Shown: piece after piece, positions 1 to 64,000 of the stretch
Numbering within the stretch: position 1 is the stretch's first letter
Layout of the letters: every line of letters begins with the position of its first letter
Source of the DNA: Campylobacteraceae bacterium
GTDB taxonomy: Bacteria; Campylobacterota; Campylobacteria; Campylobacterales; Campylobacteraceae
Direction of reading: 5' to 3'
Assembly: GCA_012519705.1 (NCBI GenBank)
Contig: JAAYPR010000051.1
Location: 423 to 64,422, forward strand
Length of the DNA stretch: 64,000 bases
Translations under genes and position numbers: made by a program
Notes under the pieces: model-generated
The model's database searches: none
What the model saw: only the letters and a program-made list of their open reading frames with translations
Told to the model about the DNA's origin: nothing

Positions 1-398
1 CCAGAGGTTGTCACATCTTCTATGATGATGACTTTTTGCTTGCCTGTTAAATTATCGCCTATAAATGCCCCTTTATCGCCGTGGTCTTTTAACTCTTTTC
101 TGTTTGATGAGTACTTTACTTTTTTACCATAAAGCTCATATATCGCCATACTTGTAGCAACTGCTAGGGGAATTCCTTTATATGATGGACCAAAGAGCGT
201 ATCAAACTCAAGACCAAAGTTTTCCTTTATTGCTTTTGCGTAAAATTTGGATAGTTCCATTAGCTGAAAGCCGTTATTATAACACCCTGCGTTCATAAAA
301 AACGGCGAAACTCTGCCACTTTTTAGGATAAACTCACCAAATCTTAAAGCCTTGTTTTCTAGCATAAACTCAATAAACTCTTTTTTATACTGCTCCAT
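1..398 (-). CDS. pyrE: Orotate phosphoribosyltransferase (3' end truncated by window edge; not in ORF track)
   Basis: Manual translation from ATG at 398: MEQYKKEFIEFMLENKALRFGEFILKSGRVSPFFMNAG...LFGPSYKGIP...VIIIEDVTTSG (PRPP-binding motif); purine-rich RBS (AGGGAGG) upstream; follows pyrF. Confidence 0.93.
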   Translation of the reverse strand, partial: MEQYKKEFIEFMLENKALRFGEFILKSGRVSPFFMNAGCYNNGFQLMELSKFYAKAIKENFGLEFDTLFGPSYKGIPLAVATSMAIYELYGKKVKYSSNRKELKDHGDKGAFIGDNLTGKQKVIIIEDVTTS

Positions 399-413
399 CA
401 CTAAATTCCTCCC

Positions 414-2786
<2,373 letters not shown>

Positions 2787-2811
2787 ATAAATGACGCTAT
2801 GTTACCTAAAT

Positions 2812-3960
2812 TTACCTAAATTTATCTACATAAAACATCCAAATAAACAAAATCAAACTAAACGCAAAGCTCATTCCAAATGCAGAAACTCCAGGCTCAA
2901 GCCCAAAAATAGTTTGAATGATTTTAGCGATATATGGGTTTAAAAACTGCCCTAGATACAAGGATGTGCTCATCATCCCCATCGCAACTGCCATGTTTGG
3001 TTTGCTTACTTTTAGCCCAACAGATGACATCATAAACGGCATCATAAAGCCTTGAGCAAGTCCCACAAATGTAAGCCCTAAAAAGACGTGAACAAAATTT
3101 GTAGCTAAATACTGTGATAAAAACCCAAGTGCAAAAAATAGTGCAAATAAAAACTTTGCCTTTTTGCCAAGTTTTTGTAAGATAGTTGAAAAAACAATCC
3201 CTACAATGATAACGCAAAGATGCTGATACCCCATCAAAACACCGATATATTTAGGCTCCATTCTCTCAGCCATTACGATAGAAAAATTCGTTGGAAATGA
3301 GTAGAAAACTAGCATAGATAAAAACACACCGATTATAAACGGGTGAATTTGCTTGGTTATCTCTACTTTTGAAATCTCCACGTTTGATTTTTTCCTTAGC
3401 ATTACTCTAGGTAGGAAAAGTAGCACGAAAATAGCTATCACAAGCCCTAGCAAGTAGATATAAAAGCTATAGTTCCATGAAATCGCCGCTAAATACGCCG
3501 AAAGCGGTGCCGCGATAAGCCCCATAAAACTTGAAACCGATGATGAGTAGCCAAGAAGTTTAACTTTTTCTTTATCATCGTAAAGATAAGCGATTAGTGC
3601 GGTTGAGAGTGGCTGGATAAGCCCAACTCCAAGTCCTAAAACGCCCCTTAAAGCTAAAATCACATAGATATTATCCACAAAAGCAGCCCCAACTCCGCCG
3701 ATGACATAAAGTGTAAGACCAAGCATAGCTAAATCTTTAGTGTTAAAAAATTTAGCCAAATAGCTAAAGAAAAATGTGCTAAAAATGATGAAAATGCTAT
3801 GAACTGAGACTATTTGAGAGATTAAAATCGTATCATGACCGCTAAAATGTCTCGCTATCATCCCTAACGCTGGGGCGATAGCCGCTGCTGCCATCACAGT
3901 AGTAAGTGAAAGTGAAAGAACCGTTATGGTTGCCATTTTTGAGACGCTGTTACTGCTCAT
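2812..3960 (-). CDS. MFS transporter
   Basis: About 12 hydrophobic segments; MFS-like LRGVLGLGVG segment; GGAG RBS before ATG. Confidence 0.85.
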   Translation of the reverse strand: MSSNSVSKMATITVLSLSLTTVMAAAAIAPALGMIARHFSGHDTILISQIVSVHSIFIIFSTFFFSYLAKFFNTKDLAMLGLTLYVIGGVGAAFVDNIYVILALRGVLGLGVGLIQPLSTALIAYLYDDKEKVKLLGYSSSVSSFMGLIAAPLSAYLAAISWNYSFYIYLLGLVIAIFVLLFLPRVMLRKKSNVEISKVEITKQIHPFIIGVFLSMLVFYSFPTNFSIVMAERMEPKYIGVLMGYQHLCVIIVGIVFSTILQKLGKKAKFLFALFFALGFLSQYLATNFVHVFLGLTFVGLAQGFMMPFMMSSVGLKVSKPNMAVAMGMMSTSLYLGQFLNPYIAKIIQTIFGLEPGVSAFGMSFAFSLILFIWMFYVDKFR

Positions 3961-4148
3961 AAGTAGCTCCCATGTCTAGTAAAAAACTTTTTTCCATAAT
4001 AATCCTTCTATTTTTTATTTATAAAATTATATCTTAATAATAAATTTATTTTTAAATTAAAGTAAAACAAAGTTAAATTTCATCAACTTTTGTGTATAAT
4101 AAGAGTCCACAAACGCTAGGCTAGCGTAGATTATTTTTAGGAAATCTT

Positions 4149-5210
4149 ATGAGAATTTCAGTTTTACCAGTTGTTTCAGGACTTATCATAGGCGTTATCG
4201 CTTCGCTTCTTATGTATCTTGGAAACCCAGGAAATATGGGTTTTTGCGGTGCGTGCTTTCTAAGAGATATAAGCGGTGCGTTAGGGCTTCATAGAGCGGC
4301 TATCGTTCAGTATCTAAGACCTGAGATTATAGGGCTTGTGCTTGGTGCTTTTGCTTCAGCACTTTTGTTTAAAGAGTTTCGTCCGCGTGGTGGTTCGTCG
4401 CCTTTGATGAGATTTTTCTTAGGTATGTTTGCAACCATTGGGGCGTTAGTGTTTTTAGGTTGTCCGTGGAGGGCGTGGATAAGGCTAGGTAGTGGGGATT
4501 TAACCGCTATTGCTGGGCTTTTAGGGCTTTTTACAGGCGTATTTGTAGCTATACAGTTTCTAAAAAGAGGCTATAGCCTTGGAAGAAGTAGAAGCGTGAG
4601 CAAATTTGAAGGCTTACTAATGCCTATTTTTATGGCTGTTTTACTTTTCTTTCTTTTAACAAAGTTTAGCTTTGCCGAAAATGGAGCTATTTTCTTCTCG
4701 CAAAAAGGTCCAGGAAGTATGCATGCAAGCGTGGCTATATCGCTAGGTGCTGGACTAATCATAGGGGTTTTAATCCAAAGATCAAGATTTTGCACGATAG
4801 CTGCCTTTAGAGATACAGTTTTGTTTAGAGATACTCACTTGCTTCAAGGAGTTTTAGCTCTATTTGTTGGGGTTTTAGTTACAAATTTAGTCCTAGGACA
4901 GATAAATGTGGGCTTTGTTAATCAACCAGTCGCTCACAATGACGCGGTTTGGAACTTCCTTGGTATGATGTTAAGCGGTATGGCGTTTGCCTTAGCAGGA
5001 GGGTGCCCAGGAAGACAGCTAACTCTAAGTAGCGAAGGCGACGCGGACGCTGGGGTGTTTATTTTCGGGATGATAGTTGGGGCTGCTGTTGCTCATAACT
5101 TCTCACTTGCTTCAAGTGGAGCAGGGATTGGGGCGTATGGTGCACATGCGACTATTATAGGGCTAATTTTTTGTTTGGTTTTAGGCTTTTGTGCTAGAGT
5201 TAAGGAGTAA
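4149..5210 (+). CDS. yedE: YedE-family putative selenium/sulfur transporter
   Basis: GNPGNMGFCGACF, GCPWR, RSRFC and GGCPGRQ motifs of YeeE/YedE proteins; next to a TusA-like gene. Confidence 0.88.
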   Translation: MRISVLPVVSGLIIGVIASLLMYLGNPGNMGFCGACFLRDISGALGLHRAAIVQYLRPEIIGLVLGAFASALLFKEFRPRGGSSPLMRFFLGMFATIGALVFLGCPWRAWIRLGSGDLTAIAGLLGLFTGVFVAIQFLKRGYSLGRSRSVSKFEGLLMPIFMAVLLFFLLTKFSFAENGAIFFSQKGPGSMHASVAISLGAGLIIGVLIQRSRFCTIAAFRDTVLFRDTHLLQGVLALFVGVLVTNLVLGQINVGFVNQPVAHNDAVWNFLGMMLSGMAFALAGGCPGRQLTLSSEGDADAGVFIFGMIVGAAVAHNFSLASSGAGIGAYGAHATIIGLIFCLVLGFCARVKE

Positions 5211-5213
5211 GAG

Positions 5214-5426
5214 ATGATAAGTGTGGATGCGATAGGACTTTCTTGTCCAGAACCGGTTATTAGGATAAAAAACGCTATTGACACTGGCGAAAAAGAGATA
5301 GAGATAAAAGTTAGCGTTGGAGCTGCTGTTGAAAACACTCAAAGAATGGCAAAAAGCCAAGGGTATGCTCTTGTTAGCAAAGAAGAGAGTAACGGCGTCG
5401 TAACGCTAAGGTTTGAAAAGCCGTGA
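5214..5426 (+). CDS. TusA/SirA-family sulfur/selenium carrier
   Basis: VDAIGLSCPEPVI (CPxP motif), 70 aa. Confidence 0.88.
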   Translation: MISVDAIGLSCPEPVIRIKNAIDTGEKEIEIKVSVGAAVENTQRMAKSQGYALVSKEESNGVVTLRFEKP

Positions 5427-6538
5427 TCTATCTAGACAATGCCGCTACTACTTACCCAAAGCCAGAGTGTGTGAAAAACGCACTTTTAGACTTTATGCAA
5501 AATTGTGGTGCAAATGCTGGCAGAAGCGGTCATGCGATGTCTATAGATAGCGGTAGAGTTGTATTTGAAGCAAGAAAAAGCTTAGCGGATATGCTTGGCA
5601 TCAAGCATCCAATGAATGTAGCCTTTACTTTAAATGCAACTCACGCTCTAAATTTAGCCATCCAAGGCGTTGTTAAAAAGGGCGATGTCGTGGTGACTTC
5701 ACCCTTTGAACATAACTCTGTAAAAAGAGTTTTAAACGCTTATGATGGTATAGAAATAAGAGTTTTGAAAACCGATAAATTTGGACATTTGGTTGACGTT
5801 AAAGAAAGCTTAAAAGGTGCAAATGTTGTTATCCTAGTTCACGCTAATAACGTCTCAGGCATGATACTTCCAGTAGATGAAATTTTTAAACTCGCTAAAG
5901 AAAATGGTGCTACTACCATACTTGACGCTGCTCAAAGTGCTGGGGTTTTGGATATATCTACAAAGTATACTGATATAGTTTGTGCTAGTGGGCATAAGGG
6001 GCTTTATGGCATTCAAGGAACTGGATTTATAGCCTTAAGTGATAAATTTGACATCTCAAAGATAAAACCACTTATGCAAGGCGGTACTGGAAGTAAATCT
6101 GAGCATGAAATTCATCCAAACTTTATGCCTGATATGCTTGAAGCTGGGACTTTAAACGCTCATGGAATCGCTACTGTAAAAGCTGGGATAGAGTTTATAA
6201 ATAGTCTAAAAAAAGATGAGATTATAAACCATGAAAGGGAGCTTAGGGAGTTTCTAAGAAGTGAGCTTTTAAAAATGAGTGAGTTTAAAATTTTAGAAGT
6301 TCCGCCAAGCTATGAAACGATAGGAAATTTAAGCTTTACTCATGAAAGGCTTAGTCCAAGTGAAATTTCTCTTAAGCTTAATGAAAAGGGCTTTTGTGTT
6401 AGAGCCTCACTTCACTGTAACCCAGGCACACATAAGTTTTATGGTACTTCGCCAGATGGGGCAGTTAGGGTAAGTCCGGGGTACTTTACAACCTTAGAAG
6501 AGATGGAAAGTTTGGTTTCTGTTTTGAGAGAAATTTAG
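5423..6538 (+). CDS. Class V aminotransferase, cysteine desulfurase/selenocysteine lyase-like
   Basis: IYLDNAATT, DAAQSAG, SGHKG (PLP Lys), RASLHC catalytic Cys. Confidence 0.9.
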   Translation: MIYLDNAATTYPKPECVKNALLDFMQNCGANAGRSGHAMSIDSGRVVFEARKSLADMLGIKHPMNVAFTLNATHALNLAIQGVVKKGDVVVTSPFEHNSVKRVLNAYDGIEIRVLKTDKFGHLVDVKESLKGANVVILVHANNVSGMILPVDEIFKLAKENGATTILDAAQSAGVLDISTKYTDIVCASGHKGLYGIQGTGFIALSDKFDISKIKPLMQGGTGSKSEHEIHPNFMPDMLEAGTLNAHGIATVKAGIEFINSLKKDEIINHERELREFLRSELLKMSEFKILEVPPSYETIGNLSFTHERLSPSEISLKLNEKGFCVRASLHCNPGTHKFYGTSPDGAVRVSPGYFTTLEEMESLVSVLREI

Positions 6539-6550
6539 CAAAGGATTTAA

Positions 6551-6790
6551 ATGGATAGCGGATATATACTTTTTGCTACAACAGCAGCAGCTTTTATGGT
6601 TGAGAGTGTTTTAAAAGAGAAAAACATAAAAGTTAAGCTAACACCAACGCCTAGGTTTTTATCAAGTGATTGCGGGATAAGTGCTTACTTTTGGGATGTA
6701 GAGCCGAGTTTAGTAAAAGAGCATTTAGAAAAGCTAGATACTTATTTTGAAATCATAGAACACAAAGATGAGAGTTTAGAGAAAAGATAA
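6551..6790 (+). CDS. DUF3343-like small protein
   Basis: LFATT.AAF..E..LK...PTPRFLSSDCG pattern; typical yedE-operon context; AAGGA RBS. Confidence 0.75.
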   Translation: MDSGYILFATTAAAFMVESVLKEKNIKVKLTPTPRFLSSDCGISAYFWDVEPSLVKEHLEKLDTYFEIIEHKDESLEKR

Positions 6791-6805
6791 ACTCTCATCT
6801 TCTTT
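6767..6805 (+). terminator. Intrinsic terminator-like hairpin ending the yedE operon
   Basis: GATGAGAGTTTA (6767-6778) / TAAACTCTCATC (6788-6799) followed by TTCTTT. Confidence 0.55.
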
Positions 6806-6892
6806 AAAATTAAAACTTCTTTTTATTCATTAAAATAACATATTTATAACAAAAAAATCTTTAATTAATACACCCCTTTTTTAAATTCAAAT

Positions 6893-6976
6893 TGATATTA
6901 AAACTCACTTTATATTTAGTTTCATTTAAGAGATATTTATGTATAATCTTTGTATAAATTTTGATTGTAGATATCA
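6893..6976. promoter_or_regulatory. Two weak Fur-box-like sites upstream of the Fur-family gene
   Basis: TGATATTAAAACTCA (6893-6907) and TGATTGTAGATATCA (6962-6976) vs the 7-1-7 consensus TGATAATNATTATCA; AT-rich background lowers specificity. Confidence 0.35.
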
Positions 6977-6999
6977 ATATATAAAAGCTATATAAAATA

Positions 7000-7461
7000 A
7001 TGAAAATTAAAACGAGTGAATTTAAAATGGAAGATAAAAATAGAACTTTTAACAAATTTATAAACATTGTCTTTGGAGAAGGCAAGAAAACATCCATCCC
7101 ACGCTATGAAGTTGCAAAAATTCTTTTTTACAACAAACATCTTAGTGTTAATGAAATTCAAGCTCTCTATGAAAAAACGCAAAAAACACCCATTAGCCAA
7201 AGCACTATTTATCAAGTTATAAACCTGCTTGAAGAGTGTAGCTTCATAAAAAGTATGGATATAAATGGAGTTATCAAGTATGAGCTTGACGCAGGACTTA
7301 GGCATGACCATTTATACTGTACGGAGTGTGGGAAGATAGTTGAGTTTATGGATGAAAAAATTATAGAAATAGAACAAAATATTGCAAAAGAACACGGGTT
7401 TAACCTTAGTGGGCATATCTTGCTATTAGAAGGGATTTGTAAAAAATGTCAATCACAATAA
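7000..7461 (+). CDS. Fur-family transcriptional regulator (alternative start 7027)
   Basis: SQSTIYQVINLLEE HTH, RHDHLYCTECG and C-terminal CKKC metal sites. Confidence 0.9.
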   Translation: MKIKTSEFKMEDKNRTFNKFINIVFGEGKKTSIPRYEVAKILFYNKHLSVNEIQALYEKTQKTPISQSTIYQVINLLEECSFIKSMDINGVIKYELDAGLRHDHLYCTECGKIVEFMDEKIIEIEQNIAKEHGFNLSGHILLLEGICKKCQSQ

Positions 7462-9617
7462 AATCAAATATAAAAAACAGAGTTAGGTTAAAATCATCTC
7501 TTTTTCAAGATGGAAATTACGGGGTTTTAGAAGAGCTTTTGAGTGATAAGGTAGTGGCTTTGAGAATGAACTCAGCCTGTAACTCGCTCATTATAAACTA
7601 CGATAGTAGCGTTGTAAGTTTAGATGAAATTTTAGAAGAGATAAACTTACTTTTTCACACTAAAAAAGAGCAAATTTTAGAAAATATCACCTCAAATAAA
7701 AGCTGTGATATCTGTAGTAGTTGTCACATCGAAAAATATAACCCAAAAAGCTTTAGGCTTAGACTTTTAGAGTTTGGATTTTTAAGCGTTGTAGCGGTTG
7801 TTGTCTTTGTAAAAGAGCATATTTTAGACACCGCTTTTAGTGTGGCTGGGAATATTTTTCTAGGAAGCGTTAGCGTTATAGCAGCACTCCCGCTTCTAAA
7901 TGACGCTAAAAACGACATCGTAAATAAAAAGTTCACACTTGAAACATTTATGTCATTTTCACTTCTACTAGCCATCTTTGGTGGCGAGATAGGTGCGGCG
8001 TTTGAAGTTATCTACATCCTTAGAGCATCAAAACTTTTTGAAGAGTATCTAGCAAATAAATCAAGAACCGAGATAAAAAACCTTATCAAAATGGAGAAGA
8101 AAAAACTCTTTGTTTTAAGAGATGAGATTGAAATTGAGATAGATTTAGAAGATGTTGCTAAGGGCGACACGGCTGTTTTTGTAAGCGGGGAGCAAATCCC
8201 AGTAGATGGGGTTATCATAAAAGGTGATGCACTAATAAATGAGTCCATTATAAACGGACACAGCCAAGCGATTCATAAGAAAAAAGATGATGAGGTTTTT
8301 GCAAACACCATAGTTGAAGAGGGGAGAATTTATGTTAAAGTTTTAGCCGTTGGCGATGAAACTTATATCTCAAGAGTTGTAAATGATGTTGAAAAATATC
8401 TTAGTTTAAAATCCCCAAGCGAAGTTATGGCAGACCAGCTTGCTAGAAAAGTTCTAAGACTTGGGACATTTTTAACTATCTCTACGCTTTTACTAACTGG
8501 CTCTTTTGCAAATGCTTTTAGTGTTATGATAGTGATGAGTTGCCCGTGTGCTACGATTTTAGCGGCAAGTTCGGCAGTTAGTTCAGCTATAGCAAGTGCA
8601 GCTAAGAGTGGTATTTTAATCAAAGGCGGGGAGTATTTAGAAAACGTAAGCAAGGCTGATGTGTTTTGCTTTGACAAAACAGGAACTTTAACGACTACAG
8701 AGCCGCAAGTTGTAGGGCATTATACAAATTTAAAAGAAGATGAGTTTTTGCAAGTTTTAGCAAATTTAGAGCACAAAAACACTCATCCGATAGCAAAAGC
8801 TATCTTAAAATACTGCGATGATTTGGGTTATACGCCAAAAGATGACGCTCTTGTATGTAACATCATAGGACTTGGTGTTGAGTGCGGTATTGATGGAAAC
8901 AGCTACTCTTTAGGAAGCAAGAAATTTATCCAAGATTTAGGCGTCAAAGTTCCAGCAAACTCGAAATTTATAAAAGAAAACTCTCATAACACCGTAGTCT
9001 ATCTAGCTAAAAACTCAAAATTTGCAGGAGCTGTCTCTATCATCCATAAAGTTAGAGATGGTAGTAAAGAGGCTATTTTAGAGCTTAAAAAACGCGGTGT
9101 TAAAAAGATAGTTTTACTAACTGGCGATGATGAAAAAGTAGCAAATGAGTTTGCAAAAGAGTTTGAATTTGACGCTGTTTATCCAAACCTTATGCCTGAT
9201 GAAAAAGCAAAAATCGTTGAAGAGCTTTCAAAAGAGTCGCGTGTCGTGATGATAGGGGACGGCGTAAATGACACCTTAGCTATGAGTAAAGCTGATATAG
9301 GGATCTCTTTTGCAAGTGGTGGAAGTAAGGCGGCCGTTCAAGTCTCAAATATAGCTATAACAAACTCAGACCCACTAGACATCGTAAGGCTTTATGATTT
9401 AAGCCAGTTTGCTCTAAAAGTGGCTAATCAAAACTACCATATAGGAACATCTACAAATATAATCGGTTCTATTTTAGCGTTCTTTGGTAGGATCACGCCA
9501 GCTGGGGCAGGGCTTGTTCATATAGGGCATACATCGCTTATTTTAGGTAACTCAAGTAGGGTAAAAATAGATGATAAAACCTATGAAATAGAAGACATCA
9601 AAGAAGAAAAAGCATAA
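7446..9617 (+). CDS. Heavy-metal P1B-type ATPase with SCPC motif (candidate FezH-like second ATPase)
   Basis: N-terminal HMA-like domain, CDICSSCH linker, MSCPC in TM4, DKTGT, HPIAK, GDGVND, C-terminal VHIGHT. Confidence 0.88.
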   Translation: MSITIKSNIKNRVRLKSSLFQDGNYGVLEELLSDKVVALRMNSACNSLIINYDSSVVSLDEILEEINLLFHTKKEQILENITSNKSCDICSSCHIEKYNPKSFRLRLLEFGFLSVVAVVVFVKEHILDTAFSVAGNIFLGSVSVIAALPLLNDAKNDIVNKKFTLETFMSFSLLLAIFGGEIGAAFEVIYILRASKLFEEYLANKSRTEIKNLIKMEKKKLFVLRDEIEIEIDLEDVAKGDTAVFVSGEQIPVDGVIIKGDALINESIINGHSQAIHKKKDDEVFANTIVEEGRIYVKVLAVGDETYISRVVNDVEKYLSLKSPSEVMADQLARKVLRLGTFLTISTLLLTGSFANAFSVMIVMSCPCATILAASSAVSSAIASAAKSGILIKGGEYLENVSKADVFCFDKTGTLTTTEPQVVGHYTNLKEDEFLQVLANLEHKNTHPIAKAILKYCDDLGYTPKDDALVCNIIGLGVECGIDGNSYSLGSKKFIQDLGVKVPANSKFIKENSHNTVVYLAKNSKFAGAVSIIHKVRDGSKEAILELKKRGVKKIVLLTGDDEKVANEFAKEFEFDAVYPNLMPDEKAKIVEELSKESRVVMIGDGVNDTLAMSKADIGISFASGGSKAAVQVSNIAITNSDPLDIVRLYDLSQFALKVANQNYHIGTSTNIIGSILAFFGRITPAGAGLVHIGHTSLILGNSSRVKIDDKTYEIEDIKEEKA

Positions 9618-9621
9618 AATA

Positions 9622-9636
9622 TGATAATGAGTTTCA
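9622..9636. promoter_or_regulatory. Fur-box-like site before the internal promoter of the metal cluster
   Basis: TGATAATGAGTTTCA, two mismatches to TGATAATNATTATCA; TATAAT at about 9690-9695 downstream. Confidence 0.55.
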
Positions 9637-9709
9637 AAAGTTTTTAAGTCAAATTTAAAATTTGCTACGTAATAATCGTTCGCGAAATTATAATGAAAGG
9701 ATAAATTTA

Positions 9710-10048
9710 GTGGAAATAACAACCAAAGATGTTTTAAGAGTCATCTCATACTGCTCTTTAATCCATCACATTAACGGCAGGCTTAGAGTAAGAGTTAGCC
9801 CGTCTATAAAAAAAGAACTAAATGGCTTTAGTAAAGCTGAGATAGAAAGTTACGGGCATGAAATCAAGTCAGCCATTGAGAACTTTAGCGGTATAAAAAA
9901 CGTTAAGGTTAATAAAAAAGTCGCCTCTGTTACCATCGAGTATGATAGTGAAATTTTGCCAAAAAGCTTTTGGGATGATTTGCTAAATGGCAAAAACGCA
10001 GATGAGGCGGTTGTGAAATTTAATCAACTTATAAAGGAGAGTGCATGA
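9710..10048 (+). CDS. HMA2-like domain protein (GTG start; ORF-track start 9662 probably too long)
   Basis: AAGGA RBS then GTG at 9710; IHHINGRLRVRV and IKNVKVNKKVASVTIEYD HMA-like pattern without CxxC. Confidence 0.75.
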   Translation: MEITTKDVLRVISYCSLIHHINGRLRVRVSPSIKKELNGFSKAEIESYGHEIKSAIENFSGIKNVKVNKKVASVTIEYDSEILPKSFWDDLLNGKNADEAVVKFNQLIKESA

Positions 10049-10680
10049 GTTTAGGAAAAGCTGTTTCTTACGAAGAAGAAGGGATAGCGATGTATAGTGA
10101 CTTTGCATCTAAATTTGAAAACCCAGTTTTTGGTCAAATTTTAGCGATAAAAGGGGCTGGTTTAAACCTACTAAAAAATGCCAAAGATGTGGAGTTTGAA
10201 GCTAAAAAAGAGGGCTTTGACTTTTCAAATATAAAAGATGAGAAAGATGCTATCTTCACAGCTCTATCTTACGAGATAAGAGGCGAGAAACTATACAGCG
10301 AGTTAGCAGCAAATGAGGAAAATGAGGGTTTAAAAGACCTATATTTTAGAATTTGGGCAACTTCTGTAAATGAATATAAAGAGGCTTTAAAAGGCTCACT
10401 AGAGGGAGCAAAGACAGACAAAGAAAGCCACGAAGATGAAAGTAGCGAGAGCAAGCAATCTCAAAACTATAAATATGACAAACATCTAAATCCAAATGAT
10501 ATGGGTTTAAATCAGCTAAAAAGCTTAAAAGATAGTTTTGATAAGTTTAGCAGTGGAACAGCGACGGTTGATGATGTAAATAGCATACTTCAAAACCCAA
10601 GTTTTTCGTTTGTTTCGGGGGCGTTAGTAGGTGCTTTAGGCGGTGTTTTTATAAATCAAATTTTAAAAAAGGGAGAGTAA
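10045..10680 (+). CDS. Ferritin-like domain protein with C-terminal GxxxG membrane segment
   Basis: Repeated A.SYE..G...Y helices, DLYFRIWATS, C-terminal FVSGALVGALGG. Confidence 0.7.
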   Translation: MSLGKAVSYEEEGIAMYSDFASKFENPVFGQILAIKGAGLNLLKNAKDVEFEAKKEGFDFSNIKDEKDAIFTALSYEIRGEKLYSELAANEENEGLKDLYFRIWATSVNEYKEALKGSLEGAKTDKESHEDESSESKQSQNYKYDKHLNPNDMGLNQLKSLKDSFDKFSSGTATVDDVNSILQNPSFSFVSGALVGALGGVFINQILKKGE

Positions 10681-10684
10681 AATT

Positions 10685-11008
10685 ATGCCAATTCCAGTTT
10701 TTGTAGCAGGTTTAGCAGTAGGTGCAGGGTTAGTTGTAGCTTATAATAACAAAGATAAAATCAAAGAAAGTATTGTAAGCGGAGTTGAAAAAGGAAAAGA
10801 TTTAGCAAGTGATGCTAAAGAAAAAGTTTGCAAAAGTAAAAAAGATGAGTGCCCTGAATGTGTAGAGGCAAAAGAGGCTGAGTGTAAAGAAGTAGAGGCT
10901 AAAACAGAAGCTAAAACTGAATGCAAAGAAGAAGAGCCAAAAGCAGAAACCAAAGCAGAGCCAGCTAAAGCAGAGCCAAAAAGCACTACCAAAAAGGAAG
11001 CTAAATGA
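10685..11008 (+). CDS. Small protein with N-terminal GxxxG helix and Glu/Lys/Cys-rich tail
   Basis: FVAGLAVGAG; tail CKSKKDECPEC...EAEC...TEC; GGAG RBS. Confidence 0.7.
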   Translation: MPIPVFVAGLAVGAGLVVAYNNKDKIKESIVSGVEKGKDLASDAKEKVCKSKKDECPECVEAKEAECKEVEAKTEAKTECKEEEPKAETKAEPAKAEPKSTTKKEAK

Positions 11009-11316
11009 TGTTTAAAACTTCAACTAGCAGACTGCCAACAGATCACTTTATAAGTGGAGCGTTATTTGGCGGTATGAGTGCGGCGGCTTTTGAGTTTTAT
11101 GGTAAAGATAACGACACAGCTACAAAAGTAAAAAATATCTCTAAATTTGCACTTCAAGGTGGCATAGCAGCATATCTTTCAATAAGTGCATCAAACAAGT
11201 TAGTTCAAAGAGATTATCTAAGAGCTGGTGTTGATATAGCTTTGGGTGCTGGACTTATCATAGCAACTGAGAAAATATTAAAAACTAAAAAAGTAGAAGT
11301 AAAAGAGGTAAAATGA
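11005..11316 (+). CDS. Small membrane protein with GxxxG motifs
   Basis: FISGALFGG and ALGAG; start and stop overlap the neighbouring genes. Confidence 0.72.
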   Translation: MMFKTSTSRLPTDHFISGALFGGMSAAAFEFYGKDNDTATKVKNISKFALQGGIAAYLSISASNKLVQRDYLRAGVDIALGAGLIIATEKILKTKKVEVKEVK

Positions 11317-11597
11317 CAAATCCATACATTAAAAAAGTAGAAGAAAAAAATAGTATTACATTAGATAAAGCGGTGGAGAATAGCACAAACTCTGTTCTTT
11401 TTCCAAATTTCAGCTATAGCAACTTTATCCAAGGAGCACTACTTGGAGCGGGTGCTGCCTACATCCTAACAAATGAAAAAGCCCAACAAGCTATATTTAA
11501 ATCAGTTGTTAGAGTTGGAAAGCTTTTTGAGGCTGGAACTGAGGAGCTAAAAGAGAGATTTGAAGATGCAAAAGCAGAAATTGAAGCCGAAGGCTAA
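11313..11597 (+). CDS. Small GxxxG protein directly upstream of the P1B-6-type ATPase (FezA-like position)
   Basis: FIQGALLGAGAAY followed by an amphipathic charged helix. Confidence 0.72.
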   Translation: MTNPYIKKVEEKNSITLDKAVENSTNSVLFPNFSYSNFIQGALLGAGAAYILTNEKAQQAIFKSVVRVGKLFEAGTEELKERFEDAKAEIEAEG

Positions 11598-13653
11598 TCT
11601 AAAAGTAGTTCATAAAAGCAAAAATAGAGTTAGATTTATCCACTCAGGTCTTGATAAAAATAGTGATGTCGGGGCTTTTATAGAAAGAGTTTCAAACATA
11701 GATGGTGTTAAAAGCGTTAGAGTGAATAAGGCTATCCAAAGCGTGACGATTATCTATATTTTAGATAGTTATAGCTCTATTTTAGATGAAATTTCAAATT
11801 TAGAAGTTCCAAAGTTAAAAAGCGTTGATGAGGTAAGTAAAGCCCCTATTTATAGAGCTGGGGCGGCACTTGCTTTAATGCCTTTTATAGATAACAATAA
11901 CGCAAATAGCATAATTAGCTTAGTTGCAGCTTATCCGCTTTTAAAAGATGGTTTAAAAGAGCTTCTTAGCAGTGGGCTTACATCTGAAGTTTTAGAAGCT
12001 ATGGCGGTTGGAATTTCCCTATCAAGAAACGATTATCTAGCAGCAAATAGCACAAACTTGCTTCTAAATATCGGCGAATATATGGAAGAGACTACAACCC
12101 ATAAAAGCGATGACTTGATAAAAGCTTTAGCAAAACCTGGAGTTGAGAGTGCTTGGGTTGAAGAGAGTGCTAATGGTAAAGTTGAGCTTATAAAAAAACC
12201 AACAGATGAGATAAAAGTTGGCGATATCGTTGTAGTAGGAGCTGGTGAGACTATCGCAGTTGATGGGTATATCATAGACGGAAGTGCTAGTGTAAATGAA
12301 GCGTCCATGACAGGCGAGGCAACAAGTATCAACAAAAAGCACGGTGATAGAGCGATGAGTGGAACTGTCGTAGAAGATGGTAAGATAAAAATTTGGGCTG
12401 AGCAAACAGGTGCTGATACGAGTACTGAAAGGATTAGAAAATATATCCAAAACTCACTCAATGAACGCTCAAACGTAGGCGAAAAGGCAGAAGAGTTAGC
12501 TGATAAGCTAGTGCCTATAACTTTGTCTCTAGCTGGACTTGCATATTTTCTAAACAAAGATATGGCAAGCGTGGCTTCTGTTTTACAGGCTGATTACTCA
12601 TGTGCTTTAAAGCTAGCTACTCCAGTTGCTTTTAAATCAAGCATAGCAAAAGCTGGAAGAGAGGGAATCCTAATAAAAGGTGCAAAATCCTTGGAAGAGT
12701 TAGCTAAAGCTGATACTTTTGTTTTTGATAAAACTGGAACGATTACAAAAGGGATTTTAGAAGTTGTAGATGTGATAAGCTTTGATGAGAAGTGGAGCAA
12801 AGAAAGCGTGCTAAATTTAGCAGCGAGTGCGGAAGAGCACTATTTCCACCCAATAGCCGAAGCAGTTGTAAGTGCGGCAAAAAACAAAGGCTTTGAACAT
12901 ATGCATCACGGTGAAGTTGAGTTTATCGTAGCTCATGGGCTTAAAACTGAGTTTGATGGTAAAGAAGTGGTTATCGGAAGTAGGCACTTTTTAGAAGATG
13001 ATGAGAAAATCTCATTTGAGCCTTTTAGAGATGAGATAAAAACTCAAATAGATAGTGGATATACTCTTTTATATATCGGATACGATAAAAAGCTTTTGGG
13101 CATCATAACTATGAAAGATGAGATAAGAAGTAGTGCTAAAAAAACCATCTCTAAGCTAAAAAGTTTAGGAGCAAAAGAGATTATCATGTTAACAGGAGAT
13201 ATCGAAGAGAAGGCTAACGAAGTAGCAAACGAGCTTGGCATTGACAAAGTATATGCAAATATGCGTCCAACAGGCAAAGCAGAGGTTATAGATGAGCTTG
13301 TAAAAAGCGGTAGAAAAGTTGTGTTTTGTGGGGATGGGATAAATGACGCTCCATCTTTAAGTAAGGCAAATGTTGGTATCAGTATGAAAAGAGGTGCTGA
13401 TATAGCAAGGGCAGTTTCTGATGTGAGTCTTTTAAGGGATGATATTTACGCGGTTGCTATGGTAAAAGAGTTAGCTAATAAAACTCTAAATTTAGTAGAT
13501 AGAAACTTTAAAGCAACAGTTGCTATAAACTCAGGAATTTTACTAGGTGCGACGTTAGGCAGACTTAGTCCGATAGCTACAGCGTTTTTACATAACGGTA
13601 CAACGATAGGGCTTTTACTAAATTCAATGAAAGGTGTTAAAATTCAGCATTAA
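11566..13653 (+). CDS. fezB: P1B-6-type ATPase, FezB-like (start uncertain, 11560-11581)
   Basis: TM4 ADYSCALKLATP (SCA, not CPC), DKTGT, EEHYFHPIA, GDGIND, C-terminal LHNGTT; CxxC-less HMA N-terminus. Confidence 0.72.
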   Translation: MQKQKLKPKANLKVVHKSKNRVRFIHSGLDKNSDVGAFIERVSNIDGVKSVRVNKAIQSVTIIYILDSYSSILDEISNLEVPKLKSVDEVSKAPIYRAGAALALMPFIDNNNANSIISLVAAYPLLKDGLKELLSSGLTSEVLEAMAVGISLSRNDYLAANSTNLLLNIGEYMEETTTHKSDDLIKALAKPGVESAWVEESANGKVELIKKPTDEIKVGDIVVVGAGETIAVDGYIIDGSASVNEASMTGEATSINKKHGDRAMSGTVVEDGKIKIWAEQTGADTSTERIRKYIQNSLNERSNVGEKAEELADKLVPITLSLAGLAYFLNKDMASVASVLQADYSCALKLATPVAFKSSIAKAGREGILIKGAKSLEELAKADTFVFDKTGTITKGILEVVDVISFDEKWSKESVLNLAASAEEHYFHPIAEAVVSAAKNKGFEHMHHGEVEFIVAHGLKTEFDGKEVVIGSRHFLEDDEKISFEPFRDEIKTQIDSGYTLLYIGYDKKLLGIITMKDEIRSSAKKTISKLKSLGAKEIIMLTGDIEEKANEVANELGIDKVYANMRPTGKAEVIDELVKSGRKVVFCGDGINDAPSLSKANVGISMKRGADIARAVSDVSLLRDDIYAVAMVKELANKTLNLVDRNFKATVAINSGILLGATLGRLSPIATAFLHNGTTIGLLLNSMKGVKIQH

Positions 13654-13670
13654 GAAAGTGTTTTTAATGT

Positions 13671-13693
13671 ATAATGATACCAAATATCATTAT
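13671..13693. promoter_or_regulatory. Fur-box-like perfect 9-bp inverted repeat overlapping a -10 box
   Basis: ATAATGATA-CCAAA-TATCATTAT; overlaps TATAAT at 13670-13675; 14 nt upstream of ATG 13707. Confidence 0.7.
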
Positions 13694-13706
13694 ATAAGGA
13701 TTGAAA

Positions 13707-13928
13707 ATGCCATTTTTTATTTTAAACACAGTTTTATTTGCTGCAACAACGGTGATGACATATGATACAGTTACAAGATCAAAAGAGAAATTTGAACGAA
13801 GAAAAGCAAGAGAAGAAGCAAGAAAAAACAGAGCAAAAAGAGTTGAAGCAAGAGGGGTTAAAACAGGAAGCAACAAAGAAACAACCAAGCCAAGCTTTAA
13901 AAGAAGAGAAGAAAAAACCGCTGCTTGA
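13707..13928 (+). CDS. Small hypothetical protein, hydrophobic N-terminus and basic tail
   Basis: AAGGA RBS before ATG 13707; MPFFILNTVLFAATTVM; overlaps the next ORF in another frame. Confidence 0.45.
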   Translation: MPFFILNTVLFAATTVMTYDTVTRSKEKFERRKAREEARKNRAKRVEARGVKTGSNKETTKPSFKRREEKTAA

Positions 13929-14103
13929 TGATTTTACTAAAAAAGAACTTGCTAAGATAGGAATGACACTTTCTATGGGAACTTTGGTTTTAACATCATT
14001 TTCCCTAAAAAGTAAGCTTTCAAAAAACGCTCACATCATCTCAGGAGCGGCTTTGGTTGGCTTTTCATTTTGGCACAACTCACTTTACACAGATAAGAAA
14101 TAA
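13762..14103 (+). CDS. Small two-helix membrane protein (KKELAKIGM...WHNSLY) with charged N-terminal extension
   Basis: C-terminal half has two hydrophobic helices with His residues; GGTGAT SD-like sequence before ATG 13762; true start uncertain. Confidence 0.6.
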   Translation: MIQLQDQKRNLNEEKQEKKQEKTEQKELKQEGLKQEATKKQPSQALKEEKKKPLLDDFTKKELAKIGMTLSMGTLVLTSFSLKSKLSKNAHIISGAALVGFSFWHNSLYTDKK

Positions 14104-14137
14104 AACCTTATAGCTCTTTTTGGGCTTTAAGGTTTTT
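14102..14137. terminator. Hairpin between convergent operons
   Basis: AAAACCTTA.AGCTC / GGGCT.TAAGGTTTT. Confidence 0.5.
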
Positions 14138-14169
14138 ACTTTTTAGAAGTTTTAATTACAGTATAAAAT

Positions 14170-15399
14170 TTATAAACTCATCTGTCTTTTGGCATTTGAA
14201 AGCATCAGTTTTATTCTATTTTCTTGATTTACAGAGCTTTCACTAAAGTCATAGTCCACACAGCAGATATTTGCACTCTCGTGTTTTTCTTTTATTTTTC
14301 TTATCATTCCACGAGCGATTACGTGATTTGGCAAACACCCAAACGGCTGGGCACAGATGATGTTATCCACGCCTTTTTGTATAAACTCTACCATCTCAGC
14401 AGTTAGTAGCCACCCTTCACCCATTTTAACGCCGTGACTTATGTAGCCTTTGGCTGCTTTTCTTACCTTGCTATACGGAGTTGCTGGTTCAAACCCTGCT
14501 TTTTTGGTTAAGCGTATCAAAACTTTTTGCATACTTTCTAAAACAAAGGCAAAAACTCTTGATTTATAGTATTTTGCTGATAAAAAGCCGTAAATTTCCT
14601 TATCGTAAATGTTGTGATAGATAGAAGTTAAGAAAAAGTCCATAAGCCCTGTATTTAGAACTTCCGCACCTTCGCTGATGAGATACTCATTTAGGTTGTT
14701 GTTTCCAAGGGATGAGTATTTCATATAAATTTCACCAACTATACCAACTCTAACTTTTTTTTGCGACCTGTTAAGCTCTATTTTTTGAAAGCTTGAGAGT
14801 ATAAATTTAATGTTTTTTCTAAATTTATAAATCTCTTTTGAGTTTAGCTTTGGAAGCAGGACGTTTAGGCACTCAAAAGATACTCTTTTAGTCTCGCCCT
14901 TTTTTACCTCATAGCTAATGCACTGATTAAAAAGTGTCATAAAAAGGTCTGCGTAAAACACAGCTAAAATCAGCTTTATAAGTACCTTTTTTGAGAGATA
15001 AAAAGCGTTTTCATCAAGCTTATTAAAGTTTAGTGAAATTACCGGTACATAACCAAAACCGCTATCATTTAGAGCTTTTCTTAATAAAAATATATAGTTA
15101 CTCGCCCTACATCCGCCACCCGTTTGAGTCATGATAAGCACAACTTTTTTGGAGTCATACTCGCCACTTTTTAGAGCATTTAAAAACTGTCCTATGACTA
15201 AGATGGCAGGGTAGCACATATCGTTATGAACTGCTAGTTGCCCATGTTTTGAGATGTCCTCTTTTTTACCACCTAAAACTTCGGCTTTGTATCCCTCGCC
15301 CCTTAAAATTTCAGCCATAAGCTCGAAATGTGGCTCTATCATGGAAGGGATTAGGATAGTGTGAGTCTCTTTCATCTGTGGTTCAAATTTAGCAAACAT
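14170..15399 (-). CDS. 2-hydroxyacyl-CoA dehydratase-like (DUF2229/HgdB-related) subunit
   Basis: HNDMCYPAILVIGQ, TGGGCRASNY, QPFGCLPNH Cys motifs; translationally coupled to the activase. Confidence 0.8.
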   Translation of the reverse strand: MFAKFEPQMKETHTILIPSMIEPHFELMAEILRGEGYKAEVLGGKKEDISKHGQLAVHNDMCYPAILVIGQFLNALKSGEYDSKKVVLIMTQTGGGCRASNYIFLLRKALNDSGFGYVPVISLNFNKLDENAFYLSKKVLIKLILAVFYADLFMTLFNQCISYEVKKGETKRVSFECLNVLLPKLNSKEIYKFRKNIKFILSSFQKIELNRSQKKVRVGIVGEIYMKYSSLGNNNLNEYLISEGAEVLNTGLMDFFLTSIYHNIYDKEIYGFLSAKYYKSRVFAFVLESMQKVLIRLTKKAGFEPATPYSKVRKAAKGYISHGVKMGEGWLLTAEMVEFIQKGVDNIICAQPFGCLPNHVIARGMIRKIKEKHESANICCVDYDFSESSVNQENRIKLMLSNAKRQMSL

Positions 15400-18300
15400 G
15401 GGTTTCCTCTTTTTTAGTTTTTTCGCATTTTGTTATTTCACATTCTTCTTTTTCAGACTCTTGTTTTTCACATTTTTCTTTTCTGGCTTTTAAAATTTCT
15501 TGATTTTTCTTCTCTTCGATAGTGGCTTTTAAACTTCTAAGTCTGATTTTCACAGCACCTAAATTTGTTATCTCATCTATTTTTATCTGAGTATAAAGTT
15601 TATCATTTTTTCTTAATATATCTCTTACTTCATCGCTAGTTACAGCGTCTAGCCCACACCCAAAGCTAACAAGTTGGACTAAATTTAGGTTTTGATATCT
15701 GTTTACAAAATTTGCAGCACTATACATCCTAGCGTGATAAGTCCACTGGTTTAAAACAGTTGTTTTTGGTTTTTCTAGTGGCAGACTATCTTCTGTTAAA
15801 ACCGCAAAACCTAGACTGACGAGGTATTTATCGATGCCGTGATTTAGGTGTTTATCTATATGATAAGGACGGCATGCTAAGACTATCGCCTCGCTTTTGC
15901 TAGAGCTTATGAACTCTAAAATCTTCTCTCCTTCATCAAGGACTTTTTGTTTATAGAGTTTTAGCTCTTTTTTTGCCTTTTTTGCGGCATTTTCAAGCTT
16001 GTTTTTTCTAAATTTAAGACCAAGGCTTTCAAGTTCAGGCTTCATTGTCTTTATAAAAAACTTGATATCATCTATCCTAATATGTGGATATGAAAATTTC
16101 ACATCTTTTAGTCCGCTAATATTCGCTGCTAAAAGCTCTGGATAATACGCCACAACAGGGCAGTTGTAGTGGTTGTCTGAAATTTGCTCATCTATGTTGT
16201 AGCTCATACATGGATAGAAAATAATATCAGGCTTTTTTTCTAGTAAATCATAAATATGAGCGTGAGAAATTTTAGCTGGGTAGCAGACGGTGTCAGATGG
16301 CACACTTTGGGATGACTTGAAAACTATCTCTTTTTTAGGGTATTTAGAAACTATGAAATTTAGCTCTAGCTCATCAAAGAATTTATACCAAAAAGGAAGT
16401 AGTTCGTATGTGTTTAAAACAAACGGCATAGCGATAGTTGGGCGGTTTTTGTGACTATCTATTTTTTTATAACTTCTTAAAAGCTTGTTTTTAAAAGCCA
16501 CCATATTTGGTAGTTTGTTTTTAGTTTTTTTACCAGCCCCTAGTTCGCATCTATTTCCAGCGACAAGCTTACTGTCTCCAAAGTAGTTTATCGTTAAATG
16601 GCAGTGGTTGTTGCAAATTTGGCAGGTTTTAAGCTCTGTTTTATAAGTGAAGTTTTTAAGCTCATTTTGCGATATAAGAGATGAGTTTTTTATAGCGTTA
16701 TGTTTAGCGTAAAGTGCCGCACCATAAGCCCCCATTAAAGCACTTATATTTAGCCTTATAACTTCACTTCCAAGCTCCATCTCAAACGACCTAAGAACAG
16801 CGTCATTTAAAAAAGTTCCCCCTTGAACGACGATATTTTCGCCAAGTTCTTTTGGGTTTGAGACCCTGATAACTTTATAAATAGCGTTTTTTATCACGCT
16901 CATAGCAAGTCCAGCACTTATATCTTCTATCTTTGCACCATCTCTTTGGGCTTGTTTAACTGATGAGTTCATAAAAACTGTGCATCTACTTCCTAAATCA
17001 GCAGGGTTTTTTGACTTAAGAGCTAAATTTGTAAACTCTATCAAGCCATACCCTAAACTCTCAGCAAAGCTTTGTAGAAACGACCCGCACCCCGAACTGC
17101 ACGCCTCGTTTAAAACTATGGAATCAATTTGCCCATCTTTGATAGAAAAGCATTTTATATCTTGCCCACCAATGTCGATGATGAAATCAACGTCTTTATT
17201 AAAGTGCCTTGCCGCTGTGTAGTGAGCCACGGTTTCAACGATGCCAAAGTCTACTTTAAAAGCTGTTTTTATAAGCTCTTCGCCGTATCCTGTAACGGCA
17301 CTTGATTTTATGGTGATTTTATCTCCGATAAGAGAGTAAATTTCGGCTAATTTTTCTTCTACTATCTCAACTGGGTTTGCCTTATTTGGTGAGTAAAACT
17401 CATATAAAAGCTCGTTATTTTCATTTATAAGAACGATTTTTATGGTAGTTGAGCCACAGTCTATGCCTAAATACGCATCGCCACTATAGCTTTTAATATC
17501 GGCTTTTGAAACAGAGTTTTTATCATGCCTTGCTTTAAACTCTAGGTATTCGTTTTCATCTTTAAAAAGTGGTCTGTTTGATTTGTTTTCTTTAACGGGT
17601 GGTTCTTTTTCAAGGCGGTTTATAACTTCATCGATGCTACTAAATTTAGGGTTTTCCATAGCATAAAGAGCAGATCCATAAGCTACAAAATATGGTCCTA
17701 ACTCAGGGAAAATGGCACTATTTTCATTTAAGCCTAAATTTTCTACAAAAGCTTTTCTAAGCCCTTTTAGAAAGTAAAGTGGCCCACCTAAAAACAGCAC
17801 ATTTCCCTTTATCTCTCTACCTTGGGCAAGTCCTGTGACGGTTTGCTCTACCACAGCTTGAAAAATGCTAGCGGCTAGGTCTTCTTTTTTAGCACCTTGG
17901 TTTAAAAGTGGTTGAATGTCACTTTTAGCAAAGACACCGCATCTTGAGGCGATGGGATAGAGCTTTGTATGATTTAAACTAAGAGTGTCAAGTTCGTTAA
18001 GCTCCACGTCTAAAAGGCTTGCCATCTGGTCTATAAATGAGCCTGTTCCACCAGCACAGCTACCATTCATCCGCTCTTCTAAGCCGCCTGTTAAAAAGAT
18101 GATTTTAGCATCCTCTCCGCCTAGTTCGATAACAACATCGGTTTTAGGGTATGCTTTTTGAACGCCTATCGTGGTGGCAAAAACTTCTTGAACGAAATTT
18201 AGCTCACAGTGGTTCGCAAGCCCAAGCCCAGCTGAACCAGCTACAGCGATGCTAATCTCGTGGTTTTGAAGTTTATCTTTAATAGCGTTTAGTCTATTTA

Positions 18301-18424
18301 GTGCTGCTAAGCGTGGCTTTGCAAAATGCCTTTCATAGCTTTGTTCTAAAATATTGCAGTTTTCATCAAGCAAAACAGTTTTGATAGTAGTTGAGCCTAC
18401 GTCAATGCCCAAGTATAGTTTCAT
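15389..18424 (-). CDS. CoA-substrate-specific enzyme activase with tandem BadF/BcrA-type ATPase domains plus DUF2229-like domain
   Basis: Two GID.GSTTIK / GG.D.K / N..C..G.G / SRC.VF repeats, then CQICNNHC, VCYPAK, FGCGLD; start at ATG 18424 after GAGG. Confidence 0.87.
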   Translation of the reverse strand: MKLYLGIDVGSTTIKTVLLDENCNILEQSYERHFAKPRLAALNRLNAIKDKLQNHEISIAVAGSAGLGLANHCELNFVQEVFATTIGVQKAYPKTDVVIELGGEDAKIIFLTGGLEERMNGSCAGGTGSFIDQMASLLDVELNELDTLSLNHTKLYPIASRCGVFAKSDIQPLLNQGAKKEDLAASIFQAVVEQTVTGLAQGREIKGNVLFLGGPLYFLKGLRKAFVENLGLNENSAIFPELGPYFVAYGSALYAMENPKFSSIDEVINRLEKEPPVKENKSNRPLFKDENEYLEFKARHDKNSVSKADIKSYSGDAYLGIDCGSTTIKIVLINENNELLYEFYSPNKANPVEIVEEKLAEIYSLIGDKITIKSSAVTGYGEELIKTAFKVDFGIVETVAHYTAARHFNKDVDFIIDIGGQDIKCFSIKDGQIDSIVLNEACSSGCGSFLQSFAESLGYGLIEFTNLALKSKNPADLGSRCTVFMNSSVKQAQRDGAKIEDISAGLAMSVIKNAIYKVIRVSNPKELGENIVVQGGTFLNDAVLRSFEMELGSEVIRLNISALMGAYGAALYAKHNAIKNSSLISQNELKNFTYKTELKTCQICNNHCHLTINYFGDSKLVAGNRCELGAGKKTKNKLPNMVAFKNKLLRSYKKIDSHKNRPTIAMPFVLNTYELLPFWYKFFDELELNFIVSKYPKKEIVFKSSQSVPSDTVCYPAKISHAHIYDLLEKKPDIIFYPCMSYNIDEQISDNHYNCPVVAYYPELLAANISGLKDVKFSYPHIRIDDIKFFIKTMKPELESLGLKFRKNKLENAAKKAKKELKLYKQKVLDEGEKILEFISSSKSEAIVLACRPYHIDKHLNHGIDKYLVSLGFAVLTEDSLPLEKPKTTVLNQWTYHARMYSAANFVNRYQNLNLVQLVSFGCGLDAVTSDEVRDILRKNDKLYTQIKIDEITNLGAVKIRLRSLKATIEEKKNQEILKARKEKCEKQESEKEECEITKCEKTKKEETHVC

Positions 18425-18438
18425 TTTACCTCGCAAGT

Positions 18439-18484
18439 TTTATTATATAATATTGTAATATATATTACAATATTATATAATAAA
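18439..18484. repeat. Perfect 46-bp loopless palindrome
   Basis: TTTATTATATAATATTGTAATAT|ATATTACAATATTATATAATAAA, checked base by base. Confidence 0.95.
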
Positions 18485-18534
18485 TTCTTTAACTTAGGGT
18501 AAAATATAGATAAAATCTATATTATCTATATTTT

Positions 18535-19875
18535 TTATAAAGAGCGAATCCCCGCCACAAATATCACCAAAATTATAGCTGGAAGTATAAATTTGATGTA
18601 GTAATACCACAGTTTTATAAGTGGAGTTTTGAGCCTTCCAGCGTTACTTATCTCATAAACAGCGTCTTCTTTTAGCACCCAGCCGACATAGATACAGCAC
18701 AAAAACGCAGTTATAACAAAGAAAATATTTGCACTTATAGTGTCGAAAGTGTTAAAAATCTCAGAACTTAAAACAGACGGTATGTTTCCAAAGATAAAGA
18801 TAGCAAAAAGCGTTATAGTTGTAGCTTTTGTAGTGCTAAGCTTAAATTTCTCTTCCAAAACTTGGATGATGACTTGGTATATTGAAAGCGATGTTGTAAG
18901 AGCTGCTACTAAAAGTATGAGGAAAAACACAACCGCTAAAGCGTTACCAAATGGAATGTGTGAAAACGCAACTGGCAAAGTTTTAAAAACAAGGCTTGGA
19001 CCACTATCAGGCGAAAGCCCTGCTGTAAAAATAGCTGGAAATATCATAAACCCAGCTAAAACAGCTATAACTGTGTTTATAACGCCTGTGATGGTCGCGG
19101 TTTGAAGCATGTTTTCATCTTTTGAAAGGTAGCTTGAAAGCGTTATCATAACGCCAAAACCAAGCGATAAAGCAAAGAAAACTTGCCCTAAAACATTTAT
19201 CATAAGTTTTGCATTTATCTTTGAAAAGTCAACCCCAAGGTAAAACTTAAACCCCTCATCAAAGCCGTCTAAGAACATATTTCCTACAATTACCGTTGCA
19301 AAACAGAGAAACAAAAACGGCATTAGAAATTTGATATATTTCTCAATCCCATCAATTATCCCCTTTTTTAGTATATACCAGTTGATTAAAACAAAGATAA
19401 ATGTGTATAGTCCTATCATAAAAGGGCTATTTTCTATGTGTGTGGTGTAGAAATTCTCAGTATAAGCTTTATCAAGTATCGGCGAGTTTAAGTCGAAATT
19501 TCCAGCTAAAACGTTTACGATATATGAAGTCACCCAGCCACCAAGAACCATATAGTATGCTAAAATCCCAAATGAGCCTAAAAGCCCTAAATAGCCAACT
19601 ATTTTCCAAGATTTGTTGATTTTTGCACCATCTCTTTTATCTACAGCAAAGGCATCAACACTGTTTCTCATCGCTCTTCTTCCGATGACATTTTCAACTA
19701 AAATCATAGGAATTCCAAGGCAAATCATCGCTATACAAAACATCAGCACATACGCCCCGCCACCGTTTTCGCCTACTAAGTAAGGAAATCTCCAAGTACA
19801 GCCAAAGCCGATAGTTGCTCCCGCTACTGTTAGGATATATGTGAGCTTGTTGCTCCAGAGTTGATTGTTTTCCAT
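18535..19875 (-). CDS. Sodium-dependent transporter, NSS (SNF) family
   Basis: GATIGFGCTWRFPY..GENGGG, GQVFFALSLGFG, GPSLVF motifs. Confidence 0.92.
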   Translation of the reverse strand: MENNQLWSNKLTYILTVAGATIGFGCTWRFPYLVGENGGGAYVLMFCIAMICLGIPMILVENVIGRRAMRNSVDAFAVDKRDGAKINKSWKIVGYLGLLGSFGILAYYMVLGGWVTSYIVNVLAGNFDLNSPILDKAYTENFYTTHIENSPFMIGLYTFIFVLINWYILKKGIIDGIEKYIKFLMPFLFLCFATVIVGNMFLDGFDEGFKFYLGVDFSKINAKLMINVLGQVFFALSLGFGVMITLSSYLSKDENMLQTATITGVINTVIAVLAGFMIFPAIFTAGLSPDSGPSLVFKTLPVAFSHIPFGNALAVVFFLILLVAALTTSLSIYQVIIQVLEEKFKLSTTKATTITLFAIFIFGNIPSVLSSEIFNTFDTISANIFFVITAFLCCIYVGWVLKEDAVYEISNAGRLKTPLIKLWYYYIKFILPAIILVIFVAGIRSL

Positions 19876-19939
19876 AAAATGCCTTTTAAATTTGAGTAAT
19901 TTACTATTATAGCTTTTGAAATTTTAAATTTACTGAAAT

Positions 19940-21274
19940 TTAAAGAAAAATTTTAAGGATATTTGCTTTTAGTTTGGTGTATGGATGGTAGCGAATCGGC
20001 AGGTCTATGAAGTTATGCCTATTTAAAATAGCTCTTTCATGGCTAAAAGTTTTAAAGCTATAAAACCCATGGTATTTCCCCATGCCACTCTCTCCAACCC
20101 CGCCAAATGGCAAGTAGTGCGATGAAACCTGCATAACAGTGTCATTTATACAGACTCCTCCACTTGAAATTTGAGATAAAACTCTATCTTGATAAGTTTT
20201 GTCGTTACTAAAAATATAAAGTGCCAAAGGTTTAGGTAAATTTGCTACTTTTTGTAACACATCGTCTAAATTTTGATACGTTATGAGTGGCAGAAGTGGT
20301 CCAAAAATTTCATCTTGCATAATTTTATCGCTAAATTTAACTCTGTCTAAAATGGTTGGGTAGATTAAGTTCTCACTTTCGTTAAACTCGCCACCGATTA
20401 CAGCTTTTTCTTTATCGATGAGTGAAACTAAGCGTTCAAACTCAGACTTATTTATAATTTTAGGGTAGTTTTTATAGTCAAATTTAGAAAGCTCATCTCT
20501 TAAGTGCGATATAAACTCATCTTTTACGTTTTCATCTACCAACACATAGTCCGGTGCGACGCAGGTTTGCCCAGCGTTTAGGATTTTACCAAAAAGCACC
20601 CTTTTTGCAGCTAGTTTTAAATTTACATTTTTGTCTATAAAGCAGGGTGATTTTCCGCCAAGTTCGAGCGTAACAGGGGTTAAATTTAAAGCCGTTTTTT
20701 CTAAGATAGTTTTAGCAGAACTTTTCCCACCTGTAAAAAATATATGGTCAAATTTAGTATCAAACAAGTTTTTGTTTTCATCTCTTGAACCTAAAACTAC
20801 ATTTACATGAGAGTTATCAAAAGTTTCATTTATGATTTTAGCTATTAAATTTGCAGAAGCTTTGCTTTTGCTTGAAGGCTTTATCAAAACACAGTTTCCA
20901 GCAGCGATAGCACCGATTAGGGAAATAAAAGTTATGTTAAAAGGATAGTTCCACGGGCTTATTATTAGCACCAAACCAAGTGGCTCATAAACTACCTTTG
21001 AGTTAGCACTAAAGAGCATTAATGGGGTTTTTACCCGTTTTGGTTTCATCCATGAGTTAAGGTTTTTGATAGCGAAATTTAGCTCACTATAGACAAGTCC
21101 AAGCTCACTCATATAGCTTTCAAACTCGCTTTTTCTAAGGTCTTTGTAAAGGGCTTTGTAAATTTCGCTCTCCTGTTTTTTAAGAGTGGATTTTAGCTTT
21201 TTTAGAGAGCTTAGCCTAAACTCTAAGCTTTTAGTTTTTCCACTTTTAAAAAACTCTCTCATGTTTTGGTGCAT
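19940..21274 (-). CDS. Aldehyde dehydrogenase (ALDH3-like)
   Basis: PWNYP, FTGG, LELGGKSP, NAGQTCVAPDY, EIFGP, PFGGVGESG. Confidence 0.93.
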   Translation of the reverse strand: MHQNMREFFKSGKTKSLEFRLSSLKKLKSTLKKQESEIYKALYKDLRKSEFESYMSELGLVYSELNFAIKNLNSWMKPKRVKTPLMLFSANSKVVYEPLGLVLIISPWNYPFNITFISLIGAIAAGNCVLIKPSSKSKASANLIAKIINETFDNSHVNVVLGSRDENKNLFDTKFDHIFFTGGKSSAKTILEKTALNLTPVTLELGGKSPCFIDKNVNLKLAAKRVLFGKILNAGQTCVAPDYVLVDENVKDEFISHLRDELSKFDYKNYPKIINKSEFERLVSLIDKEKAVIGGEFNESENLIYPTILDRVKFSDKIMQDEIFGPLLPLITYQNLDDVLQKVANLPKPLALYIFSNDKTYQDRVLSQISSGGVCINDTVMQVSSHYLPFGGVGESGMGKYHGFYSFKTFSHERAILNRHNFIDLPIRYHPYTKLKANILKIFL

Positions 21275-21283
21275 AAATTTGCC

Positions 21284-22039
21284 TTAAATATCTATCTCTA
21301 TCCCCACAGGGCAGTGGTCGCTTCCATAAACTTCATTTAAAATAAACGCATCTTTTAGTCTACTTTTTAAGCTTTCGCTTATAAAAAAGTAGTCTATCCT
21401 CCAGCCAGCGTTGTTTTTCCTAGCGTTGAAGCGGTAAGTCCACCACGAGTATTTTACAGTTTCTGGGTAGAGGTGTCTAAAAGTATCTATGTAGCCACAA
21501 GACAAAAGCTTATCTATCCAAGCTCTTTCAATTTCTAAAAACCCGCTTCTTTGGGAATTTGCTGCTGGGTTTTTTAGGTCAATTTCATTATGAGCGGTAT
21601 TTACATCCCCGCAAATGATGATGTCTTTTCCAGCATCTTTTAGTGAGTTTATATAGTTTAGAAAGTCATCATAAAACTTCATCTTATAAGCAAGTCTTTC
21701 GTCGTCTTTTTGTCCGTTTGGGAAGTAGATGTTAAAAAGCACCACGTTATCAAAACGGTGTTCTAAAACTCTACCTTCATCATCATCGTTAAACATAGAC
21801 TTTGAACAGAGAGTGTCGATGTTTGAGAGACTCATAACGCCTGAGTAGCCAGCTCTTTTTGCTGAGTTTAGGTTTATCTCTTTAAAAGGCAGGTTATAAA
21901 TTTCAGACGGGATTTGATCTTCATTTGCTTTTACTTCTTGAAGTCCTAAAAAGTCAGGTTTTATCTCATCTACCCAGTCAAACGCCTCTTTATCCACAGC
22001 GGCTCTTATGCCGTTTACATTCCATGAAAATAGTTTCAA
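21284..22039 (-). CDS. xth: Exodeoxyribonuclease III
   Basis: SWNVNG, LQEVK, GDVNTAH, GWRIDYF, GSDHCP. Confidence 0.94.
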   Translation of the reverse strand: MKLFSWNVNGIRAAVDKEAFDWVDEIKPDFLGLQEVKANEDQIPSEIYNLPFKEINLNSAKRAGYSGVMSLSNIDTLCSKSMFNDDDEGRVLEHRFDNVVLFNIYFPNGQKDDERLAYKMKFYDDFLNYINSLKDAGKDIIICGDVNTAHNEIDLKNPAANSQRSGFLEIERAWIDKLLSCGYIDTFRHLYPETVKYSWWTYRFNARKNNAGWRIDYFFISESLKSRLKDAFILNEVYGSDHCPVGIEIDI

Positions 22040-22167
22040 ATTTTTATCCTTTGTTCTATCTTTAAAATATACTTATTTTAATAAATAAAGCAAAATTTAA
22101 AATAAATAATAAATATAAAAGCAAATTTTAGCTAGAATTATACATTAAATTCATTAAGGAATGAGAC

Positions 22168-23730
22168 ATGAAATTTAATAAGCTTAGCTTAATGTTCGCT
22201 GGAATTTTCGCATTTTCATGCTGTTATTTTCTAGTTTGGGGTATTGAGTTTGTTGGCACAAAAAATGCTGTTATTTTTACGGTAGCTTCTGCTTTTGGGC
22301 TTTTTATGGCGTTTAACATCGGTGGTAACGACGTTGCGAACTCATTTGGTACAAGTGTTGGTGCAGGGACTTTAACCCTAACTCAAGCTTTGGTAATAGC
22401 GGCTATATTTGAGGTAAGTGGTGCAGTTTTAGCAGGTGCTGAGGTTACAAACACCATAAGAAGCGGAATCGTTGACTTAGACGCTCTCTCTGTTGCTCCG
22501 CTTGATTTTATGCTTATAATGATAAGTGCCTTGATGGCGGCATCTATCTGGATATTTTTAGCTACTAAAAAGGGTTGGCCAGTATCTACAACTCACGCAA
22601 TAGTTGGTGCGATAGTTGGTGCAAGTATTGTGCTTGCTCTACTTATGAATGTCCCAGATGTTTCGGCGTTTTCTTTGGTTAAATGGTCAAAGATAGGTGA
22701 AATTGCTGTCTCTTGGGTTTTATCGCCTGTTCTTGGCGGGCTTTGTTCATACTTTTTATATAGAGCTGTTAAAAAGTATATCTTAAACTATAACACCATA
22801 GCAGAGCTTAGAATAGAAAAGCTAAAGAAAAAGAAAAAAGAGCTAAAGAAAAAGCATAAAGCCGAGTTTGCGGCGATGTCAGAAGCTGAGCAGATTAAAG
22901 TAACTGAGGCGATGAATGTGGATATGTTTACTATGAAAGACCCAAATTTTAGCATAGAAGACCTTGATACTGAGTATTTTAAAGAGATAACTAGACTTGA
23001 CCAAGAAAGAGAGTCTTTGAAGGCTCATCAAGCCTTAGAGTTAGGAATTCCTCTAATAGCAGCTGTTGGGGTTGGGATAGTTTCAAGTATGTTTATTTTC
23101 AAAGGGCTTAACAACCTGGACTTAGGTCTTTCAAGCCTACATAACTTTTTAATCATCCTGATGGTAAGTGCGGCTACTTGGATGGCGATGTTCATCTTCG
23201 CTAAAACCTTAAGAAGCTCAGACCTATCTAAATCAACATTTTTAATGTTTTCATGGCTTCAGGTTTTCACAGCTGCTGGGTTTGCGTTCTCTCATGGTTC
23301 AAACGACATCGCAAACGCTGTTGGGCCATTTGCCGCGGTAATTGACACTCTATCAACTGGAATGGTAAACAAAGAAGCGGCCATTCCGCCTGTTGTTATG
23401 ATAGCTTTTGGTATCTCTTTAATCACAGGGCTATGGTTTATGGGTAAAGAGGTTATAAAAACAGTTGGAACGAATTTGACTAAAATTCACCCAGCATCAG
23501 GCTTTTGTGCTGAGCTTTCAGCAGCAGCTGTTGTAATGGGTGCATCGATTTCGGGAATTCCTGTTTCATCAACTCATATTTTAGTTGGTGCGGTTTTAGG
23601 GATAGGCGTTGTAAACAAAAAAGCAAACTGGGCATTGATGAAACCGATGGGATTAACTTGGGTTATCACTCTACCAGCAGCAGCTTTAATAAGTGGCGTT
23701 TGTTTTGTGGTGTTAAGAGCTGTGTTTTAA
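22168..23730 (+). CDS. Inorganic phosphate transporter, PiT family
   Basis: Duplicated GGNDVAN / GSNDIAN and PVSTTH / PVSSTH signatures. Confidence 0.93.
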   Translation: MKFNKLSLMFAGIFAFSCCYFLVWGIEFVGTKNAVIFTVASAFGLFMAFNIGGNDVANSFGTSVGAGTLTLTQALVIAAIFEVSGAVLAGAEVTNTIRSGIVDLDALSVAPLDFMLIMISALMAASIWIFLATKKGWPVSTTHAIVGAIVGASIVLALLMNVPDVSAFSLVKWSKIGEIAVSWVLSPVLGGLCSYFLYRAVKKYILNYNTIAELRIEKLKKKKKELKKKHKAEFAAMSEAEQIKVTEAMNVDMFTMKDPNFSIEDLDTEYFKEITRLDQERESLKAHQALELGIPLIAAVGVGIVSSMFIFKGLNNLDLGLSSLHNFLIILMVSAATWMAMFIFAKTLRSSDLSKSTFLMFSWLQVFTAAGFAFSHGSNDIANAVGPFAAVIDTLSTGMVNKEAAIPPVVMIAFGISLITGLWFMGKEVIKTVGTNLTKIHPASGFCAELSAAAVVMGASISGIPVSSTHILVGAVLGIGVVNKKANWALMKPMGLTWVITLPAAALISGVCFVVLRAVF

Positions 23731-23745
23731 GGTTTATAAATTTAT

Positions 23746-23777
23746 TTTACTGTAAGGTAGTTTTGCCTTACAGTAAA
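23746..23777. terminator. Terminator-like hairpin after the PiT gene
   Basis: TTTACTGTAAGG / CCTTACAGTAAA 12-bp stem. Confidence 0.6.
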
Positions 23778-23823
23778 TTTATCTTAAAATTTGCAAAAGA
23801 AGAAACTATCAAACTTCCATAGT

Positions 23824-24131
23824 CGTCATTGCGAGCTTGCGTTAGCAAGCGTGGCAATCCATCAAAGACATTTTAAAGAATTTATAGAATTTCTACTTAA
23901 GAAAATTTTATAAAGAAATTCACAAAAGAAGAACCTTTAATTTAACTAAAAATTTTAACTTAAAAATTTAACAAAAAACACCTTAAATTTAATTGCAGTT
24001 TTATCCAAATGGATTTTACTTCGCTACGCTGCAGAAGCTTCAGCCTAAAGGACAACGCAGTGACGAGGTTAGTAGATATATTGTTGTAGGAAATTTAGGT
24101 CTAGATTACTTCACTGGCGTTTGTAATAACG
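23824..24131. repeat. CGTC-tagged REP-like palindrome cluster 1 (three copies)
   Basis: 23824-23860 (+) CGTCATTGCGAGCTTGCGTTAGCAAGCGTGGCAATCC; degenerate minus-strand copies at 24011-24065 and 24103-24131. Confidence 0.8.
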
Positions 24132-24178
24132 AATGGAGAGTGACTACTTCGCCTGTTAGTAACCAATAGTTGAAAAGC

Positions 24179-25201
24179 TTACTGCTTTTCAACTTTATTA
24201 CTAAGAATAACTGCGATAAACTCTGTTTTAGGGTTTATCAGAAGTGCTATTTGGATGCTCATAGTCAGTGGCACTGCTAAAAATAGCCCCCCAATTCCTA
24301 AAATATACCCCCATAAAAGTAAGCTAAACAGAACCACTATAGTTGAAAGTCCAAGCTCTTCGCCTACAATGCGAGGTTCTAAAATAGTTCCTAGAATGGT
24401 ATTTGGGATTAAATAAACAACTATAACCCAAAATGTAGTCGCAAAATCCGCCACTATAAGAGATAAAATCACAGCTGGAATCGCCGCAACAAAAGAGCCA
24501 ATCGTTGGGATGTAGTTTAAAATAAACGCAACTATCCCCCAAAGAAGAGCGTAAGGAATTTCTAAATACCAAAGCCCAAGCCCTATAAATGAGCCAGTTA
24601 AAATTGAAACTATAGTTTTAACAAGAAGGTATTTTTTAAGATGTCCGATAAAGGTGTTCGTAAAAAGGGTAGCTTTTGGGTATGTTTTGTTTAGATATGC
24701 AACTTTATCTTTTAAAATAGCAGTTTCAAAAAGCATAAAAGCAACGAGTATTAGGATAAAAAACCACATTGACAAAACCCCACTTGTTGTTTTTACAAGT
24801 GAGCTTGTGGTAGCGATGATTTTGTTTGACTCTATACTAAACATAGATTGGTTTAAGATAATCATATCGCTAAACTCGCTATCTCCAAGCTTTGCTGTCC
24901 ATGTCTCAAGTAAAGCGTTAAATCTTTTGCTAAGGTCTGGAAGTTGTCCTAAAAAGTCAAACATGGTAGTCACAGTAACGTTTCCGATAAACCCTAAGAA
25001 AAATATAAAACAACCAATTACCAAAACAAAAGAGATAGCTTTTGGGATGGCAACTTTTTCAAGTGCTGTTAAGGCAGGAGAGATAACGATGGCTATAAAA
25101 GTAGCTAGTGCAAACGGGACTATTATGCTATTTGCTGCTTTTAGTCCTGCAAAAATTACAAAAATAGAGGCTATTAATATTAAAACACTTTGAATTCTCA
25201 A
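24179..25201 (-). CDS. AI-2E family transporter
   Basis: LNYIPTIGS, ILEPRIVG, LFLAVPLT motifs. Confidence 0.9.
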   Translation of the reverse strand: MRIQSVLILIASIFVIFAGLKAANSIIVPFALATFIAIVISPALTALEKVAIPKAISFVLVIGCFIFFLGFIGNVTVTTMFDFLGQLPDLSKRFNALLETWTAKLGDSEFSDMIILNQSMFSIESNKIIATTSSLVKTTSGVLSMWFFILILVAFMLFETAILKDKVAYLNKTYPKATLFTNTFIGHLKKYLLVKTIVSILTGSFIGLGLWYLEIPYALLWGIVAFILNYIPTIGSFVAAIPAVILSLIVADFATTFWVIVVYLIPNTILGTILEPRIVGEELGLSTIVVLFSLLLWGYILGIGGLFLAVPLTMSIQIALLINPKTEFIAVILSNKVEKQ

Positions 25202-25254
25202 CTCATATCCTTGATGTTAAAATTTTTTTATTTTATCTAAAAAAATTAAAATTA

Positions 25255-26763
25255 CTATAAAAGTGGGGAAATTAGCCTAAAAATAGAGTTTCTTACTTTA
25301 TAAAAAATACCTTGATTTTGATACTTTTCAAGGGTAAGCTTTCGGCAGTTTTCTAAGTCTTTGCTAAACTGCTCCTTAAACTCAGAAGCTATTCTTTTGT
25401 CATAAAAAACCGTGTTTATCTCGTAGTGGATATCAAAGCTTCTTGAGTCAAAGTTGCAAGTTCCGATGGTGCAAATTTCATCATCATAGCACATAGCTTT
25501 TGCGTGGAAAAACCCAGTTTCATAGCGGTAAACTTCGATTCCAGCGATTAAAAGTTCTTCTATAAAAGTATCTGCCACCCAGTAAGGGATGCGTTTATCA
25601 GGCACTCCTGTGGTCATGAGCTTTATTTTCACGCCTGAGAGTGCTGCGATTTTAAGTTGCTGTAAAATGCTCGTGTTTGGGATGAAGTAGGGTGACTGGA
25701 TGAGAATTTCTTTTTTAGCATTTGTTATAAATCTAGTATAGAGGTATTTTAAGGACGGATAAGCACTATCAGGACCACTTGAGCTAAGTTGCATAAGATA
25801 GCCATTTTCTAAAATTTTTCTATTTTTAATCAGCTCTTCAAAGATGTCAAAGTTAAACTTACCGCCACTATTTAGCCAGTCTGTAGCAAAAACTGTTAGA
25901 TAGTAGAGTGCCATATCGCCAACGATTCTAAAGTTTGTATCTCTCCAGCTTTTAAACCGCCTGCCACCTGTGATATACTCAAGTCCTAAGTTCATACCTC
26001 CACTGTGAAGAATCCTGCCATCTACGATAGTCATTTTACGGTGGTTTCTGTAGTTTAGTTTTAGAAGTGAAGTTTTGATATTTAAAAAGTAAAAAAACTC
26101 AACTCCAGCTTTCTCTAACTCTCTTTTATATCGTCTACTGATAGTAAAAAATGAGCCAACCCCGTCAAAAATGATTTTTATCTTGACTCCCTCTTTTGCT
26201 TTTTTGACTAAAGCGTCTTTTATCTTAACTCCAAGAGCGTCTGAACGCCAGATAAAATACTCCATAAAAATGGTCTCTTTTGCTTCCATAATGTCCTTTA
26301 AAAGAGCATCAAACGCACTTTTTCCGTCGCTATAAATTTCATAACTTTCATTTAAGCTAGGGAGAGTTTTTTCTGAGTTGTAGAGTAAGCTTACCACCTC
26401 TCTTGCATCAGGGCTTAAATTTGTCTTAGATAAAACTTCATCAACTCTTTGTTTAGAGTTGTTTTTTAGTCCGAAGTAGCTAGCGGTGTTGTGCTTGAGT
26501 AGGTTTGAGTTTAGGGTTTTAAAAACTGTGTTGTTTTTTGTGTTTTTAAGGTTGTTTAAAAATGTCCTTTGACGCCAGTTAATGCCTAAGAAAAGATAAG
26601 CTATTAGCCCAAAAACTGGGAAAATAGTTATAGTAAGTATCCACGAAGCCGTGCTTGTGGGGTTTTTCTTCGACAGCAAAACCGAGAGCAAAGCGATAGA
26701 CCAGATGAGAAGATAGATATGCTCAACTGAAACTATCCAGAGTAAAATGTTGTTTATATTCAT
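25255..26763 (-). CDS. cls: Cardiolipin synthase
   Basis: Two N-terminal TM helices and two HKD motifs (NHRKMTIVD, FHAKAMCYD). Confidence 0.9.
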   Translation of the reverse strand: MNINNILLWIVSVEHIYLLIWSIALLSVLLSKKNPTSTASWILTITIFPVFGLIAYLFLGINWRQRTFLNNLKNTKNNTVFKTLNSNLLKHNTASYFGLKNNSKQRVDEVLSKTNLSPDAREVVSLLYNSEKTLPSLNESYEIYSDGKSAFDALLKDIMEAKETIFMEYFIWRSDALGVKIKDALVKKAKEGVKIKIIFDGVGSFFTISRRYKRELEKAGVEFFYFLNIKTSLLKLNYRNHRKMTIVDGRILHSGGMNLGLEYITGGRRFKSWRDTNFRIVGDMALYYLTVFATDWLNSGGKFNFDIFEELIKNRKILENGYLMQLSSSGPDSAYPSLKYLYTRFITNAKKEILIQSPYFIPNTSILQQLKIAALSGVKIKLMTTGVPDKRIPYWVADTFIEELLIAGIEVYRYETGFFHAKAMCYDDEICTIGTCNFDSRSFDIHYEINTVFYDKRIASEFKEQFSKDLENCRKLTLEKYQNQGIFYKVRNSIFRLISPLL

Positions 26764-26822
26764 AGAATCCCCAAATTTAAAAGCGTAATTTAGATTTTAC
26801 TAAATTTGGGTAAATTTAAACT

Positions 26823-26846
26823 AAGAGAGTGAAATTTCACTCTCTT
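26823..26846. terminator. Hairpin downstream of the dehydrogenase gene
   Basis: AAGAGAGTGAA / TTCACTCTCTT. Confidence 0.5.
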
Positions 26847-26854
26847 TTAAGAAA

Positions 26855-28111
26855 TTATTTTACTTCGTATCTCTCGCCTGGTTCCATCTCGATGATTTTC
26901 CATGGAAGTCCGTGTTTGTTTAGCTCATCCATAAATGGTTTTGCATCAAACTCTTCCATATTAAACACACCTTTGCCGCTCCAAATTCCCTTAGCCACCA
27001 TCATAGAGCCAATCATCGCTGGAACGCCTGTTGTGTAGCTTACCGCTTGAGCTCCTGTTTCAGCGTAGCAAACTTCGTGGTCGCAAACGTTGTAGATATA
27101 AACTTGTTTTTCTTTTCCATCTTTTAGCCCACGAATCACACAACCGATATTTGTTTTACCTTTTGTTCTTGGCCCTAAAGATGCTGGGTCAGGAAGTAGG
27201 GTTTTTAAGAACTGGATTGGCACGATTTTCATCCCATCATGCTCAACTTCGTCGATTCTAAGCATACCTACGTTTTCAAGGCATCTCATATGAGTTAAAT
27301 AACTCTCGCCAAATGTCATAAAAAAGCGGATTTGCTTTAAGCCTTTGATGTTTTTGCTAAGGCTTTCTAGCTCTTCGTGATAGAGCAGATAGCTATCTTT
27401 TACGCCAACTTCAGGATAATCCCATTTAAACATTATCTCCATCGGTTTTGTCTCTATCCACTCGCCGTTGTCCCAGTCAGTTACACGCTCACTAGTTGAT
27501 TTTTCATTTCTTTTCCAGTAGCGACCATTTGCCGAAACTTCTCTTAGGTTGATTTCAGGGTTAAAATTTGTTGCAAACGGGTAACCGTGGTCACCGGCGT
27601 TACAGTCTAGGATGTCGATGTAGTGAATTTCATCGAATAGATACTGCTGTGCGTAAGCACAAAAAACATTCGTAACTCCTGGGTCAAAACCACTTCCTAA
27701 AAGTGCCATAGTGTTAGCTTTTTTAAAGTCGCCGTCTTTTTCCCACTGAAGTTTATACTCAAATTTAGCAGTGTCTGGGTGCTCGTAGTTTGCCGTGTCG
27801 ATGTAAGGAATTCCAGCTTTCACGCACGCATCCATAAGTGTTAAGTCTTGGTATGGAAGTGCCACGTTTAGTAGAAGTTCCGCTCCAGTTTTTTTGATGA
27901 GCTCTACAACAGCGTCTGTATCATCAGCGTCAATCGCCGCTGTGTCGATATCTACATTTAAGCGGTCTTTGATAAATTTCGCTATCGCGTCACATTTGCT
28001 TTTAGTTCTACTTGCAAGCGTGATTTTAGTAAATACGTCGCTATTCATAGCACATTTTACAGTTGCTACTTGACTAACCCCACCTGCACCGACGATTAAG
28101 ATATTTGCCAT
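26855..28111 (-). CDS. Saccharopine-dehydrogenase-family protein, probable carboxy(nor)spermidine dehydrogenase
   Basis: Start MANILIVGAGGV after AAGGA; YIDTANYE, GSGFDPGVTN, FATNFNPEINLRE; nspC present in the same window. Confidence 0.87.
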   Translation of the reverse strand: MANILIVGAGGVSQVATVKCAMNSDVFTKITLASRTKSKCDAIAKFIKDRLNVDIDTAAIDADDTDAVVELIKKTGAELLLNVALPYQDLTLMDACVKAGIPYIDTANYEHPDTAKFEYKLQWEKDGDFKKANTMALLGSGFDPGVTNVFCAYAQQYLFDEIHYIDILDCNAGDHGYPFATNFNPEINLREVSANGRYWKRNEKSTSERVTDWDNGEWIETKPMEIMFKWDYPEVGVKDSYLLYHEELESLSKNIKGLKQIRFFMTFGESYLTHMRCLENVGMLRIDEVEHDGMKIVPIQFLKTLLPDPASLGPRTKGKTNIGCVIRGLKDGKEKQVYIYNVCDHEVCYAETGAQAVSYTTGVPAMIGSMMVAKGIWSGKGVFNMEEFDAKPFMDELNKHGLPWKIIEMEPGERYEVK

Positions 28112-28361
28112 TTTAATCCTTTGTATTGAAATTTCAAGATATTTTAGCAAATTTAGGAAACAAAACAAAGTTTTTAATTTGCTTTGAGTAAAAATAGGAA
28201 ATTTTAACCATGATAAGAAGAAATTTTACCCTAACACTATACAAACTCTCAAATTTTCATAATATTTTACTTTTTTATATATAATATATTGGCTTATAAC
28301 AAAGTTGCTAAAATCTTAGCTTAAAATATATTTAGCAGAAAGTTTTTGAAAGGAAATACAG

Positions 28362-29336
28362 ATGGAGAGAAGAAAATTTTTAAAATTTACCACACTCGGA
28401 CTAGCCTCATCATCTAGCGTTGTCTTTGCTAGTGAAAGTACCGCAAGCTCTATAAGCTCATCGCATGACTTTGGTATGGCAAGTATAATCGACCTTGATT
28501 TGTGTGATGGTTGCGTGGCTTACGATACGCCAAAGTGCGTCGCGGCTTGTAAAGATAAAAACAAGGACAAATTCCCACAACCAAAAGAGCCGATGATGGA
28601 TTACTGGCCACAAAAAAGCCACGAGGACTACTCAAAGCACAAGGACGAAACAAAACGCCTAAGCCCATATAACTACACTTTTGTTGAGAGCGTGAAAGTT
28701 GATGGCAAGGATGTTTTTGTCCCACGTCGCTGTATGCACTGTGATCACCCGCCGTGTCAGAAAATTTGCCCATTTGGTGTGATTTCAAAGAGCGAAGAGG
28801 GTGGGGTGGTGATTGATGATTATTTCTGTTTTGGTGGTGCAAAGTGTAGAAGTGCCTGTCCGTGGGGGATTCCACAACGTCAAGCTGGAGTTGGGGTCTA
28901 TCTTAAAGTCGCACCAAAACTAGCAGGTGGTGGCGTGATGTATAAGTGTGATATGTGTGTGGATCTGCTTAAAAAGGGCGAAAAACCAAGCTGTGAGGTA
29001 AGCTGTCCTAAGGGAGCAATTAAGTTTGATACTCGTGAAAATATCATGAAGCTAGTGGAGAATGAAACCCGCCACATCTACGGCAAGGACGAAAATGCGG
29101 GAACTAGGACGATTTATGTGAGTAGCGTGAGTTTTGAGGATATTGACAAAGCGATTGATGAAAAATACGCGGGTGGCTCAAGAATGGGGCTTCCGCATAT
29201 AAAAAGAGTTGATAATCCTATGGAAAAATCAGAGAATTTAGCACTTGCAAGTTTGATAGCACCTGTGGCTGGAATTTCAGCTGGGATAATCGCTGCTATA
29301 AAGAGCAAAAAAGGAGATAAAAATGAAGATAACTAG
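28362..29336 (+). CDS. Tat-exported multi-[4Fe-4S] ferredoxin (NrfC/HybA/DmsB-like)
   Basis: RRKFLK Tat motif; CDGC..., CMHCDHPPC...CP, CFGGAKC...CP, CDMC...C...CP; C-terminal TM helix. Confidence 0.85.
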   Translation: MERRKFLKFTTLGLASSSSVVFASESTASSISSSHDFGMASIIDLDLCDGCVAYDTPKCVAACKDKNKDKFPQPKEPMMDYWPQKSHEDYSKHKDETKRLSPYNYTFVESVKVDGKDVFVPRRCMHCDHPPCQKICPFGVISKSEEGGVVIDDYFCFGGAKCRSACPWGIPQRQAGVGVYLKVAPKLAGGGVMYKCDMCVDLLKKGEKPSCEVSCPKGAIKFDTRENIMKLVENETRHIYGKDENAGTRTIYVSSVSFEDIDKAIDEKYAGGSRMGLPHIKRVDNPMEKSENLALASLIAPVAGISAGIIAAIKSKKGDKNEDN

Positions 29337-30015
29337 GCAAACTTTACAAAATAGAATCGTGCATTGGGGGATAGCGATTAGCACCTTTGCGCTCATCATC
29401 ACGGGGATTTTTCAGATGCCAGTTGCGGGGCGGTATAATATAAATAAAGTTCCATTTTTAGAGTGGAGTGGGGACTACTATGTGAGCCTAAATTTACACT
29501 ATATTTTTGCGTTTTTGCTCATATTTTTCTTGTTTTTTCACATTGTAAATCACGCTATAAAGGGCGAGTTTGACATAGTTCCAAGAAAGGGCGATGTTAA
29601 AAACAGCTATCTTGTGATAAAAGCGATGATATTTAAAACTCCAGAGCCACCAAGCGATAAATATTTGCCTGAACAACGCCTTGCTTATCTTGCGTTTGCG
29701 TTTGCTTTTTTGCTTATCGTTGTAACTGGGATGATAAAAAGCTATAAAAATTTGCTCGGTTTTGATATCTCAAACAGGGCGTATTACTGGGCGGCAACTT
29801 TGCACAATCTTGGAATGGTGCTTATAATCTTGCTCATCATCGCTCACCTTGCTGCCTTCATCCCAAAAGAAAATAGGGCATTACTAAGTGCTATGTTTAG
29901 CGGAAAAGTTGGTGCAAAATACACACTTCACAGACACTCGCTTTGGAAAGAGGGTGTTAAAAAATCACAAAAAGCATTAGAAAAAGAGGAAATTAATAGC
30001 AAAAAAGAAATTTAG
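29323..30015 (+). CDS. Membrane cytochrome b subunit (FdhC/PhsC/YdhU-like)
   Basis: RIVHW, LHYI, LHNL, AHL heme-ligand His pattern; YLPEQRLAY. Confidence 0.82.
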   Translation: MKITRQTLQNRIVHWGIAISTFALIITGIFQMPVAGRYNINKVPFLEWSGDYYVSLNLHYIFAFLLIFFLFFHIVNHAIKGEFDIVPRKGDVKNSYLVIKAMIFKTPEPPSDKYLPEQRLAYLAFAFAFLLIVVTGMIKSYKNLLGFDISNRAYYWAATLHNLGMVLIILLIIAHLAAFIPKENRALLSAMFSGKVGAKYTLHRHSLWKEGVKKSQKALEKEEINSKKEI

Positions 30016-30143
30016 AAAATGTGTTAAAACCTAGGAACCAAGGCACTGTAGAACAGTAGATTTTATTTACAATGATTTACATAATTTATTCTTACAGTGC
30101 CAAATTTAGCTTTAAAATCGCTGGTATTTTAGCGAATTTAGAG

Positions 30144-30401
30144 CTATTTATAAACATCTTTTCTATGTGAAATTTTAACAACTAAAATCACAAGTTTATC
30201 ATCTAAAATTTGAGCTAATATTCTATAATCCCCACTTCTATATCTCCAAAGTCCTAGTAAATTTCCAGCTAATGGCTTTCCATCATCTTTTGGGTTATCT
30301 AAACTCTCTATAAATCTTAGCTTTTTGAAAATTTGAATTTGTGCGGTTTTATCAAGCTTAGAAAACTCTTTTTTGGCTCTATCGTTGAGTTCAACTCTCA
30401 T
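30144..30401 (-). CDS. RelE/StbE-family type II toxin
   Basis: GKPLAGNLLGLWRYRSGDYRI...ISHRKDVY. Confidence 0.9.
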   Translation of the reverse strand: MRVELNDRAKKEFSKLDKTAQIQIFKKLRFIESLDNPKDDGKPLAGNLLGLWRYRSGDYRILAQILDDKLVILVVKISHRKDVYK

Positions 30402-30619
30402 ATATCTAAACCATAAAGAGCTGAAATTTCATCCAAAGAGTAAGTTTTTTTATTTTTACTCTCATTTATGGACTTCATCGCTTCTTTATAGTCATCATAG
30501 TCATCAAGTAGGTTTTTAACTGCCTCTTGGAGATAGTAAGACTTTGTTCTTTTTGTCTCGTTAATAAGCTTTTCAAATCTTTTAGCCGACTCTTCGTCTA
30601 GCCTAAATGATAGTTGCAT
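30398..30619 (-). CDS. Ribbon-helix-helix antitoxin (RelB-like); start at ATG 30619
   Basis: AAGGA RBS; MQLSFRLDEE...RTKSYYLQEAV; acidic C-terminus; 4-nt overlap with toxin. Confidence 0.85.
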   Translation of the reverse strand: MQLSFRLDEESAKRFEKLINETKRTKSYYLQEAVKNLLDDYDDYKEAMKSINESKNKKTYSLDEISALYGLDI

Positions 30620-30798
30620 TTTAAGTCCTTCTTGTATTTTGTATAATATTTGTAAGACAAGTATAAACAGACTGACATTAAAAGAGGCTGAAAATTTGCA
30701 TAAATTTTTAAACAATAATTCAGCTTTTTACCTTACTTGAAGCAGTTTTTGGGTAAATTTGTTCCTTTTTATGAAATTTCAAATTTGAAAGGTTTTCA

Positions 30799-32088
30799 AT
30801 GGAGCAGCAAATTTTAGAAACACAGTTTGCATTTATGAAAATTATCAAAACTTTTGGTGTTGATAGTGTGAGCTATCTAGTCAAAATGGACTTTTATGCC
30901 ACGTTTTTGGCTGTTTGTTTAGTGCTATTTTTAGGTTCAGCTATCACGAAAAAAGTTCATTTTTTACAAAAATATAGCATCCCTATCCCCGTTACTGGCG
31001 GGCTTGTTGTCGCTATAGTTTTGTTTCTAACTCAGGTTTTATTTGATGTAAAAGTTGGCTTTGAGGAGAGCATTAAAAACCCTTTAATGCTTATGTTTTT
31101 TACTTCGGTTGGACTTGGTGCGGACTTTGCAAGTCTTAAAAAAGGCGGCAGGCTTTTAGTACTTTTTGCTATATCGGTTTGTCTATTTTTGTTCGTACAA
31201 AACGCAGTCGGCGTTGGTGTGATGACTTTAATGGGCGAAAACCCGCTTCTTGGGCTACTTGCAGGCTCTGTTACGCTAAGCGGTGGACACGGAACCGGAG
31301 CAGCGTGGGGAAACATCTTTGCAAATGCACCTTATAACTTCACTCCGGCTATCGAAGTAGCGATGGCTAGTGCGACTTACGGACTAATCGCTGGTGGACT
31401 TTTAGGCGGACCTATCGCTCAGCACTTAATCGTAAAGTACAACCTTAAATCAAACGAAGAGGATTTAGAACTCACAACGAGTGATAAAGTTTTTGCCGAG
31501 CCACAAAAAGAAAGGCTCATAACATCAGGCTCATTTTTGAGAAGTTTGGGGCTTTTTGCTTTGGCGATGTTTATAGGAACGACTATTTCAGCACTTACAA
31601 AAGGCTCTGCTCTGACTCTACCGACTTTTGTTTGGTGTCTTTTTTCGGGGATTATCATAAGAAACTCATTTTCTTACTTTAATATTCATCAAGTTTTTGA
31701 TAGGGAAGTTGGAGTTATAGGAAACGTAAGTCTTGGACTATTTTTGGCGATGGCGATAATGACTCTAAACTTAGTTGAACTTACAAAACTAGCAGTTCCT
31801 TTAATCACACTTCTTGCTGTTCAGACTGTCGTTATGGCTCTGTATGCTAGATATATAACGTTTGCGATTTGTGGGCGTGACTATGATGCAGCGTGTTTGG
31901 TGGCGGGGCATTGTGGGTTTGGTATGGGGGCAACTCCAACAGCTGTTGCAAACCTTCAAGCAGTTACTTACAACTTCGGTCCTTCAACGATAGCGTTTAT
32001 CGTAGTTCCGATAATGGGCGGGTTTATAGTTGACATTGCAAATGCTTTGACAATTCAGTCGTTTCTGTTTTTGCCTATTTTTAGGTGA
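30799..32088 (+). CDS. gltS: Sodium/glutamate symporter (true start may be downstream, e.g. MDFYATF)
   Basis: IPIPVTGG, FFTSVGL, LSGGHGTGAAWG, AGHCGFGMGATPTA. Confidence 0.92.
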   Translation: MEQQILETQFAFMKIIKTFGVDSVSYLVKMDFYATFLAVCLVLFLGSAITKKVHFLQKYSIPIPVTGGLVVAIVLFLTQVLFDVKVGFEESIKNPLMLMFFTSVGLGADFASLKKGGRLLVLFAISVCLFLFVQNAVGVGVMTLMGENPLLGLLAGSVTLSGGHGTGAAWGNIFANAPYNFTPAIEVAMASATYGLIAGGLLGGPIAQHLIVKYNLKSNEEDLELTTSDKVFAEPQKERLITSGSFLRSLGLFALAMFIGTTISALTKGSALTLPTFVWCLFSGIIIRNSFSYFNIHQVFDREVGVIGNVSLGLFLAMAIMTLNLVELTKLAVPLITLLAVQTVVMALYARYITFAICGRDYDAACLVAGHCGFGMGATPTAVANLQAVTYNFGPSTIAFIVVPIMGGFIVDIANALTIQSFLFLPIFR

Positions 32089-32098
32089 GTGATATAGC

Positions 32099-32413
32099 CG
32101 CCATTGCGAGGAGCGAAGTGACGAAGCAAGCCAATGAATAAAAGCTTAATAAATTTATAAGTTTTATGCTTGGAAAAATTTTGTATATGATTTTACAAAA
32201 ACTAACCATTAAATTTGGTTTAAAATTCAATTTAATGGATTGCCACGGCAACAAGTTGCCTCGCAATGACGGGTGGAGAGTGTTTTTTGTAATTTTGGTT
32301 TTAGAATTTTCTTTAAAATAATCACTAGATTGCCACGATTTTACTTCGTAAAATCTCGCAATGACGGATAGAGAGTGGATTGTCACGCTTGCTAACGCAA
32401 GCTCGCAATAACG
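32099..32413. repeat. CGTC-tagged REP-like palindrome cluster 2 (four copies)
   Basis: + copy 32099-32132; minus copies 32237-32271, 32327-32366, 32377-32413 (last is 35/37 identical to 23824-23860). Confidence 0.88.
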
Positions 32414-32487
32414 GGTAGAGAGTGGTTTTAGTGAATTAATTTTTCTAAATTTTTGTGATAACGAAGTAAAATAATGATAAATGTATC

Positions 32488-32859
32488 TTAAAACTGCCTA
32501 AAAATCAACATCCCCAAATAACATGCTAAAAGAGCAAGTCCGACGCTTAGAAAGATATTTACAAAAGCAAGGGCTAAGTCTCCCTTCATCATCATCTCTA
32601 AGTTCTCATAACTAAAAGTTGAAAATGTAGTAAGCCCACCTAAAAAACCTGGTATTAAAAACGAGCGAAGTTCAGGACTGAGCTTTACAGCGACACTCAT
32701 AAAAACGCCGATTAAAAACCCGCCCAAAACATTTACTATCATAGTTCCATAAGGGAAATTTGAACCAAAAGCTTTAAAAGAGTAAGTAGTTATTAGCACT
32801 CTTAAAATCGCTCCTAAAAACCCACCACAACCAACTAAAAAAAGGATTTTCAAACTCAC
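32488..32859 (-). CDS. crcB: Fluoride channel Fluc/CrcB
   Basis: GGFLGA..R, FPYGT..VN, GFLGGLTTFSTFS. Confidence 0.95.
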   Translation of the reverse strand: MSLKILFLVGCGGFLGAILRVLITTYSFKAFGSNFPYGTMIVNVLGGFLIGVFMSVAVKLSPELRSFLIPGFLGGLTTFSTFSYENLEMMMKGDLALAFVNIFLSVGLALLACYLGMLIFRQF

Positions 32860-33539
32860 TCCACAGGTTTTAAAATATATCCAAGGCTTTGGACATTAGT
32901 TAAATTTATACCATCAAGCTGTTTTTTAAGACGTAAAATCGCTGTATGAATCGCCCCAGTGGTAACACTTTTGCCATCATATGCGTAGTTTTCTATCATC
33001 TCATAGGTAACTAAATTTGAAAGATTGTAGCAAAAAAGCCAAAATATTGAGTTTTCTAGTTTTGTAAGGTAAATTTCCTTGCCATCTTTGAAAATTCTCT
33101 CTTTATTGAAATTCAGAGTTATAGACGGGGTTAAATTTAGAGTTTTAGTTTTGTTTTTTAGAGCTGCCATTATGACTGTGTTTTGCAAGTCTTCCATTGT
33201 AACTGGTTTTTTCATAAATGAAATCGCTCCTTTTTCTATGCTTTTAAAAAGGTTTTTATCACTGTCATAGGAAGTTATGACGATGAAGTTTTGGTCGGGT
33301 TTGAGTTTTAAAATTTCGTTCATCATATCAAAACCGTTTAAATTTGGCATTAATATATCAGTAATAACTATATCAACTCTATCTTGCTTGAATTTTTCTA
33401 ATCCATCAAGCCCGTCAACTGCCGTGATAAAAGACTCACAATGTTTCTTAAGTCCGTTTGAAATAGCCACTCTTGTTAGTTCGTCATCATCAACTAAAAG
33501 AACTCTTGTATTTTCTAAAACTTTTAATCTCTCATTCAT
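32856..33539 (-). CDS. OmpR-type response regulator (receiver plus winged helix)
   Basis: LLVDDD, ITDILMP phospho-Asp, FMKKP; C-terminal LTKLE...IHTAILRLKKQL...VQSLGY. Confidence 0.9.
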   Translation of the reverse strand: MNERLKVLENTRVLLVDDDELTRVAISNGLKKHCESFITAVDGLDGLEKFKQDRVDIVITDILMPNLNGFDMMNEILKLKPDQNFIVITSYDSDKNLFKSIEKGAISFMKKPVTMEDLQNTVIMAALKNKTKTLNLTPSITLNFNKERIFKDGKEIYLTKLENSIFWLFCYNLSNLVTYEMIENYAYDGKSVTTGAIHTAILRLKKQLDGINLTNVQSLGYILKPVE

Positions 33540-35194
33540 TTTTGCTCCATATTTTGTTTGATGGTTAGTTTAAAAATAGTTGGGTTTTTAGCTTGAAAAA
33601 GCTCGATATCTCCGCCAAGTTTATCTTGTGCGATAACTTTTGAAAGATACAGCCCTATGCCACTACCGTGCTTTTTAGTGCTTTTTTTGTATTTTGTAAA
33701 AAGTGTGCTTGGGTTTGAAACCCCATGTCCTGTATCTTTTACATAAATTTCCACAAACTCACCCTCAACTCTCGCTTCTATATAAATTCGCTTTTTTCTC
33801 TCTTTGTTTCTTAGTGCATCTTTTGAGTTTTGTAAAAGCACTAGTAAAATTTGCTGTAAAAAGCTCTCATTTGAGACTACTTTTATATTAAATTTATCGA
33901 TAAAAAGACTTATGCTGTATTTTGCAAAGTCCATTTGAAGAAGTTTTGTTAAATTTACAATAGCAGTGTATAAATCAAACTCGCTTATATCATCTTTAAA
34001 CTCATAGAAATTTCTAAAGCTCTCAACAGTTTCGTTCATTAACAGGGTTGATTTTATACAAAGGTCTAAATTTTCTAAAAGCTCCTCATCGCTTAAATCG
34101 CCACTATTTTTTTGATCTTTTGTGCTACTTAGCAGTAGTAAAGATGAGTTTAAAGGCTGTTTTAGCTGATGAGCGATAGATGCGATAAGCTCTCCTGTCT
34201 CGCTCATTTTAAGCTGATGAGAGAGGATAAACTCATACTCTTTTTGTTTTTTTAAGATTTTATTATGTATAAATGTGTGGATATAGTTTGAAAATATTAT
34301 GAGTAGTAGAAATAAAATCGTTAAAACAGTTCCGTTTTTTACTAAAATTTGTATAGTGCTATCAGTGATGACTTTTTCATCTATGCTAACTCCAACATAC
34401 CAGTTTACAAGGGGAATTTTAACTACTTCTATAAAGTTATCTTGGTATTTAAATATCCAGCCTTTACTCTCCTCTTTGGAGTTTAAAAAGCTCTGTTTTA
34501 AATTTGGATAGTTCTCTTTTTTAATCAAAGATGAGATAATCTCCCCATCTTCATCAAAAAGGTAAGCATTATCAACAAAAGGATGAATTTTAGGGCGAAT
34601 TTTTTGAAAAAACTCTGATGCGATAATCACCCCGCAAACTGAGCCTTCTGTAACGCTGTTTTCAAAGGTTGAGCAGATGTGGATAGTTCTAGTATTTAAA
34701 ATATCGTGATGGTTGACTATGGAGATACTGCTTGAGTTGTTTCCGCAGATTGACTTTTGAAACCAGCAGGTTTTCATCACGCTTTCAAGGTTTTCTATTT
34801 TTTCAAATTTATTATCAAAGATTAAAAAACCGTTTTCAAAAATGATTTGATAGTGGTCAAAAAACGGACTATCTTTATCTATAATGTTTGACTCTTTTAC
34901 AAACTCAAAACTCTCTTCTTCGCTGTAAGAGTTGGTAAAAAACTCTAAAAATGAAGCGAAGTTTTCAATGCTTTTTATCCGAGTTGAGAGCCACTCATTT
35001 GTGCTAAAGCTTATCTCTTTTGAGATGGAGTTTCTAAAGCTAGAGCCTAAATTTAAGATTTCATTTTTGATTTGAAAATAGCTTAAGATAAAGGAGGAGG
35101 TTACCATTATGGTAAACAAAAAAAGGATTGCGTAAATTTTAGCATTTTCAAATTGATAAAACTTAGATAATAAGTTTCTAAATTTAACTCTCAA
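33536..35194 (-). CDS. Sensor histidine kinase with periplasmic Cache-like domain
   Basis: Two TM helices flanking a periplasmic region of about 240 aa; IAHQLKQPLN H-box, N-box, DTGHG, GSGIGL. Confidence 0.9.
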   Translation of the reverse strand: MRVKFRNLLSKFYQFENAKIYAILFLFTIMVTSSFILSYFQIKNEILNLGSSFRNSISKEISFSTNEWLSTRIKSIENFASFLEFFTNSYSEEESFEFVKESNIIDKDSPFFDHYQIIFENGFLIFDNKFEKIENLESVMKTCWFQKSICGNNSSSISIVNHHDILNTRTIHICSTFENSVTEGSVCGVIIASEFFQKIRPKIHPFVDNAYLFDEDGEIISSLIKKENYPNLKQSFLNSKEESKGWIFKYQDNFIEVVKIPLVNWYVGVSIDEKVITDSTIQILVKNGTVLTILFLLLIIFSNYIHTFIHNKILKKQKEYEFILSHQLKMSETGELIASIAHQLKQPLNSSLLLLSSTKDQKNSGDLSDEELLENLDLCIKSTLLMNETVESFRNFYEFKDDISEFDLYTAIVNLTKLLQMDFAKYSISLFIDKFNIKVVSNESFLQQILLVLLQNSKDALRNKERKKRIYIEARVEGEFVEIYVKDTGHGVSNPSTLFTKYKKSTKKHGSGIGLYLSKVIAQDKLGGDIELFQAKNPTIFKLTIKQNMEQK

Positions 35195-35272
35195 ATTCAG
35201 GCTCCTTTGTAAACTTTCTCTACTGCTTTGTTAAATAAAAAATAGTTTACTTAAGAAAACAGTATTTGATGA

Positions 35273-35297
35273 GCTAGGGAGCAACTCACTCCCTAGC
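35273..35297. terminator. Hairpin between assT2 and the kinase gene (weak U-tract on the minus strand)
   Basis: GCTAGGGAG / CTCCCTAGC. Confidence 0.45.
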
Positions 35298-35318
35298 AAA
35301 AAATGTGAAGATTTTATC

Positions 35319-37172
35319 TCACTTGCTTAAAGCTTTTTCTACGCTAAATGGGAAAGCTTGGTATCCGCTACTTCCTGACATATGGATTTTAAGTTCAAAT
35401 GATGGCTCTGTTGCATTCCATTCAAACTCACTTAGAGTTGGTGTTGGAGCACCAATTCTTGTGCCTGTCGCAAGGTCAAAGTCCATACCAGCTGTAGCTG
35501 AGTAAACAAGAACAGAGTCTTTGTCTTCATGATACTCTGTTAGTGAAGTAACAGGGCTATAGTAAGACTTGCCTCTTTGTTTTCCATATTCCCAAATTTG
35601 TTCAACCGTCATGTTTTTTTGATCAACTTTATAAATAACACCACGGCTATATTTCATATCTGGAAGTGCAGGTTGTTCAAACCCTCTACTGTCACCGTTG
35701 TCAAATACCGCTACAGTAACTACATCTTCATTTGTTTTGCTATCGATTACAAATGCTGTGTGCTGAGTATAAGTCCAGTCAAATCCACCTTCTGGGTTTA
35801 GATATCCAGGACATTTTGTATACTCATCTTCACATACGATTTTGTTACCTTCGCTATCAACTGGTTGAAGTAGGTATTGTTTAAACTCATCTTTCCAGCC
35901 TTTGTGAGCACCTAAAATCCACTTAACTTTTTTATCTCTACCGATTTTAATAACTGCGTTTTGGTGGCGAGATGAGATAACTATACTATCATCGCTTGGA
36001 TCGTGATCAACACTATTTACGTGAGCCCAGTTTCTACCAGCTCCACTTCCAACGATATCGCCAAATTTATCACTTGCATCAAGTGCTGCCAAGTCATCAT
36101 CACTTAGAGTTTGACCAGCTTGAGATGCGTCGATGTTTAGACAAACTGCACCTTGGTCAAGAACTTTTAGAACATTATCTCTATATGGATCTAAAATTTG
36201 GAAAAGTTTCCAGTCATCTACAACGTTCCCATCTTTATCTACTTCTATAATCACGTCTCTAACAGTTCTAACGTTTTTACCATCTGGGCGTTTTGTATTA
36301 GCTGAAGCTACGCGAAGTAGGTAGTTTCCGTTGTCCATATTGTCCATAGAGTGTGAGAAGTCAATATAGCCTTTTGGAAGAGGGCGGTTAAAAATCTCAC
36401 GTCCTAAGATGTCATATTTAGCATAGTTTTGTCCATATCCCCAAGTGATAGCCCCATCATCATTTTGCTTAAAGCCCATCATAACACCAGCATTAAACGC
36501 AGAGTGTAGGTTGTAAATAGGTGGATAGAACATATACCATCTAACTTCACCTTTTGTATCAAGGATATAGTTGTTTGGCTCAAAATTCCACTCTAGTGCA
36601 CCACCCATTGGGTTGTTCCAAACTAGCTCAACACCATTTGCACTTTTGCCACCTAAGTTGTTGATAAAGTAAAGTCTGTCTGCAAATTTTTCAGTTGGCT
36701 CTTTTGTGATTTCAATACTATCAAAAAATGCACTCTTTTGTCCTCTTAGTCCGCTTCCGTTAGACCAAACAGCAGGTGCGTAAATTTTATAATCTTCTTT
36801 GATTACTTCCTCTTGTCCTTTGTAAATTCTAGTATATTCAACCTCAACCGTGTTTTGATAGTCTGCATACATACCAAATACTGGAATTCCACCATGAGTT
36901 AAAAGATGCTTATTTGCAACTTTGTATTTGATTTCCTGACCACCTGGCTTTGGAACGATTCTAACAGTAACATCTTTGATATCATAGCCGCCATTTGAGA
37001 TTATCGCTGTAAGTGGTGCGATACCGTAAGGGTTTGCTTTAACTGCACCCAGTTTTCCTTGAAGAACATAGTCAGTTCTTGGACCGCTTGCTCCACCAAT
37101 TGCTAGAGCTTGTGTAGCACCTACAGTTAGTAACAAACCAGCAACAACTGCTGAACTTAAAATTTTTTTCAT
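35319..37172 (-). CDS. assT: Periplasmic aryl-sulfate sulfotransferase, copy 2
   Basis: Sec signal peptide; DFSHSMD, NWAHVNS, SSRHQ, TQHTAF catalytic motifs; Cys pair CEDEYTKC. Confidence 0.92.
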   Translation of the reverse strand: MKKILSSAVVAGLLLTVGATQALAIGGASGPRTDYVLQGKLGAVKANPYGIAPLTAIISNGGYDIKDVTVRIVPKPGGQEIKYKVANKHLLTHGGIPVFGMYADYQNTVEVEYTRIYKGQEEVIKEDYKIYAPAVWSNGSGLRGQKSAFFDSIEITKEPTEKFADRLYFINNLGGKSANGVELVWNNPMGGALEWNFEPNNYILDTKGEVRWYMFYPPIYNLHSAFNAGVMMGFKQNDDGAITWGYGQNYAKYDILGREIFNRPLPKGYIDFSHSMDNMDNGNYLLRVASANTKRPDGKNVRTVRDVIIEVDKDGNVVDDWKLFQILDPYRDNVLKVLDQGAVCLNIDASQAGQTLSDDDLAALDASDKFGDIVGSGAGRNWAHVNSVDHDPSDDSIVISSRHQNAVIKIGRDKKVKWILGAHKGWKDEFKQYLLQPVDSEGNKIVCEDEYTKCPGYLNPEGGFDWTYTQHTAFVIDSKTNEDVVTVAVFDNGDSRGFEQPALPDMKYSRGVIYKVDQKNMTVEQIWEYGKQRGKSYYSPVTSLTEYHEDKDSVLVYSATAGMDFDLATGTRIGAPTPTLSEFEWNATEPSFELKIHMSGSSGYQAFPFSVEKALSK

Positions 37173-37248
37173 TTTTTCTCCTTTTTGTAAGGTAAGAAAG
37201 CTAGCAAATTTAACATTTGCACCTAGGGTTTTGTTCGCCTATACTTGA

Positions 37249-37279
37249 ATTTTACTCCAAGTTCTCACAAAGTTCTAAT
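37249..37279 (-). promoter_or_regulatory. assT2 promoter: -10 TAAAAT plus tandem repeat box
   Basis: Plus strand GTTCTCAC-AAA-GTTCTAAT (37261-37279), 6 nt from ATTTTA (37249-37254). Confidence 0.65.
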
Positions 37280-37374
37280 AATTATATAAAAATATGCTTA
37301 AAATTTAAGATAAAAATTTAAATTACAAAGTTAAGATTTTAAAAAGTTAACTAAAAAAGAGATATATAGCATTA

Positions 37375-37392
37375 GGGGGCAAATTTGCCCCC
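37375..37392. terminator. GC-rich hairpin after assT1
   Basis: GGGGGCA-AATT-TGCCCCC. Confidence 0.55.
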
Positions 37393-37422
37393 CCTGCAAG
37401 GAAAAATACGTTACAAGCTTTA

Positions 37423-39249
37423 TTACTTACTTAAAGCTTTCTCGATACTAAATGGCCATGCTTGGTAACCCATAGCGTTGGTCATTACGATTTCAACAGC
37501 TGGCTCTGTTTCACCCCATCTAAACTCGTTGATGTGTGGGCTTGGAAGACCTGTTGGGTTTCCTGTAGCGATGTCAAACTGCATTCCAGCAACAGCTGAG
37601 TAAGCAAATACTGAGTTTTTGTCTGCTTGGTATTCTGTTAGAGATGTAACTGAGCTATACCAGTCAAATCCTCTTTCTTTTCCATACTCCCAAACTTGTT
37701 CAACTGTCATATTCTTTTGGTCGATTTTGTAAACAACCGCTCTTGAATACTTCATAGTTGGAAGTGCTGGTTGAGTCATACCTCTACTATCACCGTTGTC
37801 AAAAGCACTTACATAGATGATATCGCCTTTGCTTAACTCATCGATTTTAAATGCTGTATGTTGTGTCCATGTAAAGTCGAAGTCTGAGTTTTCACAAACA
37901 CCTTTTTCGTTACAATTGATTTTGTTTCCTTGGGCGTCAATTGGTTGTAAAAGTTTGCTTTGGAACTCTTCTTTCCAGCCTTCACTTGCACCAAGTATCC
38001 AAGTAACTTCTTTGTTTCTACCGATTTTAATGATAGCGTTTTGGTGTCTTGAGCTTAGGATGATACTATCATCTTCTGCGTCGTGATCAACACTGTTTAC
38101 GTGTGCCCAGTTTCTTCCTGGTCCAGAACCCACGATATCGCCAAACTGATCATTTGTATCCATAGCTGCTAACTCATCTTCACTTAGAGTTTGTCCACCC
38201 ATTGAAGCGTCGATGTTTAGACATACCGCACCTTGGTCAAGAACTTTTAGAGCTACGTCTCTATATGGATCTAGCATCTCATATAGTCTCCAGTCATCAA
38301 CAACATTACCATCTTTATCAACTTCAACGATAACGTCTCTTACTGTTCTAACGTTTTTACCGTCATTTCTCTTTAGGTTTGCGTTTGCAACTCTTAGGAA
38401 GTAGTTACCGTTTGGACTATCATCCATTGAGTGTGAGTAGTCAACGTAACCTGCTGGTAACTCTCTGTTGAAAATCTCTCTACCCATGATGTCGTATTTA
38501 ACATATCTTTGTCCATATCCCCAAGTGATAGCACCGTCATCATTTTGCTTAAAGCCCATCATAACACCAGCGTGGAATGCCGAGTCAAGCTTATAGATAG
38601 TTGTAGCATCTAAGAACCATCTAATCTCACCTGTTGTATCCACGATGAAGATTTGTGGGTCATAGTTCCACTCTAACGCACCACCCATTGGGTTGTTCCA
38701 TACAACTTTTGTACCTTTTCCAGTTTTGTTTTGGAAGTTGTTTACAAAGTAAAGTCTGTCTTTGAAGTCATCATCAACTTTTACAACTTCGATTTTGTCA
38801 AAGAACACGCCTTTTTGTGAAGCGTGACCTGATGTTGGTCCATAAACTGGTGGTGCATAAAGAGTATAAGTTTCGTTAACTTTTTCTTCAACACCTTTGT
38901 ATGTTTTTGTATAGCTAACTTCTACTTTGTTTACATAGTCAGGATATAAGCCAAATACTGGAATACCACCATGTGTGCCAAGTTCGCCGTTTGCAACATC
39001 GTATTTAATCTCTTGGCCACCTTCTTTTGGCACGATTCTAACAGTCGCGTCTTTTATGCTATATCCACCATTTTTGATAACAGCTGTTAATGGAGCTATA
39101 TCATATGGGTTCATAACAACTTCACCGATTACACCTTGAACAGCGTAGTCAGTTCTTGGACCACTTGCTCCACCAATCGCTAGAGCTGAAGTAGCACCTA
39201 CAGTTAGCAACAAACCAGCAACAACTGCTGAACTTAAAATCTTCTTCAT
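37423..39249 (-). CDS. assT: Periplasmic aryl-sulfate sulfotransferase, copy 1
   Basis: Same catalytic motifs (DYSHSMD, NWAHVNS, SSRHQ, TQHTAF); Cys pair CNEKGVC. Confidence 0.92.
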   Translation of the reverse strand: MKKILSSAVVAGLLLTVGATSALAIGGASGPRTDYAVQGVIGEVVMNPYDIAPLTAVIKNGGYSIKDATVRIVPKEGGQEIKYDVANGELGTHGGIPVFGLYPDYVNKVEVSYTKTYKGVEEKVNETYTLYAPPVYGPTSGHASQKGVFFDKIEVVKVDDDFKDRLYFVNNFQNKTGKGTKVVWNNPMGGALEWNYDPQIFIVDTTGEIRWFLDATTIYKLDSAFHAGVMMGFKQNDDGAITWGYGQRYVKYDIMGREIFNRELPAGYVDYSHSMDDSPNGNYFLRVANANLKRNDGKNVRTVRDVIVEVDKDGNVVDDWRLYEMLDPYRDVALKVLDQGAVCLNIDASMGGQTLSEDELAAMDTNDQFGDIVGSGPGRNWAHVNSVDHDAEDDSIILSSRHQNAIIKIGRNKEVTWILGASEGWKEEFQSKLLQPIDAQGNKINCNEKGVCENSDFDFTWTQHTAFKIDELSKGDIIYVSAFDNGDSRGMTQPALPTMKYSRAVVYKIDQKNMTVEQVWEYGKERGFDWYSSVTSLTEYQADKNSVFAYSAVAGMQFDIATGNPTGLPSPHINEFRWGETEPAVEIVMTNAMGYQAWPFSIEKALSK

Positions 39250-39358
39250 TTTTTCTCCTTATGGTAAAATTAACTAAATACCTTAAGCCAAAAACAACTA
39301 CGAAGTAATTTATCGTAGCTCTCTTTATGGAGACTTTGCTGCTTTTTAGCTTGGAGAG

Positions 39359-39390
39359 ATTATATAAAAGAGTTCTTACGAAGTTCTCAC
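39359..39390 (-). promoter_or_regulatory. assT1 promoter: -10 TATAAT plus tandem repeat box
   Basis: Plus strand GTTCTTAC-GAA-GTTCTCAC (39372-39390), 7 nt from ATTATA (39359-39364). Confidence 0.75.
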
Positions 39391-39679
39391 AAATTTATTA
39401 AATATATATTAAATTGAAAATAAAAGAAAAAATAAATAAAAAGTTATAATAAATAAATTTAAATTATAAATTTTAAAGTGAGAACGAGGTTATATATATG
39501 AGAAATTTAGGGTGCTTTAACAAATTTTTCTTTTAAAGAGATAATTATAGAAGCTATTGGTATAAAATTTTTTTAAAACAAACTATCAGGTGGTTAATCA
39601 AAGGAAAAGTATATAGTGTATATTTAAATTGATGAAGTTAAAAAGATAAACTATAGGCTAAAAATACTCTAAAGCAGGA

Positions 39680-39703
39680 CTAGGGAGTAAGTTTACTCCC
39701 TAG
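39680..39703. terminator. Hairpin after dsbI
   Basis: CTAGGGAGTAA / TTACTCCCTAG. Confidence 0.55.
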
Positions 39704-39740
39704 AGAAAATTTTTGTTTAACAGTTTTTTGTGGAGAATAC

Positions 39741-40418
39741 TCAGTCTGACATTACGTCATTAGCTGTCGAAATTATCCAGCTAACTAACATCGCAACCAG
39801 ACAAACTAGTGCAACTACATACGCTAAAAGCGTACAAATTGACATATCCATAAATTGGAACTTTGGTATTAGATACCAGCCATTGCTATACAGATCTGTA
39901 AAGAACGTTTGGATGCCATTTAACTCTACTCCTGTTGGAACAACTGGAGCGTCATATCCACAATCCCCTGTTGGTTTAAACCAATCAGGCCATTTATCAG
40001 CAAGCATAACTTCTATGCCTAAGAAGTAAAAGTGTGGATCTGTTGAACATCCTTGCATACCCATCATAGCAAATGGATCATCGCTGTGAACAGCTTTGTG
40101 AATACCGTGTAGTTTTACACTAAATAGTATCCCAATAACTGCACCATAAATCGCTAAAAAATACCCTATAAGTTTTGCAACTATTTCTTTTGGGTTAATC
40201 GCTGCAATAACACCGCCGATTACCATTAAAAACATTGAGTATCTAATATACACACACTGTTCGCACGGTAGCATATATAGATAGTTTTGAAAGAAACTAT
40301 GTGCTAGAATAATTAGTGATAGCATAACTACTGCCATTATTATCCATAACGGTCTTTTGTTTTGCCATCTAGCTATAGTTTCAATTGGCGAACTTTTTAA
40401 ATCTTGCCATAATTTCAT
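39741..40418 (-). CDS. dsbI: DsbB-family disulfide bond formation protein DsbI
   Basis: LPCEQCVYIR motif; second periplasmic Cys pair (GCS...TGDCG); adjacent to dsbL and assT. Confidence 0.9.
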   Translation of the reverse strand: MKLWQDLKSSPIETIARWQNKRPLWIIMAVVMLSLIILAHSFFQNYLYMLPCEQCVYIRYSMFLMVIGGVIAAINPKEIVAKLIGYFLAIYGAVIGILFSVKLHGIHKAVHSDDPFAMMGMQGCSTDPHFYFLGIEVMLADKWPDWFKPTGDCGYDAPVVPTGVELNGIQTFFTDLYSNGWYLIPKFQFMDMSICTLLAYVVALVCLVAMLVSWIISTANDVMSD

Positions 40419-40453
40419 ATTTTACAAACCCCTTTTTTTTGCCTGTTTAGAAA

Positions 40454-41143
40454 TTAATCCAATTTTCTTAGTTCTTGGATCATATCAACCATAGCATCAA
40501 TGCCTTTAATAGCGTTTGTTTTGATTAGGTATTTTCCATCTACAACAAATGCTGGAACTCCTTGAACTTTGCCTATCATATAAGCATCACCTGAGTTATC
40601 CATACCCCAAGTAGCTAAAATTTCCCCAACTCTTGCATCGTTAATTTTAGCTTCATAGTCAGCTTTGCTCATACCAATAGCGTCTAATGCTGTTTTTAAG
40701 AAAGCATCAACGTTTGCTTGGTTGCTTGCATCAGCTCCCCATCTCTCGCCTTTGTCATGGTATGCAATGTAAAGAGCAAATTTAGCTTTTTTGAAAGCTG
40801 AGTCTTCTGAAAGTAGGTTGTCTATACCGTTTTTCTCATCTTCAGCGATAGCTACTGCTAAAACTTGACTTCCATGAACGCCATATACACCTTTTGAAGT
40901 TAGGTGAAATGGAACAAATTTCATATCTGGAAGTTTAGCCATAACAGGAACTGTTACTGCTTGGTCAAATTTATAGCAGAATGGACAGTCATAACTAAAT
41001 GCTTTTATAACTGTGTTTTCAGCATTTGGGACAACTCTTTCTAGCTTAACATACTCTTTTCCCTCTGTTAGAGCATTTGCACTAACACCTATAAATAGAG
41101 CCGCAACGGCAACTGATTTTACAACACTTTTAAATAATTTCAT
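40454..41143 (-). CDS. dsbL: DsbA-family thiol:disulfide oxidoreductase, DsbL type, copy 1
   Basis: Signal peptide; SYDCPFCYK active site; VQGVPAF cis-Pro loop. Confidence 0.87.
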   Translation of the reverse strand: MKLFKSVVKSVAVAALFIGVSANALTEGKEYVKLERVVPNAENTVIKAFSYDCPFCYKFDQAVTVPVMAKLPDMKFVPFHLTSKGVYGVHGSQVLAVAIAEDEKNGIDNLLSEDSAFKKAKFALYIAYHDKGERWGADASNQANVDAFLKTALDAIGMSKADYEAKINDARVGEILATWGMDNSGDAYMIGKVQGVPAFVVDGKYLIKTNAIKGIDAMVDMIQELRKLD

Positions 41144-41170
41144 GTGTCCTCCTAGTAAAGATTTGACATA

Positions 41171-41202
41171 ATTATATTGAGCTGTTCTTACGAAGTCGTC
41201 AC
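41171..41202 (-). promoter_or_regulatory. dsbL1 promoter: -10 TATAAT plus tandem repeat box
   Basis: Plus strand GTTCTTAC-GAA-GTCGTCAC (41184-41202), 7 nt from ATTATA (41171-41176). Confidence 0.75.
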
Positions 41203-41280
41203 AATAAACTTAAATTAGTTTTAAAATAGTAAAATAATATAAAAAGTTAAAATAATAGTATAAAACTGAGTAATTAGTAG

Positions 41281-41311
41281 CTAAAACTAGGATTTAACCT
41301 CCTAGTTTTAG
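41281..41311. terminator. Hairpin after dsbL2
   Basis: CTAAAACTAGGA / TCCTAGTTTTAG. Confidence 0.55.
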
Positions 41312-41356
41312 TGGGTAAAATTTGAGCTATAGGTTGTAAATTTAAATTTATAGCTT

Positions 41357-42043
41357 TTAATCTAGCTTTCTAAGCTCTTTGATTGTGTTAACCATAGAGT
41401 CTATGCCAGTTATAGAGTTTGTTTGGATTAGGTATTTTCCATCTACAACAAACGCTGGAACACCTTGAACTTTACCTACCATATAAGCATCGCCAGCTGT
41501 ATCCATCCCCCAAGTAGAAAGAATCTCTTTAACTTTTTCATCTTTTAGTTTTTCTTCAAACTCAGCTTTACTCATACTCATAGCGTCTAATGCTGTTTTT
41601 AAGAAAGCATCAACGTTGGCTTGAACTTTCGCATCAGCTCCCCATCTCTCACCTTTGTCGTGATATGCCCCATATAATGCAAATTTAGCCTTTTTAAAAG
41701 TTGAGTTATTTGAAAGCAAGTCCACGCCATTTTTTTCATCTTCAGCTATAGCTACTGCTAAAACTTGGCTTCCATAAGCTCCATAAATGCCTTTTGTGGC
41801 TATATGGTAAGGGATAAATTTCATATCTGGAAGCTTTGACATAACAGGGATTGTTACTGCTTGATCAAATTTATAGCAAAATATACAGTCATAGCTAAAT
41901 ACTTTAATAACTGTGTTCTTGGCATTTGGGATAACTCTTTCTAGCTTAACGTAGTCCTTTCCTTCCGTTAGAGCATTTGCACTAACGCCTATAAACAGAG
42001 CCGCTGTGGCAACTAATTTTATAATTTTTCTTACTGTTTTCAT
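41357..42043 (-). CDS. dsbL: DsbL-type oxidoreductase, copy 2, with CIFC active site
   Basis: Close paralog of copy 1; SYDCIFCYK; VQGVPAF. Confidence 0.85.
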   Translation of the reverse strand: MKTVRKIIKLVATAALFIGVSANALTEGKDYVKLERVIPNAKNTVIKVFSYDCIFCYKFDQAVTIPVMSKLPDMKFIPYHIATKGIYGAYGSQVLAVAIAEDEKNGVDLLSNNSTFKKAKFALYGAYHDKGERWGADAKVQANVDAFLKTALDAMSMSKAEFEEKLKDEKVKEILSTWGMDTAGDAYMVGKVQGVPAFVVDGKYLIQTNSITGIDSMVNTIKELRKLD

Positions 42044-42069
42044 ATTTCCTCCTTTAAAAACATATTTTA

Positions 42070-42101
42070 ATTATACAGAATGGTTGTTGACAAGTAGTTA
42101 T
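42070..42101 (-). promoter_or_regulatory. dsbL2 promoter: -10 TATAAT plus degenerate tandem repeat box
   Basis: GTTGTTGA-CAA-GTAGTTAT (42083-42101), 7 nt from ATTATA (42070-42075); AAGT junction conserved. Confidence 0.5.
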
Positions 42102-42201
42102 GATAAAATAAAATTTAGCTTAAAATATGTATTAAATTTTATAATTTAGATTTTTAGAAATAAGTAAAAGAAAAATAGTAAATATAGAAGTAAAAAAGAA
42201 T

Positions 42202-42223
42202 TAACCCCTAAATTTAGGGGTTA
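42202..42223 (-). terminator. Intrinsic terminator of the substrate-binding protein gene
   Basis: TAACCCCTAAA / TTTAGGGGTTA followed on the minus strand by ATTCTTTTTT. Confidence 0.7.
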
Positions 42224-42232
42224 GTTTATAAG

Positions 42233-43042
42233 TTAAAGTTTTCCACCCTCAACCACAACGCTTTCTGGGTCTATATCATCACCAAAAACAGGTTTGATTG
42301 TTGCGTCATAAGCTTTGTGGAAGAACTGCTCATCTCCAAGTTTAACGATTAGAGCGTTTATCCACTCAAGTAGTTCTTTATTTCCTTTTTTAACAGCTGG
42401 GGCGATAACATCGCTGTCGCCTAAAGTCTCAATCCCAACTTTAAACTCAGGATGATTTTTAACCCATGCAAAAAGGAAAGTGTTATCGTGAGCTATCGCA
42501 TCACCTCTGCCATCAACTGTAGCCGCAAAAGCCTCGCTGTGTTGGTCAAATTTAGTCATCTTAATATCTCTGTGGTTTTTTGTGAAGTAGATATCAGAAG
42601 TTGTGCCTTTTCCAACGATTAAAGTTTTGCCCTTTAAATCATCAACGCTTTTTACAGCACCATCTTTACTAGCAACGCCAATGCTTACTTTCATATACGG
42701 AAGTGCAAAGTCAACAACTTTTTCTCTCTCTTTTGTTTGAGTAAAGTTTGCTAAGATGATGTCAAGTTTGTCAGCTCTTAAAAAGTCAACCCTGTTAGCT
42801 GCTTCAACTAAAACATACTCAACCTTGTTTTCATCGCCAAAAAGTTCTTTTGCTATTCTTTTTGCAAAGTAAACATCATAGCCTTGATTTTTGCCGTTTT
42901 CATCGATATATCCAAATGGAGGCTTATCTCCAAAAACGCCTATTTTAACAAAGCCACGCTCTTTTATCTCGCTTAAAGTAGCAGCATTTAAAGCAGTGCC
43001 AAGTAGAACTAAACTTAAAAAAAGTTTAACGAATTTTCTCAT
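42233..43042 (-). CDS. Polar amino-acid ABC transporter substrate-binding protein (CjaA-like, cysteine/glutamine class)
   Basis: IGVFGDKPPFGY, GYDVYFAKRIAKEL, AANRV, FALPYMKV. Confidence 0.9.
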   Translation of the reverse strand: MRKFVKLFLSLVLLGTALNAATLSEIKERGFVKIGVFGDKPPFGYIDENGKNQGYDVYFAKRIAKELFGDENKVEYVLVEAANRVDFLRADKLDIILANFTQTKEREKVVDFALPYMKVSIGVASKDGAVKSVDDLKGKTLIVGKGTTSDIYFTKNHRDIKMTKFDQHSEAFAATVDGRGDAIAHDNTFLFAWVKNHPEFKVGIETLGDSDVIAPAVKKGNKELLEWINALIVKLGDEQFFHKAYDATIKPVFGDDIDPESVVVEGGKL

Positions 43043-43151
43043 GTTTTCTCCTTATTAATTGGTTTAATAACAACATTTAGAGTGAAAGTATAGCATTTTA
43101 AAATAAATTTTTAAAAAATAGCTTTAGAAAATTTATTGATTTTTTACACAT

Positions 43152-43346
43152 CATCATTCTAAGAAAGCGAAAGGGCGTAGCAATTCACACTACCAGTCGT
43201 TGCGAGATTTGAAGCGAAGCGGAAAATCGGGGCAATCTAGTTTTTGAAATTCTGGAGTGAATTTTAAGAAATTTGGTTTTCAAATTTCTCACAACAACAT
43301 ATCTACCGACATCGTCATTGCGAGGAGCGAAGCGACGAAGTAATCC
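43152..43346 (+). repeat. CGTC-tagged REP-like palindrome cluster 3 (three copies)
   Basis: Degenerate copy about 43152-43186; 43196-43237; 43313-43346 CGTCATTGCGAGGAGCGAAGCGACGAAGTAATCC (30/34 identical to 32099-32132). Confidence 0.82.
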
Positions 43347-43460
43347 ATTTGAATAAATTTTTAGTTAAATTTAATGGTTTTTGTTTATTAAATCCAGAGA
43401 TAAAATTTTTAAAAATACAAAATTTACTAAATTTATTAAAGTTAATTTTACTGTTTTTTT

Positions 43461-43582
43461 AAGGGGGCAGGGGCTTCAGAGTTGCGAGGGTCAGCCCCCG
43501 CCCCCTTAACAACCCCCACCCCTGACCGACGCACAAAGTTGCTGTGCTTCGCACAGGTTTTTATGTTTTTGCTACGCAAAAA
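43461..43582. other. GC-rich structured element: 15-bp hairpin, G4-capable tract and two GNA-triloop mini-hairpins
   Basis: AAGGGGGCAGGGGCT / AGCCCCCGCCCCCTT (14/15); C5-G-C5-TTAACAA-C5-A-C4 at 43495-43522; CTGTGC-TTC-GCACAG; TTTTTGC-TAC-GCAAAAA. Confidence 0.7.
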
Positions 43583-43659
43583 ATATTAAAACTATGACTT
43601 TAACAGACTTGGTTGTTTTGGCATACATAAATTTATCTGCTCTATAGTGAGAAATAAGC

Positions 43660-44397
43660 CTACTTCTTAAACTCAAACATATTTAAAAACTTTTTTGCTC
43701 TGTCGGTTTGTGGATTTGTAAAGAAAGTCTCAGGCTCAGTGATTTCAACTATTTCGCCTTTATCCATAAAGATTATCCTATCAGCTATCGCCCTTGCAAA
43801 GCCCATTTCATGCGTTACGATAAGCATGGTTCTGCCCTCACTAGCCAAATTTAGCATAACGTCTAAAACTTCGCGAACTATTTCAGGGTCAAGTGCGGCT
43901 GTAACTTCGTCAAATAGCATGATTTCAGGGTTCATACAAAGGCTTCTTACGATGGCAATTCTTTGCTTTTGCCCGCCACTTAGCTCTTTTGGGTAGGCGT
44001 TTTCTTTATCACTAAGACCTACTTTTTCAAGCCAATATCTTGCAGTTTTTATCGCTTCATCTTTAGACTTTTTTTGAACTTTAATAGGCCCTAAAGTTAC
44101 GTTTTGCATAACGTTTAAATGGTCAAACAGCTCATAACTTTGAAAAACCATCCCAACTTCTTGTCTGATTTTACGCCAGTTGGTGAAATCTTTATCGATT
44201 TTTTCACCTAAAATTTCCATCTCGCCACTTTGAATTTGCTCTAGCCCATTTATACAACGCAAAGTTGTGCTTTTTCCACACCCAGATGGTCCTAAAATTA
44301 CCACAACTTCGCCTTTTGTAACGCTAAAATTTAGATTTTTCAAGGCGTGAGTTTCGCCGTAGTATTTATTAATATCAATTAGCTTTAAAATTTCCAT
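43660..44397 (-). CDS. Polar amino-acid ABC transporter ATP-binding protein (GlnQ-like)
   Basis: GPSGCGKST, LSGGQKQR, FDEVT; ATG 44397 overlaps the permease stop (TAATG). Confidence 0.93.
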   Translation of the reverse strand: MEILKLIDINKYYGETHALKNLNFSVTKGEVVVILGPSGCGKSTTLRCINGLEQIQSGEMEILGEKIDKDFTNWRKIRQEVGMVFQSYELFDHLNVMQNVTLGPIKVQKKSKDEAIKTARYWLEKVGLSDKENAYPKELSGGQKQRIAIVRSLCMNPEIMLFDEVTAALDPEIVREVLDVMLNLASEGRTMLIVTHEMGFARAIADRIIFMDKGEIVEITEPETFFTNPQTDRAKKFLNMFEFKK

Positions 44398-45059
44398 TAG
44401 TTCCACCTATTTTCTAAAATTTTTGATAGTTTTGATACAGGATAGCAAATCGCAAAATATAGGAAAAAGATAAACCCATACACTATCAAAGGTGCGTAGC
44501 TATTTGTAAGTAAATTTAGTTCTATGATTTGCTGTCCGACTTTCACAACTTCCACAACGCCGATTAAAACAGCGATAGAGGTTGTTTTAATCATCCTACT
44601 AAGCAGGTTTATAGACGCTGGCACAAGGCGGCGAGTTGCAAGCGGGATGATGACATAGATATAAATTTGAGCTTTTTTTAGTCCGATACTCTGTGCACTT
44701 TCAAACTGGTGCTTAGGTATGCTAACAACAGCAGCTCTAACTAAGTCCATCATCTCAAACACGCCCCAAACGCTAAAAACTATGATAGAGGCATTTATGG
44801 CTGAAATATCTACGCCAAAAGTTGTACTCACACCAAAATAAACGATAAAAAGCCAAACAAGTTGTGGCATAACGCGGATTATCTCAAGGCAAGCTTTTAG
44901 AAAAAAGTAGATGAGTTTATTTTTAGATGTCATCAAAACACCTAAAACAAGACCTCCTAAAATAGAGATAGCTATAGAAATGAGTGAAATTTTTATCGTC
45001 ACCCAAAGCCCACCCATAAGGCGGATAAAATTTGTCTCATTTAGCAAAATATCAAACAT
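44397..45059 (-). CDS. Amino-acid ABC transporter permease
   Basis: QFESAQSIGL EAA loop, IKTTSI. Confidence 0.92.
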   Translation of the reverse strand: MFDILLNETNFIRLMGGLWVTIKISLISIAISILGGLVLGVLMTSKNKLIYFFLKACLEIIRVMPQLVWLFIVYFGVSTTFGVDISAINASIIVFSVWGVFEMMDLVRAAVVSIPKHQFESAQSIGLKKAQIYIYVIIPLATRRLVPASINLLSRMIKTTSIAVLIGVVEVVKVGQQIIELNLLTNSYAPLIVYGFIFFLYFAICYPVSKLSKILENRWN

Positions 45060-45699
45060 GATTTAGCCTTTTTTCTACAAATGTTAGCCCCAAAGAGATT
45101 GGTAAGATGATGATGAGGTAGGCAACAAAGAGCATAAATAACGCTTCATTTGTCATATAGTAAAGTCCGATGATATCTTTTGCTGCATAAACTAAGTCCG
45201 CCACCGCTATAATGCTAACCATGGATGTCTCTTTTATAAGGAAAATTATATTTGCACTAATTGAGGCAAAAGAGACTCTTAAAGCTTGTGGTAAAACAAT
45301 ATATAAAATCACTTGATTTTTAGATAGTCCTATGCTTAGACCTGCTTCGATTTGTTGCTTTTTAACCGCTTCAAAACCAAGTCTAAAGCTCTCAGCCATA
45401 TAACTTCCGCCTAAAAAGGCAAGTCCTACGATAGCACACTGGTATCCACTCATGGTAATGCCAACTTTTGGAAGTCCGTAGTAGAGGAAGAAAAGCTGAA
45501 TTAAAAGTGGAGTGTTTCTTGAAAGCTCAATATAAGCATCAAAAATTTTCCTTAAAAACCCTATCTTAAAAAGCTTCGCCCAAGCGATGATAAAACCTAT
45601 GATAAGCGAGAGAAATATCCCCCAAAACGCTAGTTTTAGAGTTAAAATTCCAGCTTCCACATACATAGGAGTAAATTCTTTTATAAACTCAAAATCCAT
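45052..45699 (-). CDS. Amino-acid ABC transporter permease
   Basis: RNTPLLIQLF, QIEAGLSIGL, IKETSM. Confidence 0.92.
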   Translation of the reverse strand: MDFEFIKEFTPMYVEAGILTLKLAFWGIFLSLIIGFIIAWAKLFKIGFLRKIFDAYIELSRNTPLLIQLFFLYYGLPKVGITMSGYQCAIVGLAFLGGSYMAESFRLGFEAVKKQQIEAGLSIGLSKNQVILYIVLPQALRVSFASISANIIFLIKETSMVSIIAVADLVYAAKDIIGLYYMTNEALFMLFVAYLIIILPISLGLTFVEKRLNHV

Positions 45700-45752
45700 A
45701 TCATTCCTGTAATTGTTAGATATCTTGTCATTTTACCTTTATTTTCTTAAAT

Positions 45753-46370
45753 TTAGTCTAGTTTAAACTTTTTCTCTAAAACTCTAAGTGGATATTTTGC
45801 TAGTTCTAAACCTCTGCTTCTATGTGAAATTTCTAACTTTGTCTTAGCGTCAAGTTCACCGATGGTTTTATCAAGTCCGTTTGGGATAAACATAAAGTCA
45901 TAGCCAAAGCCGTTATTTCCACGCTCTTCATTTATGGCATTTCCATACATAAAACCATGAGTTGTGTAGCTTCCAAATTTACTTGCTATGGCGATACATG
46001 CGGTATAAAATGCTGGGGTGCTTGATAAATTTAGCCTATTTAGCTCAGAAATTAGCTTTGCTCTATTTGTTTTATCAGTTGCATTTTCGCCGCTATAGCG
46101 GGCCGAGTGGATTCCAGGAGCGTTATCTAAGATGGGAAGTGAAATTCCACTATCATCACTTAAAGTTACAAACTCATTTTTTTGTTTTTCACTTAAGGCG
46201 TTAAAAACCGCCTCTGCTTTTATAAGGGCGTTTTCTTTAAAACTGCTTCCGTTTTCTACTATCTCAAAAGGCTTTATCACTTCATCTAAAGCGTAAATTT
46301 CAAACTCATTTAAAAACTCTTTGATTTCTTTAACTTTATCTTTGTTTCCGGTTGCTAGGAGAATTTTCAT
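45753..46370 (-). CDS. rdgB: Non-canonical purine NTP pyrophosphatase (Ham1 family)
   Basis: LATGNKDK, SDDSG, GFGYD, ISHRSR. Confidence 0.93.
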   Translation of the reverse strand: MKILLATGNKDKVKEIKEFLNEFEIYALDEVIKPFEIVENGSSFKENALIKAEAVFNALSEKQKNEFVTLSDDSGISLPILDNAPGIHSARYSGENATDKTNRAKLISELNRLNLSSTPAFYTACIAIASKFGSYTTHGFMYGNAINEERGNNGFGYDFMFIPNGLDKTIGELDAKTKLEISHRSRGLELAKYPLRVLEKKFKLD

Positions 46371-46470
46371 TTTTTACCTTATTTCTGTTTTAAAAAGCTA
46401 AATTCTATCTAAAATTTTAAATTTATTATCTTAAATGTGTTACTATTTGATTTTTTATTAAGGAAATTAG

Positions 46471-47778
46471 ATGTTAAAAACTATTTTATCACTATCATTT
46501 GTTGTTGCTAGCAGGTTTTTTGGACTTTTTATCATACTTCCGGTTTTTGGACTTTATGCCAGCACTATGGAGGGCTCAACTGTAACTTTGGCTGGGATTG
46601 CCATTGGGATTTACGCGTTAATGCAGATGATTTTCCAAGTGCCTTTTGGACTGCTCTCTGATAAAATCGGACGTAAAAATATGATGACCGTAGGGCTTGT
46701 TATCTTTATAATCGGCTCTTTGATTTGCGGGTTTACGGACAATATCTACTGGATGATTTTTGGTAGATTTTTGCAAGGAAGTGGGGCGGTTGGTTCTGTG
46801 GCAATTGCCATGATAAGTGACTTTACAAAAGAAGAGAGTAGAGGCAAAGCGATGGCGATAATGGGCATGATGATAGGTGCAAGCTTTGGGCTTTCTATGG
46901 TTTTAAGCCCGCTTTTAAGTGCTAAATATGGGCTTGGAGTACTGTTTCATCTAAGTGCTTTGGTGACTTTGCTTTGTATAGTTTTACTCTATACCGCAGT
47001 TCCAAAAGAGGTAGAGATAAAATCTATGCAAGAAAAAGTACCTCTAAAGGAAATTTTAGTAAATAAAGACCTAAACTTAATGAACTTAACAAATTTCTTA
47101 CAGAAGTTACTTTTAACAATGACTTTCTTTTTAATCCCGATAGTTTTGGTAAAAGAGCTTGGTTTTGCTGAAGAAAAACTTTGGATAGTATATAGTGTAG
47201 CTATGGTTTTTGGCTTTGTGTCTATGGGATTTGCTGGATTTGTGGGCGAGAAAAAAGGGCTTTCAAAAGAGATGCTTTTAGTGGGAATCGGCTTTTTTGG
47301 GCTGGCTTATGTAAGTTTTGCTCTATTTGGCTCAGTGTGGCTGTTTATCGTAGGAATTATGCTATTTTTTATCGGCTTTAATATGCATGAGCCTATCATG
47401 CAAAGCGTTGCTTCTAAATTTGCTAAATCAGACCAAAAAGGTGCGGTTTTAGGCGTGTTTAACGCGGCTGGATATTTTGGCTCATTTTTAGGTGGGCTTT
47501 TTGCTGGGATGATGATGGAAAAACTTGGAGTTCACGAGCTTGCTATGATGATAGTAATAGTTTGTTTGATTTGGATGTTTTTACTACTTGGACTAAGTGA
47601 CCCAGCAAGGTTTAGAAATATTTATCTAGAAAATGTAGAGATAGACTTAGAAAAATTAAGAGAGCTAGAGAGTAGAAAAGGCTTTGTTGAGAGTTACAAA
47701 AAAAATGAGACTTTGGTTATAAAATTTGATAAGGATATTTTGAGTGAGAGTGAGATAAGGGCTGGTTTAGGGGTGTAG
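46471..47778 (+). CDS. MFS transporter (YajR-like)
   Basis: GLLSDKIGRK motif A, GRFLQGSG, 12 TM segments. Confidence 0.88.
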   Translation: MLKTILSLSFVVASRFFGLFIILPVFGLYASTMEGSTVTLAGIAIGIYALMQMIFQVPFGLLSDKIGRKNMMTVGLVIFIIGSLICGFTDNIYWMIFGRFLQGSGAVGSVAIAMISDFTKEESRGKAMAIMGMMIGASFGLSMVLSPLLSAKYGLGVLFHLSALVTLLCIVLLYTAVPKEVEIKSMQEKVPLKEILVNKDLNLMNLTNFLQKLLLTMTFFLIPIVLVKELGFAEEKLWIVYSVAMVFGFVSMGFAGFVGEKKGLSKEMLLVGIGFFGLAYVSFALFGSVWLFIVGIMLFFIGFNMHEPIMQSVASKFAKSDQKGAVLGVFNAAGYFGSFLGGLFAGMMMEKLGVHELAMMIVIVCLIWMFLLLGLSDPARFRNIYLENVEIDLEKLRELESRKGFVESYKKNETLVIKFDKDILSESEIRAGLGV

Positions 47779-47779
47779 T

Positions 47780-48457
47780 ATGGGTAAAATTTTAGCAAAA
47801 ATAAAAGGGTTTTTTTATATGTTGTGGTGCTTTTTTAGCATCGCTATCGTGGTAGTTGTGATGAGTATAGTGCCTAAAAAAAACTATGCCATTCGTAAAA
47901 TTTGGGCTAGGATTCAAAGACCGCTAATTGGCTATAAACTCACTAAAATCGGTGAGTTCGACCCACAAGCTGATATGATAATGATAAATCATAAAAGCAT
48001 GTTAGACATCATCATTTTAGAAGAGTTTTGTCCAAAAAACTTAGCTTGGGTTGCGAAAAAAGAGATAGGGGATATGAGGTTTTTTGGTAGGATTTTATCA
48101 CTTCCAAAGATGATAGAGATAGATAGACAAAACCCTCGCTCAATCGTAAGTTTAGTCAAAGAGAGTAAAAATAGACTAGAAGAGGGTAGAGTCATAGCCA
48201 TCTTTCCTGAAGGAACTAGGGGAAGAAGTGATAAAATACTTCGTTTTCACGGCGGGGCGAAGGTGTTAGCTGAGAAGTTAAACTTAAAAGTTCAACCAAT
48301 TGTCTTAAAAGACACACTTCATCATCTTGATGTTAAAAACCTTGAGTTAAGAGGCGGAGAAGTTAAGATGAAGTGTTTAGAGCTTTGTGACTTAAGTGAC
48401 CCAGAGTGGTATAAAAAAGCTAGAGCTGATATGCAAGAAGCCTACGATAGTATGTAG
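47780..48457 (+). CDS. plsC: 1-acyl-sn-glycerol-3-phosphate acyltransferase
   Basis: NHKSMLD (HX4D), FPEGTR. Confidence 0.9.
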   Translation: MGKILAKIKGFFYMLWCFFSIAIVVVVMSIVPKKNYAIRKIWARIQRPLIGYKLTKIGEFDPQADMIMINHKSMLDIIILEEFCPKNLAWVAKKEIGDMRFFGRILSLPKMIEIDRQNPRSIVSLVKESKNRLEEGRVIAIFPEGTRGRSDKILRFHGGAKVLAEKLNLKVQPIVLKDTLHHLDVKNLELRGGEVKMKCLELCDLSDPEWYKKARADMQEAYDSM

Positions 48458-48459
48458 GC

Positions 48460-48816
48460 TTAGTCGTTAAAAACTGGACTTTGTGATAGGATATCTTTTT
48501 TAGGCTTTTTGGCAAAAAGAGTGAATTTTTTATCTTTTTGTGGCTTTTCTGCTTTTTTGGTTTTTGCTGGTTTTCTAGCTTTTTCTACTTTTTCTTCTGT
48601 GGCTTTTGTTTTTTTAGAGTTTTTATCTTTTTTAGCATTTGGATTTTCTCTGTATCCTAGTAGGATTAAAACTTCACGAATAGGATAAATTCCACTAACT
48701 CCTGTTATCAGCGGAAAAAGCCCTAAAAAACACCACCAAGTTGGATAAATAAGTCCAAAAACTATTAAAATCGCTATCCCAATCAATATCCTAATAGCTC
48801 TATCTATTACAAACAT
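48460..48816 (-). CDS. DUF2892/YgaP-like membrane protein with Lys-rich tail
   Basis: IDRAIRILIG...LGLFPLITGVSG pattern. Confidence 0.65.
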   Translation of the reverse strand: MFVIDRAIRILIGIAILIVFGLIYPTWWCFLGLFPLITGVSGIYPIREVLILLGYRENPNAKKDKNSKKTKATEEKVEKARKPAKTKKAEKPQKDKKFTLFAKKPKKDILSQSPVFND

Positions 48817-48916
48817 AACACTCTTTCATTTTAAATTTTTTAAAGATTATAGCAAATTTAAGCAAATTTTTAATAGAATACTAAATTTATGTTGAAATTT
48901 AATACAAAGGATCACT

Positions 48917-49915
48917 TTGAGAAAGATAATTCTAGTTTTGTTTGCCTTAGTTTTATTAATGTTCGTCTCTTTAATCTACATAAGTGTAGATTCTGATGGA
49001 GTACTAGATAGAAAATTTAGATGCATGGCTGGGCAAGATGGGTTTTGCTATGAGCTTGGAGAGTTTTATTTAAATCAAGATATGAACCAATCTATGAAAT
49101 ATTTTGAAAAAGCGTGTGAACTTAAAAACTCGCTTGCTTGTAATCACCTAGGTTATGTTTATCAAATCGGTGCAAATGGAAAAGTTGACTTAGAAAAATC
49201 AAAAGAGTATTATCAAAAAGGGTGCGAAAACGGACTAATTCTTGCTTGTAATAATCTTGGCTTTATCTATGAAACAGAAGATAATAACACTGTGAGTGCG
49301 TTAAAATACTACGAAATTTCTTGTGAGAACAACAATACTTTTGCTTGTAATAAAGTAGGCACGTTTTATCAAGCAGGAGTTGGAGCAGATCAGAATTTTA
49401 CAAAAGCTGGTGCTGCATTTAAAAAAGCTTGTGAAAATGGAGACCTGGTAGCGTGCAATAATTTAGCAGCTTACTATCAAAACGGTTTAGGCGTTGAGAA
49501 AAATGAAGCTGTAGCGGCTGAGCTTTACACTATAGCTTGCAATGCTGGAAATTTTACATCATGCAACAACTTAGCATTTTTCCTTCAAAACGGCATAGCG
49601 GTTGATCAAAACCTAACTTTAGCTATCCAGCTTTATGATTTAGCCTGTGCAAACAATGAAAGCTTTGCTTGTCTAAATTTAGGCTTTTTAGCTCAAAATG
49701 GCGCTGGGTTAGAGCAAAATATAGAGCTGGCTCTGAATTTATATAATAAATCTTGCCAATTAGGAAACGAGACAGGTTGTCAAATGCTAAATAACCTAGT
49801 AGCAGCTATCAATCAGGCTCAACAACAGATTGAAAGAGAACAGCAGGCTCAAGAAAAAACAGCTAAACAAGAAGAGCTAAAAGAAAAAACAGAAAATAAC
49901 GCTACTAAAGAATGA
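48917..49915 (+). CDS. Sel1-like repeat protein, Hcp-like, disulfide-rich
   Basis: Eight C-x7-C Sel1 units (e.g. ACELKNSLAC, GCENGLILAC); N-terminal hydrophobic segment; TTG start after AAGGA. Confidence 0.88.
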   Translation: MRKIILVLFALVLLMFVSLIYISVDSDGVLDRKFRCMAGQDGFCYELGEFYLNQDMNQSMKYFEKACELKNSLACNHLGYVYQIGANGKVDLEKSKEYYQKGCENGLILACNNLGFIYETEDNNTVSALKYYEISCENNNTFACNKVGTFYQAGVGADQNFTKAGAAFKKACENGDLVACNNLAAYYQNGLGVEKNEAVAAELYTIACNAGNFTSCNNLAFFLQNGIAVDQNLTLAIQLYDLACANNESFACLNLGFLAQNGAGLEQNIELALNLYNKSCQLGNETGCQMLNNLVAAINQAQQQIEREQQAQEKTAKQEELKEKTENNATKE

Positions 49916-51027
49916 GTGAGTTTAAAACCATCATTTTAGGTGGTGGTGCAAGTGGGCTGTTTTTAGCTGCTAATTTAAAAGACGCGACTATCCTAGAGCA
50001 AAACAGCTCCCTTGGTAAAAAAATCATCGCAAGTGGCGGTGGAAAATGCAATATCACAAACGCTAGAATCTCTACTGACAACTATCTTGGGGATTCTAAA
50101 TTCGTCTTTGAAATTTTATCAAATTTAAACTACAAAGAAGTTTTAGAGTTTTTTAGCCCCCTTAAATTTCATAAAATAAAAAATCACCAATATTTTTGCA
50201 AAACAAACTCAAAAGATGTGTTAAATCACCTAGCTAGAAAAGTAAAAAATGCCTATCTAAACACCGAAGTTTTAGACGTTTCAAAGTCTGGCGATAAATT
50301 TGAAATCATAACTTCAAAAGGCAAATTTAAAGCTGAGAACTTAGTCGTGGCAACTGGCGGGCTAAGTTGCCCAAGTTTAGGCGTTAGTGATATAGGGTAT
50401 AAAATCGGAGCTAAATTTGGTCACGAAGTTACCACTCTAAACCCAGCTTTAACGGGTTTTACAGTTCAAAAAGAGGAGTTTTGGTTTAAGGAGTTAAGCG
50501 GAGTTAGCCTAAATGCTAGCCTAAAAGCTGGGGAGAGAAGCTTAGATGGCGACCTACTTTTTACTCATAAAGGAATTAGCGGGCCGCTTATATTTAACGC
50601 AAGTTTGTTTTGGGAAAAAGGAAGGATGAGTCTAAACTTTTTACCAAACTTTAATCTTGAAAAAATAAAACAGTCTAAAAAACAACTTGCCTCCGAACTT
50701 TCACTTCCAAAAAGCTTCATAAAAGCGTTTCTAAACTCACAAAATTTAGAAGATAAGCAGATTTATAAATTTAGTAAAGATGAGTTTGAAATTATAAAAA
50801 AACTACAAAACTACGACTTCGCACCAGCTGGAAATTTTGGTTACTCAAGAGCTGAGATAACAAAAGGCGGTGTAAAAACTGAGTTTATAGATAGCAACTG
50901 CATGAGCACTATGCAGCCAAATTTATACTTCATCGGCGAAGTGCTAGATGTAAGTGGAATGCTTGGCGGGTATAATATCCACTTTGCATTTGCAAGTGCA
51001 AAAGCTGCTTTAAAAAACTTAATTTAA
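49912..51027 (+). CDS. HI0933/BaiN-family flavoprotein
   Basis: GGGASG, SGGGKCNITN, TGGLSCP, LFTHKGISGP, GEVLDV.G.LGGYN. Confidence 0.9.
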   Translation: MSEFKTIILGGGASGLFLAANLKDATILEQNSSLGKKIIASGGGKCNITNARISTDNYLGDSKFVFEILSNLNYKEVLEFFSPLKFHKIKNHQYFCKTNSKDVLNHLARKVKNAYLNTEVLDVSKSGDKFEIITSKGKFKAENLVVATGGLSCPSLGVSDIGYKIGAKFGHEVTTLNPALTGFTVQKEEFWFKELSGVSLNASLKAGERSLDGDLLFTHKGISGPLIFNASLFWEKGRMSLNFLPNFNLEKIKQSKKQLASELSLPKSFIKAFLNSQNLEDKQIYKFSKDEFEIIKKLQNYDFAPAGNFGYSRAEITKGGVKTEFIDSNCMSTMQPNLYFIGEVLDVSGMLGGYNIHFAFASAKAALKNLI

Positions 51028-51190
51028 CAAACTAACTCTCTTCATTTTCACTATAAAAGAAACTGTTTTTTTAACAATAAATCACCTTAAAATCCCAGCA
51101 AATTTTATCTTTTAGAATTTAAATAAAATTTATCAATAAGTAGTAAAATATCAAAAAATTAAATCTATTTCTATGATATTGGAGAGAGCT

Positions 51191-52006
51191 ATGAACATTT
51201 TATTTACTTTGGATTCTAACTATATTCACCCCTTTAAAGTTGCGATGAAATCGATGTTTTTAAACAATGCTGGTGAGAGCTTAACTATTTATCTGATGCA
51301 CTCTTCCATAAAAGATGATGAGTTAGCAGACATTGAGGCTTTTGTTCGCCATCATGGACAGGAGTTTGTTTCCATTAAAGTTAGTGATGAGAGCTTTAGT
51401 AACGCCGCCACAACTATGCACTACACAAAAGAGATGTATTACCGTTTGATTTGCCATGAGTTTTTGCCAAATGATATGGAAAAAATTCTCTATATCGACC
51501 CGGATACTTTGATAATAAATAGCCTTAAAAGTCTGTATGAGATAGATATTGATGGTTATCTTTTTGTTGGGGCGTATCACGAAACTATGCCAACTAAGGT
51601 GTTAAATCAGATTAGATTTCATGAGTATGATTTGACAAATTACTACAACTCAGGAGTGTTGCTTATAAATTTAAACCTAGCAAGACAGAGAATAAACTCA
51701 GCTGAAATTTTTAAATTTGTAGAGGAAAATGGGGGTAAACTTATACTTCCAGATCAAGACGTGCTAAACGCTCTTTTTTCAAACGATATTAAGAGCATAG
51801 ATGAGAAGCTTTATAATTATGACGCTAGATATTTTCATCTTTACCGCTTGAAATTTGACAACGAATGGACGATGAGAGAGGTTATAAAAAGAACTGTGAT
51901 ACTACATTTCTGCGGTGCGAAAAAGCCGTGGAGAGATGACTATAGGGGAAGCTTTAGCTCCTTGTATGCTCACTATGAAAATTTGATGAATAGTACGAAA
52001 TATTAG
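51191..52006 (+). CDS. Glycosyltransferase family 8
   Basis: Start MNILFTLDSNY after GGAGAG; YYRL, LYIDPD (DxD), YNSGVLLINL, DQDVLN, HFCGAKKPW. Confidence 0.9.
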   Translation: MNILFTLDSNYIHPFKVAMKSMFLNNAGESLTIYLMHSSIKDDELADIEAFVRHHGQEFVSIKVSDESFSNAATTMHYTKEMYYRLICHEFLPNDMEKILYIDPDTLIINSLKSLYEIDIDGYLFVGAYHETMPTKVLNQIRFHEYDLTNYYNSGVLLINLNLARQRINSAEIFKFVEENGGKLILPDQDVLNALFSNDIKSIDEKLYNYDARYFHLYRLKFDNEWTMREVIKRTVILHFCGAKKPWRDDYRGSFSSLYAHYENLMNSTKY

Positions 52007-52049
52007 TTGCTAAATAAAAAGTGAAAAAATTATTTTTAAAAAATATCTG

Positions 52050-52111
52050 TATAAATCGCTTCGAACAGCAATCGTGAGGGCTGTTTTCTTGCTGTGAGAA
52101 GCGAGTTTATA
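52050..52111. terminator. Long hairpin between convergent GT8 and CPBP genes
   Basis: TATAAA.TCGCTTC...ACAGCAA / TTGCTGT...GAAGCGA.TTTATA. Confidence 0.45.
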
Positions 52112-52138
52112 AGCCTTTTTAGATAAGAAATATCAAAA

Positions 52139-52747
52139 CTATCCATTATAAAAATACCTACCAAGCCCTATTGTAAATATAAAATTTCCATATAGGGCGT
52201 GTTCTATCGTGGAAAGCACCACTGAGCCACTTTTAAGGTAGGTTTTCATAAACATTAGCCCACCAAAAAAGCTAAAAATCACAGCGATAAAATTTCCATA
52301 TAGCAAGTGAACAGCACCGAAAATCAGAGCGTTTATCAGCACAAAACTAAGCTCATTTTTAAAAAGAAATTTATAACGCAGGGTAAAAAAAGCACGAAAC
52401 AAAATCTCTTGAAAAAATGCTGAAAACAAGGGGTATAAAATCATCACCAAAACCCAAATTTTAAAGTGGGTTTTTGGAAGCATAAATAAAGTTTCACGCG
52501 AAAAAACAAGAGTAAAAAGAGTTAGCAAAACAGCAAAAAAGATAAACCTTTTAACTATAAATTTAAGCCCATCTAGATTAAATTTAACAAACAGCTTGTA
52601 TTTAACTCTAGCTAGATGAAAAAGGGCATAAATTGCACCGCCCCAAAGTAAGATAAACATATAGTTATCCGGAATTACTTTAAATGCCAAAAGTAATGGG
52701 GCGATGATAAAAATCAGAGCTAACTCAAAAACTCTTAAAAACTTCAC
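52139..52747 (-). CDS. CPBP/CAAX-type intramembrane protease family protein
   Basis: QEILFRA, FGAVH, HALYGN. Confidence 0.85.
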   Translation of the reverse strand: MKFLRVFELALIFIIAPLLLAFKVIPDNYMFILLWGGAIYALFHLARVKYKLFVKFNLDGLKFIVKRFIFFAVLLTLFTLVFSRETLFMLPKTHFKIWVLVMILYPLFSAFFQEILFRAFFTLRYKFLFKNELSFVLINALIFGAVHLLYGNFIAVIFSFFGGLMFMKTYLKSGSVVLSTIEHALYGNFIFTIGLGRYFYNG

Positions 52748-52754
52748 TTAAAAT

Positions 52755-53948
52755 TTACACCATCTTTAAAATTTCTACAACATCGCCTTTTTTATACCCA
52801 TCAAGTTCAAGAGGAACTACCAAAAGCCCAGCTTGGTTGTTAAGGTTATTGACTATCGCACTTGAGCCTTCTTTTTTGCCTTGCAAATTTACCTTTAAAA
52901 CCCCGTTTTCATCAACTCTTACGTTACACGCGGCAAACTCTAAAAACGGCGACTTTTTATCATAGTCTTCATCTAAAACTGCTTTGAAGCTATACTCATC
53001 CGTGATATTAAAAAAGCTTTTTAGTAGCACTCTTACGTATAAAACGCACATCACCATAGCAGAGTATGGAAACCCAGGAAGAGCGAAGATATATTTCTCA
53101 TCCGCTTTTGCCACTCTTATATGGCGACCTGGTTTGATGGCGGCTCTGTTGATGATGATTTCTAAGTTTTTGCTTAACGCGTCTTTTACGAAGTCATAAT
53201 CCCCTACGCTTACACCACCTGTTGTTAGTAAAATGTCACAAAATTTCAAAGCGTTTAAGATAGAGCTTTCCACAACTTCAGGCTTATCTTTAGCAATCGG
53301 CAGGATTATCGGCTCGCATCCCATAAGTTCCACCATCGCTGCAAGTGCGACGTGGTTCGAACTTCTAATTTGAGCGGCGTTTTCTAGCGGTTCGCCAAGG
53401 TCTTTTATCTCGCTTCCAGTTGCTAAAATCGCCACCTTTGGCTTTACAAAAACGCTTACATGAAACTCGCCAAGCTCGGCTAAAAGAGCGATTTCAGAGT
53501 AGCTGATTTTAGTGCCTTTTTTTAGCAAAATCTCGCCTTTTTTATAGCTCTCGCCAACCGCTCTTATAGCGTGACCCTTTTTGACTGGTTTTGTGATTTT
53601 TATCTTGTCACCCACGACTTCCACGTTTTCTATCGGCACTAAAGTATCGCTATTTTGAGCCATAAGTGAGCCTGTAAAGGTTTTGATACACTCATCATCT
53701 TTTAGCTTGATTTCATTCAAAGTCCCAGCAGGTGTGTCGCCTAGAATTTTATACTCATCTTTGCCAAATTTCACAGCATACCCATCCATCGACGATGTTT
53801 CAAACTCAGGGTAGTTTTCTTTTGCCACGATGTCCTCGGCAAGGTAGCGATTTAGAGCATTTGTCAGAGTTACTTTTTCTACTCTATCCCACTTGATAGT
53901 GTGTTTTTTTAGAATTTCCAAAGTTTCAGCGTAAGGCATAAATTTCAT
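52755..53948 (-). CDS. moeA: Molybdopterin molybdotransferase
   Basis: SSMDGYAV, TGGVSVGDYD, IKPG, LPGFP. Confidence 0.94.
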   Translation of the reverse strand: MKFMPYAETLEILKKHTIKWDRVEKVTLTNALNRYLAEDIVAKENYPEFETSSMDGYAVKFGKDEYKILGDTPAGTLNEIKLKDDECIKTFTGSLMAQNSDTLVPIENVEVVGDKIKITKPVKKGHAIRAVGESYKKGEILLKKGTKISYSEIALLAELGEFHVSVFVKPKVAILATGSEIKDLGEPLENAAQIRSSNHVALAAMVELMGCEPIILPIAKDKPEVVESSILNALKFCDILLTTGGVSVGDYDFVKDALSKNLEIIINRAAIKPGRHIRVAKADEKYIFALPGFPYSAMVMCVLYVRVLLKSFFNITDEYSFKAVLDEDYDKKSPFLEFAACNVRVDENGVLKVNLQGKKEGSSAIVNNLNNQAGLLVVPLELDGYKKGDVVEILKMV

Positions 53949-54427
53949 TTATCATCCTTTAAAAGCCCAGCACCCTCTATAAGAGCCGACCTTTCCTTAG
54001 CGTAAATTCTCTTACCATCTTTTAAGTCATATTTCCAAATCGGAGCATTTGCCTTAAAGTCCTCAACATACTCATTTATAAGCCTAAGTGCCACTTTTCT
54101 TTGCTTTGAGACAACTGCGGCTAGATAGGAGCTCTCGCCCACAAACACATCGCCAACCGAGTGAGCCATCAAAACCTTTGCACCCTCCGCCCCAGCCCTT
54201 TTTACCCACTCATCAAACCACGCTTTTAACATCGGTTCGTGGATGTCAAAACTAAGCCCAGTAACGCTGTCATCATCTCTAATAATGCCTGAAAAAACTA
54301 TAAAAGCACCAAGGTTTTTATCTTTTATCTCATCGTGCCATCTTGCGTAAATTTCAGCTGTATTTAGTCCGCCTTTGTGAATTTCCATTTTAGAAATTTC
54401 GCATTTTGTGTTACAAGTTCCCATCAT
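53945..54427 (-). CDS. moaE: Molybdopterin synthase catalytic subunit (start 54427 or 54388)
   Basis: GAFIVFSGIIR, HSVG, KANAPIWK; TAATG coupling to moaD. Confidence 0.9.
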   Translation of the reverse strand: MMGTCNTKCEISKMEIHKGGLNTAEIYARWHDEIKDKNLGAFIVFSGIIRDDDSVTGLSFDIHEPMLKAWFDEWVKRAGAEGAKVLMAHSVGDVFVGESSYLAAVVSKQRKVALRLINEYVEDFKANAPIWKYDLKDGKRIYAKERSALIEGAGLLKDDK

Positions 54428-54648
54428 TAACCCCCACAAACCGGCGGTAGAAGCGAGACTCTATCTCCACTTTTTAAAGCCACGTTTAAATCGCTAATTA
54501 TCGTGTCATTTAGTGCAACAGCACAAATTTCAAGCCACTCTTTAAGGCTTTCATCTTGATTTAGCAGCTCTTTTATCTCTTGTAAATTTGACGCCCTAAC
54601 TTCTAAATCAGGCTTTCCAATAGGTCCTAAAAACTCTATCTTTACCAT
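54427..54648 (-). CDS. moaD: Molybdopterin synthase sulfur carrier
   Basis: Ubiquitin-like, C-terminal PPVCGG. Confidence 0.93.
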   Translation of the reverse strand: MVKIEFLGPIGKPDLEVRASNLQEIKELLNQDESLKEWLEICAVALNDTIISDLNVALKSGDRVSLLPPVCGG

Positions 54649-54737
54649 AAATTTCCTTTTTTAAATAAATTTCAAAATATTGTAACAAAAGTTGCTAAAC
54701 TTATATATAATGTTAAAAATTTATTAAAAGGATAGAA

Positions 54738-55868
54738 ATGAGTGAGATAAAAACCCCAGCTTATGTTTGCGAACTTCCAAAGCTTTTGGCAAATTTGAGT
54801 ATTTTAAAAGAAGTAGGCGAGAGAAGTGGTGCGAAGGTGCTTTGTGCATTAAAGGGCTTTGCTTTTAGCCTTGGGATGCCCTATGTTGATAGATACCTTG
54901 ATGGTGCGACTTGTAGCGGTTTGCACGAGGCTAAATTTGCAAAAGAGTTTATAAAAAATGGCGAAATTCACACCTACTCACCAGCTTTTAAAGACGAGGA
55001 TTTTGATGAGGTTTTGGAAATTTCACACCATGTTGTTTTTAATAGCTTCAACCAATGGGAAAAATTTAGAGAAAAAGCTCTTAAAAAAGGCGTAGAGTGT
55101 GGGCTTAGAGTAAATCCGGAAAGCTCATTTTCCCCAGTTGATGCGTATAATCCATGCGGTAGATATAGCAGGCTTGGTATAACAAAAGCAAACTTTAGAT
55201 CAGATTTGATTGATGGGATTTCAGGACTTCATTTTCACGCACTTTGTGAAGAGAGTAGCGAGAGTTTGGCTAAGGTTTTAGAGAAATTTGAGGCACATTT
55301 TGGCGAGTTTATCCCAAAGATGAAATGGGTAAATTTCGGCGGTGGACACCACATCACAAGAAAAGGCTACAATATAGAGCTTTTGATAAAGTTAATCAAA
55401 AACTTTAGAGAAAAATACGGCGTAGAAGTTTATTTGGAACCTGGCGAGGCAGTTGGCTGGGAGACTGGGCACTTAGAAACAACGGTTCTTGACATCGTGG
55501 AAAATGAGAAAAAAATTGCCATTTTAGACACTTCAGCAGAGGCTCATATGCCAGATACCGTTCTTATGCCTTACCGCCCAGCTGTGAGAGGTGAGAGTGA
55601 AAATGGGGCATATAGCTACAGACTTGGTGGAAATACCTGCTTAGCAGGAGACATTATAGGGCTTGAAAGCGGAGACGCGGAGTATAAATTTGACAAGCCT
55701 TTAAAAGTGGGCGATAGAGTGATATTTGAAGATCAAATTCACTACACTATAGTTAAAAACACTACCTTTAACGGGGTAAAACTACCTGATTTAGTTTTAG
55801 TTGATGAAAATGAAAAAGTGATAAATAAAATAGAACTTGGATACGAAGAGTATAGAAGAAGAAACTAA
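54738..55868 (+). CDS. nspC: Carboxynorspermidine/carboxyspermidine decarboxylase
   Basis: LCALKGF, GLHFHALCE, NFGGGHH, HMPD, TTFNG. Confidence 0.93.
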   Translation: MSEIKTPAYVCELPKLLANLSILKEVGERSGAKVLCALKGFAFSLGMPYVDRYLDGATCSGLHEAKFAKEFIKNGEIHTYSPAFKDEDFDEVLEISHHVVFNSFNQWEKFREKALKKGVECGLRVNPESSFSPVDAYNPCGRYSRLGITKANFRSDLIDGISGLHFHALCEESSESLAKVLEKFEAHFGEFIPKMKWVNFGGGHHITRKGYNIELLIKLIKNFREKYGVEVYLEPGEAVGWETGHLETTVLDIVENEKKIAILDTSAEAHMPDTVLMPYRPAVRGESENGAYSYRLGGNTCLAGDIIGLESGDAEYKFDKPLKVGDRVIFEDQIHYTIVKNTTFNGVKLPDLVLVDENEKVINKIELGYEEYRRRN

Positions 55869-55901
55869 ATTTATAAAGCGTGTAGTAGGTATATGATATG
55901 C

Positions 55902-56101
55902 CGCTATTGTGAGCAACGAAGCGATGAGGTAACTACTTTCTAAGTGTCATTGCGAGACGGACGAAGTCCGGCGTGGCAATCTAGTTCTAAAAATTTAAAA
56001 GTTAATTTTAGTAAAATTTAGTTTTTAAAAGTTTGGTTCTTAATCAAATTTTAGTTTAATATCTAGATTGCCACGAAGTCTTACGACTTCTCGCAATGAC
56101 G
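55902..56101. repeat. CGTC-tagged REP-like palindrome cluster 4 (three copies)
   Basis: Degenerate + copy about 55902-55933; + copy 55945-55982; minus copy 56065-56101 (CGTCATTGCGAGAAGTCGTAAGACTTCGTGGCAATCT). Confidence 0.86.
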
Positions 56102-56539
56102 ATAGAGCGTAAATTTACGCTAAAATTTTCTAGTGCATCAAAAAATATAAAAGAATTCTTAAATTCAAAGAATTTTATATATAACCGCATGGATTTTGAA
56201 TTAAATTTATACTTAAATTTGTAAAATTTCAAAAATTTAGTCAAAATTCGGCTTAAGTTTCAAATTTAAATTTTATAAAATTTTCCTATTTTTTAACTAA
56301 ATATAAGATATAAATATTAATATAAAAAATTAAGTTTAAATCTTAAAGAATAGTTATTAATCCCTTAGAACCGTGATATTAAACAATCAAAGAAAAAATA
56401 AAAAAAAAATATTCAAAAAAAGCATATTTAATATAATATAAAAATTAAAAACTAGTTTTATTTTTTATCAAATTAAAAGAGAAATTTGTGTAAATTTCAA
56501 CTTGAAAATATCTCTTATTATATAGAAAGGTTAAACTTT

Positions 56540-57301
56540 ATGATCAACAAAGAAAGTGTAAAAGATGCTAGACAGCTCTACTACTCACTGCTATCAAGGC
56601 TTTTTGTTTTTAGCTATAGCGATGAGAGGTTTAGCGGAGTAAAAGAGACTATGTCTGTGATGGCAACTTCACCGCTTGATGAGTTAAGCAAAGATGCACT
56701 TGAACATGTTGTAGATAAATTTGACACTTCAAAACTTATAGAGGAGTATGATGATATTTTTCACGCTCCGCCAACTCCAGTTAGAGTTACTATAAGCTAC
56801 TATAGTGAGGGGTATGAGAGTGGCGAGGCACACGCAAAGGTAAAAAAACTTCTTTCTAAGACAAAACTTAGAAAAGATGATTCTAAGTATGTGGAAAACG
56901 AGGATAATTTCGGATTTTTATTTACTCTTATGAGTCAGTTCATAGATGATGAAACACTTTGTACTGAGATTTTCACAGAGTTTATAAACCCATATGTTGA
57001 TGAGTTTATAGCAAACGTTTACACACATGATAGTAGCGATGTTTACAAAGAGATTGCTATTATTCTTAGAAGCTTCATGGAGTTTGAAAGAGCCTATTAC
57101 GGAGTGTCAAAACCAGTGGATTCTAAAAATATTCAGGTGTATGGTGGCCTTTCAAGGTCTGAAAGGGCTAGGAGAGAGCTTAATAAGCAAAAAAGAAGTA
57201 GAGGGAGTAGAGATGGATTCGAAAAGAAGAAACTTTCTGAAACAGGGAGCGATGGCAGCAGCAGGGGTAGCAGTAGCATCGACTGCTTTGAATGCAGCTG
57301 A
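56540..57301 (+). CDS. TorD/DmsD-family formate dehydrogenase maturation chaperone
   Basis: ATG 56540 after AAAGG; EEYDDIF, SYYSEGYESG, ENEDNFGF; first gene of the fdh operon. Confidence 0.83.
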   Translation: MINKESVKDARQLYYSLLSRLFVFSYSDERFSGVKETMSVMATSPLDELSKDALEHVVDKFDTSKLIEEYDDIFHAPPTPVRVTISYYSEGYESGEAHAKVKKLLSKTKLRKDDSKYVENEDNFGFLFTLMSQFIDDETLCTEIFTEFINPYVDEFIANVYTHDSSDVYKEIAIILRSFMEFERAYYGVSKPVDSKNIQVYGGLSRSERARRELNKQKRSRGSRDGFEKKKLSETGSDGSSRGSSSIDCFECS

Positions 57302-57398
57302 GCCAAAGAAAGACCTAAAGTCTAACAGCGGTAAAAAAGCAGAAATTTTGTACCAAGAAACACAAACTTGGAAAACATACTATAAAGATGCTGAGTAA
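57213..57398 (+). CDS. Small Tat-signal protein of the fdh operon
   Basis: GGGAG RBS; MDSKRRNFLK; EILYQETQTWKTYY. Confidence 0.83.
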   Translation: MDSKRRNFLKQGAMAAAGVAVASTALNAAEPKKDLKSNSGKKAEILYQETQTWKTYYKDAE

Positions 57399-57435
57399 TC
57401 AGTTAAAGAAGTAATTAAGAGAGGAAGGAGTTAAG

Positions 57436-60255
57436 ATGTCGCAAGTTGATATGAAAAAAAGCATGCCAAAAATGGGTCGTAGATCGTTTTTAAAAATGGC
57501 AGCTTTATCGGGTGCGGTAACAGGTGGTTCTATGCTAAGTGCAGCACCTGTTACAAGAGAAGCTACAAGCGGGGAACTTAGCAACCCATATCCAGGGTCA
57601 AAGCTAGTGAGAACTGTTTGTACAGCCTGTTCAGTTGGTTGTGGAATTATAGCGGAAGTTGACAACGGTGTTTGGGTAAGACAAGAGGTTGCTGAAGAGC
57701 ATCCATTTAGTTTAGGCGGACACTGCTGTAAGGGTGCTGATATGGCTGATATGGCTAAATCATCAGTTCGTTTAAAATACCCAATGGTAAAAGAGGGTGG
57801 AAAGTGGAAGAGAATTACTTACACTGAAGCGCTTGATAGAATAGGTGAGCAACTAAAAAAATATAGAGAAGAAAACCCAGAGCAAGCTATGTTTATAGGC
57901 TCCGCTAAAGTATCAAACGAGCAGGCTTACTATATGCGTAAGTTTGCAGCTTTTTATGGAACGAACAACATAGATCACCAAGCTAGAATTTGACATAGTG
58001 CAACAGTCGCCGGTGTGGCGAATACATGGGGTTATGGCGCTATGACAAACTCTCTAAATGACTTTGCTTTTTCTAAGTCTATATTAATAATCGGTGCAAA
58101 CCCAGCAGTAAACCACCCAGTTGGTTTTGGGCATTTCTTAAAAGCTAGAGAAAATGGTGCGATCATGATAACAGTTGATCCAAGATTTACTCATACAGCT
58201 GCTAAGTCAGATTATTTCGCACAAATTCGTCCAGGAACGGATATCGCGTTCATGTACGGAATGATGCACTTAATCTTTAAAAATGGCTGGGAAGATAAAG
58301 AGTTCATTGAAGGCCGTGTTTATGATATGGAAAGCATCAGAGAAGAAGCTGCTAAGTGGACACCAGAAGTAGTTGAGGATGTTACAAGTGTAAAAGCTGA
58401 AACTTTAAAAGAAATCACTGAGGTTTATGCTAAAAATAGACCTGGCATGCTTGTTTGGGCTATGGGTTTAACTCAGCACACTATTGGAACGTCAAATACA
58501 AGAATTGGGCCTATTTTACAACTAACTTTAGGAAACATCGGTAAAAATGGTGCTGGATGTAACATTCTAAGAGGACATGATAACGTTCAAGGTGCAAGTG
58601 ATATGAGCTGTCTAAGTGAGAACTTACCAGGATATTATGCACTAAACGAAGGTAGCTGGAAACACTACGCAAATGTTTGGAAAGTTGATTATGAGTGGTT
58701 AGTGTCAAGATTTGTTAGTAAAGATATGATGCATAAAACTGGTTTTACACTTGCTAGATGGTGGGCAGGCTCACTAAATGGCAGAGATGGAAATGATAAA
58801 ATTCATAACGCTGGAGTTCCTTTAAAAGCTCTAGTTGTTATGGGTAACGGTATCACTTCAACTGCTCAACAAGTAAAAGTTCAAGAAGGACTTGATGCGT
58901 TAGAGTTATTAGTTATAACAGACCCGTTTGTAAACGAAGCGGCGATTATAACAAATAAAACTGATAACGTGTTTATTTTACCAGCATCAACTCAGTATGA
59001 GAACTCAGGTACTACTGTTGCAACAAATAGGAGTGCTCAGTGGAGATTTAAAGTAATCGATTCTATGTATGAGAGTAAGCCAGATCAATACTTCTTATTT
59101 GAGCTCGCAAAGAGAATTGGCTTTTATGATGAGTATACAAGAGCATTAGGCGATGGAAAAGGCAACTTTGAATGGCCAGAAGATGCTACAAGAGAGATAG
59201 CAAGCGGGTTAAAGAGCATCGGCTATACAGGAATTTTACCAGAGAGAATTAAAAAACACACTCTTAACTGGGCTAAATTTGATAAGAAAACCCTAATGGG
59301 CTTTGATGAGTGTGCAGGCGAGTATTACGGACTTCCGTGGCCATGCTGGACACCAACTCACCCTGGTAGTCCAAACCTATACGATATTAGTAAACCAGTT
59401 GCAGAAGGCGGTATGGGCTTTAGAAATAACTTTGGTTTAGAACACAACGGTGTTAGTCAGCTAGCAAGTGATGGCTTTGCACCAAAAGGTTCAGCAATCG
59501 ATGGTGGATATCCGCAAATCACTAAAGCAAACATTGAAGAAGTTTTAGGAATCACTCTAACAGAGGAAGAAAAAGCTAAAATGGGCGGAAGCTGGTCTAC
59601 AGATATGAGTAATATCATTGTAGAAAAATGTATGGAAAAAGGTATCGCACCTTACGGAAACGCTAGAGCAAGAGGTAGAGCGTGGAACTTTGTGGATCAA
59701 ATTCCACTTCATAGAGAGCCACTTCACTCACGTCGCCATGACTTAGCTGAGAAATATCCAAGCTTTGAGGATAAGGCAGATCACTTTAGAGTTGATACTA
59801 AGTATAGAAGCGTTCAGCTTGAGAAGAACTATAGCAAAGAGTTCCCTATTAACATGATTACAGCTAGACTTGTAAACATGAACGGTGCTGGACTAGAAAA
59901 TAGAGCAAGCCACTATTTAGCTAGACTAACTCCTGAAATGTTCTGTGATATACATCCAAAACTAGCAGAACAATATGGCATAGGAAATGGTGATATGATG
60001 TGGATACACTCACCTGAAGGAACAAAGATTAAGGTAAAGGCAAGATATACTTACGCAGTAAATGAGGTTTCTATCCACCTTCCATTCCACTTTACAGGAG
60101 TAATGCAAGGTGTGGATTTATCAGATAGATATCCAGAGGGAACTAGACCTTATGCAATTGGTGAGAGTGCAAACACAGTAACAAACTACGGGTATGATAT
60201 CGTTACTCAAATACCTGAAACAAAAGGCGGTTTATGCCGCATAGAAAAAGCTTAA
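57436..60255 (+). CDS. fdhA: Formate dehydrogenase catalytic subunit, selenocysteine-containing (939 aa through TGA at 57991-57993)
   Basis: Tat RRSFLK; CTACSVGC...C Fe-S motif; ORFs 57436-57993 and 58015-60255 are in frame across DHQARI-TGA-HSATVAG; LRGHDNVQGA. Confidence 0.95.
57991..58028 (+). promoter_or_regulatory. Sec codon and bacterial SECIS stem-loop
   Basis: TCGCC-GGTGT-GGCGA (58007-58021), apical-loop G 19 nt after the TGA; possible lower stem CAT..GTG / TAC.ATG. Confidence 0.82.
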
Positions 60256-60267
60256 TAGGAGGCCGTT

Positions 60268-60879
60268 ATGTCAGAAAATGTAAGAATGAAATTTTTATGC
60301 GACTATGATAGATGTATTGACTGTAATGGTTGCACGATTGCATGTGATAGCGGTCACCATCTACCATTAGATGTTAGAAGAAGAAAAGTTTATACTTTTA
60401 ACGAAGGTAAGCCAGGTGAGGAGTTTTCAGTTTCAATTGCTTGTATGCATTGTACAGATGCACCTTGTGCACAAGTTTGTCCAGTAAACTGCTTCTATGT
60501 AAGAGATGATGGAATTGTTCTACATGATAAAGATACATGTATAGCTTGTGGATACTGCTTATATGCGTGTCCATTTGGAGCACCACAATTCCCAAGAGCA
60601 GGTGGTGGAAACTTTATGCCAAAAGGCGTAATGGATAAATGTACTATGTGTGCAGGTGGTCCAAGCCAGACACACACAGAAGAAGAGTTTAAAAAATATG
60701 GCCAAAACAGGATAGCAGAAGGAAAAGTTCCACTATGTGCTGCGATGTGTTCTACAAAAGCACTAATAGTTGGAGATTCAAAAGCTGTTGATAAAATCTA
60801 CAATGACAGAGTTGCATTGAGAGGCTACAACACAGGTTCGCTTGGTACTTTAGATGACTACCCTGGAAAAAAGTGGTAG
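60268..60879 (+). CDS. fdhB: Formate dehydrogenase iron-sulfur subunit
   Basis: Four ferredoxin motifs (CIDCNGC, CMHCTDAPC, CIACGYC, CTMC). Confidence 0.95.
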   Translation: MSENVRMKFLCDYDRCIDCNGCTIACDSGHHLPLDVRRRKVYTFNEGKPGEEFSVSIACMHCTDAPCAQVCPVNCFYVRDDGIVLHDKDTCIACGYCLYACPFGAPQFPRAGGGNFMPKGVMDKCTMCAGGPSQTHTEEEFKKYGQNRIAEGKVPLCAAMCSTKALIVGDSKAVDKIYNDRVALRGYNTGSLGTLDDYPGKKW

Positions 60880-60957
60880 AAATATTTTTTAAACAAAAGT
60901 AAATTTCAGTCTGATATGCTATAATAGCAGATTGAAATTTTTTAAAAGGATATAAAA

Positions 60958-61947
60958 ATGAGGAAAATTTTACTTTTTTTAAGTTCTGTGGTTGGACTTT
61001 TTGCTCACAATTACAATCAAGACTTTATAAATGAAAGTCAGTATAACAGCAACATTTGGGGTACTGGTAGGGTTGAAAACATCTTAGTTTACAACGATTC
61101 TCCTTTTGCTAGACTGTTTGTCGAGTTACAAAGTAGTGGGTTTTTTGCAAACTTAGCACTGTTTGCGATTATTGCAGTTTTAATAGCATTTGTTGGTCAC
61201 TATTTAATAGTTGGTCCAAAAACTTTTTCACACGATCATGGAAAAGTTTATGCTTTTAATAAGCTAGAAAGACTTACACACGCTATAGCTGCTGTTGCAT
61301 GGGTTATTTTAATCCCAACAGGGCTTATTATGATGTTTGGTGAAGAATTTGGTGGCGGTGGGTTTGTAACACTTTGTAAAAACCTACACGGCATTGCAAC
61401 TATAGCATTTGCTATTGTTTTACCATATATGTTCTTTAAATGGGTACTTGGAATGCTTCCAGCAGTTTATGATGGAAGATGGGCACTAATACTTGGTGGA
61501 TATTTATCAAAGAAAAAACGCCCAATCCCAGCAGGTAAGTTCAACCTAGGTCAAAAAGCGTGGTTCTGGGTTTGTACAGCTGGCGGGTTCTTTATGATAG
61601 TAACTGGTGCTGCGATGTATTTCTTAGATGGCACAATTCCAGGTGCAAACGGTGCGGTTTTAGGAATGAGTCAAATTGAGTTCTTAAGACTTTCAGCTAT
61701 CATTCACAACATCTTGGGTGCGGCTGTTGCGGTGTTTTTACTAGTTCACGTTTATATGGCGGTGTTCTGTATCAAAGGTGCGATTCACGCTATTATCAAC
61801 GGCTACAAAGAAGAAGAAGAAGTTTATATTTTACACCACTACTGGTATCAAGAACTTCTTAGCAAAGGTAAAATTGAAAGATCTGTATTTGAAAAAGATT
61901 ACGACAATTTAAAACCTTTAAAAAGATACCCGATAGACGGTAAATAA
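60958..61947 (+). CDS. fdhC: Formate dehydrogenase cytochrome b subunit
   Basis: ERLTH, LHG, GKFNLGQK, IIHN, VHVYM. Confidence 0.93.
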   Translation: MRKILLFLSSVVGLFAHNYNQDFINESQYNSNIWGTGRVENILVYNDSPFARLFVELQSSGFFANLALFAIIAVLIAFVGHYLIVGPKTFSHDHGKVYAFNKLERLTHAIAAVAWVILIPTGLIMMFGEEFGGGGFVTLCKNLHGIATIAFAIVLPYMFFKWVLGMLPAVYDGRWALILGGYLSKKKRPIPAGKFNLGQKAWFWVCTAGGFFMIVTGAAMYFLDGTIPGANGAVLGMSQIEFLRLSAIIHNILGAAVAVFLLVHVYMAVFCIKGAIHAIINGYKEEEEVYILHHYWYQELLSKGKIERSVFEKDYDNLKPLKRYPIDGK

Positions 61948-61951
61948 GTAG

Positions 61952-62737
61952 ATGGAAGCTATCTCGAAAATAGAGATAACTAAGATAAAAAATTATGAAA
62001 AAAACTTAGTTATTGATACGCTTGTAAAGGAGATAGTTTTAACTATCTATGTTAATGAACAGAGAGTTGCCATCATGATGGCAACTCCTACTGATATTAA
62101 ACCCTTAATTATTGGATATCTTATAAGTGAAGATATAGTTTCTAAATTTTCTGATATAGATGAAATTTCACTTGAATCAAAAAATGAATTTGAGATATCT
62201 GTCAAAGTAAAATCACAAAATACAAATCTTGCTAGCATTGAAAAGCTAAACACTGAAGGCATTATCATAAGTGGTTGTGGAAGTAGTAAAACCGCAAATA
62301 TCGACCCAAATTTAGATAAATTTATAAAAAGTGATGTTAGGTTTGGAAGTAGTTTAATTCTTTCTAAAATGGCTACTTTTTATACAGAGTGTGATTTATA
62401 CGAACAAACTGGCTGTGTTCATACGGCTAAACTATTCATTGATGATGATGAGTTTTATATAGGCGAAGATATCGCTCAGCATAACACTATAGATAAAGTT
62501 TTAGGAAAAGCTTTGATGAATGGTGGAAATTTAGAGAGTTCGTTTTTAATGGTAAGTGGAAGACTAAGTTCTGAGATGGTTGCTAAAGCTGTAGTGCATG
62601 GCGTTCCAGTTTTAGTTTCTAGAACAGCACCGACTTATCTTGGCGTAGAGATAGCAATAAAATACAATCTTACTCTTTGTGGCTTTGCAAGGGGTAGCAG
62701 TATGAATGTCTATAGCGGTGAAAAACGCATAAGATAG
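61952..62737 (+). CDS. fdhD: FDH accessory sulfurtransferase
   Basis: SGCG, TGCVHTA, EDIAQHNTIDK, SGRLSSEM. Confidence 0.93.
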   Translation: MEAISKIEITKIKNYEKNLVIDTLVKEIVLTIYVNEQRVAIMMATPTDIKPLIIGYLISEDIVSKFSDIDEISLESKNEFEISVKVKSQNTNLASIEKLNTEGIIISGCGSSKTANIDPNLDKFIKSDVRFGSSLILSKMATFYTECDLYEQTGCVHTAKLFIDDDEFYIGEDIAQHNTIDKVLGKALMNGGNLESSFLMVSGRLSSEMVAKAVVHGVPVLVSRTAPTYLGVEIAIKYNLTLCGFARGSSMNVYSGEKRIR

Positions 62738-62789
62738 TTAAAAATAAAATAGACAACATAGTTAATTTATAATACAAAAGAAGAGCAAA

Positions 62790-63500
62790 ATGGTAAAAGA
62801 AGAGATTAAAAAATACACAGAAGAGTCACGTCTTACATGTGCAAACGCTTTTAAAGTAGCTGAGAGCTTGGGTGTTGGCTCGATGCAGGTTGGAAACACA
62901 GCTACTGAGATGGGTGTTAAGATAAAAGATTGTGATTTAGGACAGTTTGGTAAATTTATGCAGGAAGAGGCAGCTTCAAGTGTGGCGGCTTATGAAGCTA
63001 TGAAGCCTTTTTTAGATGAGAGAAACCGCATAAACTGCCACGATGCTAGAAAACTAGAGAGTGAGTTTGGTTTCCCGACCATAAGAGCAACTCTTAAAAA
63101 TCACAAAATTGATGTTAAGTACTGTAAACTTGGATGCTTTAAAGAGAAGAAAGGCAAGCAGTTTACTTTAAAAACTAAAATTTGGATAGAAAATAGCGAA
63201 GGCGAACTTCTATTTGGTAAAGGTAAAACCGAGGTTTTAGACGTTATATCTCAAACTGGAAGCATAAAAGCGGCAAGTGAAGTTTTAGATATGAACTATA
63301 AAAAATGCTGGAATCACCTTAAAATTTTAGAAAAAAATTTTGATGATTCTTTGTTTGAAACCAAACCAGGTGGTGGTAAAAGTGCAGGAACTGAGCTAAA
63401 ACCAAAAGCCTATGAGCTAATGGAAACCTACAAACAACTTGAAAGAGAGATAGAAGAGTTTTCAAACAGACGTTTTAAAGAGCTGTTTTTAAAAAAATAA
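62790..63500 (+). CDS. ModE-like winged-helix regulator with duplicated Cys-containing N-terminal domain
   Basis: C-terminal FGKGK...TGSIKAASEVLDMNYKKCW ModE HTH; no molybdate-binding TOBE domain visible. Confidence 0.8.
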   Translation: MVKEEIKKYTEESRLTCANAFKVAESLGVGSMQVGNTATEMGVKIKDCDLGQFGKFMQEEAASSVAAYEAMKPFLDERNRINCHDARKLESEFGFPTIRATLKNHKIDVKYCKLGCFKEKKGKQFTLKTKIWIENSEGELLFGKGKTEVLDVISQTGSIKAASEVLDMNYKKCWNHLKILEKNFDDSLFETKPGGGKSAGTELKPKAYELMETYKQLEREIEEFSNRRFKELFLKK

Positions 63501-63569
63501 TTAACTTAAATTTGATATAATGTTTCCTAAGCTTTGAGGTTCAAAGAGATAAATTTAAAAGGAAACATT

Positions 63570-64000
63570 ATGAAAATAGATTGCAAAAACTTAGCTTGTC
63601 CAGAGCCACTAATTAAAACTAAAAACGCCATTGAAAGTATGAAAATCGGCGATGTTTTAGAGGTGGTTGTAAACGAAATTCCCCCAAGAGAGAACATTAA
63701 AAGATTTCTAACTACAAACAATTTTGAGTATGAAATAAGTGAAAACAAAGACGAAACTATCATAAAAACTGTAAAAACAAAAGAGTTAAGCAACACGTCA
63801 ACTGAAGGCTATACTTGCGAAGTAGTTTTAACCCCAGAAGTAAAAAAGAAAAAAGTTATTTATTTAAACGATGACCAAGCAGGAAGTGGTCCGATAGGAA
63901 GAGACTTGCTAAGTAAATTCTTAGGTGCGGTAATGAACCTACCTGAAAAGCCAGTTGCAGTAATCTGTGTAAACAACGCTGTTTTAATGACTACAAACAG
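63570..64000 (+). CDS. yedF: Selenium-metabolism protein YedF (TusA plus DsrE-like domains), truncated by window edge; not in ORF track
   Basis: AAAGGA RBS; MKIDCKNLACPEPLIKTK...VIYLNDDQAGSGPIGRDLLSKFL...ICVNNAVLM; open to the window end. Confidence 0.85.
   Translation, partial: MKIDCKNLACPEPLIKTKNAIESMKIGDVLEVVVNEIPPRENIKRFLTTNNFEYEISENKDETIIKTVKTKELSNTSTEGYTCEVVLTPEVKKKKVIYLNDDQAGSGPIGRDLLSKFLGAVMNLPEKPVAVICVNNAVLMTTN

Follow-up and report, generated by a model that had tools for sequence, protein, structure and literature searches.

Does the gene cluster at positions 7000–14103 of the stretch analysed here encode a ferrosome, the iron-storage organelle specified by fez genes? The window, the whole stretch of 64,000 nucleotides, stems from a Campylobacteraceae bacterium (GCA_012519705.1 JAAYPR010000051.1:423-64422). 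The original prediction had read this region as a candidate fez cluster, and every gene that it listed was found at the predicted position on the plus strand. The region contains 10–11 co-directional genes, and all of their reading frames are open. The same genes stand in the same order in C. ureolyticus RIGS 9880 (Ga0081792_11405-11414), where they were filed as Fur, FezH, an R-rich group 3-1 protein, groups 5, 2-6, 4-3 and 2-1, FezB (DYSCALK/HNGTT/HKSKNRVRF), a small ORF outside the listed groups and group 3-3 (Grant & Komeili, bioRxiv 2020, Supplementary Tables 1, 3-7). All ten ORFs have same-order orthologs in C. ureolyticus with 45–74% identity; the strain compared is other than RIGS 9880, and the motif strings of its locus are those printed for RIGS 9880. 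With a probability of about 0.75 we regard the region as an intact fez cluster of the large type, gene-for-gene orthologous to that of C. ureolyticus. This assignment is based on gene content, motifs, orthology, conserved order, conserved operators and distribution, all observed here, and the sequence features used by Grant & Komeili to recognize fez clusters are present without exception, supporting the predicted reading. The cluster moves as a unit, with flanking genes that vary among the compared loci.

The main ATPase gene is fezB (11560–13653, alternative ATG at 11566), encoding a P1B-6 ATPase of 697 aa that scores 469 bits against TIGR01525. DYSCALKLATP lies 34 residues upstream of DKTGT, and the last transmembrane helix carries LHNGTT (HNxxT), the same sequence as listed for R. 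palustris, Wolinella and C. ureolyticus. The N-terminus is formed by the R-rich HKSKNRVRFIH, with NRVRF as its RxR motif, in place of a CxxC metal-binding domain; residues 13–66 match Pfam HMA_2 (7.1e-6). DYSCALK, HNGTT and N-terminal RxR are the motif types that define FezB/P1B-6 (Grant & Komeili). The P-type catalytic motifs TGE, DKTGT, HP, TGD and GDGxND are all intact. Compared to the expected six transmembrane helices without an MA/MB pair, the hydrophobic segments appear weak and ill-resolved in Kyte-Doolittle scans. Placement in a P1B ATPase tree, proposed with the original prediction, was carried out with FastTree on 150 proteins. FezB falls into a group of 104 rows, 100 of which carry both D[YF][SA]C and HNxxT, as sister to C. 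ureolyticus FezB (99% support), and a branch with 98% support divides this group from the CPC-type pumps; the tree took in no experimentally characterised FezB, and its tie to the published clade is the 74%-identical C. ureolyticus ortholog, itself known from the catalogue. The identity of FezB is thus suggested by motifs and by orthology to a catalogued protein. Within the genus, 73 of 78 genomes carry an ortholog, and within the family 111 of the 161 sampled; the cluster is mostly absent from one genus with small genomes, which is probably the C. jejuni group.

Between the two ATPase genes lies a series of small genes. The R-rich, soluble HMA-like protein (9662–10048; HHINGRLRVRV) belongs to group 3-1, like its ortholog Ga0081792_11407 and RPA2337 (Grant & Komeili 2020). 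Its matches to HMA_2 (4.4e-6) and HMA (2.2e-4) are weak, both below the Pfam cut-off, and HH..GR[LI]RVR is invariant in 11 orthologs. The start is probably TTG at 9707, which follows an AAAGGA ribosome-binding site and gives a protein of 113 aa, compared to 112 aa in relatives. A small protein of group 2-6 (10685–11008), conserved in 11 loci, combines an N-terminal GxxxG helix, MPIPVFVAGLAVGAGLVV (Kyte-Doolittle hydropathy 2.14 for residues 1–19), with a charged tail; its ortholog Ga0081792_11409 is listed with the motif PFIAGIAVGAGLIV (Grant & Komeili 2020). The following protein of 103 aa (11005–11316, group 4-3) contains FISGALFGG and has same-position orthologs in all compared loci. The third, of 94 aa (11313–11597), carries NFIQGALLGAGAAY and EELKERFEDAKAE and is assigned to group 2-1, as is RPA2334; NPYI, GxxxG and E..KER.ED are conserved in 11 loci. 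F[VI]xGALxG is common to these three proteins, and together with the preceding ferritin-like gene the GxxxG motif occurs in four consecutive genes (FVSGALVGALGG, FVAGLAVGAG, FISGALFGG and FIQGALLGAG).

Comparison with experimentally studied systems places this set of genes close to the operon of R. palustris CGA009 (RPA2333-2338), deletion of which abolishes ferrosomes. There, FezB likewise has DYSCALK/HNGTT and an R-rich N-terminus, and the order 3-1, 2-x, 4-x, 2-1, FezB (RPA2337-2333) is collinear with the cluster described here, with RPA2335 in group 4-2 rather than 4-3. R. palustris possesses FezC (group 3-2, an HMA domain fused to two transmembrane helices) and has neither FezH nor the ferritin-like group 5. 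Here the FezC-type fusion is absent from 7000–14103, which counts against the fez reading, and both of its parts are separate genes, the two-helix part being group 3-3; the present cluster also has FezH, the ferritin-like gene and a Fur paralog. The six-gene operon of S. putrefaciens CN-32 (sputcn32_3193-8), necessary for ferrosomes and sufficient in E. coli, encodes FezB, FezC, two GxxxG proteins, a soluble chaperone-like protein and a 2-TM protein; compared by description, the same classes of parts are found here, whereas a second ATPase and a ferritin-like protein are missing there. The minimal clusters of D. magneticus (fezABC) and C. difficile (fezAB), with three and two genes, combine a P1B-6 FezB with a small GxxxG membrane protein, as here, although the D. 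magneticus protein belongs to group 2-4 instead of 2-1 and 2-6. Both are induced by iron limitation, and C. difficile fez is repressed by Fur.

[quoted passage not shown] Its own Pfam match is restricted to Rubrerythrin (E=0.06), while among 16 positional orthologs 10 match DUF2202 (best 3.3e-8) and 8 match Rubrerythrin. The AF2 model predicts a four-helix bundle with a pLDDT of about 90 or more, and the top Foldseek matches in the PDB are all ferritin-like (E 0.02–0.1, TM 0.6–0.7). Invariant in the alignment of the 16 orthologs are E10, E77, A105, S107, N109 and G192xxxG196. The di-iron ligands (E, ExxH, E, ..H) are incomplete: E10 and E77 are kept and half is lost, with IKGAG for AExxH in helix 2 and NEY for NNH in helix 4, as in other Campylobacter copies. 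In contrast, the Arcobacter and Sulfurospirillum orthologs keep the ligands that the Campylobacter copies lost, a difference that speaks against the fez reading. The half-lost site may be undescribed.

A second unusual feature is found in the FezH-type P1B ATPase (7446–9617, 723 aa; 431 bits against TIGR01525). Its R-rich N-terminus (SNIKNRVRLKSS, with NRVRLK), MSCPCATI in TM4 ([AS]CPCAT[VI]) and HIGHT in TM6 (H[IL]xH[TS]) are those of FezH and match the catalogued C. ureolyticus FezH Ga0081792_11406 (SCPCATI/HLAHT/SNLKDRVRLKSD). It clusters in a seven-row clade with FezH genes of related loci at 100% support. At the aligned position of the actuator loop TGE, which is present in 137 of 140 other P1B ATPases, NGH occurs here and NG[RHYT] in all 120 nearest homologs. 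This loop catalyses dephosphorylation and is needed for pump turnover. Across Campylobacterota, FezH retains the phosphorylation site and nucleotide-binding motifs with NGR/NGH for TGE. With this replacement FezH would therefore be phosphorylated yet not hydrolyse the phosphoenzyme at a normal rate, and because the TGE loop is missing, its role as a pump is doubtful. Tentatively, FezH may be no ordinary pump but a slow gate, a sensor or an organelle scaffold; together with a ferritin-like protein without a di-iron centre both could be structural, leaving FezB as the sole loader in the Campylobacter variant. We consider this proposal possible and rather less than probable. The replacement of TGE may itself be undescribed.

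The first gene of the cluster (7000–7461) encodes a Fur-family regulator of 153 aa (PF01475, E=3.5e-24, 85.7 bits) with HDH and two CxxC motifs (RHDHLYCTECG, CKKC). It scores below every NCBIfam equivalog cut-off and shares 40% identity over 103 aa with the main Fur of the genome, which also encodes PerR-like and Zur-like paralogs. Its ortholog Ga0081792_11405 is listed as fez-associated (Grant & Komeili 2020). Candidate operators were found at three sites. The inverted repeat TGATTGTAGATATCA at 6962–6976, 24 nt upstream of the start of the fur paralog, has four mismatches to TGATAATNATTATCA; Fur-like boxes at this place vary in position among relatives, making this the least secure of the three. 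At 9622–9661, a candidate operator/promoter consists of the Fur-box half TGATAATGAGTTTCA (9622–9636), followed by TTTAAGT and TTTAAAAT. The same arrangement precedes the HMA gene in Campylobacter, Sulfurospirillum and Arcobacter loci, and TGATAATGA with at most one mismatch was present upstream of this gene in 54 of 76 loci, compared to 83 of 1520 control windows. The third site, the palindromic TGATACCAAATATCA at 13675–13689, immediately precedes the ribosome-binding site of the small ORF that follows fezB. Arcobacter/Malaciobacter loci match at this position with 0–1 mismatch, and downstream of fezB a Fur-box-like site with at most two mismatches occurs in 27/80 loci vs 51/1600 control windows. 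Over the window as a whole, Fur-like boxes are not above chance (10 found, 7.3 expected). Fur-like boxes at internal promoters had been predicted; those at 9622–9636 and 13675–13689 proved to keep their position among the Campylobacter, Sulfurospirillum and Arcobacter loci, which supports, at the level of sequence, a putative control of the cluster by Fur. The conservation at two internal promoters may likewise be undescribed.

The following mechanism is proposed on the basis of homology to the systems of D. magneticus, S. putrefaciens, R. palustris and C. difficile. When iron is scarce, Fur-type repression would be lifted at the conserved operators, of which one precedes the genes from HMA to fezB and the other the two small genes at the end of the cluster; the housekeeping Fur, the Fur paralog encoded in the cluster, or the two together may act as repressor. 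An intracellular vesicle would be shaped or marked by the small glycine-zipper (GxxxG) proteins and by the membrane-anchored ferritin-like protein, and the R-rich HMA-like protein and R-rich N-termini might bring the partners together. FezB would pump cytoplasmic Fe(II) into the vesicle, with FezH as an accessory, and the iron would precipitate with phosphate, forming a store on which anaerobic growth could draw during iron starvation. Iron as the substrate, the vesicle location and the storage function, and with them formation of the organelle by this organism, are what homology would predict.

The usual activity of P1B ATPases is export of metals through the cell membrane, which counts against the fez reading. 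The cluster could be a Fur-controlled module for metal efflux or detoxification in the cytoplasmic membrane, in which FezB, perhaps with FezH, expels a divalent metal, Fe(II) or another, while the small proteins serve as chaperones or as partners of the pumps and no organelle is formed. Both large genes are indeed bona fide heavy-metal P1B ATPases, every characterised relative found in the PDB is an exporter, and control by the Fur family is compatible with either direction of iron homeostasis. Furthermore, the literature searched yielded no report of ferrosomes in Campylobacterota, as the original prediction had stated for Campylobacter, and no granule, transport or expression data for this phylum, which likewise weighs against a fez assignment. 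However, in four unrelated species granule formation depends on clusters that share these FezB motifs and small-protein groups, one such cluster being sufficient in E. coli, and the gene order here is collinear with the experimentally validated operon of R. palustris. In plain efflux, a run of four GxxxG proteins and a ferritin-like protein anchored in the membrane would have no obvious role; we therefore consider this alternative unlikely.

Less probable still is a ferrosome-like compartment for another or a mixed metal, with FezH loading a non-iron metal through its CPC and HxxHT sites, so that FezH-bearing variants would differ in cargo. The distinct transmembrane site, MSCPCAT with H[IL]xHT conserved in 120 homologs, and the occurrence of FezH in only 12 of the 161 family genomes, compared to 111 for FezB, would fit such a specialization, and a 2026 review poses ferrosome-like structures for other metals as a question. 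Against it stand the loss of the loop needed for turnover and the Fur type of the operators; metal specificity, moreover, is not readable from sequence. The lost di-iron ligands and the lost TGE might also be taken as signs of a decaying or silent remnant without current function. This is very improbable, since all frames are open, the FezB catalytic motifs are intact, the changes in FezH and the ferritin-like protein are conserved across many species and not private to one genome, and the cluster is kept in nearly the whole genus. An intact fez cluster remains the most probable reading.

The original prediction gave an accurate account of the ferrosome literature, but the novelty that it implied is not supported. 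FezB was listed in at least eight Campylobacter species, with homologs tabulated for C. hominis, curvus, gracilis, showae, fetus, sputorum and geochelonis besides the C. ureolyticus cluster (Grant & Komeili 2020). Because the cluster of the closest named Campylobacter species was listed gene by gene in 2020, the present one is an ordinary, predicted member of a known system. As the finding of a genome scan it adds nothing to the published catalogue, and what is possibly new is confined to FezH, the degenerate state of the ferritin-like protein and the conserved operators. C. difficile ferrosomes help to withstand iron withholding by the host, and a question in the field is which further bacteria of the gut and mouth produce such organelles. 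The fez-carrying non-jejuni campylobacters (C. ureolyticus, C. concisus, C. rectus, C. gracilis and relatives) grow anaerobically and are emerging pathogens at both of these sites; ferrosomes shown in campylobacters would add a new phylum, one of host-associated bacteria, to the range of the organelle.

From the C. ureolyticus cluster, that of a different species, the present one deviates in the small ORF after fezB and in the last protein. The small ORF at 13707–13928, with one hydrophobic helix (MPFFILNTVLFAATTVMTY) and a basic tail, encodes 73 aa here, compared to 44 aa in C. ureolyticus and 38–44 aa in relatives overall; its N-terminus and K/R-rich tail are conserved in 11 loci. It was not found among the Grant groups, and its ortholog Ga0081792_11413 is absent from the supplementary tables. 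The last gene (13762–14103) encodes a two-helix membrane protein with AKIGMT...H..SGAALVGF..H..LY, conserved in 10 loci, whose ortholog Ga0081792_11414 is assigned to group 3-3 (Grant & Komeili 2020). In comparison to C. ureolyticus it bears a K/E/Q-rich N-terminal extension. The two ORFs overlap, and both are conserved in relatives.

Gene content of the cluster was determined by domain and motif searches, and the gene descriptions of the original prediction proved accurate in every item, coordinates included. Eleven co-directional reading frames, tightly packed or overlapping, lie on the + strand between 7000 and 14103. A Fur-family regulator (7000-7461, +; PF01475, E=3.5e-24) precedes a heavy-metal P1B ATPase of FezH type (7446-9617, +; TIGR01525, 431 bits) with the motifs MSCPCATI and HIGHT, and the second heavy-metal P1B ATPase, FezB (11560-13653, +; TIGR01525, 469 bits), carries DYSCALK and LHNGTT. 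Both ATPases start with an NRVR motif. The HMA-like protein (9662-10048, +) shows a weak, sub-threshold HMA_2/HMA match and contains HHINGRLRVRV. The motif F[VI]xGALxG within a hydrophobic stretch is common to four consecutive genes (10045-11597), and downstream of FezB two small ORFs overlap each other (13707-13928 and 13762-14103). Searches of Pfam and NCBIfam gave no match for the three small proteins (10685-11597) or the two last ORFs, Rfam revealed no RNA element in 6500-14500, and promoter and terminator scans remained at chance level. In a hydropathy scan of FezB for a six-helix topology the hydrophobic segments were weak and ill-resolved.

Starting with the fur paralog and ending with the last small gene, the gene order is kept across 80 related loci, and the flanks of the window are not; 7000-14103 therefore represents the true limits of the module. 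The flanking genes, upstream for YeeE, TusA, a class-V aminotransferase and a Se/S carrier and downstream for BcrAD_BadFG activases, were considered as cluster members and rejected, as none of them is kept beside fez in these loci. Directly upstream, 4149-6790 holds a set of four genes for sulfur/selenium trafficking (a Sulf_transp protein of the YeeE/YedE type, TusA, a cysteine desulfurase-like class-V aminotransferase and the Se/S carrier PF11823) that is unlinked to fez in relatives. Convergent with fez, 14170-18436 (-) encodes two proteins: a double BcrAD_BadFG ATPase of 1015 aa that also carries DUF2229 (CoA-enzyme activase type) and, after it, one of 409 aa without Pfam match.

Published criteria for fez clusters are a P1B-6 ATPase with D[Y/F]SCA and HNxxT, R-rich motifs and GxxxG proteins (Grant & Komeili, bioRxiv 10.1101/2020.01.10.902569). 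In the portion of the supplementary tables examined, FezB is listed for C. hominis, curvus, gracilis, ureolyticus, showae, fetus, sputorum and geochelonis; C. jejuni, coli and lari have no entries there (10.1101/2020.01.10.902569). The same portion describes a cluster of C. ureolyticus RIGS 9880 (locus tags Ga0081792) consisting of an associated Fur (11405), a FezH type with SCPCATI/HLAHT/SNLKDRVRLKSD (11406), R-rich group 3-1 (11407), group 5 (11408), GxxxG group 2-6 (11409), group 4-3 (11410), GxxxG group 2-1 (11411), FezB with DYSCALK/HNGTT/HKSKNRVRFLQP (11412) and group 3-3 (11414) (10.1101/2020.01.10.902569). Motif strings and protein lengths of the C. ureolyticus locus compared here are equal to these entries, and every gene of the window has an ortholog in it with 45-74% identity. 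The validated R. palustris operon is given there as FezB (RPA2333), 2-1, 4-2, 2-5, 3-1, 3-2 (10.1101/2020.01.10.902569); compared to the window (3-1, 5, 2-6, 4-3, 2-1, FezB), the succession is the same. The cluster is thus already known, with the C. ureolyticus ortholog cluster and FezB in many campylobacters published in 2020/2022, and for this reason the ferrosome claim as originally made is of low interest.

For the P1B ATPase tree, the best 150 representatives of a library clustered at 50% identity were combined with two further P1B ATPases of the genome, these being its only others, and with FezB and FezH from named loci. FezB of the window falls inside a group of 104 rows, 100 of which show D[YF][SA]C together with HNxxT, and a branch with 98% support separates this group from the CPC-type pumps. 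The first ATPase belongs to a fully supported (100%), long-stemmed clade of MSCPC/H[IL]xHT proteins whose members are exclusively FezH genes of related loci. The scan of genome contigs for FezB returned sequences of Campylobacterota only, none of them from D. magneticus, S. putrefaciens, R. palustris or C. difficile, and the PDB contains no FezB structure. Since experimentally characterised FezB sequences are not among its rows, the tree was labelled by motif only; the expected placement with characterised FezB accordingly follows only from the motifs and from orthology to catalogued proteins.

With 74% identity, C. ureolyticus provides the closest named FezB, followed by C. blaseri (70%), C. 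corcagiensis (67%), C. sputorum (65%) and C. concisus/rectus (61-62%). Judged by this ranking, the source genome (1.72 Mb, 99% complete) is a Campylobacter species of the ureolyticus group. FezB orthologs (E<1e-150) occur in 73 of the 78 genomes of the genus, in 111 of 161 high-quality genomes of the family and in 9 of its 10 genera; one small-genome genus, presumably the jejuni group, mostly lacks FezB. FezH at the same threshold is restricted to 12/161 of the high-quality family genomes and 4/10 genera. It is missing from C. concisus-type loci and partly present in Arcobacter, Sulfurospirillum and the ureolyticus group.

Four Fur-family genes are found in the genome: a 160-aa Fur, a PerR-like gene, a Zur-like gene adjoining a gene for a ZnuA-like (zinc-binding) protein, and the cluster copy, which shares 40% identity with the main Fur over 103 residues. 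Because the count of Fur boxes in the whole window was not above chance, conservation across loci was used instead. In 54/76 loci, compared with 83/1520 control windows, TGATAATGA and then TTAAGT and TTTAA precede the HMA gene at a distance of 60-85 nt. The palindromic TGATAnnnAnTATCA lies downstream of fezB, directly 5' of the ribosome-binding site of the small ORF, in 27/80 loci (51/1600 control windows), with perfect or one-mismatch copies in several Arcobacter loci. A candidate site in front of the fur paralog is weaker, and its position varies. Together these sites support a predicted Fur-type control of the cluster, in two or three transcription units. This is in accordance with the Fur repression of the C. 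difficile fez genes. At 9637-9661 and the equivalent place in related loci (L001-L064), a conserved pair TTAAGT-N5/6-TT(T)AA(G/A)T is located downstream of the Fur half-site; in some loci it forms a clear direct repeat of 10-11 bp (for example TAAGCTTCACTTAAGTGTCAC in L064). The pair could be the site of a second regulator or represent promoter elements.

[quoted passage not shown] The main rival is that the same genes serve plain membrane efflux instead of an organelle. As the original prediction had assumed for Campylobacter, the literature search revealed no experimental test for Campylobacterota.

The ferritin-like protein (10045-10680) itself has a negligible Pfam match. Since a word-indexed protein search returned only relatives at the level of C. 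ureolyticus, none with a Pfam domain, positional orthologs from the loci were used. In the alignment of 16 such orthologs E10, E77, A105/S107/N109 and G192xxxG196 are invariant; DUF2202 is matched by 10/16 and Rubrerythrin by 8/16. AlphaFold2 on this alignment yielded a four-helix bundle predicted with confidence (residues 1-127), which a disordered linker connects to a helix at the C-terminus. In the PDB, the model was matched best by chains that were without exception ferritin-like, rubrerythrin or bacterioferritin, at weak E-values (0.02-0.1). The helix-2 AExxH and helix-4 His are preserved in the orthologs from Arcobacter and Sulfurospirillum. In the Campylobacter copies, including this one, AExxH is changed to K/R-x-x-G/A and the helix-4 NNH to NEY, which removes half of the presumed di-iron ligands; E10, E77 and the C-terminal GxxxG are still present. 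The Campylobacter protein is therefore likely no longer a di-iron ferroxidase.

Hydrolysis of the aspartyl phosphate in P-type ATPases involves a water molecule that the Glu of TGES holds in place; in SERCA, E2P dephosphorylation is blocked when this Glu is lost. FezH carries NGH where the actuator domain normally has the TGE loop (INESIINGHSQ). NG[R/H/Y/T] is found in all of its 120 nearest homologs (NGR in 115), and TGE in 137/140 other P1B ATPases of the same alignment. FezH has retained intact DKTGT, HP, TGD and GDGxND motifs. Given the role of the Glu in dephosphorylation, FezH would be expected to turn over at a very low rate, if at all, which suggests a pump derivative that is phosphorylatable and non-cycling, or very slow. 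The text of the 2020 preprint does not mention the loss of TGE (10.1101/2020.01.10.902569), and a literature search on FezH and Mta72 gave unrelated papers only. We consider the observation of modest interest.

The small ORF that follows fezB (13707-13928), not found among the searchable part of the published fez protein groups, encodes a hydrophobic helix with a K/R-rich tail and is conserved in 11 loci; its product is 73 aa long here and measures 38-44 aa in relatives. It is preceded by a conserved Fur box and overlaps, in another frame, the K/E/Q-rich N-terminal extension of the next gene. Loci of the C. concisus type (L003-L058) are devoid of both this ORF and the Fur box in front of it and contain, between fezB and the gene of group 3-3, an inserted gene for a 485-aa membrane transporter (at about 10100-11590 of these loci).

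Follow-up and report, generated by a model that had tools for sequence, protein, structure and literature searches.

Hairpin repeats in the window

The window, a stretch of 64,000 nucleotides from a Campylobacteraceae bacterium, carries 12 copies of a short hairpin repeat arranged in four intergenic clusters. Eight copies are matches to a covariance model built from the consensus (threshold E ≤ 0.03) and four are degenerate or variant additions; the original prediction was accurate as to the clusters and one too high in its estimate of about 13 copies. A further match at 4934 (-) was put down to chance: it lacks a 3' arm and falls inside an ORF.

The first cluster begins with a class A hairpin at 23823-23861 (+; 48.4 bits, DNA fold z=-3.3), CGTC-ATTGC-GA-[GCTTGC GTTA GCAAGC]-GTG-GCAAT-CCA, which opens an asymmetric composite element. 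The far end of this element, at 24011-24066 (-), is a variant copy recognised by direct reading, in which CGTCACTGCG...GCCTTTAGGCTGAAGC is fused to a CTGCAGCGTAGCGAAGTAAAATCC tail, a motif found in seven other copies as well. In the second cluster, a class B copy identified by sequence match at 32098-32135 (+; GAGGAGCGAAGTGACGAAGCAA), with mutated arms (CGCCATT.. and ..GCAAGCC) and no fold predicted by nearest-neighbour rules, forms an inverted doublet (spacer 108 nt) with the class A hairpin at 32236-32272 (-; inner GGCAA CTTG TTGCC, 45 bits). Two further class A hairpins follow at 32326-32367 (-; inner GATTTTAC GAA GTAAAATC, 53.8 bits, DNA fold z=-3.5) and 32376-32414 (-; inner GCTTGC GTTA GCAAGC, 32.5 bits, also supported by DNA folding), the latter with arms CGTT.. 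and ..GTGACAAT.

The third cluster comprises a degenerate class-B-like copy at 43152-43187 (+; TCATTCTAAGAAAGCGAAAGGGCGTAGCAATTC, direct reading), a hairpin at 43194-43239 (+; 29.7 bits) whose long inner stem contains a GCGAAGC mini-hairpin (GATTT GAAGCGAAGCG GAAAATC), and a class B copy at 43312-43347 (+; CGTCATTGCGAGGAGCGAAGCGACGAAGTAATCC, 18.4 bits), the inner sequence of which is itself conserved across phyla. The fourth consists of a degenerate class B copy at 55901-55935 (+; CCGCTATTGTGAGCAACGAAGCGATGAGGTAAC, direct reading) and an inverted doublet at 55944-56102, with one model-matched hairpin per strand: 55944-55983 (+; inner ACGGAC GAA GTCCGG) and 56064-56102 (-; inner GAAGTC GTAA GACTTC), separated by an AT-rich spacer of 80 nt between model-match coordinates or 86 nt measured arm-to-arm. 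All five inner stems quoted in the original prediction were found in place. Four congeners lack the entire 55944-56102 block in their orthologous intergenic spacer.

Structure and covariation

The repeats share a two-tier anatomy: after an H-GTC tag, a constant 5-bp outer stem (ATTGC/GCAAT) leads through a GA/GWR internal loop into an inner stem of free sequence, often capped by a GNA triloop, and C-YRG closes the unit. Covariation is seen in both helices, whether copies are compared within this genome or among more than 15 phyla. Among 118 distinct copies, representing the window and 80 loci from other phyla, 97.8% of cells are paired, all seven inner pairs have changed at both positions, and compensatory cells number 214, where shuffles give 62.7 (observed value reached in 0 of 500), figures biased towards pairing by the fitting of this alignment to the model. 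A separate test used the arms as sole anchor, leaving the inner segment free of selection, and found at least four nested pairs in 53% of 133 distinct inner segments compared with 1.9% of shuffles, bearing out the earlier claim that the inner stem varies freely yet stays paired. Outer-stem covariation is also evident (G-C 145, A-T 11, G-T 5, A-C 5; p=3e-10).

The commonest loops are GNA triloops (GAA, GCA and GTA), and DNA folding gave z=-1.9 to -3.7 in seven of eight class A copies, the exception being the long-stemmed copy at 43194-43239 (z=+0.1). Combined with G.A mismatches and strand asymmetry, the loops and folding scores amount to a single-strand signature. Searches against Rfam 15 returned no match for the window at gathering score, and at E ≤ 10 cluster 2 yielded chance-level matches alone.

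Abundance and genomic placement

A genome-wide count confirmed that the hairpins are real and abundant above chance expectation. The genome holds about 200 copies, a two-arm pattern giving 217 matches as opposed to 14 in the reversed-genome control; CGTCATTGCGA with up to one mismatch occurs nine times in the window (0.35 expected), and CGTCATTGCGAG 123 times in the genome (0.07 expected). Most copies (207 of 217) are intergenic. Convergent gene pairs enclose 76, where 36 are expected by length; divergent pairs enclose 6, where 39 are expected. The repeats are found at the 3' ends of genes and are often arranged as inverted doublets (57 neighbouring +,- pairs, whose spacers peak near 70, 110 and 155 nt); their sites are empty in congeners. 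Some clusters adjoin genes for surface proteins, namely porin-like MOMP paralogues and an adhesin-like gene; repeat clusters near surface-protein genes have likewise been noted for Neisseria (PMC11893778).

Probable membership in the NTS/SRM family

The NTS/SRM repeats described in 2025 by Chenal et al. (Nat Commun; PMC11893778), which include the Neisseria dRS3 repeat (ATTCCC-N8-GGGAAT), are cleaved in single-stranded form by Ssn (SsnA), a small nuclease of the GIY-YIG type. The hairpins described here are probably Ssn-related motifs (SRM) of the same kind as Neisseria NTS/dRS3, in a two-tier form. This two-tier subtype is an unlisted member of the already described family, spread over many phyla. 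The published NTS reads CGTCATTCCCGCGMAVGCGGGAATCYRG and the present repeats read CGTCATTGC-GA-[stem]-GWR-GCAATC-TAG/CAG/CAT, so that both have an oriented CGTC(AT) tag, an ATT...AAT palindrome and a C followed by YRG; they also share hundreds of clustered intergenic copies and ssDNA-hairpin features. The positions reported as critical (PMC11893778) are those best conserved here, the GTC preceding the palindrome and the C following it. The HGTCWY tag appears as CGTCAT or TGTCAT directly 5' of the stem in nearly all copies, its G3-T4-C5 is invariant in the seed alignment, and it is retained across phyla. Pairing, covariation and DNA folds agree with the 20-50 nt hairpin-forming inverted repeat of an SRM, and GCAAT-C is invariant in the seed, with TAG, CAG or CAT next. 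Differences are that NTS is one continuous 8-bp palindrome whereas the present repeats are two-tier with a varying inner stem, and that the host, a MAG, belongs to the Campylobacterota, which PMC11893778 does not mention.

The published degenerate SRM string, HGTCWYN(0-2)YYVSBRHN(0-5)WNVSBRGN(0-2)RNCYNB, matched none of the 217 copies and gave five unrelated matches in the genome against one in the control. It misses the present repeats because it demands YY after the tag, where they carry TG. A canonical-looking hairpin of another subtype beside an ssn gene (L147) is also missed, indicating that the string is narrow and a search tool rather than a definition. The published motif therefore under-counts the SRM family, within which a Campylobacterota genome and an unlisted multi-phylum subtype can now be placed.

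Association with small GIY-YIG genes

The original prediction had proposed looking for GIY-YIG genes flanked by the repeats, and such genes were found both in a congener and across phyla, which resolved the identity of the repeat family. The complete congener genome G152 carries two single-domain GIY-YIG genes of 93-110 aa, each bracketed by these hairpins (L142, L143), with reading frames open for 97 and 110 aa. A 93-aa query from the first frame has PF01541 as its sole Pfam match (E=1.3e-17, residues 2-75), shows weak similarity to the UPF0213 structure 1zg2 (E=2e-4), and shares 58% identity with copies from a Rickettsia endosymbiont. At E ≤ 1e-16, homologues occur in 31 of 50 sampled arm-carrying genomes of many phyla as opposed to 11 of 301 Campylobacterales (Fisher p=3e-22). 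Of 30 homologue loci retrieved from these arm-carrying genomes, 11 have the hairpins no more than 150 nt away on each side, usually in the order hairpin(+), gene, hairpin(-), the repeat-gene-repeat layout of NTS/SRM. The hairpins flanking ssn homologues in other Campylobacterales bear a CGTCAT tag too, with arms that differ in sequence but have co-varied. The hairpin-flanked small GIY-YIG genes are candidate members of the Ssn family, which is classed under CDD cd10448, and the cross-phylum link between repeat and ssn is strong.

Predicted function as Ssn substrates

Ssn is a single-domain GIY-YIG nuclease of about 94 aa that binds the hairpin, for which the C right after the palindrome is critical, and cleaves the same strand a few nucleotides upstream, where the three bases preceding the palindrome are critical for cutting; it is inactive on dsDNA, RNA and the opposite strand, and in N. 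meningitidis it trims incoming transforming DNA (PMC11893778). The window repeats carry these binding and cutting determinants and are predicted substrates, one strand of which would fold into a hairpin when single-stranded. The original prediction was right in kind: it described non-autonomous hairpins, selected for their structure and recognised in single-stranded form by a nuclease, and the published Ssn/NTS/SRM system is such a case. Its options of RNA recognition and, for this genome, of a nuclease encoded elsewhere found no support, since Ssn did not bind RNA (PMC11893778) and the assembly holds no ssn homologue. Constant arms combined with free inner stems form a natural substrate series that suggests which parts Ssn reads and may be useful for the proposed ssDNA-cutting applications of these enzymes.

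The absence of ssn from the 99%-complete host assembly was consistent in six-frame PF01541, tblastn (to E=10) and protein searches. The sole GIY-YIG match is an open frame of 625 aa, as long as the UvrC gene present in every relative. Ten of 12 repeat-rich Campylobacterales, including the complete genome G305, likewise lack ssn, which differs from the published system, where it is present in 81% of genomes having more than 200 SRMs (PMC11893778). Such nuclease-free, repeat-rich genomes bear on how SRMs multiply and why they persist. Repeats are not enriched at contig ends (6 of 104 against 5.3 expected), so loss of the gene by assembly drop-out is not favoured. We posit that the copies in this host are orphan substrates amplified while an Ssn was present, the gene having since been lost or being borne on an unbinned replicon. 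Their present-day role might chiefly be to render host DNA cleavable in Ssn-bearing recipients, or some Ssn-independent function. Inner stems and flanks re-assort freely, a pattern that points to recombination at the arms, which are conserved.

Alternative explanations

It is conceivable, if rather doubtful, that the subtype expanded and is kept under constraint in lineages without an Ssn gene, living independently of a resident Ssn, provided that gene loss or unbinned replicons are not the artefact behind this pattern. If so, either a second factor reads the same cross-phylum arms or selection acts at population level, with repeats marking whose DNA survives uptake by Ssn-bearing neighbours. 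A related and unlikely alternative is that a non-Ssn factor, either a second protein reading the arms or a host function of the folded DNA, keeps or spreads the repeats, with ssn an occasional passenger. Both readings draw on the ten repeat-rich genomes without ssn and on the divergence within this genome, which is about 4% for the arms, whereas the spacers of these doublets differ by 25% from their consensus and by 36% from one another in pairwise comparison. However, gene conversion, recent ssn loss or ascertainment could also explain the conserved arms, the repeats of this genome enclose no candidate gene, doubly flanked genes being ordinary, and the ssn association across phyla is strong.

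Distinctly improbable is action at the RNA level, as 3'-UTR stabilising or terminating hairpins or as a small-RNA family. The placement at gene 3' ends, the scarcity in promoter-side (divergent) spacers and the sense orientation of the first hairpin past a gene (126 against 75; p=4e-4) would be expected of such elements, but the hairpins lack a U tract, over a third of them are oriented antisense to the closest gene, and Rfam searches gave no match. The same arms are moreover retained across phyla whatever the neighbouring genes, and the cognate protein family works on ssDNA rather than RNA (PMC11893778).

MITEs, that is, internally deleted derivatives of DDE insertion sequences moving by cut-and-paste, for instance through a resident IS1595-type transposase, are a very improbable source of the repeats. 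Composite units of 150-300 bp with inverted ends and two IS1595-family genes in the genome are compatible with this origin; against it, no target-site duplication is recognisable, what is conserved is a folded, subterminal motif common to many phyla, the flanks being lineage-specific, and the genes bracketed by repeats encode GIY-YIG and not DDE proteins. Doublet partners also usually have dissimilar inner stems, and the inner-stem class of a copy does not depend on its flank type.

REP/REPIN-type elements mobilised by a RAYT (a Y1 HUH transposase of IS200/IS605 type reading the folded hairpin), an option of the original prediction, resemble the repeats in their oriented 5' tag, intergenic inverted doublets with discrete spacers and repeat-flanked enzyme gene, but are rejected as next to impossible because no Y1 transposase (PF01797) was found in this genome or in the other copy-rich Campylobacterales examined (G152 and G305, both complete, G276, G061 and G264), the tag is CGTC rather than the GTAG of REP, and the bracketed genes encode a GIY-YIG hydrolytic nuclease rather than Y1.

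Resemblance to other hairpin systems

Integron attC sites are also read as one folded strand and have a similar layout, in which the outer boxes are conserved, an internal region stays unpaired and the terminal stem varies; the present copies differ in lacking R/L boxes (GTTRRRY) and any integrase or cassette organisation nearby, and lie downstream of ordinary genes. Rickettsia palindromic elements (RPEs) are likewise small palindromic repeats abundant in some host-associated bacteria. RPEs measure 100-150 bp and are often in-frame insertions within genes, whereas true copies here are all intergenic. The expectation that similar CGTC-tagged repeats exist in Rickettsia-like bacteria held, with arms identical to those of the present repeats occurring in Rickettsia, Tisiphia and Finniella loci, and with Rickettsia and Wolbachia named in PMC11893778.

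Structure and covariation of the repeats

Twelve CGTC-tagged hairpins are present in four intergenic clusters of the window, eight of them detected by a consensus covariance model and four being degenerate or variant copies; all inner stems listed in the original prediction were found on reading these four regions. Nine matches to CGTCATTGCGA with at most one mismatch lie in the window, where 0.35 would be expected. The host, a Campylobacterota MAG of biogas-fermenter origin (1.72 Mb, 52 contigs, 34.8% G+C, 99% complete; the window is C31:423-64422), has 217 matches to the two-arm pattern genome-wide compared to 14 in the reversed genome. No Rfam family was found for the hairpins at either threshold.

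The repeat unit can be written as H-GTC-ATTGC-GA-[R stem-loop Y]-G(W)(R)-GCAAT-C-YRG, with about ten classes of inner part, as well as short inner forms, in the host genome. Class A inner parts are Watson-Crick stems that frequently carry a C-GNA-G triloop, and class B is GGAGCGAAGCGAC, a GCGAAGC mini-hairpin between tandem G.A. Folding as DNA gave z=-1.9 to -3.7 in seven of eight class A copies and z=+0.1 for the copy with a long inner stem at 43194-43239; the class B hairpin is not captured by nearest-neighbour folding rules.

Covariation, claimed in the original prediction for the inner stem, was borne out there and extends to the outer helix. G-C in the outer stem is jointly replaced by A-T (counts 145/11/5/5, p=3e-10), and each of the seven inner pairs has double changes among 118 distinct copies, taken from the window and from 80 loci in other phyla. 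This 118-copy alignment, which is model-fitted, contains 214 compensatory cells versus 63 in shuffles, and an arm-anchored test, in which the inner segment is unselected, found at least four nested pairs in 53% of inner segments versus 1.9% of shuffles. Readings as a K-turn, loop E, hammerhead, attC or DNA uptake sequence were dropped because their defining motifs are absent from the sequence.

Some hairpins contain an extra block of ~37 nt, GTCTGCAGCGAAGCGTCTCGGCAGTTACGAGCGTAGC, between GTGGC/GAAGC and a second GAAGTAAAATCC arm (seven copies, on contigs C3, C26, C27, C29, C33 and C42), and a related tail occurs in the window at 24011-24040. The arrangement resembles the insertion of a further module within the 3' arm of the hairpin.

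Probable relation to the NTS/SRM system and its nuclease

The NTS, CGTCATTCCCGCGMAVGCGGGAATCYRG, belongs to a wider class of such motifs termed SRMs (Chenal et al. 2025, PMC11893778). The associated nuclease SsnA is a single-domain GIY-YIG protein of 94 aa (cd10448) that binds the hairpin and cleaves upstream of the motif, only in ssDNA and only on the sense strand; binding depends critically on the C that follows the palindrome, and cutting on the three bases ahead of the palindrome (PMC11893778). SRMs are present in 71% of ssn regions and ssn in 81% of genomes with >200 SRMs, and in N. meningitidis the system causes NTS-bearing transforming DNA to integrate less (PMC11893778).

Like NTS/SRM, the window repeats combine the tag and ATT...AAT ends with the C after the palindrome and a YRG tail. 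Based on these shared determinants, together with the co-occurrence of nuclease homologues and the bracketing of homologue loci by hairpins, we file them as a putative SRM subtype; the published degenerate SRM string matched none of the 217 host copies.

The original prediction named RAYT/HUH and GIY-YIG genes as candidate partners. Y1 transposases were searched for and are absent from the host genome and its richest relatives, and the REP/RAYT reading is therefore rejected. The GIY-YIG alternative fared better, as the complete, repeat-rich congener G152 has two small genes of this type, with open frames of 97 and 110 aa, each situated between these hairpins. Homologues were identified in 41 of 50 arm-bearing genomes of many phyla (E<=1e-5). 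Close homologues (E<=1e-16) are present in 31 of the 50, as compared with 11 of 301 Campylobacterales genomes (p=3e-22). Thirty homologue loci were retrieved from those arm-bearing genomes, and at 11 of them both flanks have hairpins no more than 150 nt away, mostly inward-pointing. No recurrent neighbour gene was found on clustering 782 flanking ORFs from 120 cross-phylum loci among the matches listed, every cluster representing a housekeeping family (ABC transporters, Fur, GroEL, NUDIX).

Elsewhere in the Campylobacterales, close homologues have on their flanks hairpins with the CGTCAT tag and different, co-varied arms (for example ATTCCTGC/GCAGGAAT, ATTTC/GAAAT and ATTGCGGG/CCCGCAAT), which show a likeness to Neisseria dRS3. 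Each ssn homologue at these loci (L146-L154) has its own arm variant, which suggests that nuclease and repeat co-evolve. Genomes of Campylobacterales with genes of this type often have few or zero copies of the ATTGCGAG subtype.

Distribution and possible orphan status

These arms also enclose unrelated inner stems in >120 stretches among the matches listed, from Oscillospiraceae, Patescibacteria, Chloroflexota, Bacteroidota, Planctomycetota, Rickettsiales, Neisseriaceae and others. Within the Campylobacterales the distribution is patchy, with repeats in 37 of 301 genomes, the richest having 148, 130, 123, 50, 47, 39 and 36 copies.

The ssn gene was not found in the 99% complete host assembly, where the sole PF01541 match is a 625-aa open frame, equal in length to the UvrC gene that every relative has; repeats are not overrepresented at contig ends. 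It is also absent from 10 of 12 repeat-rich Campylobacterales, one of these a complete genome. Arms of the host copies diverge by ~4%, far less than the spacers of the same doublets (25% from consensus, 36% pairwise). Given the lack of ssn in the host and most repeat-rich relatives and this difference in divergence, the host copies appear to be orphaned yet conserved. Possible accounts are loss of ssn, an unbinned replicon, gene conversion or an Ssn-independent role.

Genomic placement

Almost all copies (207 of 217) are intergenic, the remainder being chance matches or spurious ORFs spanning clusters. Convergent spacers are enriched (76 copies vs 36 expected) and divergent spacers depleted (6 vs 39 expected). 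Replication-strand bias is weak (90 vs 63, p=0.035) and confounded with gene orientation. Inverted doublets with spacers of ~70, 110 and 155 nt occur within larger lineage-specific composite elements, and flank type and inner-stem class are independent of each other.

At the two window clusters compared, orthologous sites in four or five congeners lack repeats. The orthologous regions of G152 and G305, a second repeat-rich congener with a complete genome, are too divergent to align with the host, and other assemblies with the same gene are 100% identical, with no filled/empty site pair among them. The inverted doublet of cluster 4 (55944-56102) gives way immediately to a perfect palindrome, AGCGTAAATTTACGCT, and then to AAAATTTT (56104-56130); AGCG is also found 5' of the block at 55876-55879, and congeners have a terminator-like hairpin at this position. 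This single case may represent insertion of the block into a terminator, accompanied by duplication of 4 nt.

The five repeat-flanked genes in the host genome are all ordinary, with no candidate partner among them, and apart from MOMP paralogues and an IS1595-type transposase its multi-copy genes are ordinary duplicates. The transposase (IS1595/ISXO2-type DDE, PF12762, E=4e-26) has two copies, C52:29363-30043 and C20:21642-22100, one of which is truncated and one of which lies ~300 nt from a hairpin. The outer membrane protein is presumably a Campylobacter-type MOMP, judging by its resemblance to C. jejuni PorA, and supports the placing of the host in the Campylobacterota. Three MOMP-like paralogues or fragments, identified by eye outside the window (C17:1-2794 and C50:2046-2825), are surrounded by large clusters of five and six hairpins, and further large clusters are found next to genes for a pilin-like, an adhesin-like and a 1912-aa secreted protein. 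This placement beside MOMP-like and surface-type genes echoes that in Neisseria, where NTS clusters flank surface-protein genes (PMC11893778).

Two further features were observed in the window. The intergenic region of cluster 3 contains a G-rich palindromic stretch, GGGGGCAGGGGCTTCAGAGTTGCGAGGGTCAGCCCCC (43465-43500), which has no sequence relationship to the hairpins, and tandem arylsulfotransferase paralogues of 617 and 608 aa (PF05935/PF17425) are encoded at 35319-39249.

Follow-up and report, generated by a model that had tools for sequence, protein, structure and literature searches.

A predicted two-component system linked to the periplasmic aryl-sulfotransferase/DsbL-DsbI module of a Campylobacteraceae bacterium

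In the 64,000-nucleotide stretch of Campylobacteraceae DNA analysed here (the window), genes for a sensor histidine kinase and for a response regulator share one neighbourhood with duplicated aryl-sulfotransferase and DsbL genes. We propose that this pair is a dedicated two-component system activating the periplasmic aryl-sulfotransferase module, and we put the probability of this reading at about 0.75. The sequence-only reading of the window had already suggested that the locus has its own two-component system and forms a regulon. That suggestion is supported by conserved linkage of the kinase pair to assT and dsb genes and by a tandem repeat confined to three promoters. What is new is the previously undescribed kinase/regulator pair attached to the known AssT-DsbL-DsbI module. 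A literature search found no two-component system described for assT; the regulators it did return are LeuO and H-NS, which control the S. Typhi assT cluster without a dedicated sensor (PMC4264507), and Fur, through which the C. jejuni dsbA/astA promoters respond to iron (PMC3167755).

The eight genes, all on the minus strand, run dsbL2, dsbL1, dsbI, assT1, assT2, kinase, regulator, crcB. This order and the coordinates, as first read from the sequence, are borne out by Pfam and NCBIfam profile matches (Table 1). The proposed duplication also holds: AssT1 and AssT2 are 68% identical, DsbL1 and DsbL2 77%. The regulator start overlaps the kinase stop codon, and the start of crcB, which is co-oriented, overlaps the regulator stop codon. 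G+C-rich hairpins after assT1, assT2, dsbI and dsbL2 suggest separate transcription units, at whose ends they would act as terminators; since they have no T tract, a scan for consensus terminators passed over them. dsbL2 is a separate transcription unit.

Table 1. Genes and sequence features of the locus, in window coordinates
Feature	Position	Strand	Evidence or score
crcB, fluoride channel	32488..32859	-	Pfam; TIGR00494
OmpR/PhoB-family response regulator	32856..33539	-	Pfam Response_reg; full-length structure alignments
Sensor histidine kinase	33536..35194	-	Pfam HisKA and HATPase_c
Kinase dCache domain (predicted), residues about 40-287	34334..35077	-	AF2 model; Foldseek; ortholog Pfam
Hairpin 3' of assT2	35274..35296		Direct sequence reading
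assT2, paralogous aryl sulfotransferase	35319..37172	-	Pfam Arylsulfotrans and Arylsulfotran_N
Candidate operator, assT2: TATTAGAACTTTGTGAGAAC, then 6 nt, TAAAAT (37249-37254)	37261..37280	-	PWM, 23.9 bits
Hairpin 3' of assT1, GGGGGGCAAATTTGCCCCC	37374..37394	-	Direct sequence reading
assT1, periplasmic PAPS-independent aryl sulfotransferase (predicted)	37423..39249	-	Pfam Arylsulfotrans and Arylsulfotran_N
Candidate operator, assT1: TGTGAGAACTTCGTAAGAAC (39372-39391), then 7 nt, TATAAT (39359-39364)	39372..39402	-	PWM, 30.4 bits
Hairpin 3' of dsbI	39680..39703		Direct sequence reading
dsbI, DsbB2-type membrane quinone-linked oxidase, DsbL partner	39741..40418	-	NCBIfam DsbI (NF003304)
dsbL1, DsbL-type thiol oxidase	40454..41143	-	Pfam DSBA; CPFC active site
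Candidate operator, dsbL1-dsbI: TGTGACGACTTCGTAAGAAC, then 7 nt, TATAAT (41171-41176)	41184..41203	-	PWM, 28.9 bits
Hairpin 3' of dsbL2	41283..41309		Direct sequence reading
dsbL2, periplasmic DsbA/DsbL-type thiol oxidase	41357..42043	-	Pfam DSBA and Thioredoxin_4; CIFC active site
dsbL2 promoter, sigma-70-like TTGTCA-18-TAAAAT	42064..42093	-	Promoter scan, 10/12 matches

Both AssT paralogs have the Ig-like N-terminal sandwich and the beta-propeller (Pfam Arylsulfotran_N, about 99 bits; Arylsulfotrans, 453 to 464 bits; E 1e-135 to 1e-139). AssT1 aligns with the E. coli AssT structure 3ELQ over residues 39-587 (E 1e-140), and H252, H356, N358, R374, H436 and T501 (E. coli numbering) are identical in that alignment. 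All six are also kept in AssT2, as judged by pairwise alignment with AssT1. In the E. coli enzyme, His436 is catalytic, and His252, His356, Asn358, Arg374 and Thr501 bind the sulfuryl group (PMC13426309). Both proteins are predicted to be PAPS-independent aryl sulfotransferases (PF05935) that transfer sulfuryl groups between phenolics. A C-x5-C pair in AssT1 aligns with E. coli Cys418-Cys424, adjoining the catalytic His, and AssT2 has C-x6-C in the same place; a disulfide is predicted at this site in each. In AssT2, 6 extra residues lengthen the loop ahead of the catalytic His, and it is solely on this basis that the paralogs may differ in specificity. assT1, whose product is 80-82% identical to that of the first assT copy of relatives, is the conserved core copy.

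The DsbI profile NF003304 is matched at 322.7 bits (cut-off, 212), and the protein carries CEQC and another Cys pair. The two DsbLs match Pfam DSBA at 30.8 and 29.3 bits (cut-off, 25.6), and the cis-Pro loop GVPAF is present in both. The CPFC of DsbL1 is the same motif as in E. coli DsbL. Across this 99%-complete genome, dsbI is the sole DsbB-family (PF02600) match, and besides dsbL1 and dsbL2 there is a single additional DSBA-like frame. DsbL/DsbI does not fit the description of an accessory pair beside a housekeeping DsbA/DsbB, because dsbI is the genome's one DsbB homolog; for the same reason, the system may concern more than AssT, with the dsb genes perhaps taking part in protein folding at large. 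The pair is probably also a general oxidase here, a role argued likewise for its C. jejuni counterpart (PMC4152235).

With the assT-dsbL-dsbI module of E. coli CFT073 and Salmonella, the locus shares the catalytic residues, the Cys pair by the catalytic His, and the adjoining DsbL (CPFC) and DsbI (PMC4152235). It differs in the duplication of AssT and DsbL, the separate transcription units, the attached kinase and regulator, and a DsbI that is no extra copy of a DsbB homolog. C. jejuni, of the same genus, has the cluster dsbA2-dsbB-astA and also dsbA1, that is, two DsbL-like DsbAs, a DsbB2-type oxidase and a clustered AstA. One of its DsbAs lies in the AstA operon and the other is monocistronic (PMC4152235, PMC3167755), and a duplicated DsbL beside astA is a pattern already known from that species (PMC4152235). 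However, C. jejuni has a single astA and no adjacent two-component system.

A scan based on two peptide patterns gave 68 Campylobacter species-level loci with an ortholog of the kinase. In 66 of them assT and/or dsbL-dsbI is adjacent, in at least four gene orders. The C. concisus-type loci, 60-odd in number, are near relatives of one another; independent lineages number about six to eight, not 68. This linkage is far past chance. The association of kinase and regulator with assT and dsb genes, first seen in one locus, is conserved in several diverged Campylobacter lineages and survives rearrangement of the gene order. The kinase family was found in Campylobacter only, and no C. jejuni-group genome is among the 68 loci recovered with the two patterns. 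The dsbL-dsbI operon of the C. concisus group includes the kinase and regulator genes. Two lineages have the pair apart from assT: C. portucalensis, in which it (60% and 75% identity) is on a different contig from a dsbL-dsbI-assT x5 operon, and Logan contig L103.

These exceptions bear on whether the adjacency is incidental, with the tandem repeat of the three promoters either serving some other regulator or having no operator function, and with the kinase pair acting on other genes, such as those of the amino-acid ABC transporter nearby or crcB. The C. portucalensis pair does adjoin an ABC transporter, the L103 pair has no assT close by, and the overlap of crcB with the regulator gene is seen in both the window and its nearest relative, L097. 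However, the linkage to assT and dsb persists through at least four rearrangements. The juxtaposition of regulator and crcB is limited to those two sequences; C. portucalensis, L098, L099 and the C. concisus type do not have it. crcB is single copy in the genome, and an Rfam scan of the window gave no match of any kind, a fluoride riboswitch included. crcB is probably a passenger, and its earlier inclusion as a functional member of the locus is not upheld.

The regulon itself is read from a repeat shared by the assT1, dsbL1-dsbI and assT2 promoters, GTGAGAAC-TTC-GTAAGAAC, whose 20 nt form tandem direct units with an 11-bp period. At all three, 6-7 nt separate its end from the -10 box that follows (TATAAT or TAAAAT), and the sites give a candidate operator consensus of tGTGAnAAC-TTn-GTrAGAAc. 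At assT1 there is a weaker third 11-bp unit upstream (overlapping upstream unit, 14.0 bits), and the assT2 site matches AGAAC-N6-AGAAC exactly. We searched both strands of the 1.72-Mb genome with the assT1-promoter 20-mer. At four or fewer mismatches, the dsbL1 promoter (2) and the assT2 promoter (4) were the only matches genome-wide; at five, there were 22. By PWM the three sites score 24-30 bits, and the best site elsewhere in the genome reaches 18.9 bits and has no -10 box. The flanks of the three sites are dissimilar, and the repeats are therefore not the result of promoter duplication. The kinase's own promoter has no repeat site in this genome. dsbL2, which the sequence-only reading had placed in the regulon, drops out: its best candidate site scores 2.7 bits, it has its own sigma-70-like promoter, and that promoter is probably independent of the regulator.

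The repeat recurs in relatives. The dsbL-dsbI-assT x5 operon of C. portucalensis starts with CGTGATAATTTAGTAAGAAT, 7 nt and TATAAT, and L097 has TGTGATAACTCAGTGAGATT, 7 nt and TATAAT ahead of dsbL-dsbI-assT, in both cases with the spacing to the -10 box found in the window. C. concisus-type loci carry a related 22-nt element 6 nt before TAAAAT at both of their divergent promoters (assT; dsbL-dsbI-HK-RR), and with the window's sites this element shares the half-sites GTGA-N7-GTnAG and a 15-nt offset between the proximal half-site and the -10 box. Exact matches to the C. concisus pattern in five genomes fall at those two promoters only, the pattern having been derived from the same two sites, and overall conservation of the intergenic region in this group is too high to reveal footprints. 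Two genomes of the same genus with four assT copies, G001 and G007, have neither the kinase ortholog nor the repeat, and their first assT promoter has TTGACT-17-TAGAAT in its place. The repeat thus tracks the regulator ortholog, its 11-bp direct repeats at -35 have an OmpR/PhoB-type geometry, and in the PWM scan no other genomic site, those upstream of crcB and of the ABC transporter included, scores comparably; all three points argue against incidental adjacency, which we regard as very improbable.

From these patterns the regulator would bind the repeat, and it would do so as an activator, not a repressor. None of the three repeat-bearing promoters has a -35-like hexamer, whereas the promoters outside the predicted regulon do (TTGTCA at dsbL2; TTGACT at the first assT of G001 and G007), as expected if an activator replaces the -35 contact. 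The repeats could instead be repressor sites, at which the regulator, phosphorylated or not, blocks polymerase at -35 until a signal relieves it. The sites do overlap -35, where binding could occlude polymerase, and Campylobacter promoters often function without a -35 hexamer, but the distribution of hexamers speaks against repression, and we consider it quite improbable. The arrangement favouring activation has a precedent in the Pho box, where a pair of 11-bp direct repeats stands in for the -35 and is read by the winged-helix PhoB. The candidate operator is like the Pho boxes of PhoR/PhoB in its two 11-bp repeats at -35 and its fixed short distance to the -10 box; unlike them, it has an unrelated half-site (GTnAGAAC), other target genes and a dCache sensor on its kinase.

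The regulator is most likely of the OmpR/PhoB type, with a receiver and a winged-helix domain. The receiver (Response_reg, 76 bits) has D17/D18, D61, S89 and K110; Trans_reg_C scores 23 bits, under its 26.2-bit cut-off, and 33.2 bits in the G017 ortholog. Over its full length the regulator aligns with structures of the OmpR/PhoB family, namely DrrD, M. tuberculosis PhoP, PrrA and MtrA. The kinase comprises a TM helix, the predicted periplasmic dCache domain, a second TM helix, HisKA (28.1 bits) and HATPase_c (44.4 bits). Its H, N, G1 and G2 boxes are present, and orthologs show no variation at H342 (in HisKA), N456, D487xGxG and G510-G514.

By its modelled structure, the kinase sensor is a dCache fold of the small-molecule type. 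The AF2 model (pLDDT 82, pTM 0.79) has a stalk helix and two PAS-like modules. Foldseek gives TM 0.64-0.72 against Mlp24, PctA and Mlp37 (about 0.7 including Tlp3), and a profile search matches the sensor with the ligand-binding domain of CtaA (E 4e-10). Pfam dCache_1 is matched in kinase orthologs, at 53.5 bits in that of G002. PctA, Mlp24, Mlp37, Tlp3, CtaA and the kinase KinD share with it a periplasmic double-PAS fold that includes a long stalk helix; unlike those dCache_1 sensors, this one does not keep the amino-acid-binding residues and has an invariant cross-strand Cys pair under the pocket. The dCache_1AA motif is said to have been defined by Gumerov et al. in 2022 as R-x-W-Y, for the carboxyl, plus an Asp for the amino group. 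When the sensor is aligned by profile with PctB and CtaA, T/K/L-x-W-F stands in place of R-x-W-Y (the Arg position being T, as in the window kinase, K or L), and V replaces the Asp. A role as a dCache_1AA amino-acid sensor is not supported, since the motif is not kept.

The cysteines in question, C174 and C187, are invariant in 16 of 16 orthologs, and a paralog family at 27% identity keeps both without exception. AF2 models place them below the sensor pocket as direct cross-strand partners in a distal-module beta-hairpin (strands 170-178/183-191). They raise the alternative that the regulon is the same and the signal is the periplasmic thiol-redox state, through a DsbL/DsbI-dependent C174-C187 disulfide: the kinase would report oxidative-folding capacity and adjust dsbL-dsbI together with the client assT, as CpxAR induces dsbA. 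The position of the C. concisus-group kinase pair within the dsbL-dsbI operon and the single DsbB homolog of the genome fit this account. However, structural disulfides are common in periplasmic domains and need not switch, the paralogous kinase with the same cysteines has no dsb linkage, and the sensor has a complete fold of the ligand-binding type. Moreover, the strongest sites include both assT promoters, which fits an enzyme-centred regulon. We consider a redox signal unlikely. The Cpx comparison also has its bounds, for the E. coli CpxAR two-component system, which raises dsbA expression, responds globally to envelope stress and has no connection with AssT, whereas the regulon predicted here is three promoters at one locus.

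In the activator reading that we favour, a periplasmic small molecule would bind the dCache sensor domain, and the kinase would autophosphorylate at H342 and pass the phosphate to D61 of the regulator. At the -35 position, a head-to-tail regulator dimer would then occupy the pair of 11-bp direct repeats and activate transcription of assT1, assT2 and dsbL1-dsbI in the manner of a Pho box. DsbI would re-oxidise DsbL1, which would form the AssT disulfide near the catalytic His, and dsbL2, from its sigma-70-like promoter, would keep up a basal level of oxidase activity. The ligand is the most speculative part: the sequence-only reading pointed to a (sulfated) phenolic, and one of AssT's substrates, whether phenolic acceptor or aryl-sulfate donor, is a tentative suggestion, with the odds somewhat against it. 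A predicted regulator site in just these promoters would nonetheless offer a route to the purpose of the poorly understood AssT enzymes.

The host genome is a Campylobacter of 1.72 Mb with 34.8% G+C, and the nearest named relative at the assT/dsbL locus is C. portucalensis. Both duplications described at this locus in the sequence-only reading were borne out: AssT1 and AssT2 share 68% identity, and DsbL1 and DsbL2 share 77%. The E. coli AssT active site comprises the nucleophile His436 and residues His252, His356, Asn358, Arg374 and Thr501 (PMC13426309). All six are kept in AssT1 and AssT2, and both proteins have a Cys pair adjoining His436. AssT2 is distinct in having C-x6-C and a loop, immediately before the catalytic His, that is longer by 6 residues; this loop hints at a difference in specificity between the two enzymes, which is thereby only suggested. 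DsbL1 has the CPFC motif of E. coli DsbL, and DsbL2 has CIFC. DsbI scores far over the curated DsbI cut-off. Because it is the sole DsbB-family gene of the genome (99% complete), the DsbL/DsbI pair probably also serves as the general oxidase of the cell, as has been argued for the corresponding pair of C. jejuni (PMC4152235). The only further DSBA-like frame of the genome, an open frame of 246 aa scoring 26 bits, may correspond to C8J_1298, a dimeric oxidoreductase of C. jejuni.

Coordinates and sequence elements of the assT/dsbL locus, its surroundings and the loci compared
Feature	Position	Strand	Details
dsbL2, dsbL1, dsbI, assT1, assT2, histidine kinase, response regulator, crcB	window 42043 to 32488	minus	in transcription order
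crcB	window 32488-32859	minus	
Binding-protein gene of upstream amino-acid ABC transporter	window, end at 42233		
assT1 promoter			site TGTGAGAACTTCGTAAGAAC, spacer 7 nt, -10 box TATAAT
dsbL1 promoter			site TGTGACGACTTCGTAAGAAC, spacer 7 nt, -10 box TATAAT
assT2 promoter			site TATTAGAACTTTGTGAGAAC, spacer 6 nt, -10 box TAAAAT
C. portucalensis dsbL-dsbI-assT x5 operon promoter			CGTGATAATTTAGTAAGAAT, 7 nt, TATAAT
L097 promoter			TGTGATAACTCAGTGAGATT, 7 nt, TATAAT
REP-like repeat	window 32238-32410 (three tandem copies), 23827-23859, 55948-55981, 56066-56098		GTCATTGCGAG, variable hairpin whose stem changes are compensatory, CGTGGCAATC
Reversed forms related to REP-like repeat	window ~43130-43350		
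101-aa ORF	window 32081-32386		
G-rich, hairpin-prone stretch	window 43460-43590		ggtgggggttgttaagggggcgggggctgaccc
DSBA-like frame	G000:C32:98885-99112		window's own genome
crcB of L097	L097 12345-12713		
Stretch upstream of C. portucalensis kinase	L021 1-2208		
Arrays of four assT genes	L090 (G001:C1:78000-97999), L091 (G007:C1:339000-358999)		
Near-palindrome between assT copies	L090 8295-12318; L022 15770-17814		TAGATAAAAGTCTCA...TGAGATTTCTATCTA
Paralogous kinase/regulator pair	L017 6091-8374; L018 7637-9929		

On our reading of the sequence, G+C-rich hairpins lie 3' of dsbL2, dsbI, assT1 and assT2, which suggests five transcription units: dsbL2, dsbL1-dsbI, assT1, assT2, and a kinase-regulator-crcB unit with overlapping coding regions. 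A consensus promoter and terminator scan rose scarcely over its shuffled background and left the putative terminator hairpins unflagged. The single-copy crcB and the response-regulator stop codon overlap, so crcB is probably co-transcribed with the two-component genes; among the loci compared, this overlap is kept only in L097. An Rfam scan of the whole window gave no match at all, and hence no fluoride riboswitch before crcB, which would be a passenger rather than a functional member. The surrounding DNA contains a dispersed REP-like repeat, present in about 95 copies on 30 contigs of the genome. Since the 101-aa ORF extends across such repeats and matches no family, it is unlikely to be a gene. 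A G-rich stretch, conspicuous in this AT-rich DNA, sits in the 600-bp gap between the ATPase and binding-protein genes of the ABC transporter.

Inspection of the intergenic DNA revealed a tandem direct repeat (20 nt, 11-bp period) immediately 5' of the -10 box at three promoters, those of assT1, dsbL1-dsbI and assT2. Promoters that OmpR/PhoB-family regulators activate classically have such an architecture, two 11-bp direct repeats occupying the place of the -35 element, as in Pho boxes. When the assT1 20-mer alone was searched genome-wide on both strands, only the dsbL1 and assT2 promoters matched with four or fewer mismatches (two and four, respectively); there were 22 matches with five mismatches and 156 with six. 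Across the genome there are four exact matches to AGAAC-N6-AGAAC, two of which are at this locus. A weight matrix, built from the same sites that it recovers, scores the three at 24-30 bits and the next best at 18.9 bits, the latter lacking a correctly spaced -10 box. The flanks around the three sites are dissimilar, so the likeness is specific to the motif. The proposal of one regulon for the whole locus is not supported for dsbL2, which has no site (best score 2.7 bits) and instead has TTGTCA-18-TAAAAT.

The repeat recurs in relatives, before the C. portucalensis operon of dsbL, dsbI and five assT genes and in L097. In C. concisus-type genomes a related 22-nt element stands 6 nt before TAAAAT at both divergent promoters. 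These genomes and the window share GTGA-N7-GTnAG half-sites and an offset of 15 nt between the proximal one and the -10 box, although the respective regulators are only about 49% identical. The C. concisus pattern, derived from those two sites, is exact only at them in five genomes; independent tests of the repeat are therefore limited to the single-site search, the relatives' sites and the match across lineages. One operator-like match, differing at a single position, recurs in five C. concisus-type genomes; it falls within a gene and was rejected as a regulon member. In 39 C. concisus-type loci the whole assT-dsbL intergenic region is too conserved for phylogenetic footprinting, which resolved no footprints. 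The repeat of the window was not seen in promoters of the G017/L022 lineage, and it is absent from the first assT promoter of G001 and G007, two Campylobacter genomes with four tandem assT genes and no kinase ortholog, where a normal -35 hexamer is found. The arrays of these two genomes have no dsbL/dsbI or kinase-regulator pair nearby and adjoin genes for FecR-like, OmpA-like and CHASE2-HD-domain signalling proteins. Spacers between assT copies hold a near-palindrome in G017, where the pair is present, as well as in G001, where it is not; this palindrome could be the site of another regulator or an RNA processing hairpin, and since it occurs in the kinase-less G001 we did not count it as evidence.

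The linkage of the pair to assT was also borne out by a synteny survey. A scan with the kinase alignment across 185,579 species, one genome per species, returned 68 Campylobacter loci and one spurious kinase-core match. dsbL-dsbI and/or assT adjoin the pair in 66 of the 68, of which about 60, of C. concisus type, are closely related to one another; we count about six to eight independent lineages. Gene arrangements differ among the loci. In C. concisus-type genomes, dsbL, dsbI, kinase and regulator form an operon that diverges from assT, and another dsbL and another assT come after it. G017 has dsbL-dsbI with three assT genes, then sel1, msrAB and the pair; L097 has dsbL-dsbI-assT, three iron-transport genes and then kinase-regulator-crcB; and in L098 and L099 the pair directly follows assT, as in the window. 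In C. portucalensis the pair adjoins the ABC transporter, and the operon with five assT genes is on another contig. Upstream of the C. portucalensis kinase, about 2.2 kb with protein-like pieces and no long open frame looks like a decayed gene at the position of assT in relatives. A Logan contig, L103, carries the pair and shows no assT for about 4 kb around it.

The receiver residues of the regulator are the usual ones, and the protein aligns over its full length with the OmpR/PhoB-family structures DrrD, PhoP, PrrA and MtrA; its Pfam winged-helix score is slightly below the cut-off in the window and over it in an ortholog. We put the probability of a regulatory link from the pair to assT1, assT2 and dsbL1-dsbI, through the predicted operator repeats, at roughly 0.75. 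In this scheme the dedicated two-component system would activate these three units via the repeats, and dsbL2 would be constitutive.

In the kinase, a domain of some 250 residues sits between two transmembrane helices, and HisKA and HATPase_c come after the second helix. Foldseek with the full-length model returned kinase-core matches only, and the sensor domain was therefore modelled separately (pLDDT 82, pTM 0.79). It resembles the dCache ligand-binding domains of Mlp24, PctA, Mlp37, Tlp3 and CtaA (TM-score about 0.7). Moreover, the kinase-family profile matches CtaA (E 4e-10), and kinase orthologs match Pfam dCache_1. At what we take to be the Arg and Asp positions for amino-acid binding in PctA-type sensors, the family has T, K or L and Val, respectively; judged by these replacements, the kinase is not an amino-acid sensor. 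Querying 5.8 billion proteins with the sensor domain by a word-based method yielded only 8 relatives; either the family is rare or it is too divergent for the method. In some C. concisus-type genomes an unrelated cluster of five genes ends with a paralogous kinase and regulator (27% and 38% identical). This kinase has the same invariant sensor Cys pair; the paralogs, being unlinked to assT, were left out of the ortholog set.

C174 and C187 are invariant across all orthologs and are predicted by the models to oppose each other across a beta-hairpin; the remaining two periplasmic cysteines are unconserved. Thiol redox, sensed through this Cys pair, is a serious rival for the signal. A small aromatic ligand with a link to AssT chemistry would fit the dCache fold and the enzyme-centred regulon. 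It is a rather doubtful extension of the aromatic-ligand reading that the kinase directly senses natural AssT donors or acceptors, such as aryl sulfates from the host or toxic phenolics of dietary or host origin, with the Cys pair making the sensor a DsbL/DsbI client. Were substrates sensed, the kinase ligand would reveal the long-unknown physiological role of PAPS-independent aryl sulfotransferases; were the sensor a client of the DsbL/DsbI that it induces, a feedback loop would be built in.

The assT-dsbL-dsbI module and a Campylobacter form with two DsbL-like proteins were already known (PMC4152235). The module is controlled by LeuO and H-NS in S. Typhi (PMC4264507) and by Fur/iron in C. 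jejuni (PMC3167755), in contrast to the dedicated sensor pair predicted here. Our full-text literature searches found no paper tying an aryl sulfotransferase to a two-component system, and a 2026 review nowhere mentions a two-component system or histidine kinase (PMC13426309). The new part is thus a sensor-controlled, amplified version of the known module. According to the same review, the physiological role and natural substrates of the bacterial PAPS-independent enzymes are still unknown (PMC13426309). In the gut, drugs, hormones and dietary polyphenols are acted on by these enzymes. A dedicated sensor and a compact, predictable regulon of three promoters with a defined operator make the question of their role experimentally approachable, as the activator of the kinase is likely to be the true AssT substrate or a signal of it. 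The system would also be a ready-made inducible promoter and sensor pair. It is conserved among the surveyed C. concisus-type genomes, many of them metagenome-assembled, and so may be relevant to the handling of phenolic compounds by these bacteria.

Follow-up and report, generated by a model that had tools for sequence, protein, structure and literature searches.

Several described systems resemble the locus studied here. In E. coli, the pho box recognised by PhoB has the half-site CTGTCAT, and direct-repeat boxes of OmpR-type regulators are also known in C. jejuni, namely the pho box of PhosR and the DccR box, WTTCAC-N6-TTCACW. In Campylobacter research, AstA activity serves as a reporter and to read out Dsb function, and we know of no report of a two-component system adjoining astA in C. 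jejuni. The dsbA2-dsbB-astA genes of that species are under iron and Fur control (PMC3167755), while the assT-dsbL-dsbI cluster of S. Typhi is controlled positively by LeuO and negatively by H-NS (PMC4264507).

The window analysed here is a stretch of 64,000 nucleotides from a Campylobacteraceae bacterium (assembly GCA_012519705.1, contig JAAYPR010000051.1). It contains two assT genes, both with an Arylsulfotrans and an Arylsulfotran_N domain (the latter N-terminal and Ig-like), together with two dsbL genes, a dsbI gene and a two-component system (Table 1). The dsbL1 and dsbI genes are probably co-transcribed, because dsbI starts 35 nt past dsbL1. Based on sequence comparisons within this genome and across the family, we propose that a 19-bp head-to-tail repeat probably serves the neighbouring two-component system as its operator, and that assT1, assT2 and dsbL1-dsbI are likely to be subject to phosphorylation-dependent class II activation through it.

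Table 1. Genes, predicted operators and predicted promoter elements of the locus, with positions in the window; operator sequences are given on the transcribed strand.
Feature	Position	Strand	Details
Response regulator, divergent OmpR/PhoB type, proposed box binder	32856..33539	minus	Response_reg E 2.6e-21
Sensor histidine kinase	33536..35194	minus	Two transmembrane helices, dCache-like periplasmic domain, HisKA, HATPase_c
assT2, assT1 paralogue	35319..37172	minus	68% amino-acid identity
assT2 -10 (predicted)	37249..37254	minus	TAAAAT; 6-nt spacer from box
assT2 operator (predicted)	37261..37279	minus	ATTAGAAC-TTT-GTGAGAAC
assT1, periplasmic aryl-sulfate sulfotransferase	37423..39249	minus	Arylsulfotrans E 1e-135
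assT1 -10 (predicted)	39359..39364	minus	TATAAT; 7-nt spacer from box
assT1 operator (predicted)	39372..39390	minus	GTGAGAAC-TTC-GTAAGAAC; 0 mismatches to consensus
dsbI, DsbB-family partner	39741..40418	minus	NCBIfam DsbI equivalog (322.7 bits; cut-off 212)
dsbL1, DsbA-like oxidoreductase	40454..41143	minus	CPFC; leads dsbL1-dsbI unit
dsbL1 -10 (predicted)	41171..41176	minus	TATAAT; 7-nt spacer from box
dsbL1-dsbI operator (predicted)	41184..41202	minus	GTGACGAC-TTC-GTAAGAAC
dsbL2, recent dsbL1 paralogue	41357..42043	minus	77% amino-acid identity, CIFC; separate transcription unit
dsbL2 promoter (predicted)	42064..42093	minus	TTGTCA (42093-42088)-N18-TAAAAT (42069-42064), overlapping relic; 10/12 consensus matches
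dsbL2 -10 (predicted)	42070..42075	minus	TATAAT; 7-nt spacer from box relic
dsbL2 box relic (putative)	42083..42101	minus	ATAACTAC-TTG-TCAACAAC

Written 5' to 3' as transcribed, the box has the sequence GTnAGAAC-N3-GTnAGAAC, with GTrAGAAC-N3-GTrAGAAC as the consensus in this genome. Two 8-mers separated by a 3-nt spacer follow each other head to tail with an 11-bp period, a layout found at three promoters of the window and at all orthologous loci. The GT of the promoter-proximal half-site is invariant among the ten strong boxes that we compiled. The -10 hexamers, which are predictions from sequence, are near-consensus (TATAAT).

The original prediction had listed four such repeats, each 6-7 nt from a minus-strand TATAAT or TAAAAT, and the coordinates of all eight elements were confirmed. 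Its claim that the repeat is common to the four promoters stands for assT1, assT2 and dsbL1 but not for dsbL2, whose site has six mismatches to the consensus and a background score (-3.6 and 0.0 bits by two matrices). When up to two mismatches were allowed, GTRAGAAC-N3-GTRAGAAC was matched eight times on both strands of the 1.72-Mb genome; three of these matches are the assT1, assT2 and dsbL1 sites, and only these three have a -10 box downstream. A weight-matrix scan of the genome, which had been suggested as a check, was run with a cross-validation matrix made from sites of other species only (n=7). Among the 3.44 M positions of the window's own genome, this matrix ranked assT1 first, assT2 ninth and dsbL1 tenth, and the full matrix placed dsbL1 second and assT2 third. 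The boxes at these three promoters are far beyond chance.

Since assT1/assT2 and dsbL1/dsbL2 are tandem paralogues, the similarity of the boxes could simply be left over from the duplication of genes and promoters and play no part in regulation, as the original prediction had itself allowed. At the three strong sites this is contradicted by several comparisons. The assT and dsbL promoters are non-homologous, yet their boxes are identical at 17 of 19 positions, against merely 2/7 for the spacers. The two assT genes, which share 57% identity at third codon positions, have randomised flanks: outside the box and the -10, their upstream regions are so diverged that a global alignment misses the boxes, and the leader from the predicted -10 to the ATG measures about 109 nt in assT1 and about 76 nt in assT2. 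The same box also precedes the same gene families, at unlinked loci too, in lineages whose regulators are 50-80% identical. As a general account, duplication residue is thus most improbable; it is adequate for dsbL2, because there the identity of the box equals that of the background.

The dsbL2 site agrees with the dsbL1 box at 11/19 positions, a value equal to the background identity (61%) between the dsbL1 and dsbL2 promoters, which are collinear and arose by duplication, and it lacks the GT of the promoter-proximal half-site. Because it resembles the dsbL1 box no more than the remaining duplicated promoter does, we read it as a decayed copy left by promoter duplication, in which the similarity reflects no more than ancestry or chance. 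It is probably not a functional site of the regulator, and dsbL2 expression is probably regulator-independent, the overlapping TTGTCA-N18-TAAAAT being of the sigma-70-like type predicted to need no activator. The graded induction that had been expected from the degenerate site is not supported, given the lost proximal GT, the background score, the decay of the duplicate and the -35-like TTGTCA. Instead, dsbL2 may exemplify regulatory rewiring after duplication, with a box lost and a -35-like hexamer gained.

The candidate to bind the box is the response regulator encoded next to these genes. Its Trans_reg_C match spans the full model (1-77) with an E value of 8.4e-5 and a score of 23.0 bits, which is under the Pfam curated cut-off of 26.2, and the same domain was matched in 16 of 17 orthologues at E<0.01 (best, 2.2e-6). 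Full-length alignments to PDB entries involve only OmpR/PhoB members (DrrD 1kgs, PhoP, PrrA and BasR; E 1e-13 to 1e-18), and D18, D19, D61, T89 and K111, which correspond to the acidic pocket, the phospho-acceptor Asp, the Thr/Ser and the Lys, are invariant in the 17 orthologues. The winged-helix effector domain is therefore very probably present, although divergent. The kinase gene shares 4 nt with the regulator gene, orthologues of the kinase match dCache_1, and the pair is kept in all orthologous loci. Upstream of the operon that encodes the regulator here, no box was found.

Across the family, the core of the box is GTnA-N7-GTnA, located 10-11 nt ahead of the -10, and it is kept alongside orthologous kinase-regulator pairs in C. 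sputorum, in C. geochelonis, in a group resembling C. concisus (the C. concisus-like group) and in further genera of the Campylobacteraceae, where it precedes assT, dsbL-dsbI and outer-membrane channel genes. A locus with an 80%-identical regulator carries GTGATAAC-TCA-GTGAGATT-N7-TATAAT before a dsbL-dsbI-assT operon, the assT gene of C. geochelonis is preceded by GTAATATT-TCG-GTCAGAAG-N7-TATAAT, and the C. concisus-like group has GTGATTTC-TAC-GTTAGCGA-N7-TAAAAT, identical across 8 species. In C. sputorum, boxes are located at three promoters (oprD-assT, assT and assT), and the same architecture was found in a Campylobacteraceae metagenome-assembled genome and in a genome of another genus. 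The box lies 6-7 nt from the predicted -10, and always in a single orientation, in more than 15 promoters drawn from lineages that have diverged.

The core pattern occurs 25 times in 66 loci, nearly always immediately upstream of assT, dsbL or oprD. The 30 regulator-bearing genomes contain 63 matches, 19 of which, in 16 genomes, are less than 10 kb from the regulator gene, where about 0.7 would be expected. Unlinked targets keep the box as well: in one genome assT is about 1.5 Mb from the regulator, and in another dsbL-dsbI is 1.2 Mb away. In five regulator-bearing genomes, the vicinity of the regulator contains no exact match to the core, and a further genome, G017, has an imperfect site only. 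In G001 and G007, where assT is present (81% identical), no such regulator was found and there is no box at assT, whose promoter has TTGACT-N17-TAGAAT in its place. A lone GAGATT half-site is located 6 nt before TAAATT in internal assT intergenic regions of G017 and of G001, the latter with no regulator found.

The recurrence of box, regulator and targets in many Campylobacter species points to a real and apparently undescribed regulon. The claim of the original prediction that the box is the site of the adjacent OmpR/PhoB-type regulator, positioned over the -35 region, gains strong comparative support from the regulator's family, from the co-occurrence of box and regulator in register, and from the absence of the box without the regulator. 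The box might be recognised by another DNA-binding protein, for example another OmpR-family regulator, the adjacency of the two-component system being coincidental or related to another target; the genome has at least five further response-regulator paralogues, and direct repeats of this 11-bp period are shared by OmpR/PhoB regulators in general. We consider this very unlikely, since none of the paralogues exceeds 36% identity to the regulator, box and regulator co-occur across genera and disappear together, and in G075 the box stands ahead of the kinase gene of the kinase-regulator operon as well as of dsbL-dsbI and assT.

The analysis shows the anatomy of the locus, the statistics of the box, the family to which the regulator belongs, and how box, regulator and targets are conserved and co-occur in other species. 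What we infer is that the regulator binds the box, that it activates, and what the signal is. The dCache-type kinase would sense a periplasmic signal, possibly an aryl or phenolic relative of the substrates of AssT, and would phosphorylate the regulator on D61. A regulator dimer would then bind head to tail on the two half-sites, covering about -38 to -20 and thus the position of the -35 element, and would recruit or activate RNA polymerase. A protein at -38 to -20 could repress as well. Three separate transcription units would be switched on by one regulator, so that the sulfotransferases would be produced alongside the disulfide machinery that folds them. Campylobacter sigma-70 promoters generally have no -35 element, and for this reason its absence is weak evidence for dependence on an activator; contact with RNA polymerase, and hence activation, is suggested by the 6-7 nt register with the -10, which is fixed in more than 15 promoters.

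The direction of control could nevertheless be the opposite, with the adjacent regulator occupying the box as a repressor that blocks RNA polymerase until the signal relieves it. The site overlaps the polymerase footprint, and the near-consensus -10 boxes could fire alone in a genus where a -35 is often dispensable. In C. jejuni, BumR acts on its targets both as a repressor and as an activator (PMC12469816). We regard repression as unlikely because the strict register and single orientation are needed by an activator that contacts polymerase, not by a repressor, and because a -35-like hexamer has been gained where regulator or box was lost (G001, G007 and dsbL2), as if to compensate for an activator.

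A broader and decidedly tentative proposal is that the kinase-regulator pair, the GTnA-N7-GTnA box, the AssT paralogues, DsbL/DsbI and, in several species, an OprD-like or other outer-membrane channel might form a conserved, signal-inducible periplasmic module across much of the Campylobacteraceae. Its dCache sensor would respond to the compounds that AssT uses in nature, whether aryl, phenolic or aryl-sulfate. A sensor kinase and an operator with a compact regulon (an enzyme, its private disulfide pair and sometimes a channel) offer a direct experimental handle, as the inducer of these promoters is likely to be chemically akin to the AssT substrate. If the module exists as proposed, identifying its inducer would show which substrate bacterial aryl-sulfate sulfotransferases use physiologically, a long-standing question, and what role they have in the gut. 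The box also provides a ready-made motif for regulon annotation in Campylobacter genomes.

The proposed mechanism is a standard one. PhoB of E. coli, an OmpR/PhoB-family regulator that binds as a dimer and performs class II activation, offers the closest parallel: in both systems a pair of half-sites in head-to-tail order, with an 11-bp period, takes the place of the -35 at a constant short spacing from the -10 (a predicted one here), and here too a regulator with a receiver and, very probably, a winged helix would be phosphorylated by its cognate membrane kinase and serve several separate promoters as one regulon. However, the half-site here is GTnAGAAC instead of the pho box sequence, the regulator is only distantly related, as the E values of its alignments to family members indicate, and genes for arylsulfotransferases and Dsb proteins take the place of phosphate genes as targets. 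PhosR and DccR of C. jejuni come from the same bacterial family and regulator class, have 11-bp-period repeats just before the -10 and each govern a small regulon of their own that encodes periplasmic or membrane proteins, whereas the box here reads GTGAGAAC-N3 along transcription, with the complement TTCTCAC, not TTCAC. By inspection, the sites do not match a DccR-type box, the plus strand having GTTCTCAC-AAA-GTTCTAAT and similar sequences with TTCTCAC or TTCTTAC, and the PhosR consensus does not fit the box either. The gene content is that of the assT-dsbL-dsbI clusters known from Salmonella and from uropathogenic E. coli, in which a periplasmic aryl-sulfate sulfotransferase is accompanied by its own DsbA-like DsbL and DsbB-like DsbI. 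Unlike in those clusters, the genes here are duplicated and divided among separately promoted units, and in place of the LeuO and H-NS control of the S. Typhi cluster we propose a dedicated two-component system with a specific operator.

The original prediction placed an 11-bp-period direct repeat (the box), which reads GTnAGAAC-N3-GTnAGAAC in the direction of transcription, 6-7 nt before the putative -10 hexamers of four promoters, those of assT2, assT1, dsbL1 and dsbL2, and inspection of the sequence confirmed all four strings and all four hexamers at their exact coordinates. The Campylobacter genome that holds the window has a size of 1.72 Mb and a G+C content of 34.8%, and all the relevant genes of the box locus lie on the minus strand. 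Hairpins visible 3' of dsbL2, dsbI, assT1 and assT2 break the region up into distinct units, each of which has a promoter of its own. At the distal end, the crcB gene and the stop of the response-regulator gene share 4 nt (32856-32859), and crcB likewise adjoins the regulator gene at the 80%-identical locus L058 (10687-11055); crcB thus appears to belong to the transcript of the two-component system and not to lie behind a fluoride riboswitch. Also in this genome, an identical 31-nt string, ATGATAAACTTGTGATTTTAGTTGTTAAAAT, is present on two contigs (C31:30624, approximately window position 30202, minus strand, and C29:32865), which indicates a repeated element beside a glutamate symporter gene.

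Genes of the locus, boxes in transcription direction, and related promoters and genes of other genomes. Percentages are identities to the regulator of the window; G-numbers are Campylobacteraceae genomes compared and L-numbers are loci taken from other genomes.
Feature	Location or genome	Strand	Description
dsbL2	41357-42043	-	first in transcription order; DsbA-like (Pfam/NCBIfam)
dsbL1	40454-41143	-	second; DsbA-like (Pfam/NCBIfam)
dsbI	39741-40418	-	third; DsbI equivalog, 322.7 bits vs cut-off 212
assT1	37423-39249	-	fourth; arylsulfotransferase (Pfam/NCBIfam)
assT2	35319-37172	-	fifth; arylsulfotransferase (Pfam/NCBIfam)
sensor kinase	33536-35194	-	sixth; HisKA/HATPase_c (Pfam/NCBIfam)
response regulator	32856-33539	-	seventh; receiver domain (Pfam/NCBIfam)
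crcB	32488-32859	-	eighth and last; fluoride channel family
assT2 box		-	ATTAGAAC-TTT-GTGAGAAC-ttggag-TAAAAT
assT1 box		-	GTGAGAAC-TTC-GTAAGAAC-tctttta-TATAAT
dsbL1 box		-	GTGACGAC-TTC-GTAAGAAC-agctcaa-TATAAT
dsbL2 string		-	ATAACTAC-TTG-TCAACAAC-cattctg-TATAAT
dsbL-dsbI-assT promoter	L058 (80%)		GTGATAAC-TCA-GTGAGATT-N7-TATAAT
assT promoter	C. geochelonis (67%)		GTAATATT-TCG-GTCAGAAG-N7-TATAAT
oprD-assT promoter	C. sputorum (62%)		GTGAGAAT-TTT-GTTAGATT-N6-TACAAT
assT promoter	C. sputorum (62%)		GTTAGATT-TTT-GTGAGATT-N6-TATAAT
another assT promoter	C. sputorum (62%)		ATGAGAAT-TTT-GTAAGAAT-N7-TAGAAT
assT promoter	C. concisus-like group (50%)		GTGATTTC-TAC-GTTAGCGA-N7-TAAAAT; invariant, eight species
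oprD-dsbL-dsbI-assT promoter	Campylobacteraceae metagenome-assembled genome (51%)		GTTATGCC-GTC-GTTAATCC-N7-TAAACT
assT promoter	G148, another genus (51%)		GTGATTTT-TAT-GTTATAAG-N7-TACAAT
first of four assT genes	G076 (54%)		GTAAGAAC-TTA-GTAAGAAC-N7-TATAAT
variant dsbL box, listed first of two	L029 ~3500-3580 or L070 5286-5318	+	GTGAGTTT-TGC-GGCGGCGA
variant dsbL box, listed second of two	L029 ~3500-3580 or L070 5286-5318	+	GTTAAATT-TGC-GGTTGAGC
channel genes	L062 938-2254; L065 6661-7887; L074 7344-9134

Allowing up to two mismatches, GTRAGAAC-N3-GTRAGAAC has 8 matches genome-wide; three of them are the assT1, assT2 and dsbL1 sites, and only these three are followed by a -10 box. A matrix built from seven sites of other species, none from this genome, ranked assT1 first, assT2 ninth and dsbL1 tenth over 3.44 million scanned positions. 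The loose core pattern, GTnA-N7-GTnA, has 18 matches in this genome. The core pattern and the matrices revealed no other promoter-located high scorer in the whole genome, the best additional candidate (C17:74402) being inside a glycosyltransferase coding sequence, and the regulon appears to be local. The box is absent upstream of the kinase gene and regulator operon of this genome, where it would indicate autoregulation, and upstream of the kinase gene in L058; it is present before the kinase gene of both G075 and G113. An alternative sigma-factor promoter was discarded, the repeat being unlike the sigma-28 and sigma-54 consensus sequences, as was the DccR box of C. jejuni, whose consensus does not fit the sites.

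The assignment of the adjacent regulator to the OmpR/PhoB family, also part of the original prediction, is very probably right, judging by its domains. The receiver domain is canonical, with D18, D19, D61, T89 and K111 invariant in 17 orthologues; the C-terminal domain matches the full Trans_reg_C model with an E-value of 8.4e-5, a score that falls short of the Pfam cut-off, and 16 of the 17 orthologues match this model. The only solved structures that align over the full length are the OmpR/PhoB members DrrD, PhoP, PrrA, MtrA and BasR. No NCBIfam equivalog was found for the regulator, and its sequence points to an unnamed, divergent protein of the OmpR/PhoB type. The partner kinase has a dCache-like periplasmic domain. 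BumSR of C. jejuni, considered as an orthologue on account of the similar database name “putative two-component regulator”, was set aside; the homologues of about 50% identity that the other large genus has adjoin assT-dsbL-dsbI, and PMC12469816 yielded no motif for BumR.

A search of species-representative genomes for close relatives, with the regulator protein as query, returned only distant, irrelevant matches. Homologues with 45-82% identity are found in many Campylobacter lineages, and in the family as a whole they are present in 109 of the 201 sampled Campylobacteraceae genomes, covering 7 of 12 genera. They have assT close by, and usually dsbL-dsbI as well, in varying arrangements. Across these lineages the invariant part of the box is GTnA-N7-GTnA, with the -10 following after 10-11 nt, while the 3' part of the half-site drifts with the divergence of the regulator. 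The core pattern occurs 25 times in 66 loci, all but one directly upstream of assT, dsbL or oprD. In 30 regulator-bearing genomes it has 63 matches, of which 19, from 16 genomes, are no more than 10 kb away from the regulator gene, compared with about 0.7 expected. In the G213 clade the box precedes an assT gene that is separated from the regulator by about 1.5 Mb, and in G076 a dsbL-dsbI operon at a distance of 1.2 Mb; it thus follows target genes even where they are unlinked from the regulator. The recurrence of the box and its target genes with regulator homologues, the enrichment near the regulator and the association with unlinked targets all argue for the box as the binding site of the adjacent regulator, as had been predicted. 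In several regulator-bearing genomes the surroundings of the regulator contain no exact match to the core, and the site of G017 is imperfect.

The dsbL promoters of the C. concisus-like group and of genus g20 carry a variant box, separated from the -10 by 7 nt, whose distal half-site is good and whose GC-rich proximal half departs from GTnA; this variant is conserved between distant lineages. In C. sputorum and the metagenome-assembled genome, the box-controlled cluster includes an OprD-like outer-membrane channel gene, and in G075 the channel gene of the cluster codes for a beta-barrel with weak likeness to TonB-dependent receptors. These genes hint at regulated substrate uptake across the outer membrane; the cluster of the window has no such gene.

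Two genomes, G001 and G007, possess assT arrays 81% identical to assT1 and have no regulator homologue (E<=1e-40). The box is also absent from them, one-mismatch matches occurring at chance frequency only, and their first assT has a canonical TTGACT-N17-TAGAAT promoter. Terminator-like hairpins separate the tandem assT genes of G001 (L068) and G017 (L067), each followed by GTTTCAAATTTGAGATTT-ctatc-TAAATT; these spacers contain a lone box-like half-site, GAGATT, 6 nt before the weak -10 TAAATT, which is the distance expected for a box.

The similarity among the four promoters could be a mere residue of duplication, a reading that fails for assT1, assT2 and dsbL1 and holds for dsbL2. The proteins AssT1 and AssT2 are 68% identical (57% at third codon positions of their genes), and a global alignment of the regions upstream gives 56% identity and leaves the two boxes unaligned; the -10 is about 109 nt from the ATG in assT1 and about 76 nt in assT2, so the distances from box to start codon differ. 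The promoters of assT1 and dsbL1, which are non-homologous, share 17 of the 19 box positions plus the -10, against 2 of 7 in their spacers. For these three genes, the likeness is restricted to the presumed functional elements. By comparison, dsbL1 and dsbL2 arose by recent duplication (81% nucleotide identity); their promoters are collinear and 61% identical, and their box regions agree at 11 of 19 positions, equal to the background.

Graded induction had been proposed for the degenerate dsbL2 site, and this proposal was not borne out. The string has six mismatches to GTRAGAAC-N3-GTRAGAAC, obtains a background score of -3.6 bits with the other-species matrix, and is conserved no more than its neutral surroundings. 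Its promoter-proximal half-site, moreover, no longer has the GT that all ten of the compiled strong boxes share. This GT is likewise missing from imperfect candidates, for instance the sites at the G017 and G148 dsbL promoters. The mutated sequence reads TTGTCA, 18 nt before TAAAAT (42069-42064), and matches the sigma-70 consensus at 10 of 12 positions. This TTGTCA-N18-TAAAAT arrangement, together with the -35-bearing promoters of regulator-less genomes, suggests that dsbL2 is now independent of the regulator, and it is perhaps constitutive. Besides DsbL1 (CPFC), DsbL2 (CIFC) and DsbI, no DsbA-like or DsbB-like gene was found in the 1.72-Mb assembly (tblastn, E<1e-4); given this result, a constitutively expressed DsbL2 would be sensible, and the AssT-associated Dsb pair may double as the general disulfide-forming machinery of the cell. 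On the plus strand, a sigma-70-like TTGACA-N16-TAAAAT (42087-42114; 11 of 12 matches) overlaps the decayed box and faces the convergent solute-binding-protein gene at its 3' end, so that a transcript from it would run antisense to that gene; chance may account for this promoter, since TTGTCAA/TTGACAA is near-palindromic there.

The best-supported reading of these sequence comparisons is class II activation of the textbook kind, in which a phosphorylated OmpR/PhoB-type dimer would bind head-to-tail over about -38 to -20 and contact RNA polymerase where the promoter lacks a -35. Less probably, the regulator represses from the box. We favour activation because the register and orientation of the box relative to the -10 are strict in more than 15 diverged promoters, and because loss of the box or of the regulator goes with the appearance of -35-like hexamers.

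Activation of this kind is already very well known as a regulatory device. Full-text searches of the literature found no description of a two-component system or operator for assT or dsbL, and for this reason the regulon appears to be undescribed so far; it is valuable chiefly as a way of getting at the signal and the substrate of AssT. Among the known systems, assT-dsbL-dsbI of S. Typhi is controlled by LeuO and H-NS (PMC4264507), and dsbA2-dsbB-astA of C. jejuni is under the control of iron and Fur and, unlike the locus of the window, has no adjacent two-component system (PMC3167755).
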